Shown piece after piece: positions 1 to 64,000 of a stretch of DNA of 64,000 nt; the stretch's first letter is position 1, and every line of letters starts with the position of its first letter. The stretch is from IMG/VR virus record IMGVR_UViG_3300014205_000003, positions 64,001 through 128,000 of that record; one strand, 5' to 3'. The DNA is from a virus. Lineage: Duplodnaviria; Caudoviricetes. The notes under the pieces were generated by a model. It was not told the origin of the DNA and ran no database searches. It saw only the letters and a list, made by a program, of their open reading frames with translations. The translations under genes and the position numbers were made by a program.

Positions 1-24
1 ACGATTGATCCCTTTGGCTTTCAG

Positions 25-738
25 TTGATGGAAGGTTGTTGGCCTGACAAGTGTAATGACTCGGAACGTAGAGGTTTCTTGAACGAATTGGAAGGTGGTT
101 CGATTACTGTCACGTATGTGACCGACATGGCGACCATTCATCCAGACAAGCTTCAGGAGTTTCTTGAGACTAGTGGTAAGAATCCTAATCCGCCTGTTGA
201 GGCTCCCGTGGCTCCTGTTGCTCCTGTCGCTGTTGCAGAGGAGTCTAAGGAAGTGATTCAGGCTCCTGCTCCTGTGAAAGAGAAGGTAGACGTTAAGAGT
301 GATCCGATTCCTCAGGCGATTCGCAAGTTGCAGGAGGATGCTCGCAAGTTGTTTGCAGAGGCCAACAAGAATCCTGACACGAAGGCTTTCAAGTTTGGGG
401 AAGCTGATGTGGATGCTCCTCGCGGCAAGGAAGTGGATTTGACTTCTAAGTTGGCTCACGAAGGAAGTATGGAGCAGTTCATGTCGCAGCGTAAGGGGTT
501 TACTCCTGATGATGTGACAGCTGTTGCTGAGTTGCCTGAGCAGACTCCTGCGTTCAAGGAGATGGAGTTCAAGCCTACGGTTGACAAGACTCCGATGTTC
601 AGCGAGACGTCAGCGCCTGCAAATCAGCCTGCAGAGACTCCTGCGAAGCTGGCAGAGGCTAACCCTGTTGTTGAGGCTCAGACGATTGTTGCAGCGGCTT
701 CTAAGCAGTCTCAGCGTGGTCGTAAGAAAGGTGGATGA
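25..738 (+). CDS. Hypothetical protein, Pro/Ala/Glu-rich; true start probably upstream of the window
   Basis: 237 aa ORF; its stop overlaps the next start (ATGA). Confidence 0.6.
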   Translation: MMEGCWPDKCNDSERRGFLNELEGGSITVTYVTDMATIHPDKLQEFLETSGKNPNPPVEAPVAPVAPVAVAEESKEVIQAPAPVKEKVDVKSDPIPQAIRKLQEDARKLFAEANKNPDTKAFKFGEADVDAPRGKEVDLTSKLAHEGSMEQFMSQRKGFTPDDVTAVAELPEQTPAFKEMEFKPTVDKTPMFSETSAPANQPAETPAKLAEANPVVEAQTIVAAASKQSQRGRKKGG

Positions 739-1058
739 ACATGAGTGAGCGCGTACTACTTTCGAGTGCAGCTTCTTTGAAGGGTGCGATTGAGGTTACT
801 GCTTCTTCAGTTTTGAGTTTAGCTGAGGACGGCAAGAGGAATTTCTTGTACTTGTCGAACAACAGTTCGAATCCTGACGAGATTGTTTGGCTGGGCTTTG
901 GAGTGCCTGCAGTGGTTGGAGAGGGTGTTCCTCTTTGTCCTGGGGGTGTTCCTGTAGTGATGTCTGGATCGACTGGCATCTATACTGGCGACATCTACAT
1001 GATTGCCAGTGAGGGTACTCCTTCTGTTTCTTGGCAGGTTCTCTGGTCGAACTGTTAA
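735..1058 (+). CDS. Small beta-rich putative virion protein
   Basis: 107 aa ORF coupled to its neighbours in the structural module. Confidence 0.5.
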   Translation: MNMSERVLLSSAASLKGAIEVTASSVLSLAEDGKRNFLYLSNNSSNPDEIVWLGFGVPAVVGEGVPLCPGGVPVVMSGSTGIYTGDIYMIASEGTPSVSWQVLWSNC

Positions 1059-1072
1059 CGAGGGTAAGCTAG

Positions 1073-1900
1073 ATGCCGCTTCCACTCACCTTGATGGATA
1101 CTGATGGATTGTCTCCAGCAGGTTATCCAGTGCTTCAGCTTCAGCAGGCTACAGAGCAGAACGTTGCTGTGTACTTGAAGGAGGCTGACGGGACTGAATA
1201 TGTCGCGGCATCTGGCAACGTTGTAACTCTTACGACTTCTGAGACTCTTGCTGGATATCCTGTAGACATGTTAATCACATGTACGTGGACAACTCCTTCT
1301 ACAGGACTTATAAATGTTCCAGTACCTCACGACGAAGAGCAGACTCCTGGAATCTGGATTGGCGAGTTTACAGTCTACGAAGACAGTACTCAGGCAAAGG
1401 CTTTACGCAGGTTTAGGTGTTATGTCGAGATTCAGCCATCGTTGGCTAAGCTTGGACAGGCTCAGGTAAATGCTCCTCTGTCTATTGCAGAGATTCGAAT
1501 GGCTATGCGGGACAGATGTGCGGAAGATAACTTCTTGCTTGACAGTATGGAATTCTCTGACTCGGAGATAGCTTTCTGCATACGTCGTCCAGTAGATTGG
1601 TGGAATGAGACTGCTCAACGGCTTCGGATTGCTACATATACGTATACGACGTTTCCTTACAGGTATCATTGGTTGGATGCTACTGTAGGGGAACTGTTGA
1701 AGATTGGCAGTTACAACTTGAACAGGAATCGGATCACTTTGAATGCTGGTGGGATCAACACAGACGACAAAGAGCGCGGGAAGCTCTATCTGGAGTTGTC
1801 GGACAAGTTGATTAAGGAGTACCACAGTTGGGGTACTGCTCAGATGAAGGGTTTGAATCTTCAGGGTTGGGGTGGCTTTGTACGCAACGGGTGGTTCTAA
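1073..1900 (+). CDS. Putative neck/head-tail adaptor protein with an N-terminal Ig/BppU-like domain
   Basis: C-terminal half (EIRMAMRD..EDNFLLD..EFSD, TFPYRYHWL, RNRITLNAGG) resembles large-phage neck proteins as I recall them; position. Confidence 0.55.
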   Translation: MPLPLTLMDTDGLSPAGYPVLQLQQATEQNVAVYLKEADGTEYVAASGNVVTLTTSETLAGYPVDMLITCTWTTPSTGLINVPVPHDEEQTPGIWIGEFTVYEDSTQAKALRRFRCYVEIQPSLAKLGQAQVNAPLSIAEIRMAMRDRCAEDNFLLDSMEFSDSEIAFCIRRPVDWWNETAQRLRIATYTYTTFPYRYHWLDATVGELLKIGSYNLNRNRITLNAGGINTDDKERGKLYLELSDKLIKEYHSWGTAQMKGLNLQGWGGFVRNGWF

Positions 1901-2226
1901 TGTCTAAAGTATCTCTACAGGCTTTCTTCTCTGGGTATATGTCAAAGAGTGCAGCCTTCTTCACTTCTGACGGAAAGCCGTATAAGCCGTATCCAGATCT
2001 GTATCCTAAACTTCCTGATCCTACAGCAAAAGAGAAAGAACTGGCGGCGTGGTGGAATCAAGATGATAAGAAGATAAAACAACCAGAGAGCACAAGTAAA
2101 GCTCTTGAGGAGTTTGGTAAAAGTTGGAAGAAAGCAGAACCTCCCAAAGGTCTTACAGGTTGGCCAGATGTGAGCAAACTTAAAAAGATACTCAATGTGG
2201 TTTTACGTATCGGTAAGGCTAAGTAG
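1900..2226 (+). CDS. Hypothetical protein (start MSKVSLQAFFSGYMSKSA)
   Basis: ATG at 1900 overlaps the upstream TAA. Confidence 0.55.
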   Translation: MSKVSLQAFFSGYMSKSAAFFTSDGKPYKPYPDLYPKLPDPTAKEKELAAWWNQDDKKIKQPESTSKALEEFGKSWKKAEPPKGLTGWPDVSKLKKILNVVLRIGKAK

Positions 2227-2242
2227 GTTTAAAAATAACTAG

Positions 2243-3136
2243 ATGTCCACTTACCTCTTCAGTTATGTGAAGGCTCTTGTAAGTCCTGTAGACTATTCCA
2301 CTACAGTTGAGTGGAAGCTTGTCAAGGGCTACAAGCCTGTCTCAGCTACTTTGAATTTCTACGTAGAGGTAGCTCGAGCTGGTGGAGACTTTACACGACT
2401 CAATCCTTCTGCTCCTGTTGTGAATGATTTCCACTACACCGACAGTATTAGATATCAGTACAACATTCAGAACGACATCGTATATCGTGTAGTGATGGAA
2501 GACAACGGAACTTCGTATGCTTCTATCCCTGTACAGATTGGTGGACCTCTTTCCAGTCAAGAGCGAAACTTGGTAAGGGAGATCAGTCGTAGGAAGTATG
2601 TACAGCTGGTAAAACGCACAGGTGTGCGCGGATACTTACTTAGAGCTAGGGATTGGGGAACAGACTGTCCTAACAACGATCCAGACTCTGAGACACCTTT
2701 TACAGGTGAGTGTCCTCTCTGCTACGGTGGAGGGATTCTTGGTGGTTTCTTTCCAGCGATTGAGTATTGGCTTGAGCCTGCTGAGAAAGCTGGAATAGAG
2801 CGTAAGACAGATGGAACTACTGGAACAGAGATGACTCATATCTCTAAGTGGCGGTGTATTAACTATCCTGCAGTGTTTCCAGATGATTTGTGGGTTGATG
2901 CGCAGACAGGCGACAGATACACAGTTGCTCCTGAGTACATTCCAGAAGTGTACATCAGGAGTTATCCTATAATGGGTATCATTGCTATGACTAAGCTTCC
3001 TCCTACGTCATATCTGTACAATGTTCCAGTAGGTTCTGGAGCCGCTACAGGGACGGATGGCTGGACGAGTGGACTAGCGACGATTGCTGCGCGTGGACAA
3101 GAACAGCTTACAGAACCTAGAGAAGTACTCTTTTAA
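2243..3136 (+). CDS. Putative head-closure/neck protein with Zn-finger
   Basis: GYLLRAR.WG..C...CPLCYGGG..GGFF pattern typical of phage neck proteins. Confidence 0.55.
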   Translation: MSTYLFSYVKALVSPVDYSTTVEWKLVKGYKPVSATLNFYVEVARAGGDFTRLNPSAPVVNDFHYTDSIRYQYNIQNDIVYRVVMEDNGTSYASIPVQIGGPLSSQERNLVREISRRKYVQLVKRTGVRGYLLRARDWGTDCPNNDPDSETPFTGECPLCYGGGILGGFFPAIEYWLEPAEKAGIERKTDGTTGTEMTHISKWRCINYPAVFPDDLWVDAQTGDRYTVAPEYIPEVYIRSYPIMGIIAMTKLPPTSYLYNVPVGSGAATGTDGWTSGLATIAARGQEQLTEPREVLF

Positions 3137-3168
3137 ACGCACAGATGTGCACTTTTCAGGAACAGACG

Positions 3169-3978
3169 ATGCAAGACAAACTGGCAGCTCTGCTTGGTGG
3201 AATGTTGAACGAGTATGTCTCAGGAGCTTCTGACTTGGCTGCTGGACAGGCAGGGGCGCCTGCTACAGGCTCTACAACTGCCAATGGGGACATTGTACCG
3301 TCTACCAACGAAGTCATGCTCCAGAGGCGATTGGCTGACGTTATGAAGCCTGTCTATCAGATGGCTGGACAAGCTAAGGAACATGAAGCTCGTCGTATCC
3401 GTGAAACGATGTTTGGAATCAAACCAGATGCTCCTACAGCTAATCCTATTGCTAAAGGCGTCTCAGAGTTCTTAGCTACTCGCTTGTACAACAGAGATCT
3501 TCAGCCGTACATCAAGGCTATGGAAGAGGAAGCTAAGAACAATGTACGAAACTCTTCTGCAGGTGAGGCTGGATATGGCGATCAGTGGAAGTCTACGATT
3601 ACCAGTTTCATTGCTCATCCAGATGCTGAAGTGAATCAGTATGGCAATCTGCTTAACATTATGAGTAAGACTCAAGACATGCAGACTAAGCAGAAAGCTC
3701 AGATAGGTTTGAACGCTTTGAAGAAGCGTTGGGTAAAGACAAATCAGGGAGATAAGCTGGCTTTGCTTCATCAGTTGGAAGCTCTGAAGAGCACTAAGGG
3801 GAAATCTGCTGACTTAGGTCAGGTGCAGAAGAAAGCTATTCGTTCGATGAAGACGTACTTGGACAGTTTGAAGTTCAATGTGGGACAGGACAACAAGGTT
3901 CGAGGATATAAGACATATCCTGTGAACAATGCGCAGATGGACGCGGCTAATCAGGAAGCGCAGGCTGTAAAGATCTAA
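3169..3978 (+). CDS. Hypothetical helical protein
   Basis: Long ORF; start uncertain (3145 or 3169). Confidence 0.55.
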   Translation: MQDKLAALLGGMLNEYVSGASDLAAGQAGAPATGSTTANGDIVPSTNEVMLQRRLADVMKPVYQMAGQAKEHEARRIRETMFGIKPDAPTANPIAKGVSEFLATRLYNRDLQPYIKAMEEEAKNNVRNSSAGEAGYGDQWKSTITSFIAHPDAEVNQYGNLLNIMSKTQDMQTKQKAQIGLNALKKRWVKTNQGDKLALLHQLEALKSTKGKSADLGQVQKKAIRSMKTYLDSLKFNVGQDNKVRGYKTYPVNNAQMDAANQEAQAVKI

Positions 3979-4602
3979 ATGACTACATACGTTGAACCAA
4001 CTTGGGGACTTCCGTCTGATCAATTTGTCAGACAGCAGAGCATCTTCTCGCAGAAGCCTATGGACATGCAAGCTCTTTCCGGCTTGCTTATTCGCTACAT
4101 GCAGATGTGCTTTATGGCTCCTACGAGTATTGTGAATCCTGACTTGCAGACGCTGTTGTGGAATTCGGATACGCAGTTGTCGAAGATCTTTATTGGAAGT
4201 GGTGCGGCGATAAATACTGCGAATGCGGGACAGAAGCCTGGAATCTATATTAGTAGAGATGAAGTTAAGACATTGGACATCAACATTCCTCCGAATGTGG
4301 TACAAGTATCTGTAGGACATTCGCCAACAGATCCAATGATCTTCAACGATACTTTTGTAGGCGCTCATACAATACGAGCTGAGAGTGGTAACTGTTACGA
4401 AGCTGAAGCGATAGGTCAGGAGATGTTCTTGAAGTTGTTGATCTTCCACAGTGTTATACAGGATGACGCACAACTTCGAATGTTGACACTTAGCAATTTG
4501 ACAAAGGTTCAGAAAGCTGAGAACGGAAACTTTGTGACAGGTATTGTAATGAGTTGGGCCGCAGATTTCAATTATTCACTTCCAACGATGGAAACTTGGT
4601 GA
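3979..4602 (+). CDS. Putative tail completion/terminator protein
   Basis: Size, position between neck and tube-like genes, KPGIYISR and EAEAIG motifs. Confidence 0.45.
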   Translation: MTTYVEPTWGLPSDQFVRQQSIFSQKPMDMQALSGLLIRYMQMCFMAPTSIVNPDLQTLLWNSDTQLSKIFIGSGAAINTANAGQKPGIYISRDEVKTLDINIPPNVVQVSVGHSPTDPMIFNDTFVGAHTIRAESGNCYEAEAIGQEMFLKLLIFHSVIQDDAQLRMLTLSNLTKVQKAENGNFVTGIVMSWAADFNYSLPTMETW

Positions 4603-4613
4603 GGTAAAAGAAC

Positions 4614-5066
4614 ATGGCTATTTCGACCTACGCAGCAAGTCCTTACTTCTTCACGATGTCTATCAGTGTTCCTGGGGAGACTGGTGGAGACAACATCATC
4701 GAAGGTATTGCAGATCTTACTCTGGACTGGACTAAGCCAATCCGTAAGTACAAGAACTTGGACGACAACTTCGTTCAGCTTGTCTATGGCAAGGCTGAGG
4801 GTCGAATGGTTCTTAGGGGCTTTGCTACCAGTTCGGAGATTGCGAATGTGTTCGCTACTACAGACACTTACTACACTGGTGGTGTGATGCCGAGTGCTTG
4901 GACTGCTCCTGTAGAGATTGCCATTATAGCTAAGTCGAGTCTTGCAGATGCTGGACAGACGGCTTCGTATACTGGTTACAACACTGGTGGCGGGTTTACG
5001 TTCCGACAGGTTGAGGAACGCATCTGGGTTTTGGATGGTATCAAGATCTTCGAGATATTCGAATAA
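4614..5066 (+). CDS. Putative tail tube-like protein
   Basis: 150 aa beta-rich ORF with RBS; position. Confidence 0.4.
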   Translation: MAISTYAASPYFFTMSISVPGETGGDNIIEGIADLTLDWTKPIRKYKNLDDNFVQLVYGKAEGRMVLRGFATSSEIANVFATTDTYYTGGVMPSAWTAPVEIAIIAKSSLADAGQTASYTGYNTGGGFTFRQVEERIWVLDGIKIFEIFE

Positions 5067-5083
5067 CTTAAGGAACACATAAG

Positions 5084-5494
5084 ATGCGCGCATTAAATCT
5101 TCAGAACGCCAACGCTACTTTTACGATTGCTTCTGTTAGTAAGGACTTGGTGTCTAATGTCTCTTATCAGACATCTACACGTCCTGTTGAGTTGGACTTG
5201 CCAGAGGGATCGAGCTTCTTGTGGCCATTGCGTGAAGGTCAGCTTACTTTTGAGCATCAGCTTGCTCCTGGGGTTGCTCCTACCTCACAGCCTGCTACGC
5301 TGACGAAGACTACGATTGTGGTTACTGCTCGTCAGAAAGAGACAGGAGCGTCTGGTACGATGACTTTGACTACTTCCAGTGCGTACTTGACAGCGATCAA
5401 CATTACTACAACGCGTATCCAAGGGTTGGCTATGCCAGTGTTGACGGAACGTCTGACGTATACACTCTTGGTGGACGACGATGGCGCTACCTAA
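5084..5494 (+). CDS. Putative tail tube-like protein
   Basis: 136 aa Thr-rich beta protein; position. Confidence 0.4.
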   Translation: MRALNLQNANATFTIASVSKDLVSNVSYQTSTRPVELDLPEGSSFLWPLREGQLTFEHQLAPGVAPTSQPATLTKTTIVVTARQKETGASGTMTLTTSSAYLTAINITTTRIQGLAMPVLTERLTYTLLVDDDGAT

Positions 5495-5910
5495 TGCATC
5501 TTCAGACAAACTGGCACAATGTTCCTGCGACACTGTATCGAGGCAACATCAGCTTCGCTACACCAGTTGATCCGTCTGTAGATACTTACCTTCAGAGAGT
5601 TCCTGTATATCTCAGGAATGTCTCTATTTCCTACAACACCATTGAGATCTATCAGTACGGGAATCCGCAAGATTGGATTACTCGTATTCCTAAAGGTGGA
5701 ACCATATCCTGTTCAGGCATTATGGTTCCTACAGATTCTTCTCTCAAGTGGATAACTGCTAAGTTCTGGGAACGAGTAGTTATAGGAAACTTCGGAGGCT
5801 TCGAGGCCTGTAGAATCCTCAATCAGACCTTGACAGCTGAGCCGATTGCTGGAGGTTTGTCTGTACTTCATGGATCTTACACATTCTCTTTTGAGAGGAG
5901 AATTCCATGA
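5494..5910 (+). CDS. Putative tail structural protein
   Basis: Translationally coupled; beta-rich. Confidence 0.4.
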   Translation: MHLQTNWHNVPATLYRGNISFATPVDPSVDTYLQRVPVYLRNVSISYNTIEIYQYGNPQDWITRIPKGGTISCSGIMVPTDSSLKWITAKFWERVVIGNFGGFEACRILNQTLTAEPIAGGLSVLHGSYTFSFERRIP

Positions 5911-6407
5911 GAGTAGCAAATTTCATTCGTCCTCGACACAGCAACAGCGCTACTGCAGATTACGCCTCGTACTGCAAGATTCCTGAGCTTGATCCTGCGA
6001 TGATGATTCAGAGCATTGCCATCTCTTGGGACAATGCTCAAAACTTCAACTCTGGTTTGTACGGAGCTGTTGCGATGGATCGCAAAGGAACTGTACAAAT
6101 AGGTTTCCTCTACACGTCTACACCAGCGGCTACAGGGACATTCTTTGAAGAGCCTTACATTGCTACGATGACTATCTCTGCAGGATTCTACAGCGGAGGA
6201 ACGTTAGAGAATCATTCGATGCCTCTGTATGGTTGTCAGCAGCGTGCTATATCTATACAGACTGTTGATCATGGTAATGGAGCCTTTACATTAGAAGGGC
6301 AAGTTACTTATTCTTTTGCTTGTGCAGATGACGACAACAACGGAGTAAGTCTTGGTGGTTATGCAAACACTGCACCTAATCGTCCTTGGTATCATGCACG
6401 CAGTTAG
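5907..6407 (+). CDS. Putative tail structural protein
   Basis: Translationally coupled; beta-rich. Confidence 0.4.
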   Translation: MRVANFIRPRHSNSATADYASYCKIPELDPAMMIQSIAISWDNAQNFNSGLYGAVAMDRKGTVQIGFLYTSTPAATGTFFEEPYIATMTISAGFYSGGTLENHSMPLYGCQQRAISIQTVDHGNGAFTLEGQVTYSFACADDDNNGVSLGGYANTAPNRPWYHARS

Positions 6408-6428
6408 TAAACAAGAAGGAATCTGAAA

Positions 6429-6842
6429 ATGAGTGAAGTATCTGCAGAAGACGTTCAAGAGTATATGCGTTGTCTCTTGGGTCGACGTCCGTTCATCAAG
6501 ACTTATCCGATATGTGGTAAAGAGCTCTGCAGCTTGCAGACTATGACTACAAAGAGTCGGATGCGGTTGAACAAGTTCATGGCTTGGTGTGAGACTCAGA
6601 AGGACATTGCAGCAGATACTTCTGACAGAGCAAACTTAGTTTTTCGTACAGATAGGGCTTGCGAGTTGGAGAAGCTTAGTGACGAAGACATCTTGAAGGC
6701 CTTGCATACGACATATGATGATTGGGTGTATGAGAGTTATGTAGCACACATCAGGTGTTTGCAGGAGTTCATACAGCTCATTGAGACTTTGAGAGAGAAA
6801 GTCTTGGAAGTGGATTTTTGGAAGGGCGCTGGGCAGGGCTAA
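6429..6842 (+). CDS. Tail assembly chaperone (gpG-like)
   Basis: Ends ..EVDFW over slippery G GAT TTT (6812-6818); precedes an overlapping -1 frame ORF and a TMP-like gene. Confidence 0.6.
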   Translation: MSEVSAEDVQEYMRCLLGRRPFIKTYPICGKELCSLQTMTTKSRMRLNKFMAWCETQKDIAADTSDRANLVFRTDRACELEKLSDEDILKALHTTYDDWVYESYVAHIRCLQEFIQLIETLREKVLEVDFWKGAGQG

Positions 6843-7132
6843 CCCTCGACGCCTTTCTGGACAAAGCCTTAGACTTCTCCTACATAACTCGAGACGATCC
6901 TGAGAGCTTGTTGCAGGAAGAGTTAGCACACAAGTGGTTGTTTAGGAAGCGTCAGTTAGTTTCTCGTACGATGCAGACGCTTTATGGTATTCATATACAG
7001 GCTGTAAGTGACAGTCTGAAGATAGAGACAGAGGCGTCCGAGACGTTCAAGTTGATGTTTCCGTGGCAAGTTGAGAAACCTTGGTCACCTGAAGACTTGG
7101 CAGATGTAATGCAGTTCTTCAAGAAGAGTTAG
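6818..7132 (+). CDS. Tail assembly chaperone gpT-like extension, reached by -1 frameshift
   Basis: -1 frame relative to the 6429 ORF; called start is a TTG overlapping the slippery run. Confidence 0.6.
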   Translation: MEGRWAGLTLDAFLDKALDFSYITRDDPESLLQEELAHKWLFRKRQLVSRTMQTLYGIHIQAVSDSLKIETEASETFKLMFPWQVEKPWSPEDLADVMQFFKKS

Positions 7133-7134
7133 AC

Positions 7135-8808
7135 ATGGCAGACGAAGAGAAGAAACAACCAGTAGCTGAGAAGGTTTTTCCTCCTGTTGTGGAGAAGTCT
7201 ATAGCAGATACTCCAGTCGCTGAGAGAGCTCCTGAGAAGTCTGTTGAGAACGTTCCTGAGAGAGCTCCTGAGAGAGCTCCTGAGCCTAAGAACTCTCAAA
7301 AAGAGATAGACGACAATAACAAGAACGCTCAGGGCTTTGCTAAGTTACCTGAGAAAGGTACTCCAAACGCTTTTGAGGTTAAAGTAAAAAGCCCAGCAGA
7401 GCGTGCAACAGGTTTTGCTAAGTTACCAGATACAGGAACTCCAAACACGTTTGGTAGACGTAAAGAAGCTCCTGCAATGACTGTAGAGAAGGCGTCTGAA
7501 GAACGCAGAGTAGCTGCAAAGAAGATTACTGAGACTAAGGATGCTGGTGGCACTAATGAGCGTGGAATGGCTTATTTGGATGCTCGACAAGCTGCTGTTA
7601 CTGCACGAGAAGAAGTAAAAGCAAGTCCTACAAAAGAGAACAAAGAGAAGCTGAAAACAGCTTATGAAGGCTTTACTGAATCTCGTAAAGCCGCAATGCA
7701 AGATCCGTCGACTAAGGATGCCGTACAGACCTTTGAGAAAGCAGCTTCTCAGGAAGAGAGAGTAGTATCTGCACAGCGATCGAAGGAGCAGAAAGCTTTT
7801 GCTACTTCTGAGAAGGCTCGTACAGAACGTATAAGTACTAAGGAAGGTGCTGTAGCAGAGGTTAAGAGTCTTGGCAAACAAGGTCAGCAACTTGAGAACA
7901 ATGTTGCTCGTGCCTCAAACACCTTAGAGACTACCCGAGAGTCTGCAAGACAGGACAAGCTTTCTCCTAAGGCCAAAGAGTACGTTCAAGCTGAAGACAC
8001 TATTAGAAATGAAAAATCTTCAGATAAAGAGAAGCAGAGCGCTGTAGCCGCTAAGACTAAACTAGAAGAAGACTTTAAGCAGGCGAAACCCAAGGATAAA
8101 GATCCAGGACTTCAAAAACTGGCAACAGATAAAGCCAATGTAGAGAAAGCATCTGCTGCTCAAGCGCAAACAATGCCTCGTCTTGCTCAAGAGCGTCAAG
8201 AAGCCCTTCGAGCTGTAGAAAGTGCACCTACAGCAGAAGCTAAAAAGAAGCAAGAGGTTGCCTCAGCTGAGAAAACTAAACAAGCGTCTGCAGCAACCGC
8301 TGAAGCAGATGCTCGCAAAGAAGATCCCACAAGAGGGAAAACTCTTAAGCTGAATAATGGCTTGCAGTACTACTCAGACAAGTCGTCAGATACTGCGGAT
8401 AAACCCCAAACTCGTACAGTAGTTCGCAACGGAATGCAGATGCAAGAGCCTGTTCAGCAGGCTGAGAAGGGTTCTGGAAAACGCACAGATGTGCGCGGAA
8501 GTGACTCTCAGGCCTCTGCAACAACCACTGAAACCGATAAGAGTAAAGAGACTCCTAAAACTCGTACTGTAGTTCGTAATGGCATGCAGATGCAGGAAGA
8601 GGTTAAAGCTTCTCCTAAGGACAAGACACCTGAAGCATCTCCTGAACAACAAGAAGCTATGAAGTCTCTCACTAAAGGTGCTAGAGAAGCTATAGGAGAC
8701 AGAGCAGCTTCTAAGACATCTGGTGGAAGTTCTACAGATGACATGAAGCAGATGTTGACAGAGATGAAGTTGAAGGTGGATGTGCTCTACTCAGAGATTG
8801 TGAGATAA
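7135..8808 (+). CDS. Possible tape measure-like protein, highly charged with internal repeats
   Basis: Directly after the G/GT pair; K/E/A-rich helical; repeats APER, GFAKLP..GTPN.F x2, TRTVVRNGMQMQE x2. Confidence 0.4.
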   Translation: MADEEKKQPVAEKVFPPVVEKSIADTPVAERAPEKSVENVPERAPERAPEPKNSQKEIDDNNKNAQGFAKLPEKGTPNAFEVKVKSPAERATGFAKLPDTGTPNTFGRRKEAPAMTVEKASEERRVAAKKITETKDAGGTNERGMAYLDARQAAVTAREEVKASPTKENKEKLKTAYEGFTESRKAAMQDPSTKDAVQTFEKAASQEERVVSAQRSKEQKAFATSEKARTERISTKEGAVAEVKSLGKQGQQLENNVARASNTLETTRESARQDKLSPKAKEYVQAEDTIRNEKSSDKEKQSAVAAKTKLEEDFKQAKPKDKDPGLQKLATDKANVEKASAAQAQTMPRLAQERQEALRAVESAPTAEAKKKQEVASAEKTKQASAATAEADARKEDPTRGKTLKLNNGLQYYSDKSSDTADKPQTRTVVRNGMQMQEPVQQAEKGSGKRTDVRGSDSQASATTTETDKSKETPKTRTVVRNGMQMQEEVKASPKDKTPEASPEQQEAMKSLTKGAREAIGDRAASKTSGGSSTDDMKQMLTEMKLKVDVLYSEIVR

Positions 8809-9386
8809 TGGCTATAGACTTTGCAGTAACAGGACGTGGTGTAAGAGCTCTTGATACATCTCAAGTGCCTGTGTGGTCGCTTAGTGATGTTGAACCTATT
8901 GTAGAAGAGTACTCTTGGAAGATCGTTCATACAGAGGAAACTCCTGCAGAACTTACTCCAGCAGGAACAGGAATTGTTATTCCTCTGCACTATTGGTTTC
9001 ACTACGTATTCACACAGAGAGTAGTTAAGCGCTTCAACATGGGTGATTCCGATGTGTTGAGCAGTGGACAGATGACTGCTAATCCTTTACTTCCCCCTTC
9101 ATCTTTTCCTATTACTCAAAGCTACTTTCGTCCTGACATCTCTCAACTAGCTGTCTTTCCTCTTCCGACAAACATTCCTGAAACAGACTTTGTCCACAAG
9201 AGCAGAACGTGGTTGTTGGACAAGATGGCGATTACATTTGACAAGGACAGGAAGCTGTATGAATTGAGAGCTGAGTTGACAGCTCGTACAGTTCAGAAAG
9301 AGAAATTGATTTGGGCTAACAAGTTTACGCTGACGAGTTGGTCAGCTCTTCCTATATATCCAGCGGCTGGAACAGGATATCCATAA
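8808..9386 (+). CDS. Putative tail tip/baseplate protein
   Basis: Position after the TMP-like gene. Confidence 0.4.
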   Translation: MAIDFAVTGRGVRALDTSQVPVWSLSDVEPIVEEYSWKIVHTEETPAELTPAGTGIVIPLHYWFHYVFTQRVVKRFNMGDSDVLSSGQMTANPLLPPSSFPITQSYFRPDISQLAVFPLPTNIPETDFVHKSRTWLLDKMAITFDKDRKLYELRAELTARTVQKEKLIWANKFTLTSWSALPIYPAAGTGYP

Positions 9387-9387
9387 G

Positions 9388-9900
9388 ATGCCAAGTGCTT
9401 TTGAAAACCCTCGTGAGATCTACAGTACTAATGCCAACTACCTGGAGAACTGGGATTTGGTAGAGTTCACTGTGCAGGAGAAGAAGGATGTAAAGACGTC
9501 AATTGTCTCAGATGCTACATACATCTACTACATTCAGGTTCCGCGCTTGCAGTATCAGTTCTCTCAGACGGTTAAGCTTACGTTTACAGATCGTCAGTCG
9601 TATGCAGCCGCTCAGAGAGAACCTCCTACGAGTGTTTCAGCAATGACTGACTATGCTAGGGGTTTGTCTCTGGTGAATCTTCCAAACGCTATAGCGCCTG
9701 TCACAGGGGCCTTCTACTCAGGGACCAAGATAAACGACTGGTTGGCTACTGGACATACCTTCCGCATGCTTACAGACGGCATATTCGAGGTTCAGGTACA
9801 TATGGAAGCATACTCAGATTTCATTTGGGACAGGACGAATGCTTGTCGTACGCAGATGTTGAAGGCCACGAATGTTACAGCAACTTCTCCAGAGGTCTAA
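9388..9900 (+). CDS. Putative tail tip/baseplate protein
   Basis: Position; coupled ORF. Confidence 0.4.
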   Translation: MPSAFENPREIYSTNANYLENWDLVEFTVQEKKDVKTSIVSDATYIYYIQVPRLQYQFSQTVKLTFTDRQSYAAAQREPPTSVSAMTDYARGLSLVNLPNAIAPVTGAFYSGTKINDWLATGHTFRMLTDGIFEVQVHMEAYSDFIWDRTNACRTQMLKATNVTATSPEV

Positions 9901-9903
9901 CTT

Positions 9904-10356
9904 GTGGCTTCTCGATACATCCGCAACTTTGACTTGGACGACTTGGAAAGAGAGATGAAGGTTCTCTCTGGAAGTAGAGAGCTTACTTTCATCGATACGC
10001 TTACAGGAGTAAGAGCAGAAATTGCTCAAGATCTTAGAGTTCAGACTGTGAATCTCTACGGTGTTCCTGCTAGTACTGTGAGTGCTGGAGTAGATTACAC
10101 AGGATACATAGCAATTGATCAGGCTTCCTCAGAGTCGCAAATTGCAACTTCATATACTGTGCAGTACACAGGGACAAGATATGCGATTGAGATCTTTGCA
10201 GATGGCAGGTGGACTTCAGGAACGGGAAGTGCTTACTTAGATGCGATGCCTGTACATATTGGTGAAGTAGTTCCTACAGGTACTTGGGTAGTGGCGATGG
10301 CTTCGTACATAAGTGAGTATGAGGCTTATACAGGTTACACAGGGAATTGGCCATAA
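9904..10356 (+). CDS. Putative tail protein
   Basis: Position; GTG start. Confidence 0.4.
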   Translation: MASRYIRNFDLDDLEREMKVLSGSRELTFIDTLTGVRAEIAQDLRVQTVNLYGVPASTVSAGVDYTGYIAIDQASSESQIATSYTVQYTGTRYAIEIFADGRWTSGTGSAYLDAMPVHIGEVVPTGTWVVAMASYISEYEAYTGYTGNWP

Positions 10357-10703
10357 TGAGTAATCTTGTTAGAAGAGAAGAGTTAGATGCCACTAGACAG
10401 AAGCTTACTGTCTTAGAGGGAAACGGGATAAAGGTTGATCAGACTCTAGATGGTCAGAAGGTAAGTGTTAACAATGACTTGAGAGCTGTAGCGTCTGCGT
10501 CTGGACCGATAGTAGTTACAGGATTGGTAGCATATGGGGGAGGTTTTTACAGGGCTACTGTTTCACCAGAGTTCCCACCGTCAGCTGCAGATTCAGTGCT
10601 TGTAGAACTGGTCCACATTCATCTTAATGACTCTATATCTAGCACAACCCGCTTATCCGTAATCCCACAGAATCCTTGGATGTACGCAGGACCTTTTCCA
10701 TGA
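10356..10703 (+). CDS. Putative tail protein
   Basis: ATG overlaps upstream TAA; N-terminus weakly similar to the preceding gene. Confidence 0.4.
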   Translation: MSNLVRREELDATRQKLTVLEGNGIKVDQTLDGQKVSVNNDLRAVASASGPIVVTGLVAYGGGFYRATVSPEFPPSAADSVLVELVHIHLNDSISSTTRLSVIPQNPWMYAGPFP

Positions 10704-11662
10704 GTGTTGCTTACACACAGTATGCTGGTTATGATATGATGGGTTTGGCAACGAATGCCTACCAGTCTGTTCCATCTATTTTTTCCGGTGCTATTTCTGA
10801 TATGGCAGCTCATCCTCAGATCTGGTATGAGGATTCTACTCAGTGGATGACGTATACAACCATCAATGTGTATTACACAACACACACGTTTTGCAGGCCT
10901 GTTGTATTAGCTTTTCAAGCGGTGACTAATTCTGTAGCGACACCTATTCAGCGCTTCTATAGTGCTGCATATAGTCCTGGGTATACCCGAATCTATCAAA
11001 CGCTTGTAATGGGTGCTCTTGTTCCTACATACATTTGGTTTTCTGGAAGTGTTGTGTTGTCCAGATGGATAGGGGGAGGACTTACTGCGGATGATGTTTG
11101 GTGGAGTGCTACAGGAACTTTTCCAAACTGGACTTTTACGCCTCAGGGTGTAAACACTACTGTGGGACACCCGTATAACTTTAACGTAGTGATGAGTAGA
11201 GCCCCCTTCATAGGGTGGTCGAAGTCAGGATCTTTAACAGGATTTTATACAGGAACAAGTATTCCTGCAGGGCTTCCCCCTGCAATGTTTGTAGGAGCTA
11301 GACGTCTTTCTACAGCTTCTCCGTTTGCGATAAGTCTGACAGAGACTGTATATAAGGCAAAAGGTCTATCCACTTTCACAGGAACATCTACAACACCTGC
11401 TTTGACTTGGACAATGACTACAGCGGGGACGGTGGTAGGTACGTATACTACAGGAGGCGCTGCATACGGAACATATGTTTGTTCTTTAACGATGACTAGT
11501 GTCTATCCTCCTGCCGATTTGAGTGGTGTGTATACAAGAAATAATGCGTTGCCTTACGACGCAGGGTCTCCAGCATCTATCACACTAACTTGTACGTGTC
11601 TCAATCAAACAACTGCTAGAACCACTTCCACATATGTAACACAAGCTCCAATACTTCTCTAA
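10700..11662 (+). CDS. Putative tail fibre/structural protein, Thr/Ser/Tyr-rich
   Basis: Composition and position. Confidence 0.45.
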   Translation: MSVAYTQYAGYDMMGLATNAYQSVPSIFSGAISDMAAHPQIWYEDSTQWMTYTTINVYYTTHTFCRPVVLAFQAVTNSVATPIQRFYSAAYSPGYTRIYQTLVMGALVPTYIWFSGSVVLSRWIGGGLTADDVWWSATGTFPNWTFTPQGVNTTVGHPYNFNVVMSRAPFIGWSKSGSLTGFYTGTSIPAGLPPAMFVGARRLSTASPFAISLTETVYKAKGLSTFTGTSTTPALTWTMTTAGTVVGTYTTGGAAYGTYVCSLTMTSVYPPADLSGVYTRNNALPYDAGSPASITLTCTCLNQTTARTTSTYVTQAPILL

Positions 11663-11664
11663 CT

Positions 11665-13509
11665 ATGTCAGCAGTTATCTTTACAAATTGGAATGCTGGA
11701 ACGGACGAGAAAGATGTTCCGTTTACGTTAGATTGGACAAGTTCTGCAACGATTCGAAGTGCTCCTAGAAAGTGTTTATACGTAGAAGCACTTCGACAAG
11801 CAGTTCTTGAGAAATTGTCTGTTGTAGATGATGTGTCTCAAACAGGCTCACTCGGAACGATACTAAAGGGGATTAGTCCTTATCAAGGCTACAATCTTGA
11901 CTATTTTGATAAGTCCAACTATCCTCAGTTTTACGCCCCCGTTATTAAAGAGAGCTTCTTTGGGAGATTCTTAGATGCCAGTACTGCTGTGGTTGATCCT
12001 TTAAACAGATATCCTTTATCAGGAGTTGTTAATCAGCTTTACTACTCATTAGCAGGTTTGCTTACGGTTTTTGTAAACACAACAATTGCTAATGGGGAAT
12101 ATCACAACTATTCAAATTTTGGAACAGCTGCTTGGAGTCCGTCAGACGCTGGGAAGATTCCTATGTGGACGCAAGCATTGATGACTGATCATTTAGTGAA
12201 GAACCACGCTGTTATTCCGATGACTTACAACAGGTCAAACTTTTCCGTGATTTACGTAGCGTCAGCACTGTCAGGGTATACATACGAATCCTTTGAGTTT
12301 GCCGAGGCCATTTGGGAGATTCGTCAAACCTTAGATCACCTTACAGCTATTAGGAGATTAAACGATGTACTCGCTATAAATGGAACAGCGTCTTTTCCAT
12401 CTGTTCCTATGTTCTCTTATAGCAAAACAAGACTTTTGCAGAATACCACGTCTCGAGGGGGAAACTCTTCCAAAACTGTAGAGATCGAAGGAACTGGTCC
12501 TGCATTCACCTTAAATGCCGCACCGGCTGATCAGGTGGCGTCCGCACGATCTAAACTAGACACAGAGTGGTCTAATGGTTATCCTATAAACACTTGGTCA
12601 GACTCTGCACAGGCTGGAAATGTTGAAGCGTCGGGACTTATCTATGAAAACCTTTCTACAGGAACACAAGAGCGATACCCTACAGCTACTTATCCTGCAG
12701 ATGCCTTCATTGAGAAGTACGAAGGGACTTCTGCGCTTACTCCTGCAGACTACGGCAATGTGGGAACGCTGGTTACCAACGTCACAGCAGACAAGACCAA
12801 ACACACCTATGCGATCTACAACAAGAAGTTCAACTGCACCTACGACATATATGAGCGCTTCCTCAACAATCCTACTTGGGGAAGTACTCAGACAAGTGTA
12901 GACTACAAACTCTTTTGGGTCTACTACAAGGACTCAATGTTTGGAGCTCCTAACTATAACAATTACTACTATCTGCAGTGGCGATACATGCCTGCAGGAC
13001 AAATCTATCAAGGAATTGCGATAGCTTATTTCGGAGCAGCAACTTCTCACATCATTACAGGTAGCACACCTGTAGGCGCTTTCTTAGTAGACTCTGGGGG
13101 TTTTGTAGTAACTAACGTTCCTATGCCAGGGGATGGATACTGCATAACACAAATAGATAGTTGGTCACAAGCGCTTGACGTTACCCCAGCAACTCTCAAC
13201 TACTTTGGAATCTCCTTCAGCGCTGTTTTCTACAATTCGCTCTACAAGATAGCTACAGGCTCTTATACTACACCTGCAACGCCTTTGGGGCTTACTTCAG
13301 GTGTAGACTCTGAAACAACACCCACATATCCTGCAAAGCCTACATACAATGGTTGTAGATATGTGGCAACGTCTAAGATTGATCATACAGGAACATACGC
13401 ATATACGGTTGTGATGTCAGACTTTCATCCAGGATATCGAATATCTGTATCCAACAATCCTGTAGCTGTACTTAAGTTCAACGTAGTTGGTGGATTCACC
13501 TTTCAGTAA
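11665..13509 (+). CDS. Putative tail/receptor-binding structural protein
   Basis: 614 aa, aromatic/Thr-rich; position. Confidence 0.45.
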   Translation: MSAVIFTNWNAGTDEKDVPFTLDWTSSATIRSAPRKCLYVEALRQAVLEKLSVVDDVSQTGSLGTILKGISPYQGYNLDYFDKSNYPQFYAPVIKESFFGRFLDASTAVVDPLNRYPLSGVVNQLYYSLAGLLTVFVNTTIANGEYHNYSNFGTAAWSPSDAGKIPMWTQALMTDHLVKNHAVIPMTYNRSNFSVIYVASALSGYTYESFEFAEAIWEIRQTLDHLTAIRRLNDVLAINGTASFPSVPMFSYSKTRLLQNTTSRGGNSSKTVEIEGTGPAFTLNAAPADQVASARSKLDTEWSNGYPINTWSDSAQAGNVEASGLIYENLSTGTQERYPTATYPADAFIEKYEGTSALTPADYGNVGTLVTNVTADKTKHTYAIYNKKFNCTYDIYERFLNNPTWGSTQTSVDYKLFWVYYKDSMFGAPNYNNYYYLQWRYMPAGQIYQGIAIAYFGAATSHIITGSTPVGAFLVDSGGFVVTNVPMPGDGYCITQIDSWSQALDVTPATLNYFGISFSAVFYNSLYKIATGSYTTPATPLGLTSGVDSETTPTYPAKPTYNGCRYVATSKIDHTGTYAYTVVMSDFHPGYRISVSNNPVAVLKFNVVGGFTFQ

Positions 13510-13528
13510 GCAAGGTTAAATTAGTTTC

Positions 13529-14050
13529 ATGACAGATCGTCGCAAGCTCTATGTGTATTGGAATGTTACGCAGGGTCTGTTGGTGAATTCTGCTAACGCA
13601 GCTATTCCTAACAGTCTCTATCCTCGTATGTACTTGGGAGAATATCCGTGTGTCTTCCTCAGCGTTGGAACAGGAGCTAAAGGAACTGCCTTCACTCCTT
13701 ATACAGGATGGGCCTCTGACACTATCTTTACAGCTACTGTAGATACTGATTACAATCATACAGATTCTCCTCTCATTCGCTGTGCTTGGGCTACAGACTT
13801 CAATCAAAGTGGTGATTGGGACGGAACTGCTCCAGACAATGCTTCTGTCGTAGCTGGAAGATTGTCCATTAGAGTAAATGCTAACACAGCCGCTCTAGAC
13901 GCTGAACTTGGACTTAATGCTTCTGTTGCTGCAACCTTTGAACTGATTGGATATAAGACTCTGACGATTAGAGGAAATCCTACAAGTGTTCCGATAAGTG
14001 TTATCCAGTTTCCAGTCTTCTGTTTGAACACGCAAGAGTACACGCCTTAA
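13529..14050 (+). CDS. Stand-alone fibre attachment (BppU-like) domain, paralog of the N-terminus of the next gene
   Basis: Shared blocks [44 protein letters not shown]. Confidence 0.65.
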   Translation: MTDRRKLYVYWNVTQGLLVNSANAAIPNSLYPRMYLGEYPCVFLSVGTGAKGTAFTPYTGWASDTIFTATVDTDYNHTDSPLIRCAWATDFNQSGDWDGTAPDNASVVAGRLSIRVNANTAALDAELGLNASVAATFELIGYKTLTIRGNPTSVPISVIQFPVFCLNTQEYTP

Positions 14051-14059
14051 GGTCTACAC

Positions 14060-16804
14060 ATGACACCAAGAAAAATACTGGACGTCTATTTTTCCATTAC
14101 GCAACAGAGTCTTGTCAACTCTTCCAATGTGGCTATTCCTAATACGCAGTGGCCTCAGATATTCCTTGGAGAATATCCATGCATTACGCTACATGTGGGT
14201 ACAGGAGCTGCTGGAGCAGTCTTTACCCCGTATACAGGTTGGGCCAGCGACATGACCTTTACCTGTACTGTGGATACAGACTTCGATCATGCAGATGATC
14301 CTCTAATCAAATCCTTCTGGGCTACAGACTTCAATCAAAGCGGAGATTGGGATGGAACTCCTCCTAACAATGCTTCAGTGACTGCAGGACGCCTATCCAT
14401 AAGAATTGACGCAAACACTTTGGCAATGATTGCAGCTTTGGGTACGTCAGCATCGCTGAGCGCAACATTTGAACTCAAGGGATACAAAGAACTTGTCATC
14501 GACGCTGTTCCTACAATCGTCCCTGTAGACATCATTCAGTTTCCCGTATACTGTTTAAACGTAATGGATTATAGCGGGGCGAGTGGGGCAACTGGACCAA
14601 CTCCTACAGACAACTACTACACCAAGACTGAAGAAGATGCCTTCCACACTGCTCGAATGCACTGGGCAAGTCAATGGTTGATCTCTACAGATTATGTAGC
14701 TCAGTATGTAGTGACGAATGACAACTATACATATGTCTGTAAAGCTGTTCATACGAGTGCTGCCACAGACGAACCCGGTACGGGAGTCAACTGGACAGAC
14801 TATTGGACAGCTTGGAATACTCAAGGACCTACAGGACCCCAAGGAACTACTGGAGCATCTGGTATCACTGGAGCAACAGGACCTGCAGGATTTACAGGAG
14901 CTGCGGCAACAGGTGCTACAGGTCCTCAAGGAATAACCGGACCTGCTGGTGAAACAGGCGCAGGTATCACAGGCGCTACAGGGCCTACAGGCATTACTGG
15001 AGCAACTGGACCTATTGGTGAGACAGGTGCGGGTACTACGGGAGCAACTGGTCCTACAGGTGTTGAAGGCGCTACAGGCCCTGAAGGAAACACCGGAGCA
15101 GGTTTAACAGGGGCTACAGGTCCAGAAGGATTAACAGGTACTACAGGCGCTACAGGACCTACAGGCATTACTGGAGCTACAGGGCCTAAAGGGGATACTG
15201 GAGATCCTGGGGGTGTTACCGGAGCTACAGGGCCTGCAGGAACAATAGGTATCGATGGTGAAACGGGTGCTACTGGTCCAAAGGGTGACGCAGGAGATCC
15301 TGGAGGTGCTACTGGAGCAACAGGGCCTATTGGAGCGTCTGGAGCAAATGGTACAATTGGTGTCGACGGGATTACTGGTGCAACAGGGCCTACAGGATTT
15401 ACAGGAGCATCTTTCACAGGAGCAACGGGTCCTACTGGAGTAGGTACAGCGGGTTCAACTGGCGCTACGGGACCTATTGGAGCGTCTGGAGCAGGCGCGG
15501 CTCTTACTAAAGAAGCTGTCGATGCTTTGTTGCACACGGCTACAGCACACGCATACGCTGGTTCTAGTGTAGTGGTTGGTGCCACATCTGACTACCCAAC
15601 AGATGCTAACGATATCCTCCTATACCACTTCGACGGAGACGTGACCAACGCGCTCGATAACTACGATGGCACGGCATACAACACTCCGACCTACACCGAT
15701 GTTACCGGCTGGGGGAATTCACTGACGCTGAATCCAACGGCGCTTAGTCAGTATGTGCGTATCACGACACCACCATCGCTCGGCAATGGTGATTGGGCCG
15801 TGTCGATCCGTTTTAAGGCGGTGTCTTTTGCGGGTAATCCGCAGATCCTAAATTACCGCAGTGACTTTGCCGGTATGGCACAGGTTGGTATTGACCTGTG
15901 GGAAGATGGCAATATTAACGTGTGGGGATATTTCCCAACCCATAAATATATACGACCAGGTGCAGGCACAATAACAACAGGCGTGCAGTATACACTACTC
16001 GTGCAGCGCGTCGGTAATACCATGTCTGCATATCTGAATGGATCGGAAATAGGCGCAGCAGTTACGACGATGGGAGATGCTTATGCGACCGCTGGTGATA
16101 CATGCGTAGGCTGTGGTGGGGCTGGTGGTTCTCCTAACTACTTTTTCAACGGCCAAATTGATGAGTTGAAGGTCCGCATCGGAGCTACTCAAGTCACCAC
16201 AGTCCCGACTTCACCGTATGGTGTCACAACCATTGGCGAGCATACATGGACCGCCGCAGGCCGTGCCCTTCTGGCAGCATCTACAGCCATAGAGCAACTA
16301 GCTGCTCTCAGTTTAGGCTCTGGCTTCACAGGAGCCTTCTTACAGTCTCTTGGGCCTAATTTAGGCACTCAGTGGGTAACAGGACCTACAGGTCCCCAAA
16401 GTGTTATTGCTAGTGGAACAGCCGCAGTACTGACAAACACATCAAAACTTCTTGATTTTGGAACTACTGATCCGTCTATGACTCTTACAAATACTGGAAC
16501 GTATAGACTTAGTTGTATCCTGCAAGTAGAATACAATGCTGCAACTGTTGTGGCAGAAACAGCGGCTTTTAAACTTCGAAGAACAAACAATACCGCAGCA
16601 GATTTAAGCAATACAACATGGACGATTGATCTACCTGTTGCTACAACCTTAACTAATACTTATGGTATTATTACAATCTCTCCAATTTTTTATTCAGCAA
16701 CGGCGGGCGATGTACTTGAAGTCTGGGGGGTTGTTAGTGCAACACTGGGAGCAGGTACAATTGACGTAAGTCGGTGTCAATTCTTAGCAGAACGTATGAT
16801 GTGA
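14060..16804 (+). CDS. Tail fibre: attachment domain + CBM5/12-like module + collagen-like G-X-T repeats + LamG/ConA-like domain
   Basis: GATGPT repeats ~14820-15495; [17 protein letters not shown]; LLYHFDG...AYLNG...[10 protein letters not shown]. Confidence 0.8.
14822..15495 (+). repeat. Collagen-like (Gly-X-Y)n coding repeat
   Basis: Recurring ggagcaacagg/ggcgctacagg units. Confidence 0.9.
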
Positions 16805-16840
16805 TATCTATACCAGTACAAGACAAATTCAGATAAGCTT

Positions 16841-16871
16841 TTGCAAGTAGTCAATCACTGCTCTATATTAG
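16841..16871 (+). promoter_or_regulatory. Promoter for the glycosyltransferase cluster: TTGCAA-N17-TATATT(AG)
   Basis: -35 at 16841-16846, -10 at 16864-16869, intergenic, upstream of RBS GAGG. Confidence 0.55.
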
Positions 16872-16906
16872 CTCTGTCCCTAAACTGAAACTCTTTGAGG
16901 TGAAAC

Positions 16907-17731
16907 ATGCCAACTGTCCCCGACGTCTCTGCAATGGTTCGTACGTACTACAACGCCCCTACCCTAGCTGCCTGCCTAGAATCTCTTACCAAACACAAAG
17001 AGATTACAGACATTGCAGTTACTACCAACGAACCTCCAGACGGTCCTGCACACTCCCTCGTCCCTGAAATGATGAAGGTCTATCCTCAGATTACCTTTCA
17101 TCACTATCCACACAACCTTACTCCCTTCGACGCCGCTAAGACTATTCCTCTGGACGATCCCACAGGCTGGTGGAACTACGCTAACTTCGCTCACCGCAAA
17201 TGCAAGAACGACCAAGTCCTCAAGGTAGATGGAGATCAAGTCTTAATCTTTGAAGGAGCACGCAAGCTATTTGAGACCTCAAGGACTCAAGAGTTCCTAG
17301 GATTGACCTGCTGGGAACTTACGTCTCCTAAAAGCAGGACTAAAGAGTTCACTGGAGAAGAACCGCGATACTGGAACAAGAACTTAGGCGTCAAGTTCTA
17401 CAGATTCCCAGGTCAAGGATTCGAGTACATCTGGAATCCTCATTGGGGAACTGATAAGTTTACAGGCTGGGGACCATGTATTCGTAGACTCGGAGCAGAC
17501 ATTCCAGTGTTCCTTCACTACGGCTGGCTGACGTCTACAGACCCTGTACGTCCTGCCAGAAACCTCGAACAGGTTCCCTACACAGGTACTCATTCAAATC
17601 TCGTTGACCTCGAAAAAGCCTTTGAAAAGTGCACACCTGTGCGCGAAGAACCCACTGTTCAAGCTCAACCAGTCACTGAAGAACGTCTTGCAGAACTTGT
17701 AAGCATCCTGAAGGAGGTGATGAAGCAGTGA
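16907..17731 (+). CDS. Glycosyltransferase, GT-A fold (GT2-like)
   Basis: VSAMVRTYYNAPTLAACLESL; VLKVDGD DxD motif; FLHYGW. Confidence 0.75.
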   Translation: MPTVPDVSAMVRTYYNAPTLAACLESLTKHKEITDIAVTTNEPPDGPAHSLVPEMMKVYPQITFHHYPHNLTPFDAAKTIPLDDPTGWWNYANFAHRKCKNDQVLKVDGDQVLIFEGARKLFETSRTQEFLGLTCWELTSPKSRTKEFTGEEPRYWNKNLGVKFYRFPGQGFEYIWNPHWGTDKFTGWGPCIRRLGADIPVFLHYGWLTSTDPVRPARNLEQVPYTGTHSNLVDLEKAFEKCTPVREEPTVQAQPVTEERLAELVSILKEVMKQ

Positions 17732-18321
17732 AGAAACACATCATCACACCCTTCTCCAGACCTCACTTGCTTTCTCAACTCGTATCTATGTTAGATCCTC
17801 TGGATGTGCAGTGGCACCTTGTTGCACATGACTGTGCCTTCAAAGTAGAAAATAACTGGATACATGTTCTTCCTACAGACGTTCCTCCTGATGTCTTTGA
17901 CGTCTGCTACTACAAGATGAACGAAGGCTTGCAACGTGCTGATATTGCTTACGACGATTGGTTCTCCTTCATGTGTGACGACGATGCTCTTCCTCTCGAC
18001 TTCTACGACAAGCTGGATCTTGAGCATGTGCCAGATGCTATTGATGTTGTTGTGAGCTCTTCTCACTATTACTTCCACGGAAAACATATTGCTCTGATAG
18101 CAAAACCCTATAACTGTGTCACTGGCAAGATATCCATCCCTCAATTGTTCTTTCGAGGACGCTTAAAACCTTTTATCTACTACAGAGAAGATCATCATTT
18201 TGCAGACGGCTTGATGGCTGAATCTGTAGTAAAGCGATTTAACCTTGAATATCGTCCTGAAGCTTATGTTGAGTGGAACAAGTTGAATCCTAACTTTTGG
18301 AAACCTGGAGAAGTGAAATGA
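17728..18321 (+). CDS. Glycosyltransferase, GT-A fold (GT2-like)
   Basis: HIITPFSRP; NEGL; FSFMCDDD; ADG motif. Confidence 0.7.
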   Translation: MKKHIITPFSRPHLLSQLVSMLDPLDVQWHLVAHDCAFKVENNWIHVLPTDVPPDVFDVCYYKMNEGLQRADIAYDDWFSFMCDDDALPLDFYDKLDLEHVPDAIDVVVSSSHYYFHGKHIALIAKPYNCVTGKISIPQLFFRGRLKPFIYYREDHHFADGLMAESVVKRFNLEYRPEAYVEWNKLNPNFWKPGEVK

Positions 18322-19529
18322 AACACTATCGGTTTTTCGTTCTAGGGCTTGCTCACGTTCCTACTCACAAAGACGTGTCTGCATGTGCGTATACTCAGAA
18401 GATCGTAAAGCTCTGTACCATGCTCAAGACTTCTGGACACGAAGTCATCTTCCTCGGTACAGAAGGCTCTGATGTAGCTTGTGATGAATTCGTTCAAGTA
18501 CTCTCCAAGAACACTATGCGTATGTGCTACGGAGATCACAACGAAGACAAGACGAAGTTCTTCAAGCACGATCCCTCTGACTTGGCCTATACAACCTTTA
18601 TGAAGAATGCTATCCGAGAAATCAACACTAGAAAGAAGGATACAGACTTCTTGCTGAATCCTATGGGGAATTACTATTGGAAAGTTCAGCAAGGCGTAAA
18701 CCTCCGACGCACTGTAGAATCTGGCATTGGTTATTCTGGTGTCTGTGCCGGAACTTACAAAGTGTGGGAAAGCTATGCCTGGATGCATCACATTTGGGGA
18801 ATGATGAAAGTTGAGAATGGTCTCTTCCAAGACTGTGTCATTCCTAACTATTGGGATACGAGTGATTTTACCTTAGGTACACACGACGGAGGATATGCGC
18901 TGTATATGGGACGACTCATATATCGTAAAGGCATCAACCTCGCTGTACAGCTCACTAAGGAACTCAACATTCCTCTGCTCATTGTTGGTCAAGGCTCTTT
19001 GCAGAATCCTCAAGAGGGTTTGAACATTACAGACAGTCATGTCAAGCACTTAGGGACTGTTGGACATGTTGAGAGAAATCTGCTTATGGGTAAAGCTATG
19101 GTTACGCTTTGTCCTACTCTCTACGTTGGTCCCTTTGAAGGAGTTAACTGCGAAGCTCAATTCACAGGATGTCCTGTGGTTACTACAAACTTCGGAGCCT
19201 TTACAGAGACTGTAGAACATGGCAAGACAGGCTACAGGTGTCAGTCCTTTGAAGAGTTCTGCTGGGCAACTAAGAACGCCTCTAAGCTCGATTCTACCTA
19301 TATCAGGAACCGTGCAATCGGTATGTGGAGTCTTGATACTGTTAGACAGAAATACGATCATTTCTTCCAGCATGTCGATCAGATGTGTGGATCTGAAGGA
19401 TGGTATGCGAAGAATCCTGATCGGGTAGAGATGAATTGGCTTACACCTCCAAGTTTTTCAAGCACTGCCCCCGATAAGGATCAATATGAAGATCGTGAAC
19501 ACTTGACTACAGATTTCAAACATGTCTGA
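18318..19529 (+). CDS. Glycosyltransferase, GT-B fold (GT4-like)
   Basis: GHEV, VIPN, LYMGRLIYRKG, PFEGVNCEAQFTGCPVVTTNFGAFTETVEHGKTG. Confidence 0.85.
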   Translation: MKHYRFFVLGLAHVPTHKDVSACAYTQKIVKLCTMLKTSGHEVIFLGTEGSDVACDEFVQVLSKNTMRMCYGDHNEDKTKFFKHDPSDLAYTTFMKNAIREINTRKKDTDFLLNPMGNYYWKVQQGVNLRRTVESGIGYSGVCAGTYKVWESYAWMHHIWGMMKVENGLFQDCVIPNYWDTSDFTLGTHDGGYALYMGRLIYRKGINLAVQLTKELNIPLLIVGQGSLQNPQEGLNITDSHVKHLGTVGHVERNLLMGKAMVTLCPTLYVGPFEGVNCEAQFTGCPVVTTNFGAFTETVEHGKTGYRCQSFEEFCWATKNASKLDSTYIRNRAIGMWSLDTVRQKYDHFFQHVDQMCGSEGWYAKNPDRVEMNWLTPPSFSSTAPDKDQYEDREHLTTDFKHV

Positions 19530-19555
19530 TATACGATAAGGATTACATTAGTTGT

Positions 19556-19942
19556 ATGGCAACGCCTGTTTATATCAATCTGCAGTACAAGACCTCCTTT
19601 ACAGCGGGTCTCTGGCGCTTGAAGGTCTGGGTAGCTTCTACTGAGTGGTGTCCTCAATGGATATTCCTCATGAGAGCCCTTCCAGAACTTCCAGCTACTG
19701 AACACGACGACAAAGCCTTCATACGCGTCTGTAGTTATTCAGACCTTATGAACTATCCGGCTCTCGAGACAGATGAACATCGCTGTCACTACCGAATCGC
19801 TTCTCTAGACCTCACATTCTCTTCCTTGACAGACTTGGAAGAACTCCTGACAGGCCTCGAGACAGATATCGGACATTTAGCAGATGACATCTACAACGTC
19901 TCTACTGCAACAGCTGTAAACACATCTACGGTGATCGCATGA
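19556..19942 (+). CDS. Hypothetical protein, paralog of the next gene
   Basis: Shared (V/I)CS..D...Y.......YR pattern. Confidence 0.55.
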   Translation: MATPVYINLQYKTSFTAGLWRLKVWVASTEWCPQWIFLMRALPELPATEHDDKAFIRVCSYSDLMNYPALETDEHRCHYRIASLDLTFSSLTDLEELLTGLETDIGHLADDIYNVSTATAVNTSTVIA

Positions 19943-20349
19943 GTACGACTATTGCTCAAGCACTGAAAGATGGTGGAACAGACTTCTCCAAGATGATTAC
20001 CCTTATCATCTCGGCAAGTTCTCCTGATACAGAAACTGGATACTTCCTCCTAGGCAAAGCTTCTACAGGAGTATCCTCTTACGCAGATGTAGAACTTATC
20101 GCTATATGCTCTCCTGAAGACATCAATACTTATGGAACTACTCCAGTGCCTACAGGATACTACAGAAGTCCTAGCGGCATGTGGGTCTTTCCAGATTCGA
20201 CTAAGATGACAGAGTCTGTGAATAGTATCACTGCAGACGTTGCCGCTGCTGTTAGCGCATATAGGAAGTCTGTCAGTCCTTCTGGAGTATATACAGCAGC
20301 GACGACAGGAACATTGAGTTCAATGCCAGCTTTCTCGGATGACCTATGA
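19939..20349 (+). CDS. Hypothetical protein
   Basis: Coupled ORF; see previous gene. Confidence 0.55.
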   Translation: MSTTIAQALKDGGTDFSKMITLIISASSPDTETGYFLLGKASTGVSSYADVELIAICSPEDINTYGTTPVPTGYYRSPSGMWVFPDSTKMTESVNSITADVAAAVSAYRKSVSPSGVYTAATTGTLSSMPAFSDDL

Positions 20350-20510
20350 GACTACGACGATACTTAGACCGCAAGAAGATTACCAACGCTGAGGCTGCAG
20401 CTGTTCCGAGATATCTGCTGGAATGGCTTCGAGCTCACAACAGACCTCTGTATATTGAACTGAAGCAACTGGAAGATACCTCTCCAGCTACTAATGGTAA
20501 AACAGCATGA
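20346..20510 (+). CDS. Small hypothetical protein (54 aa, MRLRRYLDRKK...), not in the ORF track
   Basis: ATGA overlaps at both ends. Confidence 0.55.
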   Translation: MRLRRYLDRKKITNAEAAAVPRYLLEWLRAHNRPLYIELKQLEDTSPATNGKTA

Positions 20511-21223
20511 GTCTAGATCAAGCAAAGCTATATGATCAGTGGAAAGCCTCCCAAGACCCTAAAGTCCTGGCTGACTTGATGCAGACTCTCAAGCCCACTG
20601 TCGCGAATGCTGTCAAAACTTATGCCAACGGCAACGAAAGCCTGAACACCCGCGCATATATCTTGGCACGTGAAGCACTTGACTCTTACGATCCTTCGAA
20701 AAAGGCATCCCTGTCAACACACGTTTTTTCACGTCTTCAGAGGCTCTACAGGATCTCCAGTGAAAGATTCTCCGCCGTGCATGTACCCGAGAACGTTAGA
20801 ACGGACAGTCTTTCTGTGCAACGCTTCGTGAACCGCTTTAGTGATGAACACGGAATTGAACCTAGTGATTTACAGATTGCGGATGCTCTGAAGATGTCCC
20901 CCAAGCGTGTAATGAAGGCTACTACTCGCGGTCGCGAGACAATGGAGAGCAAGGCTACGTCTGATAAAGGGGACACCTTCGGGCAGAGCTCAGGCTTAAG
21001 TGAGGAAGAGGTGTGGAGGGACTACGTCTACGCTTCAGAAACGCCCGAGAATCAGAAGGTTATGGAGTATACCATGGGCTATGGTAATGCTAAAGTGATC
21101 CCCAAGGGTGTCGCCGCAGCTAAAATGGGAATCAGCGCCCCTGCCTACTCGCAACGCATAAACACTGTGACTAAGAAATTGAATAAGCTGTACGATCTCC
21201 CAACAGACGGTCCACAAATCTGA
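20507..21223 (+). CDS. Phage sigma-70-family factor (FliA/WhiG-like; probable late sigma)
   Basis: Region 2 ALDSYDPSKKASLSTHV; VHVPE; region 3 EPSDLQIADALKMS; region 4 HTH AAKMGISAPAYSQR. Confidence 0.8.
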   Translation: MSLDQAKLYDQWKASQDPKVLADLMQTLKPTVANAVKTYANGNESLNTRAYILAREALDSYDPSKKASLSTHVFSRLQRLYRISSERFSAVHVPENVRTDSLSVQRFVNRFSDEHGIEPSDLQIADALKMSPKRVMKATTRGRETMESKATSDKGDTFGQSSGLSEEEVWRDYVYASETPENQKVMEYTMGYGNAKVIPKGVAAAKMGISAPAYSQRINTVTKKLNKLYDLPTDGPQI

Positions 21224-21235
21224 AAATACTAACCA

Positions 21236-21709
21236 ATGACCTTCGCAGGACTCATTAAGGGTTCGCCCCTTCAAATCGCCCATAAACAGACCTTCCCTGT
21301 CTACGACAGCAAACCTAAATCCGTTCTAGGTTGCACAGAAGACGGCGAGAATCTCTGCGAAGGCCTCTACAGCCCTGTTAGTCTCGTCTGGAGATGGGTT
21401 AAGCGCGTCTACGTCATCCATACACCCAGAGCCACTATAAAGGCCTCCCCAGGCGTTTCTCTGCGTCTAGGACCATTTGATACTCGAGTGAATACTGGCA
21501 ACTACTCTCTGGCAACTGTAGAAGAGTTTTCTGACAAGAACGTAGAGATTACAGAACTTAGAGTATTAGCGCCAATGTTCGTACTCTTGTTTGAAGAAGA
21601 AAATGTCTGGGTTACTGTAAGAGGTATTCGAGTCCTGATGCCAAGTGTTGAAAACTTCAAAAAGGAATCTGAAAATGAGCAAACTCGGAAAATTGAAGAC
21701 GCGATTTAA
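21236..21709 (+). CDS. Putative degenerate stand-alone Hint (intein-fold) domain protein
   Basis: Block A-, B- and F/G-like patterns without catalytic residues. Confidence 0.4.
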   Translation: MTFAGLIKGSPLQIAHKQTFPVYDSKPKSVLGCTEDGENLCEGLYSPVSLVWRWVKRVYVIHTPRATIKASPGVSLRLGPFDTRVNTGNYSLATVEEFSDKNVEITELRVLAPMFVLLFEEENVWVTVRGIRVLMPSVENFKKESENEQTRKIEDAI

Positions 21710-22217
21710 CGTGCGTAATGTGTGTGGCTACAAGTACTCGAAAATTTCGCGTGTATATGCGAAGCTCGGTCGTGTGTGGGTAGAAGGGCATGACGGAAAA
21801 GAACGCAGTCTAGACCCGCGTGAAGCAGCTATCATCGCACTGCAGTTGAACTCTGCGCTACCAGACGAAAAATCCTCAAAAACTGTAGTGCTCAGGCTGA
21901 TAGACGATATCATCAAAGCTGCGCGAGACGCACAGGTACAGAGGGAAAGTCCTCCTGACAAAGACACAAAAATTTTGACAGACACTCTGCTTACCAACGA
22001 GATGAAGAACTCGATGGAGTTGGACCCCAAAGTTTTCGCAATGATTAAGTTCTACCAGACGCAGTTTGCTATGTTGGACTTTGCAGAAGTGAAGTCAGTT
22101 GTTTGCAATGACAAGTGGTCTGACGATCTGAAGAAGGACTTCCTGCGCCTTGCGAATAAGGATCGCTTGGACACTTTTATCAAAACGCAGGGTAGGATGC
22201 TTACAAAGCCAATTTAA
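21675..22217 (+). CDS. Hypothetical protein
   Basis: ATG with RBS AAGGA. Confidence 0.6.
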   Translation: MSKLGKLKTRFNVRNVCGYKYSKISRVYAKLGRVWVEGHDGKERSLDPREAAIIALQLNSALPDEKSSKTVVLRLIDDIIKAARDAQVQRESPPDKDTKILTDTLLTNEMKNSMELDPKVFAMIKFYQTQFAMLDFAEVKSVVCNDKWSDDLKKDFLRLANKDRLDTFIKTQGRMLTKPI

Positions 22218-23196
22218 GGATAGGGACTTCTACAGAGACCTCAGGCTTCCATAAGTCTGGGGTCTTTTCTTGTTTAACGAAGAAGGAGCAGAATTCTTTG
22301 AACTGTTCTGGAGTTGCATTCTTGCGCCCATACATAGAATGGAACAGTGCGTGAACGGGTGCCGCGACGGTGATTACGTTGGTAGGAACAAAACGTAAAT
22401 CTGCATGATCACACCAGGATAGTAAGTGATGCGCGTTTAAGGGGCAATAAGTCCCTTTTCTCCGTTTAACTCCTGTAACTTGACAGGTGTAAGCATCTCT
22501 AAAAAACGTAGAACGTATAAAGGGGTGCAACTCGGGATATAACATCGCTCTCTTTTTACTGCGCTGTCTCTCTTCTGTTGTAAGGTCGTGTTTGAACCAG
22601 TGATGATCTTTTCCAGAATGGTAACAAGAACAACCACAGCTTTTCTTTTCCCCTGTGGTTAGGGAGTGTCCGTTTACCTCAACAGTTTTTCCACAGTCGC
22701 ATACAGCTATCCAGCAATAACTCGGCTTAGTGGGTTTGTGTATGTGTTGCGTGATAAGAAGTTTACCAAATCTCTGTCCTAGCAGATTGTTAACTTTGTT
22801 ACAGTGTCGATTACAGCTTTTTGGTCTTTTCTTACTCCTGTTACAGAGGAGTTCATTTTGTAATTTCTGGACAGTCTTGCCACAATCGCACAGACACTCC
22901 CACAAATGTCCTTTTTCGTCGTGTGAAAGCCAGCGAAGAACCAACAACTTTCCATACTTCTTTCCAACCAAATCAGGCTTCCGTGAACAAGCCGCAGTAC
23001 AGGCTTGTTTTCTTTGTTTGGGGTTAGGGGCTATTAATGCGCGTTCTACAACCGTTGCAAACTGTCCGCAGTCACATTTACAGAGCCAGTAACGTTTTGC
23101 TGGATTACCACTCTCGTGTCCGTGGGCTTTGGCTACTACTGTTAAGTGATTAACAACATGTCCCACAAGATCAAGTCTAAGCGCTGTCATTCCCAT
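22201..23196 (-). CDS. Free-standing HNH homing endonuclease with three W.C.CDCG repeats
   Basis: G...G.L.V...W.C.CDCG x3, KSCGC; RDAYTCQ...LNAHH...NVIT...H..FH. Confidence 0.85.
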   Translation of the reverse strand: MGMTALRLDLVGHVVNHLTVVAKAHGHESGNPAKRYWLCKCDCGQFATVVERALIAPNPKQRKQACTAACSRKPDLVGKKYGKLLVLRWLSHDEKGHLWECLCDCGKTVQKLQNELLCNRSKKRPKSCNRHCNKVNNLLGQRFGKLLITQHIHKPTKPSYCWIAVCDCGKTVEVNGHSLTTGEKKSCGCSCYHSGKDHHWFKHDLTTEERQRSKKRAMLYPELHPFIRSTFFRDAYTCQVTGVKRRKGTYCPLNAHHLLSWCDHADLRFVPTNVITVAAPVHALFHSMYGRKNATPEQFKEFCSFFVKQEKTPDLWKPEVSVEVPILKLAL

Positions 23197-23201
23197 TTGA
23201 A

Positions 23202-23456
23202 TTATCCTTGTTCTGCTTTCTTATGGTAAATCAGTTGATAGCCGTCAGAGGTAAGGAATTTACCTTCTATGACTAAACGGCCTTCATGGACGTCGGAATG
23301 ACAATTACTACAGATGGCAATTTCGTTGTATCTGTGGTTAGCGTCCCATACGTCTCTACCGCGTATGTGGTGAATTTCCAGAGGCATGTAGAGGCCACAT
23401 CCGCTGCAGGGATGCAGTCCTGAACGTGCTCTAGCTTTGAGGGCTTGTTTGCTCAT
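23202..23456 (-). CDS. Small HNH endonuclease, possibly terminase-associated
   Basis: CSGC, LEIHHI, N...ICSNCH..VH; same operon as terL. Confidence 0.75.
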   Translation of the reverse strand: MSKQALKARARSGLHPCSGCGLYMPLEIHHIRGRDVWDANHRYNEIAICSNCHSDVHEGRLVIEGKFLTSDGYQLIYHKKAEQG

Positions 23457-23492
23457 CTACAGCGATTTACAATAAGTAGCGTAAGAGTAATG

Positions 23493-24170
23493 TCAAGTAG
23501 TTGGAGAAGATTTGAGTTGAGTGAGAACTTTATCTAGGAACGTGTTGTCGGGGTTCTTCAGTGGCAGGGACCTCAGCTCTGTGAAGAGGCTAAGCATATG
23601 TTCTTTTACAGCTCCGTTCAAATTGTCTTTGAGCGTTGCTTGATTTTGATAGTAAAATGCGTAGTCACTTTCGTTTTGACTAAGGGCCATGAAATTACTA
23701 TCCAGCAATCCTTCTTTGTATTCACAGAAACTGAGAAGATTTGGGGGGCTATAGATTCCCTCAGAGTCTAAAACCACGCCAACTGCCCTAGCGATGTCGT
23801 GCGAGAAATTTTCCTCAGAGTCATCTTTTCCAACTATGAGATTGGCCTCGGTGATCCCCCACATAATGTCATACGAATTGGGAATTGTGAGGCTACTAGC
23901 GACTGCCACTCCACGACTAAGAGTACTGCAGGTCAGGAAGAAGTGTTCTACGCTGACCTTAAACAGATTCGTAGTCAGTAGAGATATGGCGCAATTTAGA
24001 CGATCTTCATTATAGCCTGGGAGCTTGATGTCGAAATCGCGCTCAATCTCCATACGCAGAGTCACCACATCCCAATCCAAACACTCTGTACCGAAGTGAT
24101 CCAGAGTGGTTGCGAGTAGGCTCAGAGCATATGAATTTCTGCCGAGAAAAATCTGCTTAGCGTCTGCCAT
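23493..24170 (-). CDS. Hypothetical protein
   Basis: 225 aa ORF in the terL operon. Confidence 0.65.
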   Translation of the reverse strand: MADAKQIFLGRNSYALSLLATTLDHFGTECLDWDVVTLRMEIERDFDIKLPGYNEDRLNCAISLLTTNLFKVSVEHFFLTCSTLSRGVAVASSLTIPNSYDIMWGITEANLIVGKDDSEENFSHDIARAVGVVLDSEGIYSPPNLLSFCEYKEGLLDSNFMALSQNESDYAFYYQNQATLKDNLNGAVKEHMLSLFTELRSLPLKNPDNTFLDKVLTQLKSSPTT

Positions 24171-24175
24171 AGGAG

Positions 24176-25225
24176 TTATGCCACCAGTTTGGGGAATGCG
24201 CGAACAAGAATGCTGGCGTGTTCTGCAGTAATCTTCTTGAGGTCGTCTGACGTAGTCAGGTCAAGAGCAAGCGCGTCTTTGCAAAACTCGCCAATAGCCT
24301 TAGCCTGCTTCTGAATCTCCGAAGTCTTCACCAGAGTACCGTTAGGAAGCAGGATGTACTGACTCTTCATAGCCTGAGCCTGCTTATTGACTACGCCCCC
24401 GAAAACATCCTCGCAAGCAGGCATTTGACGAGTATAGCAGTGATTAGCACTGCAGAGTCCCACGAAGCGCGTCAAGTCATCCACGAGAGCTGCAGTCTTA
24501 TCCAAGAAAGCTTCATCAACAATGTCACCGCTGGCAGTCTTCTCAAGCTCTTCAAAGCCATTCTTGAGAGTCTGTACAGCTTCAATGTGACCAGCCTTAT
24601 GCAGATAAGACATCCTGTCCTTGACGACCTGCTTAACAGTACTCAACGCGGCTTTCTGCATACCCGCAGTACGTTGGAGCGCTACAATCTGTTCGTCCGC
24701 TACTTTGCTCAGGAACTCCTTAGGAGCCTGCAGCAGTTGTTTAGCGACATCTCGACGTGTATCCCAAGGGTACTTCTCCTTATGAGCGAGCAGATCTGAA
24801 GCGACCTTCTCGAAGTCCTCAAAAGTGCACACCTGTGCGCGAGCTTCCTCCATGTCCTTGTGAGTATACGTAATAGTCATTACAGGAGCCGCAGCTTCCT
24901 TCACCAACTGTTCCGGCGAATAGGTAAAGGAATCGCCAATCTGCCAGAAGTCAATTGCTGTCAGCAAGCGCTGGCTGATCTCGTTGCGAAGACCTCGAGG
25001 ATACTCAGCAGCCTGTTTGGTGAAGTATGTAGTAGAGAGCCAAGTGTCTGCAGGAGTGGGAACAGGGAACTGACGCTTGTCAGGATCTGCAAAGCTCTCG
25101 GAAGGCAGTGTCTTCAAGTCCTCTGGCGACACAAGCTCAGCTTCTTTGACGAAGTCAGGCATGTGAATAAGACTGCCGATCTTGAAGAGGTGGCCACGAG
25201 AAGTGTCTTGAGTGTGATCCTGCAT
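24176..25225 (-). CDS. Hypothetical protein, possibly head morphogenesis
   Basis: 349 aa ORF with RBS; FADP..R.FP motif; repeated K-x-A. Confidence 0.6.
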   Translation of the reverse strand: MQDHTQDTSRGHLFKIGSLIHMPDFVKEAELVSPEDLKTLPSESFADPDKRQFPVPTPADTWLSTTYFTKQAAEYPRGLRNEISQRLLTAIDFWQIGDSFTYSPEQLVKEAAAPVMTITYTHKDMEEARAQVCTFEDFEKVASDLLAHKEKYPWDTRRDVAKQLLQAPKEFLSKVADEQIVALQRTAGMQKAALSTVKQVVKDRMSYLHKAGHIEAVQTLKNGFEELEKTASGDIVDEAFLDKTAALVDDLTRFVGLCSANHCYTRQMPACEDVFGGVVNKQAQAMKSQYILLPNGTLVKTSEIQKQAKAIGEFCKDALALDLTTSDDLKKITAEHASILVRAFPKLVA

Positions 25226-25290
25226 AAGTCTTATTCCTTTGTAAGTACGGAAAATCTCCGCTTGCTTAGGAATAATATACAGCTTACAGC

Positions 25291-27078
25291 TTATCGAGGC
25301 TTCCAGTCAGGGCGCTTCGGCTCAACCTCTTCGTCATCCTCATGACTAGTTGCACCACTCAATTGAGGGTAGCTTTTCCTCAAATACCATATTGCAGAAC
25401 AAGCGAAGTTCACCGCGTGTACGAAGTCATCACTGCGACCTGCTTTACGATGAAAAAGAAGGATGTCAGAGCCTCGTGGGCTTTCTGATCTTTCCTCACC
25501 AATATTAAGAAAATCAGCTAATAAAGTCCAGCATTTATCCTGTCTGGGGAACTTAACTTTACCAGCTTTAATTGCTGCAAACAAGACTCTTAGAGAGCGA
25601 GCTTTGTCTATCAGATAGCATTTACGACTTCCATCATTCTGCCTATTCGTACGGATGATCTTGTGTCTGGGAGCCCAGTCGTAGGAGAAGGGTACAACAG
25701 TGGCAGGATTCTGTCCTTGTTCAATCATCAAGGCTTCGCGGATATTACCGGCACCGCCGTAGTCATGCGCAAACATATCTGGGTGCAACTGCGCATTTAA
25801 CCAACTAAGCTTACGAGATTCATCGTTAGCGTTCTGACTAGTAGGCATACGCTCCATATAGGAGATTTCGATTACATCGCTTCCATAGATCTGATTCGCA
25901 CAGACATATGTAGTTGTCGATGTGGCATCGTTACCACCACCAGACCAGTCTACGCCTGTAATGATGATACCAGACTGTTTCTGCTTCTCTAGGGAGCGCT
26001 TAAGTGTGTTATCATCTTTCTCTGATGTAGAGCAGGCGTTTGCGAGTTCCGAATGACTAATAGGCATTGAACTGTTATCCGAGGATTCTCCTAGAATCTC
26101 ATTCTCAAACTTGCTCTTTTCATAGGTGTTCATCTTGTGAAGAAGCTGTTGCCACTTAACAGGAGAGCTCAGATGCAGAGGGTGGGTGACCTGAGAGATG
26201 TGGATAGACTTGAATGTGTTGATGTACTGTGGTTGTTCATGCAGAAAGTAACCATCTTCTGTGTAAATAGGCTTCCCACACTTAGCACAGATAATACCTT
26301 CTTTACCGATCATTCTCATTAGATCGTATCTCAGTGCTGCTATGTTCTCGTGTTTACAACTACCTGAACGACAAGGAATTGTCCACTCGCCTTGGCTTGA
26401 TCGCTCATACAAAAGCTGAATGAAATTGTCTAAAGTCTTCGGAGTGCCGCTGTACATATAGAAACCGTACTGTTTACTGGCACTCATCGTCTCCCCAATC
26501 ACAGGCACAAAACTGTCAGTGAGATCTTGCACTTCGTCAAAAATCACCTGGCTCACGGCTGAAATACCCCTAATCCTATTACAGGAGGTAAAGGCATAGG
26601 AGAAGATTTCTTCAGATCGGTTCTTCCATTTATGATAGAGGGCACCATGTCTGCAGGAGGACGAATCAAAGCAGCCTTTGAATGGGCTCGAATCCACGAA
26701 GCTGCTTGAATAATCATCGTTGAGTCGTTTAGATTGAGCAAACAGAGGAGTAACTACTAGGGTTTTGAAGTCGGGTATCAAGATACTTTGCAGTTTGGAT
26801 GTAGCCATTAGGGAGGCAGACTTACCTACCTGTCGTGCAGACTTCAGCAAGAATTCCCTTGGGCGTCCGAGAAGCTGGAAGAGGGGGGCTAGTTGGTAGT
26901 GTTCTTTTAGTCCGAAAGGCTTGCCTTGGAAGCTCAAGAGGAAGAGAAGAGGTAACAGATTCGGAAGGCCGTTAGCTATAATTGAGTCGGAGAGCCTAGT
27001 CAGACTTGAGGCTAACTCCTCAGAGCTGTAGACTTTGTTTTGTAGATCGTCTATATCAGTTTGCAATGCTGTATTCAT
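25291..27078 (-). CDS. terL: Terminase large subunit
   Basis: Walker A SARQVGKS, Walker B IFDEVQD, SGTPK, Zn motif, ENEILG, nuclease GVDWSGG and DDFVHA. Confidence 0.9.
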   Translation of the reverse strand: MNTALQTDIDDLQNKVYSSEELASSLTRLSDSIIANGLPNLLPLLFLLSFQGKPFGLKEHYQLAPLFQLLGRPREFLLKSARQVGKSASLMATSKLQSILIPDFKTLVVTPLFAQSKRLNDDYSSSFVDSSPFKGCFDSSSCRHGALYHKWKNRSEEIFSYAFTSCNRIRGISAVSQVIFDEVQDLTDSFVPVIGETMSASKQYGFYMYSGTPKTLDNFIQLLYERSSQGEWTIPCRSGSCKHENIAALRYDLMRMIGKEGIICAKCGKPIYTEDGYFLHEQPQYINTFKSIHISQVTHPLHLSSPVKWQQLLHKMNTYEKSKFENEILGESSDNSSMPISHSELANACSTSEKDDNTLKRSLEKQKQSGIIITGVDWSGGGNDATSTTTYVCANQIYGSDVIEISYMERMPTSQNANDESRKLSWLNAQLHPDMFAHDYGGAGNIREALMIEQGQNPATVVPFSYDWAPRHKIIRTNRQNDGSRKCYLIDKARSLRVLFAAIKAGKVKFPRQDKCWTLLADFLNIGEERSESPRGSDILLFHRKAGRSDDFVHAVNFACSAIWYLRKSYPQLSGATSHEDDEEVEPKRPDWKPR

Positions 27079-27128
27079 GGGTCATAGTTAAGATAGCCTC
27101 AATTTGAAAGTATACGTAGGAGATTACC

Positions 27129-27716
27129 ATGACTCGTTGCAGCAATTGTAATGAAGAGAAAGACGATAGTTGTTTTGGGCATGATGGTTCGAAGAAAAAT
27201 AAACTAAGATCCAGATGCAAAGACTGTATGAATTTACAAGCATTAGAGTACCGTACAAAGAACCCAGAGAAATATAGAGAAAGGTCTATGGATTATCGTA
27301 AAGCAGATCCTGTCAAACACTACAAAGGTGTTAGGAAAGCTCTTTTAAAGAGACGTGAGAACCCTGTAGAGGCAGAGCTGTTGCGAGCAAGGGACAGGGC
27401 TCGAAATAGAGCAAATCCTAATGTTAAGAGAAACAGCAGGATGAAACGTACATATGGCATCACTCTTTTAGATTTTGAAGAACTGAAGAAACAGCAAAAA
27501 CAGATGTGCGCCGTTTGTGGTAAACCGTTCTTAAAAACGACACCTCATATTGATCACGATCACAAAACAGGTGTGGTTAGAGGATTGCTATGCTCGCATT
27601 GTAATATTGGGATAGGCAATCTTATGGATAATCCAAGAATCCTTGAAAATGCGATTACATATCTGAAAATTCCGCGCTTAGCTATAGGTGAAATTACGTG
27701 TAATTACGCCTTTTAG
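27129..27716 (+). CDS. Endonuclease VII-family (His-Me) homing endonuclease
   Basis: YGIT; CAVC...HIDHDHKTGVVRGLLCSHCNIGIG. Confidence 0.9.
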   Translation: MTRCSNCNEEKDDSCFGHDGSKKNKLRSRCKDCMNLQALEYRTKNPEKYRERSMDYRKADPVKHYKGVRKALLKRRENPVEAELLRARDRARNRANPNVKRNSRMKRTYGITLLDFEELKKQQKQMCAVCGKPFLKTTPHIDHDHKTGVVRGLLCSHCNIGIGNLMDNPRILENAITYLKIPRLAIGEITCNYAF

Positions 27717-27801
27717 GCCTCTTTTCAGCATAGCTATAAAGCCTTAAGTTTCAAGCACTTAGTTGGCATACTTAATTGTAAGCCTACAACCGTCCGTTTT
27801 G

Positions 27802-27837
27802 GACCCTATCGCCATACACAGGCAATAGGGTCTTTTT
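27802..27837 (+). terminator. Intrinsic terminator-like hairpin
   Basis: GACCCTATCGCC / GGCAATAGGGTC followed by TTTTT. Confidence 0.6.
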
Positions 27838-28002
27838 GTGTGTATTTGGGGGCTGTTCTGCCTTTCTCAAAACAGGTCAAAAAGTGGCCTAAAAAGGGCT
27901 GTTTTAGCCTGCTTCCAGAGCCCTCCAAAACCTCTCTTTTGGACCCTTAAAAGGGAGGTTAAAAGTGGGCATCTTTACCTGTAAGACTTATATCTAGTTT
28001 TG

Positions 28003-28475
28003 GACCCTGTGGTAGAGCCGTGGGCTTCCATCTGTACCATGCGCAGGAAGCATCTGACCCAGCATTCTTAGCGGCTGACGAGACTCTGAAAATGAGTTGA
28101 AACATGTCTATGTAGACATGTACCGCGGAGTGACCCTAAGCTGGGGAATAACTGGTCACCAGTGGTACGGCTTTACTACAGGGTCTTTTTCTCAGTTATT
28201 CGGAGTATTTGCAGAAAGTAGAAGAGGCACCCCATAGAGTTGGGCCTCCTGCAGAGCTCCATTTATTTGGGCTGCTGAACATGCTCCGGGTCGTATAGAC
28301 TCTTCCAGACTCCCAAGCAGGGTTTGGTTAGCATCAGTAAGCAGCCCTTCTTTCAAACGGCGGGGGTAATGGAAGTCATCTGAACAATGACTGCTTTGCA
28401 GAGGACACTCTGCTAGAACGCCTAGCAAGCTCACTGGAGAGCTAGTCATAAGGAGTTGCGAACCTTCCCCTTGCC
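28003..28475 (+). ncRNA. Putative large structured RNA / leader of four closed domains
   Basis: Closing stems 28003-28185, 28202-28260, 28269-28347, 28359-28475, with G-U pairs on the + strand. Confidence 0.55.
28063..28132 (+). ncRNA. Type I hammerhead ribozyme, predicted cleavage after GUA at 28122
   Basis: GCGG-CTGACGA-GACTC(tgaaaat)GAGTT-GAAA-CATGTCTA(tg)TAGACATG-TA-CCGC; stem I extends via CATTCT/GGAGTG past a TA bulge. Confidence 0.85.
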
Positions 28476-28497
28476 ACCATTCAAACAGAGGAGACTC

Positions 28498-28788
28498 ATG
28501 AAGACCTTGGAAGAGATCCTGCAACCACTGCAGGAGCAGCAAGATGCGATGATGAAAGAACTTGGAGACTTTCTTTCTCCGCATATGGAGAAGGCTGTTT
28601 TGCAAGAACCGTGTGCTTCTCAGTGGCAGATACGAATTAAGTACGACGCGAATGTCTTTGACCGAGTGCTTCACATTTGGAACAAAGTGTTCGTGAAGTA
28701 CTGTGATGATCGAGGGTGGGTAAAAACCTCCCTCATAGTTGCTGAGAGTGCAACTCTTATGTTTTCGTTTTCTAAGAAGGAGAGTTAA
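28498..28788 (+). CDS. Hypothetical early protein
   Basis: ATG 28498 with RBS GAGGAG. Confidence 0.65.
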   Translation: MKTLEEILQPLQEQQDAMMKELGDFLSPHMEKAVLQEPCASQWQIRIKYDANVFDRVLHIWNKVFVKYCDDRGWVKTSLIVAESATLMFSFSKKES

Positions 28789-28790
28789 AA

Positions 28791-28943
28791 ATGGCAACCG
28801 AAGTGAAAATCGTGAAACAGTCCCCCCGCCCCCGCGAAATCACCGGCCATATGCTGTGGAAAAAGAATCAGCCAATCCGGCAACTGATTCGGACTTCCCG
28901 CGACATGGTGGTTCTCACGGGTAAAGAGCTCGACACCCGCTAA
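28791..28943 (+). CDS. Small basic protein (50 aa, MATEVKIVKQSPRPRE...), not in the ORF track
   Basis: RBS AAGGAG; C-ending codon bias. Confidence 0.6.
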   Translation: MATEVKIVKQSPRPREITGHMLWKKNQPIRQLIRTSRDMVVLTGKELDTR

Positions 28944-29172
28944 CAGGTCTTTGGTGTCTGAAGCTCTGCTTGAAGCACCACTCCCAAGAACATTGATACG
29001 TAGGTATCTCTTGGGGGTGGTGTTTCAAAGTGTTGTGTGCGCCCACTATCAAGTGTGTTGGAAGCTATACAGCTTGCCGATGCTTGAAGTGCGGCGTACA
29101 CATCTTCTATTCCTTTTATCCCCAGTACATCCTAGTTTTCTTTTTAGCTACAACTGACCAAAGGAGAGCTGT

Positions 29173-31449
29173 ATGAAGCTTTTCAAAAAGGATCGTTTTA
29201 GATGGGTTTCCGATTACGGGTATGGAGACAAGTCTTGGTTGATTAGAGATTTGACTGCAGAAGAAGCTCTTCGCGTATTCAACAAAGAAACGGGGAACGA
29301 GTATTCAGAGCTGCATGAAGGCATGTTTGAAACAGATAGAACCTACTACTTGGAGTTTGACGACCCTGAGGATGTAGAAGATTGGGATGTTCAAGACAGT
29401 TGAACAAAGGAGATTCTATGAAAGCTTTTTGTCAATGGTTAAAACGCCTATGGCAGACTTATCACTTCTGTGGGATGCATGCAGATCCATTAGGACAGTA
29501 CGATTTAGGTAAACATACAGGAAGACGTTTCTGGCGTCTGTACAGATGTAGAGTTTGTCAAAAAGAATGGTACGGAGCTTAGTATGCCTACGCCTTTAAG
29601 TATTGTGTCGTGGCAGTGGACAGGTAAGTGGCTTCTTACAGACAGAGGATTTCGACGAGAGTACGAGATAACCTATTCAGACGGTTCAGTAGAAAGGAAA
29701 GCTCTATGATGAGTAAAGGCTTGCTAAAAGCTCTACGCAAACTTCGCAGATTGGAGTGGGAGAAAAGGGTGTGTGTGAGTATGCTATTGGCGCAGGTCTG
29801 AAAGATCGTATGGAGCGTGTAGCCTTTCGTATGTCTCGTGAGCTGTCTAAGCAGATCGAGCGTCAACAGTTAGAATGCTTGCATCAAGAAGCAATTGTGA
29901 ATGGATGGACAATCTCACCTAGTGATCTCAGCGAAGATATAATCGTTCAAGGTCCGGGACATTGCCGTATCTTTCGTACTTTTCGCAATGCTGTGTTGTA
30001 CACAGAGCGTATGATTAAAGAAGCTAACAAGAGGACTTCACCATGAAGATCAAAATTACTGCGAAGTGTCCTGACTGTGTTGGAGATGCCGTTGATCGTG
30101 CTGTAGAAGATTGGGAAGCGTCCAAGGAATATGATAAAGAGGATCTGTCGAGCTCTGAAATGATGAGTGATGATCGCAGAGACTTTCGAGACAAGATTGA
30201 AGCGGCTGTCTACAAGTGGGTTGAGTATGGTGAGTACATCACAATTGAAGTTGATACAGAAACTGGAGAAGCAAGGGTGTGTCCTAAATGAGTATTCCTG
30301 TAAGCGTTTGTTTACTTGTCAAAGCAGTTAAAGATCCAGACGCGTTTAATGAGTATGTCAGGATAATGAAGTATAACTTGGAGAATTACGGACATTGGAC
30401 CACACTGCCTTGCAGCTGTTCTCCTCCGTGTACGGACGGTGTGTCTCCAAAAGAATGGGAACATCTATGTAGACGATACGCAGAGGCGATGGAAGGTGTT
30501 AAGACCTATGATGGTGATAAGGGGAAGAGGGGTTTTTCTGGTAGCGACAAGTTGATCTGGGACCAAATAAACAAGGAGTACGTCTAATGACTGACTTAGA
30601 GCGAATATCTGAAGATTTAGGGAAGATCCTAAAAACACTTCTTGGGCAAGCGCACAGTCCTTTACAGACGGGCAGAGAGAATAGTGATTCCCTTACAATT
30701 ACCAAAGATGGGATCTTGGATGTTGCTATCAAACTGCAGAGGCTTCAAGACTACGTAGACGGTTTGGTTAAGTACACGATTTGGCTAAAAGACATGAAGG
30801 GTGAAGCTCCTGCAGAACAAACAGTGGATACAGGGAAAGGAAAGGTCTAGTGGATTATCGCAAAGTTACTGTTGAGGTAAAGATCAAGTTGTTGATTCAT
30901 GCAGACGATGACTTTCCGATTGAAAACGTCATGGACGACATGGAATACGATTTTCGGTCCTGTTCTGACAAAGCTGACATCATGGAAACTGAAATCCTCG
31001 ACTACACTGTTACTGACTCTCGCTAATACAACTCAACAATCTATTCATTTACTCAAGTGGTTTTGCTAATGTAAAATGATGTGCTCTACCCAATTAGTGG
31101 GCAACTGCTACACAGGCAGTTGAATGGTTCTGTTATGTCTACGTCAAGTGTCTTGTTGAGTGGCAGCTGTAAGGTTATGCGTCTTGTACTTGGAGGTACT
31201 GCAGTAATCTTAGCTGCTCTGTCATTAGGCTTCATAAGTCCTGGAGTGCTTGTTCTCCTATGTTTCCTATTTTTCTTCTTCAGTGGGTTGATAGGAAAGG
31301 TGTGTGGGAACGACTTTGAGAGTCTGATGATGTGTTTTGGTAAAGTGTGTGTCTGCAGCGTAGCCGCTGTGTTGATGCACATGGCAGGGATTCCGTTCTT
31401 CCTGCTCTTCGTGTTCACAATATTCTTCTTGTGGGCAATTCATCAATAA
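29173..31449 (+). CDS. Cluster of small early hypothetical genes (29173-29403, 29418-29582, 29810-30046, 30043-30291, 30288-30587, 30587-30850, 30850-31026, membrane protein to 31449)
   Basis: Tightly packed ORFs with RBS or overlapping start/stop. Confidence 0.6.
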
Positions 31450-31465
31450 ACAAAGGAAACAAACT

Positions 31466-33404
31466 ATGTGTACTGCCAAAACGACTAATTGCAGTGGTTC
31501 GTTGAGTTTTGAGGACCTCCCTGTGGAAGAGGGATGGGAATTGGATTGTCTGCGAGTTCCTAAGGTGGGTGAGTATGTATATTCCAGAGCGAGTGGTTAT
31601 AGGAAGATAACAGAAGCGACAGATTCTTTTCACATTGTCATAAAGCGAAAGGTTTGGGAGCCTGCGTACGGCCAGCAGTACTACTTAGTGAACACGTCTT
31701 CTGGTACAGCTATATCCGACCGATTCGACAACGCTACTTGCGACAATGACAGGATTGCTATTGGAAACTGCTTCAGGACAGAAGAACAAGCTAAGGAAGC
31801 AGCTAAGCGCTTCAAACAGATGTTGGCTGACTATCAGAAGGAGCTTACGCATGACTAAGGACTTTACCATCAAATGCTCACTGTTTATTCCTGAGGGCTA
31901 CGAAGCTGTTGAGATCAGGAGAGCAACGGACAAAGATCTCTGGATTCCTGTTTCTACAAGCAAAGAGTTAGTTCGACACGATGCGGACACAGTTTCACCT
32001 GCCCTCATTCTCAAGAAGACTGCGTGGAAGCCTAAAGTTGGCGATACGTGTTATCGCGTTTCTGTCAGCGGTGAGGTGCAGAAGCACTACGATTTTAACA
32101 GTGATGGTCATGTTGATGAATATGTCTGGGCAACCAATCAACTGTTCTCTACAGAGGAGTTTGCAATGGAAGCTGGACGCAGAATTCAGAAACTTCTTCG
32201 TGACTACAAACGTGAAATAGGAGAAATCTAAACAATGTGCACATCTACGAAAACCGAATTGACCTTGAAGTGTACTCTCGAGATTCCCAATGGCTATGAA
32301 GCTGTTGAGCTTCGACGAGCGTCTACCAGTGATGTATGGCTTTCTCAGGATGAAAGGCACTGTCTCGTTCGCACTAATCTTGCTTCTAACATTCCTGTAG
32401 TGATTCTGAAGAAGCTTGCGTGGAAACCTGCGTTGAGAGAGACTTACTACTTTGTCACTCGTCAAGGTTTGGTAGATTCGACAACCTACGAGAATCAGAT
32501 CTATGACCGCGAGTGTATTGAGCTAGGTAACGCCTTTAAAACGAAGATACAGGCTACCGAAGCGAGTAACCGCGTGAATGCTGTTCTTCAACAATATCAG
32601 AAGGAGCTTGCCAATGTCTAAGACTCTTGCTTTCAAAGGTAAAATTGACGTAGAGCTTACAATTCCAGATGGCTGGATGATTCTTGCTATTCGTACTCCT
32701 AAGCAGGGTGAGTACTATTTGAACTTTAACGACTCTATTGATGATCTCTGTGTCTGCATGAACGAAGACTTATTGGGTTCGCAGAAACGGATTATCCTTG
32801 AGAAGGTTCGCTGGGTTCCTGCTGAAAAGAATCAAGATTACTACTTCGTAAACGGTGACGGAGAGGTGAAGTGCACTAATTATACAGGTGCACCATATGA
32901 TGCTAGGGCGATCACTTTTGGTAACTGCTTCAAAACTAAAGAGCAAGCAGAAGCAGCGGCTAGAGTTATCAAGAAAGCTCTTGAGAAATTTCACATGGAG
33001 AACATTTGATGTGTAACAATAAGACATCCAAAGTGAGTGGAACTGTTCCTTTTGAAGATCTTCAGCTGGAGGACGGCTGGGAGTTTGTATGTGTCCGCAG
33101 TCCTAAGGTCGGAGAAACTGTTTATGTCCACCCCGGTCGTCACAAAGAGATTAACAATCCTTCAAAAGACTTGTACCTCATTATCAAGAAGTCTGCGTGG
33201 AAGCCTGCAAAAGGCGATACGTGTTATCGAGTATTTGCAAGTGGTGAAGTGAACAGTTATGACAACTTTGGACAAAATCAGTCGATTGACGCGTGTGTGT
33301 GGGCAACAAATCAGCTTTTCAATACAAGAGAAGCTGCCACTGAAGCTGGACGCAGGATTCAGGCACTTCTTCGTGCATATAAGAAAGAGATCGGAGAGAT
33401 TTAA
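31466..33404 (+). CDS. Tandem array of five paralogous two-module proteins (31466-31858, 31851-32231, 32235-32621, 32614-33009, 33009-33404)
   Basis: Shared W.P...(Y/C)Y.V...G...N.F.T.E.A..A motif. Confidence 0.85.
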
Positions 33405-34018
33405 TGGACAAGTCTAAATTCATCTTCCACGACAGTTATATGAATGTTGATGGAGGTCGCGAAGAGTACACAGATCAGAAAGGCCGTGAGATCTCTATCG
33501 ACATTACTCAAGATCCCTATGCCAACTCTCCACTGGTTGAAGACGACTGCTTAGGCAAGATCTTCAGCTTTGGACGGAAGCATGGAAACTTCCTTCCGAT
33601 GGAAGCGACCAACATTGAGGATGCTTGCGTAGAGCTTGACAAGCGCTTCGGAAAGAATCGCTGGAACTTTCTTTCCTACTATCAACACGACGGCTGTATG
33701 TGGTTTCCTACAGGTTCTCCAGCACCAGCTGGTGTAGAGTTCCAGTGGGATGGAAGGCGTATTGCAGGAGTCTGGGTAGCTGACTATCAGCACTGGGAAA
33801 AAATTCGTCGATGGAAGCCTCTTAAGCGATCTGACGAGATCAGCAAGACGGCTGCTCTCGCCTGCAAGCTCTATACAGCTTGGTGCAACGGCGAAGTGTA
33901 TAACATTGAGATGGAGATTGGCAATCAGAGCACGAACATGCAAGCATATGGTGTAGAAGAGGCAGTTCAGCAGATCAATGACTTTTTAGAGGAAGAAGGA
34001 GTTACTGTTCTGCTGTAA
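33404..34018 (+). CDS. Hypothetical phage protein
   Basis: 204 aa coupled ORF. Confidence 0.65.
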   Translation: MDKSKFIFHDSYMNVDGGREEYTDQKGREISIDITQDPYANSPLVEDDCLGKIFSFGRKHGNFLPMEATNIEDACVELDKRFGKNRWNFLSYYQHDGCMWFPTGSPAPAGVEFQWDGRRIAGVWVADYQHWEKIRRWKPLKRSDEISKTAALACKLYTAWCNGEVYNIEMEIGNQSTNMQAYGVEEAVQQINDFLEEEGVTVLL

Positions 34019-34025
34019 AACAAAA

Positions 34026-34062
34026 TTCCTGAGACTGTTCTGATTGTAGAGCAGTCTCGGGA
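34026..34062 (+). terminator. Strong intergenic hairpin (terminator or processing site)
   Basis: CCTGAGACTGTTCT / AGAGCAGTCTCGGG; weak U tract. Confidence 0.5.
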
Positions 34063-34082
34063 CAACTCTTTAGGAGCTTTTA

Positions 34083-35089
34083 GTGGTTATCTACGACGAA
34101 AGTATCTTTACCTATTGGAAGAGATTTCCAGTAGAGAATTACAAGGATCAATTTTTGAGAGATTTGCCTAGCTTACACAAACTTCCTACAGATATTTTTC
34201 TTGAGGCTCCTCAGAACCCTAATTTTTCGTGCGGATTTGTAGATCTTGTTCCTGCTTTGCTTCCTTTTCTTGTAGGCGCTTCAACATCTGGCAGAGTGTT
34301 TGTATGGGGACACTTTCCATACACTGCAAGTGTCGACACTACGTGGAATGCAACACCTGTCTGCGGAAGCTTTGTTCGTGGCGAAAAACTGGCTGCTTGG
34401 GGTAGATGTTTTTATCGTCATGGATTTGAGAAGCTGCTTAATTATTGTATTGGTAATGATCGTAGCGATGTCTTCTGCATACCTTTGCCGATAGCGAGAA
34501 AAACTCTGCGTTTATGCAAAGAGTTGTTCTCTCCACAATTGCTGGATGTTGTTGGAGCACTAAAAACAATCAACAATCTTTAGGAGTTTTAGTGGTTATC
34601 TACGACGAGAGTATCTTTATCTATTGGAACAGATTTACAGAAGGTTACGAAGAGATGTTCTTGAAAGAGCTTCCAGAACTTAACGAGCTTTCTGCAGATC
34701 TGTTCATAGAAGCTCCTCGCGTTGACAAGTTTCCTATTCCTTTCTGTGAGAATGAGTCGTTGACTCCTTTTCTTGTAGGTGTGTCCTCATCGAATCGTCT
34801 GTTCATTTGGGGACACAACGAAAAGATAACATCACCGTATAGTCATTTTTGGCATGTTGAGAGTGTCAGTACGTCCGCACCGGAACATTCAAGATTGGAT
34901 AAATGGTCTGTCCGCGAGAACTTGAGTGGCTTTACGCAACTCTTCGACTTTGGTCTAGGGGGTTGTCGTCCTGACTGCTTTGACTTGACACGAGAAAACA
35001 CGCTCGCATCTCTCAAGGCCTGCAAATCTCTATTCTCTCCACATCTTCTAGACACAATCAAAACCTTAAACGTTATCAGAGAGCTCTAA
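34083..35089 (+). CDS. Pair of paralogous hypothetical proteins (34083-34583, 34593-35089)
   Basis: Near-identical RBS and 5' ends (VVIYDESIF.YW.RF); C-termini LFSP.LLD...L..I..L. Confidence 0.8.
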
Positions 35090-35099
35090 GGAACTCTAA

Positions 35100-36218
35100 A
35101 TGATCGCATCTATTGCAGACTCACACATCGGTAAGTGTATTCGTAAAGGCATCGCAGAACTCGAGAAAGATGGAGCAGAAGCTCTTGGTCGAATGCTGGA
35201 TGCTATTCTAGTTAAAGCTCACGGCGAGCCTGTTCATCTCTTGGTTGCAGGAGACTCTGCAGATACTGTCTCTATCGACGGAGCAGGCATCCAAGGTCTA
35301 GTCAATCAGCTCAATGCTTTCGTAGACAAAGGAAACACTGTCTACTACATCCAAGGCAATCACGACAAGCAACGCTCCTCCATGCACTCTAAGCCAATCC
35401 TGGATAGTGTGCACAACAGTGTATATCTTCACAACAATCGAGTAGTCGTAGAAGGTAAAGTTATCAGAGGCCTTGACTATACGCCTCCTGAGAGTCTGAA
35501 GGAAGCTCTCAAGACCAAAGATGTCTCTTGCGATATTCTTGTCCTCCATGCAGCCTTCGAAGAAATCCTTCCATTTGCCAACGCGTTTGACTTGTCCTTT
35601 GAGGATGTTCCCAGTACTGTAGGAACGGTCATTGCAGGCGACATTCACACAGCTCGTAAATTGCAGTTGGTCGCTGGAGAGAATCGCTTCTTTGTGTCTC
35701 CTGGTGGCGTGCACAGCTGTGCAGTTGACCAGAAAGGTCCCTTTGGCTTCTGGACACTTGTGAAGGATGATTGGATCTTCACAGCTTGTCCTACAAGGGA
35801 GATTGTGGAAAGTGATTTGACTGAGATGGAAACTGTTGAGAGTCTTGGTGCGTTTATTCAACAACTTACCGACACTGCAAGAGCTCTTCCCAATCAAGCA
35901 AACTTGAAGCCTATTCTCAATCTCAAGTGGGACAGGAGTCGCTCTGATCTGTTCGACAAGTGTGTTGAAGTCTTGCAGAGTACTTATGTGATACTTGAGG
36001 AAGCGTATACCAGTAATGGAAAGGCTTTGGATGTCAAGGAGCTTCAGAGAGCTATGACAGACTTCAAAGCTACTACGATGGATGTGGCACTTCCGTTTGT
36101 GTGTGATGCGGCTCAGACGCCTCAAGTGTACAAGTTGCTTGAGCAGTGTTTAACAACTAAAGAGGCTCTTCCAGTTGTGGAGGGATTCATCAACATGGCA
36201 AAGGCAGGAACAATATGA
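35100..36218 (+). CDS. sbcD: SbcD/Mre11-like metallophosphoesterase nuclease
   Basis: ADSH, AGD, GNHD, LH, GDIH motifs. Confidence 0.85.
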   Translation: MIASIADSHIGKCIRKGIAELEKDGAEALGRMLDAILVKAHGEPVHLLVAGDSADTVSIDGAGIQGLVNQLNAFVDKGNTVYYIQGNHDKQRSSMHSKPILDSVHNSVYLHNNRVVVEGKVIRGLDYTPPESLKEALKTKDVSCDILVLHAAFEEILPFANAFDLSFEDVPSTVGTVIAGDIHTARKLQLVAGENRFFVSPGGVHSCAVDQKGPFGFWTLVKDDWIFTACPTREIVESDLTEMETVESLGAFIQQLTDTARALPNQANLKPILNLKWDRSRSDLFDKCVEVLQSTYVILEEAYTSNGKALDVKELQRAMTDFKATTMDVALPFVCDAAQTPQVYKLLEQCLTTKEALPVVEGFINMAKAGTI

Positions 36219-37157
36219 AAAACATGTTCAACGTCGAATGCGTGATTATGCAAAAGGATGGAGTAATTACTGAGCCTGCGGGTCTGGCTTGGGAAGAAAT
36301 CTACGAAGGTTTTGTTGCAGGTCCTTTTGAGTCTGACTGGCCGTACTATTTGTTTATCACTGTAACAGATATGCAGGATGCTTGTGGTGAGCCCGGATAC
36401 ATGGTTGAGATTCAAGCAGCTTCTCCTAAGGCTGCTGGAATGAAAAACCTGAAAAGTGCTGTAGAGAGTTGTGGAGAAGAGAACACAAACATCAAGAAGC
36501 TTACTCAGGTACAGCGTGCAGAACTGTTGAAGCAATATGGGATATCTGCGCATCTGTGGATCAAGTGGGACAAGTCTGCAAAAGACCCTGACAAGCTTGT
36601 GGAAGAAGCTAAGAAGGAAGCTACAGCAATTCCTATGATGTTCGGGTTCTACATGGATCGAGTTCAGAATCGAATTGGAAACACTGGTTGGGACTTCATC
36701 AAAGGGGATATTGGGTTCAAATGAAGTATAAAGTCGAAGTGATAGCAGATTCTTCTGGCAAGTGGGCAGGCAACGGTCTTACTTTTGACACTAAAGCAGA
36801 AGCTGAAGAGTACGCTAAGGATTTGATGTTCCGCTGGATACTTGTACGTGAATGGCGAGTCGTTGAAGTTCCCCCTAAAAAGGAAACTGTATGATTAGTG
36901 AAAAAACTCCTGTTGTATACAGGCTTGGCTACGAGCGCTGCGAGAATCATAAGGACGCGATGTGCTACTACAACACGAACAAGCACTCTCAGTGTCCGTT
37001 CTGTGCGGCTCAGACTATTATCAATCCTGACTTGGACAAGACAGGTGCTAAGAGTTTTGTGAAGAAGGCTATACGCTCTAAACGAAAGCACGATGATGGT
37101 CCGTATTTTGATGGTCTTTCAAAAGATATTGACTTTGACTCTGAGGAACTTGTCTGA
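36215..37157 (+). CDS. Three small hypothetical genes (36215-36724, 36721-36894, 36891-37157)
   Basis: Coupled ORFs. Confidence 0.6.
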
Positions 37158-37312
37158 TGAACACACTTATCAAAGACCCTGTAGACATTAAGTGCTTGGA
37201 CATCTCAACAGCTCACATTACAGCTACAGACTCAAAGCTTCTGGAACAAGCCTGTGAAGAGGACAACCCAAGTCTGTCCGTATACGATTATAGTTACCAA
37301 CTAAGGAGCTAG
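37157..37312 (+). pseudogene. Probably truncated gene (LDISTAHIT motif, DUF5983-like) ending at the TnpB element right end
   Basis: MNTLIKDPVDIKCLDISTAHITATDSKLL...VYDYSY then runs into the tnpB 3' end. Confidence 0.45.
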
Positions 37313-38368
37313 TTGATTTGTCACGGAAGGGGGACTATAAGCTCCCCTCATCAGAATGTTTTTGGCTGCATTGAAGTCGGCATCCATCGTCACTCCACAA
37401 GCAGTACAACAGAATGACTCTCCCTTTCGGGACAGTTTGTCTACCGCTCCGCACAAGCTACATGTCTGTGAAGAGTAAGCAGAGAAGACTTTCGTGTATC
37501 TAATGCCTTTTTCTTCACTGACTAGCTGAAGCCGACTCAAAACTTTTGAGTAGCTCCAGCGTTGCAACTTGTTCATGAATTGCTTGCTAATCTTGCCTTT
37601 AGAACCCTTCTTAACGTCTTTCAAATCTTCTACTACAAGCTCTTGAATATTGCGCAAGTCGAGAAGGTTTACCGATTGGTTGATCTTCTGATCCCGCTCT
37701 GTGAGAGCTTTCTTGAAGGCTTTAGACCCTTGTTTCTTCCTAGCTATTTTCTTGTAGACCTGTTCCATACCTACGTCGTAAATTTGCTTATCAGAAGAAG
37801 CAAGAAGTTTCTTATATCCGCAGTCAAGCCCTATAGAAGCTCCAGTAGCAGGGCTAGGAGATTCTTTCTCGAAAAAGATGTCAAGATACCACTTGCCATT
37901 TACTTTACGCAAGCAAGAAGACTTCTTAAGAGTCCAACCGTTCTGACTGAATTTAAGAAACTGCTTGTGACGTTTTGAAGGAATCTTAAGTACAATGTGG
38001 TTGCCAAGAGAGACCAATTTTATCCAAAAGTCAAAGGTGTTGTGTTCTGTATAGAATGTGCAGATTTTTTGATTTAGGCCAAACGTCTTTTGCGTGATCT
38101 TCGGCTTTGATGCTTTCTTCGTCTTGTTCTTTCTGGCTCTTGTTTTTTGAAGAATGCCAAAAGCTTGAACGAATAAACATCGACGTAAATCACAGCCTAG
38201 CCGAGTTTGAATCTTAGGAAGCTTGTCAAACTGTCTTGCGGAAGGATCGTTCCAAAAGTGATCTACGTAGAGCTGGAGAACCTTCAAAGCTTCGTTACCT
38301 ACAGTGTCGAGCTTCTGGAGCTTTCCAGTATTTGCAAAATTCAAGGACATTTGAACGGAACGAATCAC
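37301..38368 (-). CDS. tnpB: TnpB RNA-guided endonuclease
   Basis: RuvC-I IGLDCG, RuvC-II VVEDL, Zn finger SQTCSLCG..CTACG, RuvC-III DADFNAAKNI; catalytic D/E/D intact. Confidence 0.9.
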   Translation of the reverse strand: MIRSVQMSLNFANTGKLQKLDTVGNEALKVLQLYVDHFWNDPSARQFDKLPKIQTRLGCDLRRCLFVQAFGILQKTRARKNKTKKASKPKITQKTFGLNQKICTFYTEHNTFDFWIKLVSLGNHIVLKIPSKRHKQFLKFSQNGWTLKKSSCLRKVNGKWYLDIFFEKESPSPATGASIGLDCGYKKLLASSDKQIYDVGMEQVYKKIARKKQGSKAFKKALTERDQKINQSVNLLDLRNIQELVVEDLKDVKKGSKGKISKQFMNKLQRWSYSKVLSRLQLVSEEKGIRYTKVFSAYSSQTCSLCGAVDKLSRKGESFCCTACGVTMDADFNAAKNILMRGAYSPPSVTNQLAP

Positions 38369-38532
38369 TTAGGAGCTTCTCCTGTAACGCGCTTAATAGA
38401 CTCGACAGAAATCTTACGTTGGTTTGACGGAGTCAAGTAACCCTTAAGCTTCCCTTCGTCGAACCAGCGACGAATTGAGTCTGGATGAACTCCCATCATC
38501 TTCGCAGCTTTACTAACAGATGTGTATTCCAT
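38365..38532 (-). CDS. MerR/excisionase-like HTH protein (55 aa) resembling the IS607 TnpA N-terminus; not in the ORF track
   Basis: MEYTSVSKAAKMMGVHPDSIRRWFDEGKLKGYLTPSNQRKI; stop overlaps the tnpB start. Confidence 0.8.
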   Translation of the reverse strand: MEYTSVSKAAKMMGVHPDSIRRWFDEGKLKGYLTPSNQRKISVESIKRVTGEAPK

Positions 38533-38582
38533 TGTAACCTAGCCTTTCTATTGAATACTAATATAGCATAAGGAGCAATCAA

Positions 38583-40625
38583 GTGATTCCACTCTATTTC
38601 CGCTTAAGGAACTTCTGTCAGCAGAAGGATACCAAAGTCGACTATCGCTTCGGCATTACAGGTCTCATTGGCAACAATGGACATGGTAAATCAAACCTCA
38701 TCGATGCAGGTCAGTTCTTTGCCTGGACAGGCCAAGTCGTCAAAGACAAGAAAGAAGACTATCTGACTTGGGGACAATCCTCAGGCTCTGCTCAAGTCCA
38801 ATTCCAAGACAACAATCGAACCTACACGCTTACTCGTAATCTTCACAACGCTGGATGTACTCTCAAGTGGACATCTGCTAGTGGAGACACAGGTGAAGAG
38901 AAAGGCATCAAAGTTGTCGACAAGATCCTCGAAGAAGACATCCTTGGAATGCCCTTCGAAGTCTTTCGAGAAGCTAAGTTCTGCGCTCAGACTTCCCTGA
39001 TCGAAATTCTCAACATGACTGCTTCCAAGCGTATGGAGTACTTCCAAAAACTTGCAGGTGTTCAACGTGCTGAACAAATAAGAGGACTTCTGCAGACTAA
39101 GTCCAATGAACTTCCCAACGTTATGGATGTGTCTGCAGACATCAAGTCCATTGAGGACTCTGTAGTAGTGGCAGAAGAGACTGTCAACAACGCTGGTGTA
39201 GCTCTGAAGGCTTGGATGGCTACTTTGCCTTCTGAGGGTGCTGTAGAAGCTTTGGGACGCATCAATCAGACTCTCAAGACTACTCGAACTGTTGATGAAG
39301 TGTCAGCAGATATTGTTAAGTGCATACGTATTGTTCAAGAAAACACTCAGCGCATTAAAGACCTCAATGTAGACACTGCTCTGGTTCCAGTCGATCCTCC
39401 GACGCCGGAAGAGACTCTGGCAGCACAGCATACAGGATTCATCACCGCTAATAACAAGAAGATCGAAGATTTGACTCTTCAAGCTTCTAAGATTGCTGTC
39501 TATCAGATTCTTTCCAAGCCGGATACCAAACAAGTAGAAGACTTCCGAGAACTGTTAGGTAAGCAGCGTCCACTGTATGAAAGTGCTAAGACAGGTAAAT
39601 GTGAAACCTGTAAGCGTCCCTTTGAGTTTCAGGAAGATCCCAAAGAGATTATCAAGCGCTTCGAGGAAGCTGAGAAGGTCTTTGCGCTGGCTTCTGCAGA
39701 ACTCAAGCGTCAGCAGAGTGATTATGAGAAGAACACTCAAGACATTGTAAGAGCTTCTACTTCCAAGTCTGGCCTGACTAGGCAGGTTGCGGAATTGGAA
39801 GCAGATAACACTCGGAGACAAGCTTCCATACCCTCAGGCTTTGCTTTAGCTATCTATGAGCAGAAAGTTGCTAAGTATCAGACTTGGCAGAGTCAACAGG
39901 CTCACTTGAACAGCGTTCAGAAGCAAGTCAAGGAATATGAGAAGGCTATCCTAAGTGCACAGATGTGCGCGGAACAGCTGAAGAAGGAGCCTGAGCTTAC
40001 CAAGGAAGACGTTGAGAAGTTGACTCAGGAGAAGATTCGGATCGAAGATGCCTTGAGTCAGATCTCAAGCATTCAAACAGCTCAAGTGTCTGCTCAAGCT
40101 CTCATTCTGAGCAGTAAGTCGCAGTTGGATAGGTTGAAGAAGCAGCAAGAGCAGTTTGTGTTGTATGGAAAGATTAGAGGATGGCTTGAATCGGCTAGGA
40201 CATATCTGCACAGGGATGTTCTGCCTAAATTCGTGATGAGTCGACTTTTGACAGGTATGAACTCATGCTTGTCGTACTACTTGGCTCGCTTCAACGCTCC
40301 GTACAATGCTCGAGTGGATGAGAACTTTCAGTTCAAGGTTCAGTTCAAGACTGGCCCTGAGGTGTCTGCTTCTCGACTGTCTGGTGGCGAGTCTGTAGCG
40401 CTTGTGGTGGCGTTTCGCTTCGCATTGGCTGAACTGCTAGGGAAATCCTTTCCACTATTGGTAATGGATGAGCCTACAGCTTGGCTAGATCAGGAGAAGA
40501 AGCAGGTGATGGTTGATGTATTGAAAACGGCTAAGGGATTTGCTGAGAAGGGTTCGTATGTGTTCGTAGTTACACATGATCACATTCTGCTTCCGGCAAT
40601 GACACGCACGATAGAGGTTGAATAG
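38583..40625 (+). CDS. sbcC: SbcC/Rad50-like SMC ATPase
   Basis: GNNGHGKS, coiled coil with CETC hook, LSGGE, LVMDEPT, VTHD. Confidence 0.92.
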   Translation: MIPLYFRLRNFCQQKDTKVDYRFGITGLIGNNGHGKSNLIDAGQFFAWTGQVVKDKKEDYLTWGQSSGSAQVQFQDNNRTYTLTRNLHNAGCTLKWTSASGDTGEEKGIKVVDKILEEDILGMPFEVFREAKFCAQTSLIEILNMTASKRMEYFQKLAGVQRAEQIRGLLQTKSNELPNVMDVSADIKSIEDSVVVAEETVNNAGVALKAWMATLPSEGAVEALGRINQTLKTTRTVDEVSADIVKCIRIVQENTQRIKDLNVDTALVPVDPPTPEETLAAQHTGFITANNKKIEDLTLQASKIAVYQILSKPDTKQVEDFRELLGKQRPLYESAKTGKCETCKRPFEFQEDPKEIIKRFEEAEKVFALASAELKRQQSDYEKNTQDIVRASTSKSGLTRQVAELEADNTRRQASIPSGFALAIYEQKVAKYQTWQSQQAHLNSVQKQVKEYEKAILSAQMCAEQLKKEPELTKEDVEKLTQEKIRIEDALSQISSIQTAQVSAQALILSSKSQLDRLKKQQEQFVLYGKIRGWLESARTYLHRDVLPKFVMSRLLTGMNSCLSYYLARFNAPYNARVDENFQFKVQFKTGPEVSASRLSGGESVALVVAFRFALAELLGKSFPLLVMDEPTAWLDQEKKQVMVDVLKTAKGFAEKGSYVFVVTHDHILLPAMTRTIEVE

Positions 40626-40627
40626 GT

Positions 40628-43600
40628 ATGGAAATTGCACCAGAGGATGTAGAGGTTGTAAAGCTTCTGCATCCTCTTGTCTTTCAGGATCGAAACATTG
40701 TAGAACTTCACTGGTATTTTGGCCATATCCCTGTGCTGATTGCCGTCAACCACGAACAGAAAGTGGAAGACGGTTTTGTGTATATGGCGCTTGATGGTTG
40801 GTGGACAGACAGAACAGGGAATAAGTTGTTAACACCAGAAGAGTTTTTCTATCGAGACTTCGTAAAAGGTTTAGACCATTCCGAGACGAAAGCACAGCTG
40901 ATTGACGGTCTGCGAAAGTGTTTAGCCCCTGACGACATGTTGAGGGTTAGGGCTTTCTTGAACCTTCAACAATTGTAGGAGATTGCATGGTCTTTACGAA
41001 ACAGGACTTGAGGAGGTCAGAGCTCCTTCAGCCCTACGGTTACAATAATTTCGAGTTGAAGGCGCTGATCTGGGTCTTTGAGTTTGTTCCCTGTCTTTTG
41101 TGGAGCGACATGCCTTCTGACACACCTGTGTACAGCGCCATAGATGGGTACCAGTTGTATCCGGCAGACTTTCCAATTGAAGGTGTTAATTACAAAAAGG
41201 ACAACTGGATAGAGAAGGTTTTTCTGGATATGTGTTTTACACCTCCTAACCGCTATCCATTACCGGAATACATAAGCTTCCGATACTGTTTACAAGAGAT
41301 CGACAAAGACCGTATTGACACGTTGATACGCATACACCAACTGTAGGAGGCTTATGCCTGCTCCTGGAGACATTGAGGTTGTTACGCCTTTGGAGTTCTT
41401 AACCTGTGTAGATCCTTACGACAGCAGAATGGAGTGGAGCTTTCTACATCTGCTGTGGGTCAAGAAGAACTATCCAGTGTTTGTGTGGAGAAATCACATA
41501 CCTGATTACAACGGGTCGACAACTACGGACTACACAGATTCGAGATATGCAATGCACGGAGCAGAAGTAAAGAATCCGCTACGTGTGACAAACTTGGATG
41601 CATACACAGAAGCTTACTGGGATTGGGACAAGAAGCATGCAGAGCATGATGCCTTGCAGTATTGGCGAAACATCAAACACACTTTGCCAGCAGTAGATGT
41701 TGAGAAGCTGCTTGCCTTGGAGACAATCTGTAATTTATGATTTATCTCACACCAGATCAAGTAGTTGTACATCCTGTGAAGAAGCCGTACTATGCACCGT
41801 TTACGAATCATCAAGGTGAGCGGAGAACTTTGAGAGAAATTTATTGGCTCTTTGAGACTGTCCCTCTGTTTGCTTGGCACGGGGCACAGTCAGATGCTTT
41901 GGAAGATCTTCACTTCTCTACGCTTCATGGTTGTTACTGTGCACATCCTGCATACAGCACTTACACAGTTCAGTCTGCATATATAGAGGCGTACTGGCTG
42001 TGGGAACGCGAAGCTGATACGTATATGCGCTACTATCAAGTGTGGGAAGAGTTCAAGGATTGCTTACACGAAGAAGACGTAGAGCGAATACGAACAATTC
42101 TAGTTTTGAGGAGTCTATGATCTGTTTAACACCTGACCAAAGAGTTGAACGTCCTGTGAAGAAGCTTTATCGTGCACTTCACACTAATATGGCAGACGAG
42201 TACAGAATTCTTCAAAAGCTGATTTGGGTATGGGACTGTATGCCGTTCTTCGTCTGGACTTTGGATCAAGACACATCTTTGAAAGCTTCAAGATTCTCTA
42301 CGCTTACAGGAAGAGCTATTTCTTATCCTGCTTGGTCAGACTGCACTAAGCAGCAGTGGATCGATCTCTATTGGTACAAAGAGTCTCACGCAGACAACTA
42401 TCTGAGCAGTTATCCTGCGTGGACAGCTTTCAAGCATGTGCTGTACAAAGTTGACAGCGATCGCATCAGAACAATCCTAGTTTTGAGGAGCTTGTAATGG
42501 CATTTCCAATCTTGAAGTATCCTGTTAAACCTTACAGGGATTCCAAAGGTCGTGTTCTGCAGTATATAGAATGGCATTTTGAAACTTGTCCGCTCTTTTG
42601 CTGGATGGACCCGAAAGTTACTAAAGGCCGTAAGCCTACTCAAGTGCTCAGTTCTAGATATGATGGGGTGGATTTTACATATCATGGTCTTGCTCCGACT
42701 GAACAGGACGACGATTGGCAACGTTGGTATTGGACAACAAACATTCTTCTGGTTAGCTACGATCCTTGGACAAAGTTCAAGAAGTGCTTGCACCCTGAAG
42801 ATGTAGAGAAGATTGGAGCTTTGATAACCATTCACAACCTGTAGGAGCTTTGATGGACGAGAAGGATATTGTCAAGTACTCTACATTTCCTGTAAAAGAG
42901 TTTTCCTGCGAAGTATCTGGAAAACTGATTCGTATAGATTGGTATTTTGAAACCTGCCCGCTCGCAATTTTTACAAGAGTTTTCGGCTCTGAAGAGAGTG
43001 TAGCCTTTGACGGATGGCTATATAACAAACCCAAGCGCTACTCCTCACAGGATGATTGGATTAAACTATACTGGGACCAGATGGAAGGCGACAAAGAGAT
43101 ACTGCAAAGAACTTACAGCAAGTTCAAACACGTACTGACAAAGGAAGATCAAGAACGCTACGAAGCACTGAGGACAATCCATAACTTATGAGCTTTCCAA
43201 CTGAACCTGAAGATCGGCGAGTAGTCCTTCCTGTTATGAACTATCACAGTTTTCGAATCAGCTTGAAACACGTTCTGTTTACCTTTGAAAAACTGATATA
43301 CTGGTTTGACGTCTATCCGATCTTCTACTTCAAAGACGAAGACCTCTACACGTGCATAGACATTTGGGGATGCAACATGCCTGATCCTCATCGTACGGGG
43401 AACATCAGTGAAGAACAGTGGAAGAAGGCTTATGATCTTCCACCTTCTCTAGACGACCCTGCAATCTTTGATCAGTGGAACAAACTCTTTTCTATGCTTC
43501 CCGCAGAAGAACAAGAGCCCTTAAGAGCCCTTCAAACGATAAGGAATCTCTAAGTGTTACCTTGTACAGTTCATATCTTCAAAGAACCTGTTTATGTGAC

Positions 43601-43907
43601 ATGGGTAACAGGTGTACATGTTAAGAAACATCACTCTGCCAAGTTGCTGGAGATCTATTGGATTGATGACCATTGTCCTATGTTTCATTGGGGAGACTCA
43701 ACAGAAACTTGGGCATGGTCTAGTATTTCTGGTTGCGGCGTAAACACTGACCACGATATGGGAAGCCACACTCTTGAATACTATTGGAGACTTAATGATG
43801 ATTTTGCAGACGAGTGGGCATATCCCGTATGGACGCACTTCAAGGACTTGCTTCCTCCAGAGCAAGTAGAAAAGATCAGAGCTGTCTTATCAATAAGGAA
43901 CTTATGA
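40628..43907 (+). CDS. Tandem array of nine paralogous ~113-128 aa proteins (starts 40628, 40987, 41354, 41737, 42117, 42497, 42853, 43188, 43554)
   Basis: Shared W.F...P.F.W...G and C-terminal L...D.E.I..L..I.(N/Q/S)L. Confidence 0.85.
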
Positions 43908-44335
43908 GCTACGCTTGTGTGGGATTAAGTAATCCCAAGAACATTCACAACATCGGATCTGTCCTGAGAGCTGCTGGTTGCTTCAAGGTTGATCTGGTAG
44001 CAATCTCTGGTATGAGATATCGTAGAGCTGGCACAGATACGATGGCAGCGTACAAGCATCTTCCTCTTCTGCAGGTAAACGATCTTCACGGCGTCATTCC
44101 CTATGATTGCATCCCTGTAGCTGTAGAACTTGTGGAACGCGCAACAAGTCTTCTATCTTATAAACATCCAGACAGAGCCTTCTACATCTTCGGAGCAGAA
44201 GACGCAACACTTGGAGAGAAGACCCTTAGTTGGTGTAGAGACGTTATCTACATTCCAACCAACGGCTGTCTGAATCTTGCCGCTTGTGTAAATGTGGTTC
44301 TCTATGATCGCTTAGCAAAGGAGTCTGTAAATTAG
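43904..44335 (+). CDS. SpoU/TrmH-family (SPOUT) RNA 2'-O-methyltransferase
   Basis: NIGSVLRAAGCF, IFGAED..L, IP...CLNLAACVNVVLYD. Confidence 0.88.
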   Translation: MSYACVGLSNPKNIHNIGSVLRAAGCFKVDLVAISGMRYRRAGTDTMAAYKHLPLLQVNDLHGVIPYDCIPVAVELVERATSLLSYKHPDRAFYIFGAEDATLGEKTLSWCRDVIYIPTNGCLNLAACVNVVLYDRLAKESVN

Positions 44336-46897
44336 TGAAAATCAAACTTACCGTCCGTCAAAATCAGTTCCTAGTCTCTCCTTGGCCTCTCTGCCTGGAG
44401 AAGGCTTGTACAGTCACCCTTACTCAGAAAAAATTCTTCTACGACCCGAAAGATCCTCGTCCTATTACCTTCACGCACATCCCTATGTATACGAAGCTTT
44501 CTGAACAAGGAGGCATCGTCTACACAGGATTCCTTCAGAGGGTCCTTAAAGCCCTTGCAAAGGAAGAACACGAAGTGGAAGTCGAAGATCAGCGCATCAA
44601 GCCTTCTGGCACGGTTCCTGAGCTTCCTGAAGGCTCTGAAGGATATCGTGCAGGACAGCGAGAGTTCATTCACGCAATCCTCAACAATCACAGCGGTATT
44701 GGACAAGCTCCTCCAGCCTTTGGAAAGTCCTTTTGCATAGGACAGATCTGTAAGGTTCTGTGCAAGGAGAAGATCTTGGTCACTACGTCTAGGAAGACTG
44801 TGGTGACGATGCTCCTGCAACGTCTCAAAGCTACACTGCCTGACAGGCGAATCAAGCTTTGTGATGGTGCAAAGCCATTTGACGAAACTTGTGATATTGT
44901 AGTGTGCTCGTCAAAATCCCTCCACAAGATTCCTACAGAGTGGCCTCAAGTTCTTCTATTCGATGAAGTGCATGGAGCTGCTGGTCCTCAGGTCTGTCGC
45001 GTACTCGGAAATATGACAAATGTCCGTTTCTACGGTTTTAGCGCAACTCCTACTGGCAGAGGGGATAACGGAGACAAACTTGTAGAAGCTTTGTTTGGTC
45101 CTGTTATTTACAAGATGAACTATGAGCAAGCTTTGGCTAATGGTAATGTCACGCAGACACAAGTCCGTATGGTGCCTATCAAAGGTGCCAATCTCGAGTT
45201 CCACGACACTACTGCAATGAATCGGTATGGCTATTGGCGAAACACACAACGCAATAAGAAGATTGCAGAGGTTGTGGAAGCGTTGCAAGCTGAAGGCTTA
45301 GAAAAGATCCTGATCCTTGTAAACACTGCAGAGCATGCCTTCCATCTGCGTTTGTTCCTTCCTAAGTTTAAGATCGTACATGCTGGGCTCTCCTTGGAGA
45401 AGTTCAACGAGTTTAAGAAGAATGGGCTTCTGACGCCTACAGATTCACCAACTGTAGATGTAGATAAACTCGCCATTGAATTCAAGGAAGCCAAAAATCT
45501 GGGAATCATAAGCACGCCTAAGTGGCGTGAGGGTTTTCGCTGGAATGCCCTTCACAGTAGTAATACTGTGTCGAAACTCTCTTAACTGCTGGGAACTCTC
45601 TACACAGAGACAATCAGCAACGAACCTGTCAACACGTCTTGTGGGTGTAGCGCTTATATTAGTAGTGTGTCTAAACAACAACTACAGGGATAGCACTACA
45701 CATGTCTGACTACACAAACAACCGAGATCTCCTATTTCACCAAGTGAAGGTAGGAGATGTCATAAACAACCGAAAAATTCTTCGCATTGTTGGAGAACCA
45801 TTTCGACTGGTAAATGGAAAACACGCGCCTGTTCCTGAAGGGTGGTCTGGCTGTATATACGGCACGTATGAAGTAAATTGCATAAAATGCGACACCACAA
45901 GTATCGTTTGCGGATTACAAATGCAGACAATCAGCTGTAAAAATGGTCCGTGTAGCAAAAGCTTTAAAGACCTGACAAATATGCGTTTTGGTCAGTTAAC
46001 AATTTTAGCTTATGTACCACATTACAACAAAACAAAAGAACGAGGTGTGAGTTGGCTTACACGCTGCGACTGCGGGCGTGAAACTGTTGTATTTGGCAGG
46101 ATTCTTGTAGATCCAAAGCGTCCTAAAACGTGTTGCAACGTTTGTGCAAGAGCGTCTAAGTCACGAAAACGGAGACTTCCTGAGAGTCTTGCAGGATGGC
46201 GAGAATACTTCAGCAAGACAAAACGGGATTCTCATAAAAAACAAAGAGCTTTCGATTTGTCTTTTGAGGAGTTTAGACGTGTTGCAAGTTTAAACTGCGC
46301 TTACTGCGGAGCCGCCCCGTGTTTGATGTATCATCACACGGAAGTTGTGAGAAATGGGATAGACCGTGTGGATAGTAAACTTGGATACACGTCAACTAAT
46401 GTTGTTGCTTGTTGTAAGATCTGTAATAGAATGAAAATGGAGCTAGACTGCCAGACGTGGTTGGAGCATGTTAGAAAAATAGCAAAACACACAGAACAGA
46501 TTCGCTCAACGACTATCCCTAACGGGAGTACACCTAAGCAGGTGGAAACAGAGAGGGTCCTTCCACAAGAAGGACTTTGATATAGTCTGATCTGCATGGT
46601 GACATGCAGCTGCAGGTGGTGCTGCGGACAGTATCTAGCGCATACTGTTGAACACATATGGTTGATTTCCCAGATTTGTCAGTAGTTGTTCGTGCTGATG
46701 GACTTACGGGGTCAATTCCGTCCATTCAGATCGGTGGTCGCAGTGCTCGTGTATTTGAAAATAAGACTCAGGCTCTTGTAATTGACTTCGAGGATCACTT
46801 TGGTCCTGACATGATGGCCAGAAGCGCCAAGCGAGTCTTGAACTATAAGACTGAAGGTTGGCAAGTTGTAACATGGAACATAGGAGATGCTGAATGA
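44335..46897 (+). CDS. Superfamily 2 helicase; exons 44335-45534 and 46661-46897
   Basis: PPAFGKS, DEVH, SATP; splicing restores motif V EG|VDFP; motif VI QIGGRSAR in exon 2. Confidence 0.9.
45535..46660 (+). mobile_element. Group I intron in the helicase gene
   Basis: Exon ends in U; P1 GAGGGT/GCCCTT; P4 TGCTG/CAGCA; P3 CTCTCT/AGAGAG; P7 GACTA/TAGTC; terminal G46660. Confidence 0.92.
45702..46580 (+). CDS. Intron-encoded HNH-type homing endonuclease
   Basis: CDCG; CAYCG...NGIDRVDSKLGY..TNVVACCKICNRMK. Confidence 0.88.
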   Translation: MSDYTNNRDLLFHQVKVGDVINNRKILRIVGEPFRLVNGKHAPVPEGWSGCIYGTYEVNCIKCDTTSIVCGLQMQTISCKNGPCSKSFKDLTNMRFGQLTILAYVPHYNKTKERGVSWLTRCDCGRETVVFGRILVDPKRPKTCCNVCARASKSRKRRLPESLAGWREYFSKTKRDSHKKQRAFDLSFEEFRRVASLNCAYCGAAPCLMYHHTEVVRNGIDRVDSKLGYTSTNVVACCKICNRMKMELDCQTWLEHVRKIAKHTEQIRSTTIPNGSTPKQVETERVLPQEGL

Positions 46898-47803
46898 AAA
46901 CCCCTGACGAGATCTTTGCTCTGCGCAGTAATTATGCAGAAGAAGCTGTAATCGCGTTGGATGGATTCTGTGGAGGCGAACTGGAAACACTGGCTCAGAG
47001 ATTTACAACGAATCGAACATTCGTAATCTCTATCTGGACTGACGAGAAGCAGGAAAACAAACTGTACGACTATTTGACTGATCCTGCTATCGAAGAAGCC
47101 TTCAAAGAGTCATGTGCCATGTCTGAGTGGATCTTAGAGATTGTAAAGACTGAAGGTCGTTTTCGCTTAACGTTTACACCAACAAAGGATCTCACATTTT
47201 GAAAACTCCTAATCAGATGTTGTCGAAGTACAAAGCACTTGTTTATGACCAAATAGCCGTCATTGAGAAAGTAGTTACTTCTGAGTTGGAGAAGGCGATT
47301 CACTGTCATCCGTATGATACCTCTTGGATTATTAAAATTGGCAGTGAGTTGTCCTGTAACAAGGAATTAGACACTCTGAAGCTCTTGCAACAAGAACATG
47401 TCTTCAGGGCGTTTCAAGAACGTTGTAAAATCGTCAAATGGTCAATGTTCGCTACCAGTAGATGTGACGAATACATCGTCTTGCAGTTCACACCTATTGA
47501 GGAAGAAAAATGAAAACCCCTAATGAACTACTTGCTCCGCATCGAGAAGAAATGAACAAGGTTGTGCAAGCAATTGATCGAGAAGTCTCTGCAGAACTGA
47601 CAGACGAAGTCAACATGCGTCCACATGCAGACTATTGGGACGTACAACTCTCCAAGTCGAGTAATGCTATGGGTCTTCTACAGCAGTCTGTGAAGTACAA
47701 AGCCTATCAGAACTTCTGCCACACGAAGGGCTGGAGTGTGTACTGTACGAGCTCTTGTGAGGACTACATCGTGCTTCGCTTCACTCCTATTGACAAGGAA
47801 TAA
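46894..47803 (+). CDS. Three paralogous ~100 aa proteins starting MKTP(D/N) (46894, 47199, 47510)
   Basis: Shared N-terminus, EL, AF...C....W, L.FTP C-terminus. Confidence 0.8.
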
Positions 47804-47818
47804 CTAGAAAGTACTTAT

Positions 47819-48001
47819 ATGAACATTGTGTCTAAATTTATGGGCTGCGTCGGAACTGTCTTTACAGTCCTCTGCATAGCTCTTGGTCTCTATGTGTGCT
47901 TCTCCCTGATTGGTGTCCTCTGGCCAGTCATCATCTGGTGTGCTACAATCTTTGGCCTGTATTGCATCTGGACGTGGATAGCTGCTCACCTCAAACGCTA
48001 A
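47819..48001 (+). CDS. Small membrane protein
   Basis: Two hydrophobic segments. Confidence 0.55.
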   Translation: MNIVSKFMGCVGTVFTVLCIALGLYVCFSLIGVLWPVIIWCATIFGLYCIWTWIAAHLKR

Positions 48002-48009
48002 GGAACTCT

Positions 48010-48531
48010 ATGAATAAGGCCTCAATCAGAGAAGCTATTGCGTACTTCACTGGAGGAGCGTTCAAGCCTTCTGGAAACTCTCAATGGACTGACTTGCAGA
48101 ATTGGATACTCCAGAAGGAACATACTCCTTGGGAGTTCTGCTACTTCATTGTTCATGCACATCCGGTGAACAAGCAAGGCAGCGGAGCTCTCAAGTTCCT
48201 CAACTGGCTTCAGAAGGACGAAGTGAAGAAGGAATTCCTTGCGTGGTGTGAACAAATGGACATGGAAGCATCCTGCATCTGCAAGTCTCAGCTGTCTCGT
48301 CTTGAGGCTCTGAACAACCTAGGTGTAAGCATGCTTCCAATACTCCTGAACGACCACGAGGATCACTCAGCTATAGTACGTATGGACTTCGCTCTCAAAC
48401 ACCTGCAAGACCCCTCAAAAGTATGTGTCAAATATGCTCCTACAGCTGACTATATTCTGAGAGGTTGTCCTATCTTCGGAGCAATCTGTCCCTCAGTCGC
48501 TGAGTATGTTGAAAGGAACCTTCCCCAGTGA
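48010..48531 (+). CDS. Hypothetical protein coupled to the replicative helicase
   Basis: ATG with RBS AAGGA; overlaps the dnaB start. Confidence 0.55.
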   Translation: MNKASIREAIAYFTGGAFKPSGNSQWTDLQNWILQKEHTPWEFCYFIVHAHPVNKQGSGALKFLNWLQKDEVKKEFLAWCEQMDMEASCICKSQLSRLEALNNLGVSMLPILLNDHEDHSAIVRMDFALKHLQDPSKVCVKYAPTADYILRGCPIFGAICPSVAEYVERNLPQ

Positions 48532-49976
48532 ATATCTCTTTGCCAGCTTCCATGGTCTCCAAGATTGAATCTGAACTGTACGACAAGCAGGAAGGTCGAC
48601 TTCGCATTCTCCTGACTCATGCCATTCGTCTGCAGACAGTCCTTGAGACTATGCTGCGGACATTCCCTACTGCAGATCCCTTCAAGGGCTATGCAGATCT
48701 TGGCGTGATCTGGGACAGCACTAAAGCCTACGGCGAACAGTATCGCAAGTGTCCTTCCGATCAGATGTTGAAAGACGACTTGCAAGGACGAACTGTCTTC
48801 AAAGGTGTCAACGTAGACTTGGCTCACGTCTTCAAAATCCTGGAAGAAGTCTTTCAAGCTGATGAACGTACGTTGAATCAGAAGTATGCGAATGATACCA
48901 TTGCAGAGATTCGTGATGATACTGCTTTAGTAGATATGCACAAAGCTCTTGTGCACAATCCAGATAATGCTAAAGCTACTCTGATCAAGATTGCGGATTC
49001 GATTCGAGTTGCTCCTGCTCAAGGTGCTAAGCTGATTCGTAATGTCTTCTCACTCGGCAGTCAAGAGATGTTGAGAACCTTGAAACGTCTGCCGTTGTAC
49101 ATAAACTTCCTAGATAGATCATTGGCAGGTGGTATGGCTATTGGAGAGACCTTAGGGTTTGTGATTCCTTCTGGTGGCGGCAAAACCACTTTGGGATTGC
49201 AGATGTGTGAGTCGAGTGTTTTGGTAAACCAGAAAGTAGCATACTTTCAGTTTGAGCAGTCGCTGGAAGGTGACTTGTTCATGCGTGTCAATGTGCTTGC
49301 CTCTGGTGTCAGCAAGAAGCTTTGGGAGAAGTACGTCCAGCACTTGGACGATCCTGTTCCGATGAAGCTTGAAGACTTCATGGATGCCGCTTCTCTGGAT
49401 CGCTTCAACAAGACTCAGCCGTTGTGGAATGCAAACTTTCTGTTCTACGACTATTCGGACAAGTCTATTCCTATTACCAGCATTAATCAGATCTTCGAAG
49501 AAGTCGAGAAGATTCGTGCAGGTGGTGAAGAAGTCACACTGGTTATTATTGACTGGTGGAATGCTCTTATCCGACGCTTGTTGAGTCATTCTGGAGATAT
49601 GAGTGATCCGAAGGTTCGAGCGTTTCGTGCAAGTGTTGCTGAGGACTTCAAGCAAGGCTGCAAGCGGCATGGAGTTCGTGGTGTAGTCTTTCAGCAGATG
49701 TCTGGTGAAGGATGCCAGAAGAGTTTGAAGATGCTTCCAAGTTCCAAGGACTCGCAAGAGGACAAGAACTTCGACAACTACTTCGACTACTGCTACGCCT
49801 TCAGTCAGATCGATCCTAAGACAGGGATTATCACTATCAAGGCAGACAAGGTTCGAAGTGTTGCTAAGAGCATATTCAAGGTGCTGATGGATGGTGAATA
49901 CTGCAAGCTCAAAGACGCTCAAGATCCTGCACATGGCATGAGCTTAGGCCCGATGATTGGCAACGTGCAAGTATGA
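48528..49976 (+). CDS. dnaB: DnaB-like replicative helicase
   Basis: LDRSLAGG, PSGGGKTT, FQFEQ, VIIDW, VFQQ, KVR. Confidence 0.8.
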   Translation: MNISLPASMVSKIESELYDKQEGRLRILLTHAIRLQTVLETMLRTFPTADPFKGYADLGVIWDSTKAYGEQYRKCPSDQMLKDDLQGRTVFKGVNVDLAHVFKILEEVFQADERTLNQKYANDTIAEIRDDTALVDMHKALVHNPDNAKATLIKIADSIRVAPAQGAKLIRNVFSLGSQEMLRTLKRLPLYINFLDRSLAGGMAIGETLGFVIPSGGGKTTLGLQMCESSVLVNQKVAYFQFEQSLEGDLFMRVNVLASGVSKKLWEKYVQHLDDPVPMKLEDFMDAASLDRFNKTQPLWNANFLFYDYSDKSIPITSINQIFEEVEKIRAGGEEVTLVIIDWWNALIRRLLSHSGDMSDPKVRAFRASVAEDFKQGCKRHGVRGVVFQQMSGEGCQKSLKMLPSSKDSQEDKNFDNYFDYCYAFSQIDPKTGIITIKADKVRSVAKSIFKVLMDGEYCKLKDAQDPAHGMSLGPMIGNVQV

Positions 49977-51277
49977 AAAAAGAAAAGCTGATTGAGTTGT
50001 TGCAGAGTCTTCCAGCAGAGACTGAAGTTTTGATAATGGATAGATGTGATGTGTATTCTCCGGAAGACATTGCAGAAGGTTCTCTTCACCTGCAAGATGT
50101 CTACAGATCACAGCACAAAGGGATGAGCGGATACAGTTGGTATTTCAATCCCTGTAAGGATGCAAGAAAGAAGTCAGTAGTGATTCTTGATTGCTTCTAA
50201 AAACTCAAACGTTACTTAACAGAAAACAAAGGAACTAGGATGACAGTCAAAGAATTCAAAGAGTGGCTGAACAAGCACGGCATAGACGATAGCTACGAGA
50301 TTTGGATTGAGAGCGAAGACGCTGAAATAGAAATCATCGAGACAGACGAGCAACACCTTTCATTCAATCCCAAGAAGCATCGAGTGGTGATCTCATGACA
50401 GTCAAAGAACTTATTGAAGAATTGAAGAAGCATCCTGATACTACGGTGGTGCAGTTTGCTCATAACGAAATCACGAATGATGATGGAATGTCCTTAGCAC
50501 CTGTATATGAAGATGTTTTGCGGTTTGAAAATCGAATTCTATATCAGTACAGGCTTGCCGATGGTTACGTAACAGAGCCCGCTGAGATTAGGCGCAACAT
50601 TGCACCGAAATTTGCTACAGCCACCGAAACATGTATTTCCGTAGTTGTGCTTAGGAGTTAATATGACAGTCAAAGAAATGATTGAGCGACTTAAGAACTA
50701 TCCAGAGGACGCTGAAGTGCAGGTCGATGGCTACGACGATCTTCTACCTATGGAAGAGTGTCCTTGGGAACTCTTTCCAGACAACAACCTTCTTGTCATA
50801 CAAGCGTGGACATACAAATGACAGTCAAAGAACTGATTGAAGAACTGAAGAAGTATCCTGCAGACTTCCCTGTGAAGGTTTTTGTAGATACAGGGTTTGA
50901 CATGGCTTGGGTAGAAGTAGGAACTCTCTTCGATGGTCGCGACGTTGGAGAAAACTGTGTAAAGGTGTGTGAATGACAGTCAAAGAACTTAAGAAATGGC
51001 TCGAAGATATCCCCGATGATGCGGAGGTCTATGTACAAGATACTGAAGAGGGTGGTCTGCTCTATGTGGATAAGGATCTCCTGTACTACGACAAATCAGA
51101 CAATACGGTTGTACTATGACAGTCAAAGATTTGATTGATATGTTGGAAACAGTACCTGAAGATTACGAGATGGAATTCTTCAATTCTTGGGTGGATGATT
51201 ACACGACAAGTTACATAGACGAAGTCGCTGTATGCCCTGATCACAAGAAGAAACGTGTTAGGCTACAAACACAATGA
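49973..51277 (+). CDS. Array of seven small MTVKEL-family genes (49973, 50240, 50395, 50663, 50818, 50973, 51116)
   Basis: Six begin with identical ATGACAGTCAAAGA; several are missing from the ORF track. Confidence 0.85.
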
Positions 51278-52503
51278 TCAATGAACTCCTTTTTCAAGCT
51301 CTCGTAGAAGCTGGTGTAGATCCTGAGATCGTTCGAGAGAATGACTCAGGGTCTTATAAAGTCGATACCATTCCCAGTGGCTTTCAGAAGGGTAAGAAGA
51401 AACTCGCTACAGCCTCAATGATCGACTGGGGTGAATGCATCAGCTTCAAATGTCCTATCTGCGAAGATCACACACGTCGAGCCTTCGTCTCCCACAGGTG
51501 GAATACTCGCCTCGGCAATGTTCAGTTCTCTGACAGACTCTATAAGTGTCACAACGAGGATTGTCAGAAGACTCGTGATATGTACAACTTCTTCAAAGGA
51601 CTCAAACTCCCTGAAGACTATTCCACCGTCTCTGTCAGTCAAGATCCTAAGAAGACTACTAAGGAAGTCAAGGATGCGCAGTTTCTAATCAAGACAGAAG
51701 AGCTTCCTTGGCCCTCTTACAATCTAAGTGATCCCAGAGGTCCCCAGGAGGTCGTTGACTACCTCCAAGCCCGAAATTTCGATATCACAGAGCTCGACAA
51801 GAATTTTGGAGTCCGTAGTGTTCCTGCAGGTGCTGAGTGGAAGTCTGAGACTAAGGTTACAACGTTCCCACAGCCTAGAGTACTAATTCCAGTCTTTCAG
51901 CACATGCACTTGATTGGCTGGCAAGCCAGAAGTATTGAAGCGGGTGTAAAGAAGTTCAAGTACTTGTTTCCTCCGGGTGCTCAGAAGCGTCAATGGCTCT
52001 ATAATTTCGACACAGCACTTCTCTATCCAGAGGTAATCATCTTTGAGGGTGTTACCAATGTTTGGAGAACTGGTCCAGATGCTATTGCTTGTTTTGGCAA
52101 GGGCATCAGTGCAGATCAGATGACTCTGATGAAGCTTGTATGGGGCTTCGACGGAACTGGTGTAATCTGCTTCGATGAAGATGTATACGAGAAGGACATT
52201 GACATACGATTGGCAGGACTTCTCAACTCACAGAGAGTGTTTCCCCTTGGGACAAGTGTTCTACGACTGCGAGGTGGTGATGCCGCAGTGCACACCTGTG
52301 CGCGGATTCGACAGTTGAAGCGTCTCGCACATAGTGTTGCTTCACTCGATGAAGAGGATATTCATGTGATTGACGAGGCGAATGTACCAGAACAAGAAAC
52401 AAGCTCATTGGACGCTCCTCGCTTCACTACAAAGGAATTGCCAAAGATGGTACTTTCTGCGGATGACGACGATGAGGACGACGTCTTTGGGCTGGAGGAA
52501 TAA
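51274..52503 (+). CDS. DNA primase (Zn-binding + TOPRIM)
   Basis: CPIC.D....H..C; YLQARNF; RVLIPV; GWQAR; KY; LYNFD; IFEG; CFDED. Confidence 0.85.
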   Translation: MINELLFQALVEAGVDPEIVRENDSGSYKVDTIPSGFQKGKKKLATASMIDWGECISFKCPICEDHTRRAFVSHRWNTRLGNVQFSDRLYKCHNEDCQKTRDMYNFFKGLKLPEDYSTVSVSQDPKKTTKEVKDAQFLIKTEELPWPSYNLSDPRGPQEVVDYLQARNFDITELDKNFGVRSVPAGAEWKSETKVTTFPQPRVLIPVFQHMHLIGWQARSIEAGVKKFKYLFPPGAQKRQWLYNFDTALLYPEVIIFEGVTNVWRTGPDAIACFGKGISADQMTLMKLVWGFDGTGVICFDEDVYEKDIDIRLAGLLNSQRVFPLGTSVLRLRGGDAAVHTCARIRQLKRLAHSVASLDEEDIHVIDEANVPEQETSSLDAPRFTTKELPKMVLSADDDDEDDVFGLEE

Positions 52504-52854
52504 GTGAACGTACGACCTATACAAACACTCAAAGAAGCAGTAAGTGATTTCCGACGTCTTGGTTGTACGTCCTTACCTCTTAGTCTGGACGAAATTACAC
52601 TGCTTACGAATCTTGCAGAGTCTAAGCACGTGTACAAAGTTCTCAGCGATGCGGAGAGCAAAGCTGAGACACACTGGCACTGCAATCAGACAGATGAATC
52701 TATGAACGAGTATGATAAAGCAGCTGTTGCTGAGTCTGACGCCTGCTTGAAAGAAGAGCAGAGTTATACAGAAGCGCTTGTTGCAGGATTGTTTGGAGAT
52801 GTGCAGATGGACATCATCCCGAATCAGAAACCTTACAAACTGCCGGAGGCCTAG
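52504..52854 (+). CDS. Hypothetical protein
   Basis: RBS GGAGG, GTG start. Confidence 0.55.
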   Translation: MNVRPIQTLKEAVSDFRRLGCTSLPLSLDEITLLTNLAESKHVYKVLSDAESKAETHWHCNQTDESMNEYDKAAVAESDACLKEEQSYTEALVAGLFGDVQMDIIPNQKPYKLPEA

Positions 52855-53310
52855 ATGAACAATCAAGAAGCAATTGTTAAGTGTTTCGAAGCGGCTTCGT
52901 ATGCAATCATGGTTTGGGCCTTCTGCCGCTATGTAGTTGGGAGTAAGGACTGATGAAAGAGTTTGAAGTAGAAGTGCTATGTCAGATTCGAAAACGCGTT
53001 ACATGTCTATGTGAGACAGAAGAACAAGCCCGAGAGAATCCTTGGGAACACGCTGTAGATGAAAGCGAATTATATATGTATGACTGGGAAGTACGAAGCG
53101 TAAAGGAAGTAATATGAAAACTAAGGTGGGGTGTTATAACTGCGGCGTAAAAGCTATTTCTGTTCATGGCTCTGTTCCTGTTAAGTGGTGTAAACTCGAA
53201 AAGCTTGAAGAAAACGATGATACAGGTAAACAGACGTACTCTGTAAAATTCTTCTGCAGCAACGCGTGTCTGATGAACTACTGTCACTGCGTTGACAATG
53301 GAGACGAGGA

Positions 53311-54676
53311 ATGAAGCACAAACCTGTAGATGAACAAATTCGAAACTACAAAGCTTCTGCCCGCTGTCCTATCTGTCGCAGTGAGCAAGTAGAGGAACAC
53401 AACAAGCTCCCTTACAAGAATCGGACTGTGGTGTGTATGGAGTGCATGGACTGTGACGAAGAGTGGTCTGAAGAGTTCTACATGGATGACAGTGATGTAT
53501 GAACACTTTTCACTATGCAGACTTTGAGAGTGTTTGTCCCTATTGCGAGGTAAAAGCTATTCATCTACACAATGACCCTAAGTTGTTTGGTGAAGATCTT
53601 GTTTGTCTGTATTGGCAGTGTTCTGCGTGTGAGGAGGAATGGTGTCAAAACTTTCATGCGGTACCTGACAATGATTCACAAGCCTAACCAGACAGACTTC
53701 TTCAAACGGCCTGACATGTGTCCGTACTGCGAAACCAAAGACCCGCCTACAACAGTTGTCTACAACTACCCCACAGTTGTCAAACAAGTAAAGTGCTGCA
53801 CAAAGTGCTTGAATCATTGGACAGAAGAGTATGTCCTGTGTGGGGTAATCTTTCAAGGAGATAAGGCAAAAGATGAGCTTGACAACTCAACAAATCTGTA
53901 AATGTATGCAGAATCCTAAACAGTGTCCCTATTGTGACAGTGAAGATATCGGCATAGATGACTGCGATGCAGGGTCTGACAAGAAGTGGAAGACAGACAT
54001 CTACGAATGTTATGACTGTCATGGCGTTTGGACGCTTGAGTACAAACTTGAAACAGCATATGGAAATCCATGAAACACACCCTTGAACAACTCAACGAAG
54101 CCATGAAATGCCCTAAGTGCGGAGATCTGGACTGGGACATCGATGATGAGAGCCAGAGTGAATTGACATATCTTCAGTTCTGCATCTGCAAGAAGTGCAA
54201 GACATCTTGGACAAAGACTTACCTCTTTGCCCACATAGACGAACCGCAACCCTTGGAGAACTAAATGAAAACACCAACGTTCCCTTTGACAGATGCTGAG
54301 TACCGCAGGACGCCTGGAATGTGTCCGTTCTGTGGAGGTGAAAACATTACTGGAGAGTCTGTAGATATCAACAGTTATGCCGCCTATCAGGAGATCAACT
54401 GCGCAGATTGCGAAGAAACGTGGTTCGATGTTTACGAACTTCAAGGCTACGAAAGGATTAAGCGTACAGATGAAAATGTCTAATAACCAATTGAAAAAAT
54501 GTCTTGACAATCCTTCAGAGTGTCCTTTCTGCAAAGCAAAAGACATTGTTCTGACTGACAGATTCTTTATCACTGACAGTAACAAGAGCCGAGAGTTCTT
54601 TACTTGTCCTGTCTGTAACAAGTACTGGCTCGTAGAGTTTACAGCCACGTTCGCGGAGATGTTGTATCATGATTAA
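53311..54676 (+). CDS. Array of seven small zinc-ribbon proteins (53311, 53499, 53671, 53873, 54070, 54265, 54476)
   Basis: Each has CP.C ... C..C...W...(Y/F). Confidence 0.85.
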
Positions 54677-55086
54677 ACCTAAAGACCGCTACGACTGGAA
54701 GATTCGTATCAGCGATGGCTTTGCAGAGTATGAGTACAAGTTCTCGTCGCCCATTAGCACTTCCATCTTCTGTGTTCAGGAGGCTGTAAGGAAGCACCTC
54801 CGATGTAATCCTGTAACTGGCACATGTACGAAAGGGACATTCGCACGAATTCAACGAAAGCTGGATCGCGCCTCGAAAAGCTGAACAAGCTTCTCCAAGA
54901 AGTTCAAGCTGAAGGCAAAGGCGACTACATCGCTGTAGAGCCCGAAACCTTGAAAGCTCTCCTTACTACTGCAGACAACGCTGTACAAGAGTTTGGAGAA
55001 GTCTGCGTCTGTGACTACTACAAAGCTGTTAAGTACCTAAACAGTTAACTAACATCAAACAAGAACATAGAAGGTAACAGAAAACA

Positions 55087-55689
55087 ATGAGTACTCTCAC
55101 CACTTCCGCTGCTTCCGAAAATACTGGCAAAATGACTCCGTTCGAGGCTGGTCGTAAAATTATTGAACAGGCTACCAGTGGATATCCCTATGCCGTTGCG
55201 ACCTACAAGGCTTTCATTGCTCAGGGAAACACTCAACAGGATCTTCATCACGCACATCCGCATGTGGCGATGTATTTCTGGAACACTATCAAACTGTTGG
55301 CTGAAAACGTCATTCCAGAACTGCTTGTTGTTGTGATGCCCACAATTGCTCGTACCATGCGGACTCTTTCTCCTAAAGAACAGATGCGAATCTTGAATGA
55401 GGGTGTAGATGTTCGCTCCTCTGATGGGTCGTGCTTGAAAGTTCGTCTTCAATCTCTGACCACGCAGCAACGGCGAATGGTTTTTGCTAAGGATCATATT
55501 CGCACTATTGCAGAACAGCGAAACTGGGTTGAGGGCGAGATCTTGAAGAGGCGTCTGGCTCCAGAAGAGAAACCTGTTATTAAACTGGCAAAGTGGGAAT
55601 ACGTTCAGGGTGGCGTAAACACTCTGGTAACTGGATTTATATCTAACAGTGATATTCTTCGCATGGCAAGACACATTCGTGGTGCGTAA
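55087..55689 (+). CDS. Hypothetical protein
   Basis: 200 aa ORF. Confidence 0.65.
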   Translation: MSTLTTSAASENTGKMTPFEAGRKIIEQATSGYPYAVATYKAFIAQGNTQQDLHHAHPHVAMYFWNTIKLLAENVIPELLVVVMPTIARTMRTLSPKEQMRILNEGVDVRSSDGSCLKVRLQSLTTQQRRMVFAKDHIRTIAEQRNWVEGEILKRRLAPEEKPVIKLAKWEYVQGGVNTLVTGFISNSDILRMARHIRGA

Positions 55690-56270
55690 TGACAGAAGAT
55701 CCTGTTGCGGACTTGTGCAACTTTGTCGAAAACTTTCACAGGAGCTTCTTCGTGACTCCCAAAGAAATTCAACACACAGAGACTCTTAACAGATTACTTG
55801 TTCTTCGAGATAAAGCAAGGTGTTCCAAAGCAGAGTTGTTTGCAGCATACAAAGCTTCAGGTATATCGAAGACAGAAGTAAAAAAGATGCCGAAGTATTC
55901 TAGTTTCTTTGGTATGCTTAAAGACCTATCTAAGCAAATCAAGACTGCTAGGGTTGCCCTATTCCTTACAAAGAAGTGGAAAGATCCAGAAGCGGCATTT
56001 GCCCATAGTGAGTACCTGCGTGCGTATCGCAACCGTCCAGAAATAAGAGAGAAAGCGCGAGAGTATCGCAGGAACTATCAAAGGGTATATAGGACTATCC
56101 CCTCACATAAGGCGAAGAAAGCAGAGTATATGCGTAAATATCAGGCGAGGCCCGAAGTAAAGGAAAGCACCCAGAGAAGTAAAGAAACGAAACGTATGAC
56201 TATGATGATGTTGAACAATGCAATTCTGCTCAATGATTTGAAGAGTGCTGAAAGTAATGTTGCTGCCTAA
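55689..56270 (+). CDS. Basic hypothetical protein with EY.R.Y..RPE repeats
   Basis: Resembles linkers of endonuclease genes but no nuclease motif seen. Confidence 0.55.
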   Translation: MTEDPVADLCNFVENFHRSFFVTPKEIQHTETLNRLLVLRDKARCSKAELFAAYKASGISKTEVKKMPKYSSFFGMLKDLSKQIKTARVALFLTKKWKDPEAAFAHSEYLRAYRNRPEIREKAREYRRNYQRVYRTIPSHKAKKAEYMRKYQARPEVKESTQRSKETKRMTMMMLNNAILLNDLKSAESNVAA

Positions 56271-56499
56271 CAGAGAAAGGAAATATGGAAACACGTAGTC
56301 AATCGGTTCAGTATGCCCTTGAACGTGCCAACTGCTCTCCTGAACGTGCTCCTATCTTCGCCGTTGAGAAGGAGACCATGAGACTCCTTCTAGAACTGGA
56401 GGAGATGGCAGACGCTCAAGGCCATGACAAGGATTGTGACTGTGCTCTCTGCAGGTTCTCGATACACATGAAGACGTTGCTGTAATCAAAGAAAGGAAG

Positions 56500-59400
56500 G
56501 TGTATGTGATCAGTTCCCAAATGTCATCTCAACAAATGACCTTGGGGAACCATCTGTTCCAAGTCGAACTGTGGGATGGTGTCAAAGACCCGCTCCAAGA
56601 CACTCATCTGGTAATCGATACGGAAACTCTACCAATAGTCTTAGGTAAAGTCCCTCCTGTATCAACATTGCAGATGTACTACCCACACTCAGAATTCGTA
56701 CAGATCGTTCAAGGACCAGAAGCTATTCAACTCTACCTCAAGAGAGCTCTGGAACTAAACCCAGGATGTGAAGTGGTAGGGCACAACTTCGCCTTCGACT
56801 TCGAAGTCCTAGGAGGCAGAAGCAATGACCTGCTGATGAAAGCCGTCTCGCAGTCTCGTGCAGTATGCACAGGCATGAGATTTATGCTCAAAGTCATGTC
56901 AGAAGGAAAATGGCAAGACCATCAAAAATGGTCGCTAGATTTCTGCCTTAAAAGCTTCCACGGATTAGTGTTAGAGAAGGATCAAGAGCTTCGACTGTCC
57001 TTCAAGCCTGACGTGCCTCTCACAGATGCTCAAATACACTACGCAGCCTTAGACCCTGTAGCAACTTGGATGGTGTACGAAGCCATGCCAAACAAAATGC
57101 CTACAGAAGGCGTGCAAGTCAAAGGAGCTATCTGCTTAAACCGCATAAGTATCAATGGCTTGAGAGTCAATCGAAAGAAGCTTAAGAGCCTGCAGGAGAA
57201 GTTCGAGAAAGCTGTAAAGCTCCATGAGAACGTCTTGCATGCTTTCGGATACTTCATCAAGGTTAAGAACAACACTCAACGTCTTCAGGCAATCCTGAGA
57301 AACATTGAGTTGCGTTCTGGATTAGTGTTCCCAAGACAGACGAAGAACCCTGATAAGATATGCACAGGTGCTAAACTCGTAGCCTTGTATCCTGATAATG
57401 TTCATCCGTTCCTGTCAGCAGCTAAAGAACAAGCTCATGCTAACAAGATGCTGAGTACGTTCTTGAACGATCGATTCATTGGTGAAGATGAACGTGTTCA
57501 TCCACGAATAAACTCGATGCTTGCTACGACTAGAACAGCTATGTCAGATCCTCCTATGCAGACTATCCCTAAGGGGGACGACATTCGAGGACAGTATGAA
57601 GCGGCTCTAGGTTTCTGTCTGCTTGCATGTGACTATTGTCAGCAGGAGCTCTTAGCACTTGCAGAGAACTGTTTCATCCGATTCGGATTCTCCAAGATGA
57701 TGGAAGTTATCCAATCAGGCGTGGATATCCACAAATGGTTTGGTAAGCTGATCATGCAACAAAGCGGTGGAAACATCAATGATGGTACGGACTATAGACA
57801 ATTGGCTAGAAATACTTGGCCCCTTGCAGTGTGAACTGCATTGAAGAAGTAGGCTAATTCGGTGAACGCTTAACAGGTAATGCTGATGCCAACGCCGAGC
57901 TAAGTGGAAGACTATTCTTCCTAAACGTGTAGAGCACATATACCTGCACTCTCGATTTGAGAGGATAACATGTGCCAGACCACGAACCTCTGAAGGGCGT
58001 CGAAAGACGAAGTGGTAAGAAGTCAACGAATTTCGGTATAGACAAATAACAAACGTTAAAACAGTTTCAAACCCTTTTGTAATTTGCCTGTATATTAGTG
58101 TAGATTCTAAACAAAGGAGACTACGCTATGTTAACAGGCATTTGTGCTTATTGTAAAAAAGAGTTTAAGGCGCAAAGAAGCACGCGACGGTTCTGCTCTA
58201 GTTACTGCAAATCCACATCTGGTTTCAAAGAAAAAGCAGCAAGTATGCCTCCTCACACTTGTATAACATGTGGAACTGTGTATCAACCACAGTGGCCTAA
58301 ACAAGTAAAGTTTTGTAGTCGGAGTTGTGAAGTAACGTACTCACATGCTAATCACTGGTCCATGAAAGACAGGGTTTGTATTACATGTGAGAAGACTTTT
58401 CAATCTCTCCGAAAAGACTGTAAAGAGTGTGAAGATTGTTTTAAGGAACGAACGAGGGCTTCAGTTCTTGCTGCTAGTTTAAAGTATTTCCCTAATCGTA
58501 AACTTGGAATAGGGAGCGGTGGTGGGCAGCACTACGACCCTAGTAAAGGGGCTAGACAAGCCCCTTCTGATTCCACGTATAGACGCAGAGGCCTAGAGGC
58601 TCATGGGAAAGAATGTCAACATTGTGGATTTACGAAGTATCCAGAGATTCTTGTTGTACATCACATAGACATGGACAGGACAAACAGCAATATTGAAAAC
58701 CTTGCTGTACTCTGTCCTAATTGTCATGCGTATTTACATCGAGAACTCAAGAGACGTGTGTGGGCTGGTTACGACATGTCGAAAAATCTTTGCTCCACTG
58801 TTTTTAACGAGATTAGAAATGCCGAAGTAAAATCGCGGAATGAAGCGGGGAACTCCTATCCAACAGTAGGACAATCCGAACCGAAGGCTAGTGGGGACAC
58901 TAGTCAGGGGCAACGCATACCAGCAGAGGAAGAACTCCTATCAGCTGACACGAGGCCGCGAAACTCTTAACAGAGTTAAAAGATATGCTGGACTACAGAT
59001 ATACATAAAACTGTAGAAGCAGAGGATAACAAACCTTTGCGCTAACACAACGTTTCCTGGTGGATTGAGAGAGAAGACCTTCATTGAGTATGCTAAGACG
59101 AATTATGGCGTAACTGTTACCTTTGATCAAGCTGTAATGCTTCGTGAGTTGTGGTTGAAATCTTTCCCTGAAATGGAGTTGCATCTCCAACCAGAGAAAG
59201 ATCCTTCGCATCCTGACATGTTCATTGCCAAGAACATTCAGGGTTGGGTCAAGCCTAATACGATGTACTGTGCTGCCTGCAATGCTGCTTTCCAATCACT
59301 CGCGGCGTCTTCTACTAAGCTTGCTTTGTGGGAGTTGTACAGGAACAACATTCGTACAAACTTGGCTGTGCACGATGAGGCTATTTGCGAGCTCGAGATT

Positions 59401-59772
59401 GGCCCTAACTTGCAGAAGGAAGTTGCGCTTGTACAGGAGTGTATGATCAAGGGTATGGGACGAGTTGTGAAGCATGTTCCTATTCGTGTTGAGTCTGCGT
59501 TGATGATTCAGTGGAACAAGAAGGCTAAGCCGATCTACGGACCTGACGGAGAGACTCTTCTTATATGGACGCCTGACGTGCTTCCATTGACTAAGAAAGA
59601 TCCGAAGGTTGTGGTGAAGGTTGAGGCTTTGCTGAAGAGGCCTGTAGAGGACATGTTGAAGATGGACCCGAAGGAAGTTGCGGATCTTACTCCAGAGGGC
59701 TGGAGACCGCTGTTTAACCACAAAAATGAGGGGCTGTACGGATGGCAACCTCTTGCGTCAGCATATAACTGA
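56500..59772 (+). CDS. polA: Family A DNA polymerase; exons 56500-57807, 58020-58037, 59053-59772 (~681 aa)
   Basis: ExoI IDTET, ExoII GHNFAFD, ExoIII YAALD, motif A DYCQQEL, spliced motif B RQLA|KSTNFG|FPGG, motif C VHDE. Confidence 0.92.
57808..58019 (+). ncRNA. ORF-less group I intron 1 of polA (212 nt)
   Basis: Exon ends GCT; P2 with GTGA loop; AATTCGGTGAA/AACGCCGAGC; P3 GTAGG/CCTGC; P7 GCACA/TGTGC; terminal G58019. Confidence 0.85.
58038..59052 (+). mobile_element. Group I intron 2 of polA with an HNH gene starting in the P1 loop
   Basis: P1 ATTTCGGT/GCCGAAGT(58821); P3 CGCGG/CCGCG; P7 GCATA/TATGC; terminal G59052. Confidence 0.88.
58128..58970 (+). CDS. Intron-encoded HNH endonuclease with Cys-rich repeats
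   Basis: C..C.K.F...FCS..C repeats; LVVHHIDMDRTNSNIENLAVLCPNCH. Confidence 0.9.
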   Translation: MLTGICAYCKKEFKAQRSTRRFCSSYCKSTSGFKEKAASMPPHTCITCGTVYQPQWPKQVKFCSRSCEVTYSHANHWSMKDRVCITCEKTFQSLRKDCKECEDCFKERTRASVLAASLKYFPNRKLGIGSGGGQHYDPSKGARQAPSDSTYRRRGLEAHGKECQHCGFTKYPEILVVHHIDMDRTNSNIENLAVLCPNCHAYLHRELKRRVWAGYDMSKNLCSTVFNEIRNAEVKSRNEAGNSYPTVGQSEPKASGDTSQGQRIPAEEELLSADTRPRNS

Positions 59773-59785
59773 GAAAAGATGAAGT

Positions 59786-62700
59786 ATGCAGAGCTTTGAT
59801 CAATTGCTTGTGGAAGATAGTCTTAAGTATCCTTGGTGGGTTGTTTCATTGGACAAAGAGGGCAAGGTCTTGATGGCGATGGCATATAAGACACGTGCAG
59901 AAGCTCGTACGTACATGCGGAACTGGAAAGGCATTTCTGCTCCAACTTTACACAAGCGCGTTCTTGGAACTCGAATGGAAATGCAGTTTATCAAGGAGTC
60001 AAAATGATGTGCAGAGACAAAACGTTTAATGGTCGTAAGGGCTGGTGGGTTCTGCGTGTTAAGGACGGTGAAGTGTTGAGTGCGGAAAATTTCGATACTA
60101 GGAAGTGGGCGCGTTTTGCTAAGCAGACTCGTCAGTCTGACGCTACGTCCAAAGTTAAAGACGCTACTTATGTGATTGTCAGGAATTTCGTATGCGGTGG
60201 AGACTGCGGGTGAGATACGTTGTAGGCATTACGCAGAGATTAACACGCTATCACGAGATTGTAGTAGAAGCAAAGAACATGCGAGAAGCTTCTGAAAAAG
60301 CTTTCTCTGCCGCTGAGGATTACGAACACTGGGACGAATGTGACGAAGCAGATCATGATTATCTGGTCGATTCAATAAACAAAGAAACAAAGGACACCGA
60401 CTAATGCAGTACACCCTCATCAACGCTGACACTAATGTTAAGCTCGTCGTCAAAACCCTCAAGGGCTTTACCGTAGAGACTAAGTATGTTGCAGACGGAA
60501 CGAAGCTGGATGCCTTCGTGTATCTTCGTGCTGAAAGTGGCGATCGCTACTTCCTCGACTGCAAGAATGCTTCCAGTGGCTTCTTGGTTCGTAAGAACGA
60601 GAGTTATGTCGTCTACTGCGAGTCTCTCACGACTATCTGCAGTGGTCGTCAGTTCGCTGTGGAGATGCTCAAGGCTTACGCAGACTTGTATGCAGACTCT
60701 GTCAAGAAGTTGATTGCTCTGGATGTGGACGACGAGAAGTTCTTCAAGGCTGAAGCAGACTCCTTGAATCAGTGTGAGAAGTTCAACAACGTGATGAAAG
60801 AGACTGCTAAGCGGTCGCACAAGAAAGGTGGGAAGTAACATGACTTTGAAAAGCACTTGGGACAGACTTCTGCGAAAGTTCAACAAGCCGTCTTCAGATG
60901 CTCGTCGGATTGAAGTTCCTGAGGCCAATGTGGACGCTCTGCTGAGTCTATGGGACAAACACAAAGTTCAAGGGTCTATAAAGAACGCGTTGGAGTTGGA
61001 TAAGTACGCTTTTCAGATCTGTCCAGCGATGACGGAGTGGGGTGGAGATGCCGACTGGAATCTACATGTCGGTAATGGTAAGTTGTGGATTGTGGAAGAT
61101 GTCTGAGAAAGAGTTGACAGAGCTTCTTTACAGGTGTCATCCGTTTTTGATTCATTCTCTTTGTACTATTCCAAAGGACAACAGAGAATACAAAGATGCG
61201 GTGGCACTTGTTGAAGAAGTGAATACTGTTCTTTACGGTGATATTGACAAACTCCTTACAAAACACTCAAACAACAAGGAACAAAGCAAATGACAACAGA
61301 AACCAAAGTGGAAGAGAAACCTGTGGAAGCTAAGACGGAGCCCGTTAAGGTTAAGCGTGAACCTATGAAGGGCTTGAAGGCTTTGCGTGCTGTTAGTGAC
61401 AAGAAGCCGTCTTTTGTCTGTGAGAACTGCAAGTGTGTTCGCTACAGTAAGTGTGGCTGCAAGAAGAACCAGTAAGATGTTGAAGTACTATGTAAAGTGT
61501 AGAGGGGAAACCGTATCTGACGCTAGAGTTATTCCTTCGTACTTGAAAATAGGCAACAGCCTTTGTACATGTCCTCCAATCTATGCTAGAGCGGCAGCTG
61601 AGCACTTTGACAGCTACGACGACGTTCGTGGTGTCATATCATGGCCTCTCAACTTCACAATTGTGGATGAAGAGGAGAAGGAGTGGACGATTCGCGTCGA
61701 CAAGATTACAGAACCTATCTATGTGGTTATGGAGACCGAGGAATAATGCTTAAGTACTACATCAAAGAGTATGGTAATGGACCTGAGGATGCTCAAGAGC
61801 TTCCTTCAGGTGTCTGGAACTGTGATACAGATTGTGCTGAGGACTTTGCAGAAGCTGCCGCAGCTTATGATCACGATCACCATGATGGCTGGGAATGTAC
61901 TTGGCCTATTGTCTATACTGTTGTCTACGACGACGGTACAGAAGTAGATCTTGAGGTAGAGCGAGAGTTTGATCCTATCTTTTCTGCGTGTGAGGTACAT
62001 CGTGCAAAAGACTAAAGTCGTCATCTACGTAGCTGGAGGAGTCGTTCAGGAAGTTCTGTCAAACGATCCAGAGATTGAGATCGTACTGATGGACCAAGAC
62101 AACTGGGACGAAGATCCAGACAGTGTTGGACTGTTTGACGAAGCCTATGCAGTTGCTGTCAAAGATACAGACTGTGTGCCCTTCTGATGAAACCCTCAAC
62201 TGTTCGCAGATCTTTGGAGCTTCAAGGTCTTGGCAAAACTTTGGAGCTCGCAAAGGTCGTGGAAGTAAGTAAAACACAAGGTCGAATGTTTCTGTACATT
62301 GAGGAGATTGAAGGAACAGACACTTGGCGTCTGACATACGACAAGAGACTTATTCCAGAGATCCGAGACTTACAGAGCATTCGAATAGTACGAGAGGATG
62401 TCTGAATGACGAAAAAACGAAAGAGTGTTGATGTAACTACGTTGCTTGAAAATCTGGAATGGCAACTAAAACGAAACGAAGACATGTTGAAGAAAGTTGT
62501 AGAAGAGCATAGTTATGGTGCAGCTAATTATCGCGATGGGATAATCACAGGATTGCACATAGCTATCTCAGAACTTCAGAGTGTTGCACATGTCTAATGT
62601 AAGCGGAGCACTGCCATGTCCTACACAAATCTAAGTAGCGTTGACTGTCATACGAAGAAGCGACGAACCTGTGAGTGGTGTGGAGAAGTAATCTTTGCAG

Positions 62701-63341
62701 GAGCCTGCTGTCACAGGATAACAGGTGTCTTTGATTGGGAAATGGTTAGTCAGTATCTTCATCCAGAGTGTTATGCTGTTCTCCAACTTCACAATTTTGA
62801 TCCCTACGAAGATGACTACGAACCGTCTGGCTACTACAGGGGATTTGACGTAAATACAGAACAATGTACCAAAGAGGAGATGCTCCTTGGCTAAACAAAC
62901 AGTAGTAAATGTGAAAGAGTTGCTTGAGTCGTTAGAAGCGACTGAGAGGGTGTGGGAAACTCGTCTTAAGGAAATTATAGCAGAAAGAGATTACGGCAAA
63001 GCACATTTTCGAGATGGGATGCTGTCAGGATTGAAAACTGCTATAGAGCAAATCAAGGAACAAGCTAGTGGTTACTAAACGAAAGGATAAGAAGAATGCC
63101 TAAGTATCGTGCGTGGATGCCTAAAACTGTGCTGGTTGAAGCTATTCTGGATTTTGACGAACCTCTGAAGCCTGGAAAGAAGGGTGATCACAAACGTCTT
63201 GTAGCCGCTTTCCGAGACGAAGGTGAATGTCTTGCAGTGCTTTGCAGTGACTGCGAAGAGCATATAATGTTCGAGCCAGATGATCTCGAATATACTAAGG
63301 TTGAAGATACAGAAATTGAAATCACGAAGATCAGTGACTAG
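59786..63341 (+). CDS. Cluster of small hypothetical genes including paralog pairs (59786/60004, 61477/61745, 62406/62887)
   Basis: Coupled ORFs; shared motifs WWV...G.VL.A....TR..AR; MLKYY; LLE.LE...YG.A..RDG...GL..AI. Confidence 0.6.
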
Positions 63342-63449
63342 CCCTGATATTTTGTGATATTCGGTGCTACATTAGAAGTCACTCAACGACACTTGAACAT
63401 CCTCAAATGTCACTCAAACAAACTGCTAGAAACGAAGGAAAACACTGCT

Positions 63450-64000
63450 ATGGCTTCCCGTCCAATGAAATCTGCCTACACTAACGAAACCTCCGGTACT
63501 ACTGTCGTCTATCCTGCTCTGGTGAAATCCACAGGCTATGAATGGATTCCTGCTAAGCTCTCCAGCTATCAGTCCGTTACTCGCCTGCGCTTCCTCCCAA
63601 GCTTCGATGAACGCGGTCAAGAACTGGATGCTCTCGTTCCAGACGGCAACAAAGAGAATCCCGATACCTGTCTTGGCGATGCCTTCATTAAGGAAGAAGT
63701 CTTTGCTTCCTACAAGAACGGCGTTCAAGCTCTTACCATTACCAGCTTGAATCCTCTTGATCGTAAGGGAAATCCCATCCCTATGACCAATCGTACAGTT
63801 GCCAACAATATCGTTGGTGCTTATAATTGGCAGTGCGCTACGTCTGAACTGCGTACGCAGAAGGGCTACGAAGCTACCGCTCCTGACAACTGGGTTCAGC
63901 TCTTCCGCAAGAAGGTTACCAACAACAATAAGCCGAAGAGTGCTCTGCTTACTCGTTGTCTTGCTATTCAGGTTGACGGACAGTGCCGCTACGATCAGCA
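63450..64000 (+). CDS. Partial ORF, possibly a gp32-like ssDNA-binding protein
   Basis: RBS GAAGGA, open to the window end, RLRFLP motif; not in the ORF track. Confidence 0.4.
   Translation, partial: MASRPMKSAYTNETSGTTVVYPALVKSTGYEWIPAKLSSYQSVTRLRFLPSFDERGQELDALVPDGNKENPDTCLGDAFIKEEVFASYKNGVQALTITSLNPLDRKGNPIPMTNRTVANNIVGAYNWQCATSELRTQKGYEATAPDNWVQLFRKKVTNNNKPKSALLTRCLAIQVDGQCRYDQ

Follow-up and report, generated by a model that had tools for sequence, protein, structure and literature searches.

What does an exact palindrome do when it recurs throughout a viral genome? The 12-bp core GCACA-NN-TGTGC occurs eight times in the window, the 64,000-nt stretch of DNA that we analyzed (Table 1), and 28 times in the 188-kb circular contig of the uncultured phage from which it derives (G000, the phage under study). 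Coordinates from 2616 to 52301 refer to the window; others refer, where marked, to the genome. We tentatively read these copies as docking sites on duplex DNA for a putative phage protein of two-fold symmetry that acts genome-wide, a reading to which we give somewhat less than an even chance.

Table 1. Copies of the palindrome in the window, read on the + strand.
Position	Location	Core with flanks	Remark
2616..2627	inside ORF 2243-3136(+)	AAAAC-GCACA-GG-TGTGC-GCGGAT	GCG-flanked class
3139..3150	intergenic	TAAAC-GCACA-GA-TGTGC-ACTTTT	A-run/T-run class
8483..8494	inside ORF 7135-8808(+)	AAAAC-GCACA-GA-TGTGC-GCGGAA	
17631..17642	ORF 16907-17731(+), near 3' end	AAAAGT-GCACA-CC-TGTGC-GCGAAG	
24827..24838	inside minus-strand ORF 24176-25225	AAAAGT-GCACA-CC-TGTGC-GCGAGC	
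35711..35722	inside ORF 35100-36218(+), metallophosphoesterase (SbcD-like)		center GC
39957..39968	inside SbcC-like gene 38583-40625(+)	TAAGT-GCACA-GA-TGTGC-GCGGAA	
52290..52301	inside primase gene 51274-52503(+)	GCAGT-GCACA-CC-TGTGC-GCGGAT	

Exactness and placement of the palindrome

The eight window copies have the coordinates, centers, and flanks given in a preliminary description of this DNA. It had put the chance expectation at under one copy per window, and dinucleotide shuffles agree (0.12 copies expected; maximum of one copy in 100 shuffles). Genome-wide occurrence, which it had also claimed, is borne out by the full-genome scan; a backwards-read control pattern has no copies anywhere in the genome, against 28 of the motif. 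Only three one-mismatch variants exist genome-wide, on a background of two (reversed-sequence control). Among 30 arm pairs with spacers of 0 to 8 bp, the spacer is 2 bp in 28, and the same genome-wide scan returned no everted pairs. The base flanking the core is always a pyrimidine on the left and always a purine on the right, giving Y-GCACA-NN-TGTGC-R in all 28 copies. Of the 56 half-sites, all have a pyrimidine at position -1 and 52 have a purine at position -2, so the symmetry of the motif reaches 14 to 16 bp.

The motif had been described as hidden inside coding sequences. The window is unrepresentative in this respect, and copy 3139 is itself intergenic, lying 3 nt past the stop of the preceding ORF and ~18 nt ahead of the next ATG. 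By our longest-ORF calls, on which all gene assignments here are based, 11 of 28 copies are intergenic, or up to 14 with three copies that fall within the first few codons of such calls. Intergenic DNA makes up 7.2% of the genome, and the motif is enriched there ~5-fold (binomial P = 2 × 10−6). Intergenic copies sit 3 to 25 nt past a stop codon, with an A-run before and a T-run after. Words of the palindrome are the main family among the intergenic-enriched 7-mers; the top-ranked 7-mers TGTCCCT, TAAGTAG, and ACCTAAA have no common context, and another enriched word, TATATTAG, has only ~7 copies. We saw no other widely recurring intergenic signal, and across positions 1 to 20000 of the window neither sigma-70-type promoters nor intrinsic terminators are in excess. 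Most intergenic gaps have no copy, and the minus-strand block (window 22201-27078) lacks one at its convergent and divergent ends alike.

The other 14 to 17 copies lie in coding sequences, in all three frames and on both gene strands. As the preliminary description held, they encode different peptides; their reading frames differ as well. Enrichment over codon shuffles, a check set beforehand, was found: all called coding sequences together hold 16 copies, against a mean of 1.1 in synonymous-codon shuffles (maximum of 5 in 300). These copies align to homologs without gaps and so stem from substitutions rather than from insertions. Copy 2616, for example, is ungapped against the homologs of two relatives (G001 and G005), and copy 17631 lies just outside the stretch that is alignable to its homolog in a third (L030). 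Copy 35711 has flanks of an uncommon type, with five extra complementary bases on each side.

This bears on whether the palindrome could be mobile, either a REP- or MITE-like element that a transposase would have spread or a side effect of the eight tnpB elements of the phage, a reading that is already largely refuted and that we find barely credible. Copies do occur in both orientations and just past stop codons, and six of the eight tnpB genes each have a copy 1.6 to 2.5 kb to their 3' side, an association noticed post hoc. However, the coding copies are not insertions, decayed copies are absent, and spacing is regular rather than clustered. The phage has no Y1 (RAYT/TnpA) transposase (PF01797), and we rejected a REP/RAYT element on this ground and because over half of the copies are in coding sequences. 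The ends of IS200/IS605 (TnpB) elements were rejected as well, since their subterminal hairpin differs from the motif: most of the eight tnpB genes have GGGGAGCTTATAGTCCCCC-type hairpins at their 3' ends. A host repeat likewise found no support: among 185,579 bacterial species genomes, the extended motif has 10 single matches and is nowhere repeated.

Copies are spread around the genome at about one per 6.7 kb, more evenly than random positions (gap coefficient of variation (CV), 0.58 versus 0.95; P = 0.001), and no gap exceeds 14 kb (P = 0.001). Such spacing, and the writing of copies into genes irrespective of gene borders, would suit partition or compaction sites like parS/ParB, KorB/OB, or matS/MatP, by which the chromosome would be organized, segregated, or condensed; parS, OB, and matS also resemble the motif in size and symmetry. 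KorB operators (OB) of the IncP plasmid RK2 are about a dozen near-perfect palindromes across the replicon, read by a dimer that acts globally; some adjoin promoters, and others are far away or inside genes. The phage motif is similarly dispersed and palindromic, and its form would also fit a dimer site of ~13 to 16 bp. In contrast to KorB/OB and ParB/parS, it has more copies, nothing points to a plasmid state, and no ParB_N domain (PF02195) was detected in the phage or in relatives G001, G005, G006, and G013 (six-frame search, E ≤ 0.1; positive controls matched). On this domain search, the parS candidate of the preliminary description fails. Furthermore, 28 genome-wide sites are unlike a centromere cluster, and the phage shows no sign of a plasmid-prophage lifestyle. 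We regard a partition role as quite improbable. Inverted arms around a 2-bp center might also suggest a serine-recombinase crossover site; this was rejected, as no serine recombinase (PF00239) was found in the same five genomes at E ≤ 0.1.

Strand-specific flanks and half-site asymmetry

The preliminary description noted GCG to the right of the core, on the + strand, in six window copies (2616, 8483, 17631, 24827, 39957, and 52290), with one of them, 24827, inside a minus-strand gene. Both observations are correct, and genome-wide all eight GCG-flanked copies are on the + strand and none on the - strand. However, ~90% of genes are on the + strand, as are the genes holding seven of these eight copies, so the GCG(GAA) flank is real and its polarity is inseparable from the direction of transcription. 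For the claim of a polarity tied to the chromosome rather than to transcription there is one copy, 24827, with the degenerate flank GCGAGC.

Strictly one-stranded motifs are known at phage nick sites, such as R/GCGCRGG in T5, TACT/RTGMC in tf, and those of phiKMV-like phages (PMC3517423). Each phage has its own such motif, nearly invariant and with hardly any one-mismatch variants; copies lie in coding and non-coding DNA alike, at positions that relatives conserve, and their function is unknown (PMC3517423). Could the copies be nick or DNA-processing sites of this type? A phage nuclease would read the palindrome and cut the adjoining GCGCGG on the + strand, and the resulting nicks would be used in packaging, in late transcription, or in recombination-dependent replication, a mode that the genes of this phage imply. 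The subclass with GCG flanks is one-stranded in the same way (8 to 0), all six occurrences of TGTGCGCGGA are on the + strand, and the phage carries recombination and replication genes (UvsX-like, DnaB-like, SbcCD-like, and endonuclease VII). The GCG(GAA) extension, as T-GCGCGGA, also appears partly to resemble the T5 major-nick consensus (PMC3517423); this match is 6 of 7 with the wrong base before the cut, and was noticed after many mental comparisons. Unlike the known nick motifs, which are non-palindromic, the core here is symmetric. The extension is found in only 8 of 28 copies, the 20 copies that lack it show both flank orientations, and the palindromes of G013, G001, and G005 have no comparable one-strand extension beside them. 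We consider nicking unlikely. Under the docking-site reading, the + strand extension on eight copies would instead mark a sub-class of sites.

A second asymmetry lies directly beside the core. In 22 of 28 sites, one half has T and the other C (binomial P ~0.002), and all intergenic copies with A-run and T-run pair two different half-site types. On the + strand, the orientation is T..G in 13 copies and C..A in 9. Orientation is weakly regional: between 10 and 116 kb of the genome there are 13 T..G copies (15 with GCG-flanked ones) against 2 C..A, and from 128 to 7 kb there are 7 C..A against 1 T..G, the latter within an intron that has been reported. Splitting the genome into two domains gives at best P = 0.036, or 0.024 with GCG labels (permutation, corrected for breakpoint choice), for a labeling picked after inspection of the data.

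This pattern could reflect replication hairpins in single-stranded DNA, with a T.G wobble allowing one strand to form the longer hairpin and the favored strand switching at an origin near 7 to 10 kb and a terminus near 116 to 128 kb of the genome. The preference for heterotypic T/C half-sites points the same way. Against this, the statistics are marginal, and neither GC nor AT skew, measured at the four-fold sites of + strand genes, shifts at the domain borders; of the orientation flip sought at an origin or terminus, there is a weak two-domain pattern (P = 0.02 to 0.04) and no matching skew flip. In G013, moreover, flank orientations are intermixed and not in domains, and with its own DnaB-like helicase and primase the phage would not need hairpin priming. 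We judge this explanation very unlikely.

Palindromes of relatives and the putative reader

No relative above 52% terminase large subunit (TerL) identity was found in the collections searched. Distant relatives (TerL 34 to 49% identical) bear exact dispersed palindromes of their own, with a dyad center of 0 or 2 bp in G001, G005, G006, and G013. G013 has 11 copies of TCTACC-AT-GGTAGA, eight of them intergenic, and lacks one-mismatch variants; spacing is again even (gap CV 0.45; P = 0.006). G006 has 11 copies of CAGGA-NN-TCCTG, 8 of them in coding sequences versus 1.1 in codon shuffles, and in G001 (GTGCATACCTGTGCAC, 5 to 7 copies), as in G006, most copies are inside genes. G005 has 5 to 6 copies of TAGCATACGTATGCTA, and L030 has TTGCAC-N4-GTGCAA twice in 15 kb. 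One site position is common to G000 and G001: after the gene orthologous to that preceding copy 3139, G001 has its own motif (G001 39431). The preliminary description had looked to related phages for conservation of the motif; phage-specific equivalents and a shared position are there, but the arm sequences differ. Because the relatives have palindromes of similar build with different arms, we infer that reader and site co-evolve.

An RNA role has to be weighed against a DNA role. The copies could form hairpins in polycistronic transcripts, as terminators, processing sites, or stabilizers for the phage RNA polymerase, in which case copies with a T-run would terminate and the GCG-flanked genic ones would not. 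The position of intergenic copies just past stop codons, between A-run and T-run, fits this, as does the lack of a T-run or U-tract at gene-internal copies. For two of the intergenic copies, at 14888 and 20364 of the genome, folding energies are -13 to -15 kcal/mol. Several copies in G005 cap palindromes that are longer and site-specific, one of them 40 bp long, and the same arm recurs in long terminator-like hairpins of G010, AAAACGCACA...TGTGCGTTTT. Paired position 6/11 is C-G, T.G, and T-A across G000, G001, and G005. However, a 2-nt center is too short for a loop, and on the sense strand the stem of about half of the intergenic copies is just 4 bp (-5.1 kcal/mol; flanking pair C.A), where an intrinsic terminator has a stable G+C-rich stem of 5 to 7 pairs or more with a U-tract directly behind it. 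Terminator stems normally vary, whereas these arms are invariant, and flank orientation is independent of the transcribed strand. The motif has no Rfam match, and none of the terminator-like sites at window positions 1 to 20000 coincides with a copy. In G013, copies are followed by AAAAT and not by a U-run. The palindromes of G013 and G005 are perfect to the very center, which could not pair in a hairpin loop, and this favors recognition of the duplex. Hairpins in RNA thus seem to us an unlikely explanation.

Under the docking-site reading, Y-GCACA-NN-TGTGC-R would be the duplex recognition site of a phage-encoded protein that binds as a symmetric pair. Selection would maintain roughly one exact site per 6.7 kb over the whole 188-kb genome, placing sites in gene gaps where these are available, as a rule after a stop codon and ahead of the next ribosome-binding site, and elsewhere writing them into weakly conserved coding stretches. 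Genome-wide sites for a dimeric protein had already been proposed. Invariant arms, symmetric Y/R flanks, strict spacer, use of all frames, even spacing, and the phage-specific equivalents in relatives agree with this indirectly, but no cognate protein has emerged, just as the preliminary description had seen none in the window. Pfam and PHROGs scans covered ~50 ORFs, among them the core genes of the family and those immediately downstream of intergenic copies, and gave a sigma-like factor as the one plausible dimeric DNA binder. The sigma-like factor was rejected as the reader, as it would not read a palindrome. Note that a simple homodimer does not predict the T/C asymmetry of half-sites, and that a symmetric reader leaves the strictly one-strand GCG(GAA) flanks unexplained.

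The likeliest role of the bound protein may be to punctuate or regulate transcription by the phage RNA polymerase, as a roadblock, an insulator, or a global regulator. This weak suggestion draws on the lack of any excess of ordinary promoters and terminators (positions 1 to 20000 of the window) and on the share of the palindrome in the intergenic-enriched words, most of which it accounts for. Among the genes of the phage family are those for a multisubunit RNA polymerase and for the sigma-like factor. Against a role in transcription, block ends are unmarked, most gaps have no copy, and the copies of G006 and G001 are mostly genic.

Comparison with other dispersed phage sites

Stoperators of Cluster A mycobacteriophages such as L5 and Bxb1 are ~30 short sites in short intergenic gaps at which elongation is blocked. 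They are asymmetric 13-bp sites, oriented with transcription and bound by the lysogeny repressor. The phage likewise has about 30 short conserved sites over its genome, some in short gaps. Unlike stoperators, its core is symmetric, both flank orientations occur despite the excess of + strand genes, over half of the copies are genic, and no lysogeny genes were seen, so the suggestion that the sites are stoperator-like does not hold.

The motif belongs to the dispersed invariant dyad repeats of phages, a descriptive class of the Cluster O type. Dispersed phage palindromes of this kind are already known elsewhere, and their function has never been explained. Of the cases known, the one nearest to ours is a 17-bp dyad repeat in Cluster O mycobacteriophages, TGTTCGG-NNN-CCGAACA, with 34 copies in Corndog (PMC4351075). 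That repeat has about three one-mismatch variants, is ~40% intergenic, and is absent from the host genome; its authors postulated that a dimer binds it, thought a role in transcription unlikely, and assigned it no function (PMC4351075). The two have in common invariant inverted arms around a short variable center, tens of dispersed copies with few variants, both intergenic and genic placement, and an asymmetric center whose orientation is not tied to transcription. In contrast to the 3-bp center and 7-bp arms of Cluster O, the center here is 2 bp and the arms are 5 to 6 bp, and there are the one-strand GCG(GAA) on eight copies and the favored T/C asymmetry. Even spacing was tested and found in our phage, which is unrelated to the Cluster O phages. 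Five close Cluster O phages have one common motif, whereas the distant relatives of our phage have different arms.

Anatomy and exactness of the palindrome

The palindrome GCACA-NN-TGTGC lies at all eight window positions claimed for it in the preliminary description, each exact on pattern matching, and the flanks reported there are correct on re-reading. Dinucleotide-preserving shuffles hold 0.12 copies, against these eight. The source contig, an IMG/VR virus of 188,069 bp with a 123-bp overlap between its ends, carries 28 copies, and the reversed-pattern control none. One-base variants of the ten fixed bases number three in the genome and two in the reversed-sequence control. Arm pairs are separated by a 2-bp spacer in 28 cases, by any other spacer of 0-8 bp in two, and are never everted. 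The symmetry extends outwards, since a pyrimidine precedes the arm in 56 of 56 half-sites and a purine stands one base further out in 52. Three half-site types, AGT-GCACA (22), AAC-GCACA (17) and CGC-GCACA (8), make up 47 of the 56. Twenty copies have GA/TC as their central bases and five have GG/CC, and the bases adjoining the core favour asymmetry (13 T..G, 9 C..A, 3 C..G and 3 T..A, left and right), so that 22 of 28 sites are heterotypic (P ~0.002 by our own binomial arithmetic).

Because the site is exact, strictly spaced and symmetric, the simplest account is that it may be a duplex-DNA docking site for a putative phage-encoded protein of two-fold symmetry, a reading to which we give slightly less than an even chance. 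Its use of all reading frames, its even spacing, the lack of a bacterial repeat and the presence of other palindromes in relatives also entered this judgement. A 14-base motif pattern found single matches only in IMG/VR, at chance level, and a host repeat was rejected, as the 17-base extended motif matches 10 bacterial genomes once each. An origin from a mobile element was likewise rejected: Y1 transposase and decayed copies are absent, and the copies in coding sequences are not insertions.

Distribution and two classes of copy

Gene models here are simple longest-ORF calls of our own. On these calls, only 7.2% of the sequence is intergenic, yet 11 copies out of 28 fall there (P = 2e-6); three more, in the first codons of called ORFs, probably lie upstream of the true start. 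The 16 copies within coding sequences use all three reading frames. They also pass the proposed comparison with codon-preserving shuffles, in which synonymous-codon shuffling gave a mean of 1.1 and a maximum of 5. Where the gene that carries them has homologues in relatives, the copies sit in poorly conserved stretches, and most align without a gap, which indicates that base substitutions created them and no unit was inserted. Copies are spaced more evenly than chance predicts (gap CV 0.58 versus 0.95, P = 0.001), with a maximum gap of 14 kb (P = 0.001), which suggests that the sites are required along the length of the DNA, not at particular genes. Most intergenic gaps have no copy, and the minus-strand block of the window carries one centrally and none at either end.

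Intergenic copies read AAAA-GT-core-G-TTTT or the reverse complement. They occur in both orientations on the + strand, though ~90% of called ORFs are +, and lie 3-25 nt past a stop codon and mostly 12-40 nt ahead of the next start. Eight other copies, flanked by GCG on the right, keep the A-rich left flank and continue as GCGGA(A/T), or as GCGA in two; the word TGTGCGCGGA occurs six times on the + strand and never on the - strand. The motif was rejected as the end of TnpB elements, because the eight tnpB genes mostly end in a different hairpin. We noticed post hoc that six of the eight have a copy on their 3' side at a distance of 1.6-2.5 kb (1963, 1965, 2013, 2108, 1590 and 2539 bp).

Palindromes in distant relatives

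Close relatives were found neither by megablast of window 1-20000 against GenBank phages nor by a single-protein TerL scan of IMG/VR. Among terminases, the closest match has 52% identity and lies on a 1.9-kb contig, and GenBank phage terminases reach 25% at most. The family comprises 438 IMG/VR loci, syntenic with this phage and many of them on 160-205-kb contigs, and 57 of 299 ORFs have a BLASTP match in six relatives. Its core includes RNA polymerase-sized ORFs, a sigma-70-like protein, portal/capsid-region genes, terminase, DnaB-like and DEAD-type helicases, PolA, primase, a UvsX-like recombinase and SbcCD-like proteins.

An initial de novo search for palindromes in 20-kb loci gave mostly collagen-like coding repeats, tandem arrays and a CRISPR-like array, with no homologous motifs. 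Whole-genome screens were needed, and they recovered palindromes in relatives that are very distant (TerL identities of only 36-49%). The copies are evenly spaced in G013 (gap CV 0.45, P = 0.006), which shares the AAAAG flank of our phage, and in G006 (gap CV 0.56, P = 0.04). These screens detected no dispersed palindrome in G010 (TerL 36%) or G007 (37%), and a common GCAC-N4-GTGC or GCAYA-NN-TRTGC core is not enriched in distant relatives. Arms are of GCAYA type in nearer relatives and unrelated, with a similar build, in farther ones. One position is conserved: the copy at window 3139, right after the stop of ORF 2243-3136, corresponds to a copy in G001 right after the orthologous gene. A build that is kept while the arms change points to a conserved but fast-evolving reader protein.

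Two side observations concern other relatives. G010 (IMG/VR 3300049893_001984; loci L146) has five or six long terminator-like hairpins, each after AACTGATAGCAAAAG, with stems AAAACGCACA...TGTGCGTTTT whose arm is the same as that of our motif and whose loops are 6-12 nt. A ~190-kb relative (L079, likewise L080) has a 28-nt unit, CCCTTATCCACGCACGCGTGGGTGAGAC, that recurs every 62 bp, in one group of four and then one of two; the groups resemble small CRISPR-like arrays carried by a phage.

Features of the phage contig (G000; genome coordinate = window + 64000) and of its IMG/VR relatives
Genome or locus	Feature	Position	TerL identity	Details
G000	GCACA-NN-TGTGC, window	window 2616, 3139, 8483, 17631, 24827, 35711, 39957, 52290		
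G000	GCG-flanked copies, n = 8	genome 10048, 57060, 66616, 72483, 81631, 88827, 103957, 116290		always +
G000	tnpB genes 1-4	genome 44836-45900, 50402-51460, 54025-55095, 101301-102368 (= window 37301-38368)		
G000	tnpB genes 5-8	genome 142406-143461, 148097-149410, 155453-156592, 184714-185790		
G000	24-nt coding tandem repeat (AATGCTACTGTCWATGCC...)	genome 340-640 (outside window)		in first ORF
G000	sigma-like protein, 238 aa	window 20507-21223 (+)		Sigma70_r3, E = 2.5e-5
G000	minus-strand block	window 22201-27078		
G000	recombination endonuclease VII	window 27129-27716 (+)		E = 1e-22
G000	DEAD/ResIII helicase, two pieces and intervening ORF	window 44335-45585, 45702-46580, 46658-46897		
G000	family A DNA polymerase, two pieces and intervening ORF	window 56500-57834, 58128-58970, 59065-59772		
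L030	TTGCAC-SGCS-GTGCAA		49%	2 in 15 kb; one immediately past a stop
G001	GTGCATACCTGTGCAC		41%	5-7 copies; CDS 5 vs 0.6 codon-shuffled
G005	TAGCATACGTATGCTA		38%	5-6 copies; several cap longer site-specific palindromes
G013	TCTACC-AT-GGTAGA		40% (partial alignment)	11 exact, 0 one-mismatch, 8/11 intergenic
G006	CAGGA-NN-TCCTG with TTTC/GAAA flanks		36%	11 copies; CDS 8 vs 1.1 shuffled
G010	terminator-like hairpins	~1500-5400		
L079	28-nt repeat unit	5423-5640, 20839-20930		

Transcription, DNA processing and known systems

The motif could instead act in RNA, as a hairpin or terminator, and two intergenic copies do fold to -13 to -15 kcal/mol. However, about half of the intergenic copies form only a 4-bp stem on the sense strand (-5.1 kcal/mol), the 2-nt centre cannot serve as a loop, the motifs of G013 and G005 are palindromic right to the centre, and AAAAT follows the G013 copies. 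Taken together, these features speak for a site that is read as duplex DNA. For a subset of copies an RNA role is still conceivable, given the T-runs past intergenic copies and the longer palindromes of G005 and G010. No Rfam family matched in the window. Within window 1-20000, neither sigma-70-type promoter-like sites (22 versus 25.8 in shuffles) nor intrinsic-terminator-like sites (11 versus 13.4) are in excess, so the transcription signals of this phage appear not to be of ordinary kinds. The main family of intergenic-enriched words derives from the palindrome itself. ACCTAAA, TAAGTAG and TGTCCCT yielded no consensus as a promoter signal, TATATTAG has only ~7 copies, and the strongly repeated ATGCTACTGT was discarded as a 24-nt coding tandem repeat. 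The tandem repeat of the first ORF, a protein repeat and not a regulatory motif, ranks second in strength among the k-mer signals of the genome.

The 238-aa protein of the window has a borderline Sigma70_r3 match, just under the Pfam cut-off, and sequence resembling sigma regions 2/4. As it has homologues in six of six relatives, the family seems to own a sigma-like factor beside its RNA polymerase genes. For the putative docking protein, we lean towards an effect on transcription, in which it would control or insulate units of the phage's own polymerase. A scan of ~50 ORFs found no candidate dimeric binder; the matches were the sigma-like factor, helicases, PolA, primase, the UvsX-like protein, endonuclease VII and a glycosyltransferase. 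The earlier parS/ParB candidate fell away, the ParB_N domain being absent from five genomes. Serine recombinase sites, which likewise have a 2-bp centre, were dismissed because a resolvase domain is absent, and a 79-aa 'core protein' proved to be the C-terminal part of a helicase whose gene is split.

A serious rival to this effect is a role of the sites in DNA processing, by nicking, recombination or replication, since a plain homodimer explains neither the favoured asymmetry of the flanks nor the GCG(GAA) extension on one strand. In a pattern noticed after viewing the data, the stretch from 10 to 116 kb is occupied by T..G copies and that from 128 to 7 kb by C..A copies; splitting the genome into two domains gives P = 0.036 at best, or 0.024 with GCG copies labelled. 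Skews at four-fold sites do not shift at the domain borders and reveal no origin or terminus, and G013 does not have such domains. GCG-flanked copies read T-GCGCGGA. Nick motifs described in phages are phage-specific, near-exact and confined to one strand, with the T5 consensus R/GCGCRGG (PMC3517423); we treat this resemblance as a lead only to possible nicking. The endonuclease VII gene adjoins the terminase block, which is transcribed divergently. This gene and those for the UvsX-like, DnaB-like and SbcCD-like proteins point to T4-style recombination-dependent replication.

Scattered exact phage palindromes are a known kind with unexplained function, and our motif is a further member. The closest published case is Cluster O mycobacteriophages, with a 17-bp dyad repeat in 34 invariant copies and three one-mismatch variants, ~40% intergenic; its authors proposed that a dimer binds it, considered a role in transcription unlikely and assigned no function (PMC4351075). 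Particular to our phage are the absence of ParB, motifs in very distant relatives that keep a similar build while their arms change, and the one-strand extension. With ParB, the usual suspect, absent, another protein family must be able to fill the role. Once found, the reader protein would be a new sequence-specific DNA-binding module, and it would probably account for one level at which large uncultured phages organise their genomes or control their genes. Through its GCGCGG extension, the motif can be linked to the localised nicks of T5-like phages, which are likewise unexplained.

A bolder reading, which we consider improbable, is that this 160-205-kb phage family, with its own RNA polymerase, sigma-like factor and T4-style recombination genes, shares a new DNA-marking system. 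A putative reader of fast-evolving specificity would recognise one exact palindrome per phage every ~7-17 kb. Here one strand would be nicked or processed at the adjoining GCGCGG, the favoured strand switching at two points of the circle, and the sites would be polar replication, recombination or packaging signals, not operators.

A helicase gene and a polymerase gene of the window are split. The 79-aa helicase piece aligns with the C-terminus of relatives' single 470-570-aa helicases, and a 292-aa ORF after TATATTAGT, between the helicase pieces, suggests insertion of a mobile nuclease. The first polymerase piece holds the exonuclease and the first half of the polymerase domain and the second its last part; TATATTAGT, at window 58091, precedes the ORF between them.

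Follow-up and report, generated by a model that had tools for sequence, protein, structure and literature searches.

Comparative sequence analysis showed that the RNA encoded on the + strand between a terminase–endonuclease gene pair and the next rightward gene of a large phage genome is a member of a widespread, uncatalogued family of phage RNAs built on two pseudoknots, and that the hammerhead ribozyme lying within it is almost certainly genuine, its cleavage being predicted from the catalytic core. The window, by which we mean the whole 64,000-nt stretch of DNA analysed here, covers positions 64001-128000 of an IMG/VR phage record that is complete at 188 kb and has direct terminal repeats.

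An earlier note on this DNA, made from the sequence alone, had described a complete type I hammerhead core with stems I-III on the + strand, a cleavage site after A28122 and a G.U pair closing stem II. The sequence, a descriptor match and the homologues described below bear out the core and all three stems at the coordinates given in Table 1, and the same strand and site follow from the sequence, the cut itself being predicted. The G.U pair, which stands in place of the canonical G10.1-C11.1 closing pair, proved ordinary in the family, where positions 10.1/11.1 are variable (G-C 20, A.A 18, U.U 2, G.U 2). Stem I of the window hammerhead is open and stems II and III are capped, the helices measuring 4, 5 and 8 bp, respectively. 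Loop II is of a 6-7-nt, UGARAU-like kind that is conserved in a subgroup made up of phages Gaia and Karkharias, loci L027 and L074 and the window, and its candidate partner, a U/A-rich linker, lies 4 bp away from the hammerhead core; no covariation with loop II was available for this contact. The pairing of 28058-63 with 28140-45, taken for an extended stem I both previously and in the minimum-energy fold, is really helix b of the surrounding RNA family. The + strand RNA of positions 27995-28195 folded at -82.5 kcal/mol (z -5.3, with none of 200 shuffles as stable) and its minimum-energy fold included all three hammerhead stems, whereas the - strand of the same interval reached -68.9 kcal/mol, 14 kcal/mol weaker than the + strand.

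Table 1. Features of the hammerhead, the surrounding knotted RNA and their neighbourhood, in window coordinates
Feature	Position	Strand	Evidence or remark
Large terminase, GpA-like	25291-27078	-	PF05876 in relatives
Endonuclease VII-type gene	27129-27716	+	
Weak promoter-like unit (TTAAAA, 17 nt, TAAGAC, TG just upstream)	27959-27987	+	Candidate, read from sequence
P0, 5' strand	28003-28017 (to 28021 in the 19-bp version, overlapping element a)	+	Inverted repeat; minimum-energy fold
Element a (N-CGUGGG), invariant	28018-28024	+	Invariant columns in A3 and A4; parse of 67 members
Stem A hairpin	28025-29/28046-50 (span 28025-28050)	+	Helix 1, 99.6% paired, 5/5 pairs covary
PK2, 5' strand, in stem A loop	28032-40	+	PK2 of 6-9 bp in 67/67 members
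Invariant linker CAUCUG plus x1 (A28057)	28051-28057	+	Parse of 67 members; invariant columns
Helix b	28058-63/28140-45	+	100% paired; A-U/G-C covariation at one pair
U-rich linker into hammerhead	28064-28070	+	Sequence; candidate loop II partner
Type I hammerhead	28071-28126	+	Sequence, descriptor match, 44 distinct homologous hammerheads
Hammerhead stem I, 4 bp	28071-74/28123-26	+	3' strand also part of element c
Hammerhead core strand CUGACGA (C3-U4-G5-A6-N7-G8-A9)	28075-81	+	
Hammerhead stem II, 5 bp, G.U closing pair, 7-nt loop	28082-86/28094-98	+	
Hammerhead GAAA (G12-A13-A14 plus A15.1)	28099-102	+	
Hammerhead stem III, 8 bp including A15.1-U16.1 (A28102-U28121), 4-nt loop	28102-09/28114-21	+	
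Cleavage triplet GUA	H17 = A28122	+	Predicted cut A28122/C28123
Element c (N-CGY-GGAGU)	28123-28131	+	Invariant also in hammerhead-less relatives; first 4 nt are the stem I 3' strand
Helix Px	28130-35/28154-59 (span 28130-28159)	+	Helix 8, 100% paired, 3 pairs covary
Inside Px: J; helix b 3' strand; invariant GAAUAACU	28136-39; 28140-45; 28146-53	+	
PK2, 3' strand	28162-28170	+	Pairs with 28032-40, 9 bp in window; helix 2, 8/8 pairs covary
P0, 3' strand (to 28185), then T5 (28186-90)	28171-28190	+	Repeat and fold; putative terminator
First credible gene after the RNA	starts 28499	+	GAGGAG ribosome-binding site

A descriptor consisting of the core, GAAA, U-H and three helices was run over both strands of the whole 188,069-bp genome, and the window hammerhead was its sole match on either strand. 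Among 281 first-order Markov genomes, chance matches arose 0.078 times per genome when stems of 3/3/3 bp were required and 0.011 times with 4/4/4 bp; no simulated genome attained the 17 bp that the three stems of the window add up to. The check that had been proposed, an Infernal search with the Rfam hammerhead models, did not call the motif, the window scoring below threshold everywhere. No family was called at gathering score for the window, the 66-nt core or the whole genome; RF00163 gave no match at E<=10, RF00008 aligned the window in the hammerhead register at a sub-threshold 17.2-19.6 bits (cut-off 48.5), and RF03152 (RAGATH-1) reached 12.7 bits against a cut-off of 56.3. RAGATH-1 is the only Rfam model to align the window in the true type I register, with a long stem III; it differs in that the 5' part of the model is missing in the window and in having an unlike stem II. 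Since the scanning of many windows yields some chance matches and Rfam was unhelpful, the motif evidence alone is suggestive, not decisive.

Relatives were found from a weak, distant BLAST match to Mycobacterium phage Gaia (71% over 137 nt, E 5e-3), where an unannotated interval immediately following a tRNA-Ser annotation contains the copy; megablast of phage records and an exact 31-mer scan of IMG/VR returned nothing. Between the window and Gaia the flanks of the hammerhead are nearly identical, while stems II and III are entirely different yet paired, and the Gaia triplet is GUC. A 21-nt pattern taken from the most conserved part matched 103 IMG/VR stretches, against about three expected by chance. 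About 16 GenBank phage records carry the knotted RNA, among them Gaia, prophages of M. abscessus, Arthrobacter phages Constance and Karkharias, Enterobacter phage EhYP, Dickeya and Pectobacterium phages and a Microcystis phage. A longer pattern was found on only 12 contigs in 185,579 bacterial and archaeal species (one genome each), scattered over Burkholderia, Rhizobiales, Mycobacterium, Bacteroidota, Gemmatimonadales, Phycisphaerales and others. The many phage stretches, set against 12 scattered species genomes, identify the knotted RNA as one that belongs to phages, across a very broad range of hosts.

The family core is about 110 nt long and contains two pseudoknots, corresponding to 28018-28170 in the window. 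Helices b and Px together form an H-type pseudoknot, and PK2, which joins the stem A loop to the 3' tail, is the second. The strands follow one another in the order element a, stem A, CAUCUG, b, an insertion point, element c, Px (enclosing the 3' strand of b and GAAUAACU), ACC and the 3' strand of PK2. The window has all of the invariant elements in this order between 28018 and 28160, and stem A, b, Px and PK2 can all form in it. Two alignments were used, A3 with 52 sequences, window included, and A4 with 51 sequences (MAFFT), window excluded; each had 36 invariant columns. On A4, 90.6% of cells were paired compared with 70.7% in shuffles, double-sided changes numbered 327 against 105, and sliding the partners, as a control, dropped pairing to at most 43%. 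The lone pair x1-J1 covaries as well (G-C 58, U-A 7, A.C 2). The window is weaker at two of the family contacts, x1-J1 being A.C and J having 4 nt where the family has 3. A covariance model, R1, built from A4 and hence from 51 relatives with the window left out, matched 28016-28184 on the + strand with 100.5 bits (E 1.9e-28) and detected no other copy in the genome.

The base that precedes element a is the same as that preceding element c in 61 of the 67 members (C/C 38, G/G 18, U/U 4, A/A 1), hammerhead-less members included. None of the pairing schemes tried fits this identity (for example, in L037, L045, L078, L096 and L098), and the proposal that a and c re-pair with each other draws on invariant bases, without covariation.

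No Rfam 15 family reached gathering score for the host RNA, whether at the window locus or at nine member loci, and at E<=1 Gaia yielded nothing but tRNAs. Literature searches, including one with the conserved 12-mer as text, found no description of the knotted RNA. To our knowledge, the strand order of the host RNA fits none of the HDV-like, twister, pistol, hatchet and glmS ribozymes or several riboswitches; Rfam agrees in that the RNA fits no catalogued ribozyme class.

A hammerhead occupies the same, fixed insertion point, between helix b and invariant element c, in 47 of the 67 unique standard members, giving 44 distinct sequences. CUGANGA is present in 43 of these 44, the exception being UUGAUAA in Gaia, a C3/G8 to U3/A8 change, and GAAA and the A15.1-U16.1 pair are present in every one. 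The base at N7 is C in 18 of the 44, as in the window. H17 is C in 31, A in 12 and U in one, and the GUA triplet occurs in 12. Stems I-III all covary: the stem I pair adjoining the core is G-C in 26, C-G in 16 and A-U in two, with stem I 96% paired on A4, and each variable position in stems II and III accepts four or five kinds of pair.

The ribozyme of the window resembles the type I hammerheads of phages and prophages (RF00163, CL00010) in its CUGANGA/GAAA/UH core, its three helices and its open stem I. Intergenic hammerheads have been described in phages PaP3 and Bcep176 (Perreault et al., 2011, PMC3088659), and the window family shares with such type I phage hammerheads the intergenic setting and the tolerance of variation at 10.1/11.1 (PMC3088659). 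C3/G8 to U3/A8 covariation is known from natural hammerheads, and natural examples with U.U at 10.1/11.1 have been reported to be active (PMC3088659). In contrast to known phage hammerheads, stem I in the window has only 4 bp and its 3' strand forms part of an invariant element of the host RNA, and the ribozyme is nested in a double-pseudoknot RNA instead of flanking genes. Unlike RF00163 and CL00010 hammerheads, no family member tested reached any Rfam hammerhead threshold. That canonical hammerhead members of the knotted RNA family are likewise missed by the Rfam models explains the sub-threshold scores of the window, and it means that a whole phage subfamily of hammerheads is missed by the current Rfam hammerhead models.

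That a structured terminator or small RNA of unrelated kind happens to contain a hammerhead look-alike is extremely improbable. Such a view could draw on the missed gathering thresholds and on the chance matches to be expected of a loose descriptor applied to very many windows, but the homologues in unrelated phages retain the core and compensate in all three stems, and the knotted-RNA family model recovers the locus with an E value of 2e-28. Taken together, the hammerhead homologues, the family fold and the model match lead us to regard a chance motif as excluded for practical purposes. We consider it quite unlikely, if less so, that a real hammerhead is a tolerated passenger in a permissive loop, with no part in what the knotted RNA does. 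The module is optional, being absent from 20 of the 67 unique members, which have 2-10 nt or another short insert in its place; such short inserts or decayed hammerheads occur at the same site in L038, L053, L090, L115 and L044 (decayed in L044), and this site also provides the ends of the permuted form described below. The absence from 20 members and the few decayed copies imply that the cut is not essential to the knotted RNA family. Set against a mere passenger, however, are the retention of the hammerhead by about 70% of members and the state of its catalytic core, which is intact in 43 of 44 and compensated in the remaining one; an intact core in the midst of freely varying stems indicates purifying selection on cleavage.

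The earlier note had also enclosed the ribozyme in a 19-bp stem, 28003-21 with 28167-85, containing two G.U pairs and followed by T5. The inverted repeat is there, 89% complementary as DNA, and it is the optional outer helix of the family, P0: a closing stem of this type, of at least 8 bp, occurs in 31 of 71 family members, with and without hammerhead, and members without P0 adjoin tRNAs or own a downstream hairpin. Four base pairs at the inner end of the 19-bp stem draw on element a and on the 3' strand of PK2 and so compete with the conserved pseudoknot. Because these inner four pairs are needed by a and PK2, the native fold is probably a 15-bp P0 (28003-17/28171-85) plus PK2. P0 and U5 probably make up the 3' end of the transcript, a stem of 15-19 bp that closes 145 nt being the putative terminator.

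The promoter-like unit upstream of the RNA was not called by a sigma-70 scan, and a genome-wide search for the promoter-like box returned only two local copies. A similar copy of the TGTAAGNC box, at 27777, precedes a sibling hairpin. This hairpin, canonical for a terminator-like one (27802-13/27821-32, then T5; 27796-27840 overall), has a base and flanks identical to the outer end of P0, comprising the 12-nt 5' box and the 3' box with its T-run, and has the look of an 'empty' RNA unit. The 12-nt 5' box occurs for a third time at 27936-47, in the loop of a 10-bp hairpin.

The phage itself represents a poorly sampled lineage with genomes of roughly 190 kb; no relative of its terminase above 52% identity was found among 5.8 billion protein clusters. 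One relative of 50% identity (L022) was fetched and contained a similar repeat-rich gap with neither a hammerhead nor a knotted RNA. The part of the gap that is common to both is limited to CCTAAAAAGGG-type boxes, which are repeated beside the terminase gene at 27875-27907 and 27945-27960 in the window and at 4540-4750 in L022 and could be a candidate regulator-binding or packaging site. The neighbouring endonuclease VII gene was tried as a guide to relatives and rejected, being promiscuous, with loci that lack the knotted RNA. The genome has a single tRNA, distant from the window. Between the RNA and the first + strand gene, 308 nt (28191-28498) are gene-free and fold moderately (z -2.4). A 201-aa open reading frame on the - strand (28192-28797) had no PHROG match and is probably spurious.

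In order to place the RNA in its wider context, we considered its surroundings across the family. Clustering of neighbouring open reading frames revealed no recurrent neighbouring protein in 86 sites, and statistics of the distance to reading frames were too noisy to sort the RNA as a 5' or a 3' UTR element. At 26 of 94 sites a tRNA was found no more than 600 nt away, in each case sharing the strand of the knotted RNA, and in L037 the knotted RNA exactly fills the gap between two tRNAs. The earlier note had placed the ribozyme at the head of an early region; relatives are found in tRNA arrays or alone and do not typically head early operons. This context points to a self-contained stable RNA, often co-transcribed and processed with tRNAs, and not to the leader of one gene. 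In Gaia, the 67-nt tRNA-Ser(cga) annotated as gene 146 (L023:1435-1501), directly upstream of the knotted RNA, was found by neither ARAGORN nor the Rfam tRNA model at E<=1, and instead of a working tRNA it may be a tRNA-like segment of some longer transcript.

One clade of enterobacterial phages carries the RNA in circularly permuted form, with 13 unique sequences that include EhYP (L026:1440-1690) and 12 IMG/VR loci. These sequences open with the hammerhead and element c; a loop closes P0, and beyond helix b the end of the chain pairs with the 5' leader in a helix. The EhYP copy is followed immediately by the ribosome-binding site of tail tubular protein A. Cleavage in this arrangement would create the mature 5' end of the knotted RNA, whereas in the standard form the RNA would only be nicked.

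On balance, we favour the reading that 28003-28190 on the + strand is an independent gene for a small RNA, which is nicked by its hammerhead but held together by pairing. The RNA would be transcribed rightwards from the weak promoter-like unit at 27959-87 and would end at P0 and U5. The hammerhead would cut between A28122 and C28123 to leave a 2',3'-cyclic phosphate and a 5'-OH. With P0, PK2, b and Px spanning the cut, both pieces would remain joined in a nicked RNA, the 3' piece starting exactly at invariant element c with its 5'-OH. More speculatively, the cut may free c from the 4-bp stem I and allow it to adopt the place taken by c in relatives without a hammerhead. Once mature, the knotted RNA would most likely be stable, trans-acting or self-contained, and handled like a tRNA. 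Of the consequences of cleavage proposed beforehand (a decay-resistant 5'-OH end on the early transcript, a nicked and still paired small RNA, or control of read-through at the terminator), it is the nicked RNA that fits the comparative data best, the cut being spanned by four covarying helices.

The proposal that the hammerhead makes an mRNA end strikes us as unlikely. Transcription would then read through P0-U5 into the small + strand genes from 28499, and the mRNA would begin with a 5'-OH covered by the RNA's folded 3' half, which would shield it from 5'-end-dependent decay. The permuted clade of EhYP and its relatives, in which the hammerhead comes first and the RNA runs into the ribosome-binding site of tail tubular protein A, is in keeping with such a role, as are the lack of any terminator-like site called between 28190 and 28499, although on this side of the RNA no promoter was called by the sigma-70 scan either, and the moderate structure (z -2.4) of the 300 nt before the first gene. 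However, the presence of U5 immediately behind a long, G+C-rich stem speaks for an RNA 3' end, most relatives have their own closing stem or U-run and lie in tRNA arrays or alone, not before genes, and members without a hammerhead cannot work in this way. More doubtful still is a regulator of transcription in cis, either a put-like antiterminator or a switch made of a pseudoknot and a U-run terminator, with the hammerhead tuning it; this we judge very improbable. The window RNA does have a promoter-like unit before it and a block of genes behind it, and many members without P0 have A(C)UUUU directly after the 3' strand of PK2, but a run of four or more T within 70 nt was found at only 19 of 78 sites, the RNA may sit at any position of a tRNA array, and the hosts of its carriers have very different polymerases, one carrier being a T7-like podophage with an RNA polymerase of its own. 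HK022 put resembles the window RNA in being compact and in standing after a promoter-like unit and before a gene block, a likeness of compactness and placement, whereas the contexts of the family, with tRNA arrays and a T7-like phage, are unfit for a polymerase-specific cis element.

For the stand-alone RNA that we favour, other parallels are available. GOLLD and ROOL are phage-associated structured RNAs of 580-800 nt (Weinberg et al., 2017, PMC5737381). Like the knotted RNA, they are often found beside tRNA genes and have no fixed protein partner; they differ in that their sequences are unrelated, and the knotted RNA has about 110 core nucleotides, far higher invariance and no Rfam match. Ribozymes that are naturally permuted (hammerhead types I-III and twister P1/P3/P5) offer a second parallel, since the knotted RNA likewise occurs in two circular permutations, its ends lying at P0 or at the b/c junction; unlike those ribozymes, the host RNA is not known to be catalytic, and its conserved nucleotides match no catalogued ribozyme class. 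Invariance of such a degree across distant hosts usually marks a demanding biochemical task. A rule of thumb for biochemically sophisticated RNAs, that they occur in many phyla, contain pseudoknots and have many nucleotides at least 97% conserved (PMC5737381), also applies to the knotted RNA. Tentatively, and with slightly less than even confidence, we suggest that the host RNA represents a hitherto unrecognised class of sophisticated RNA, be it a ribozyme, a scaffold for a ligand or protein, or a mimic that takes a tRNA slot, in phages of at least eight bacterial phyla or orders, with the hammerhead as a built-in means of maturation that would leave a 5'-OH at element c.

Taken alone, the hammerhead would be one more of a well-known class; the surprise lies in its setting, as a fixed and optional module of a nearly invariant RNA. 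As several carriers are cultured (Gaia on M. smegmatis, Constance and Karkharias on Arthrobacter, and EhYP on Enterobacter), the function of this RNA is directly testable. Its carriers are unrelated phages, namely actinophages, enterobacterial podophages, a cyanophage and the 188-kb phage analysed here, and it is nearly absent from bacterial chromosomes.
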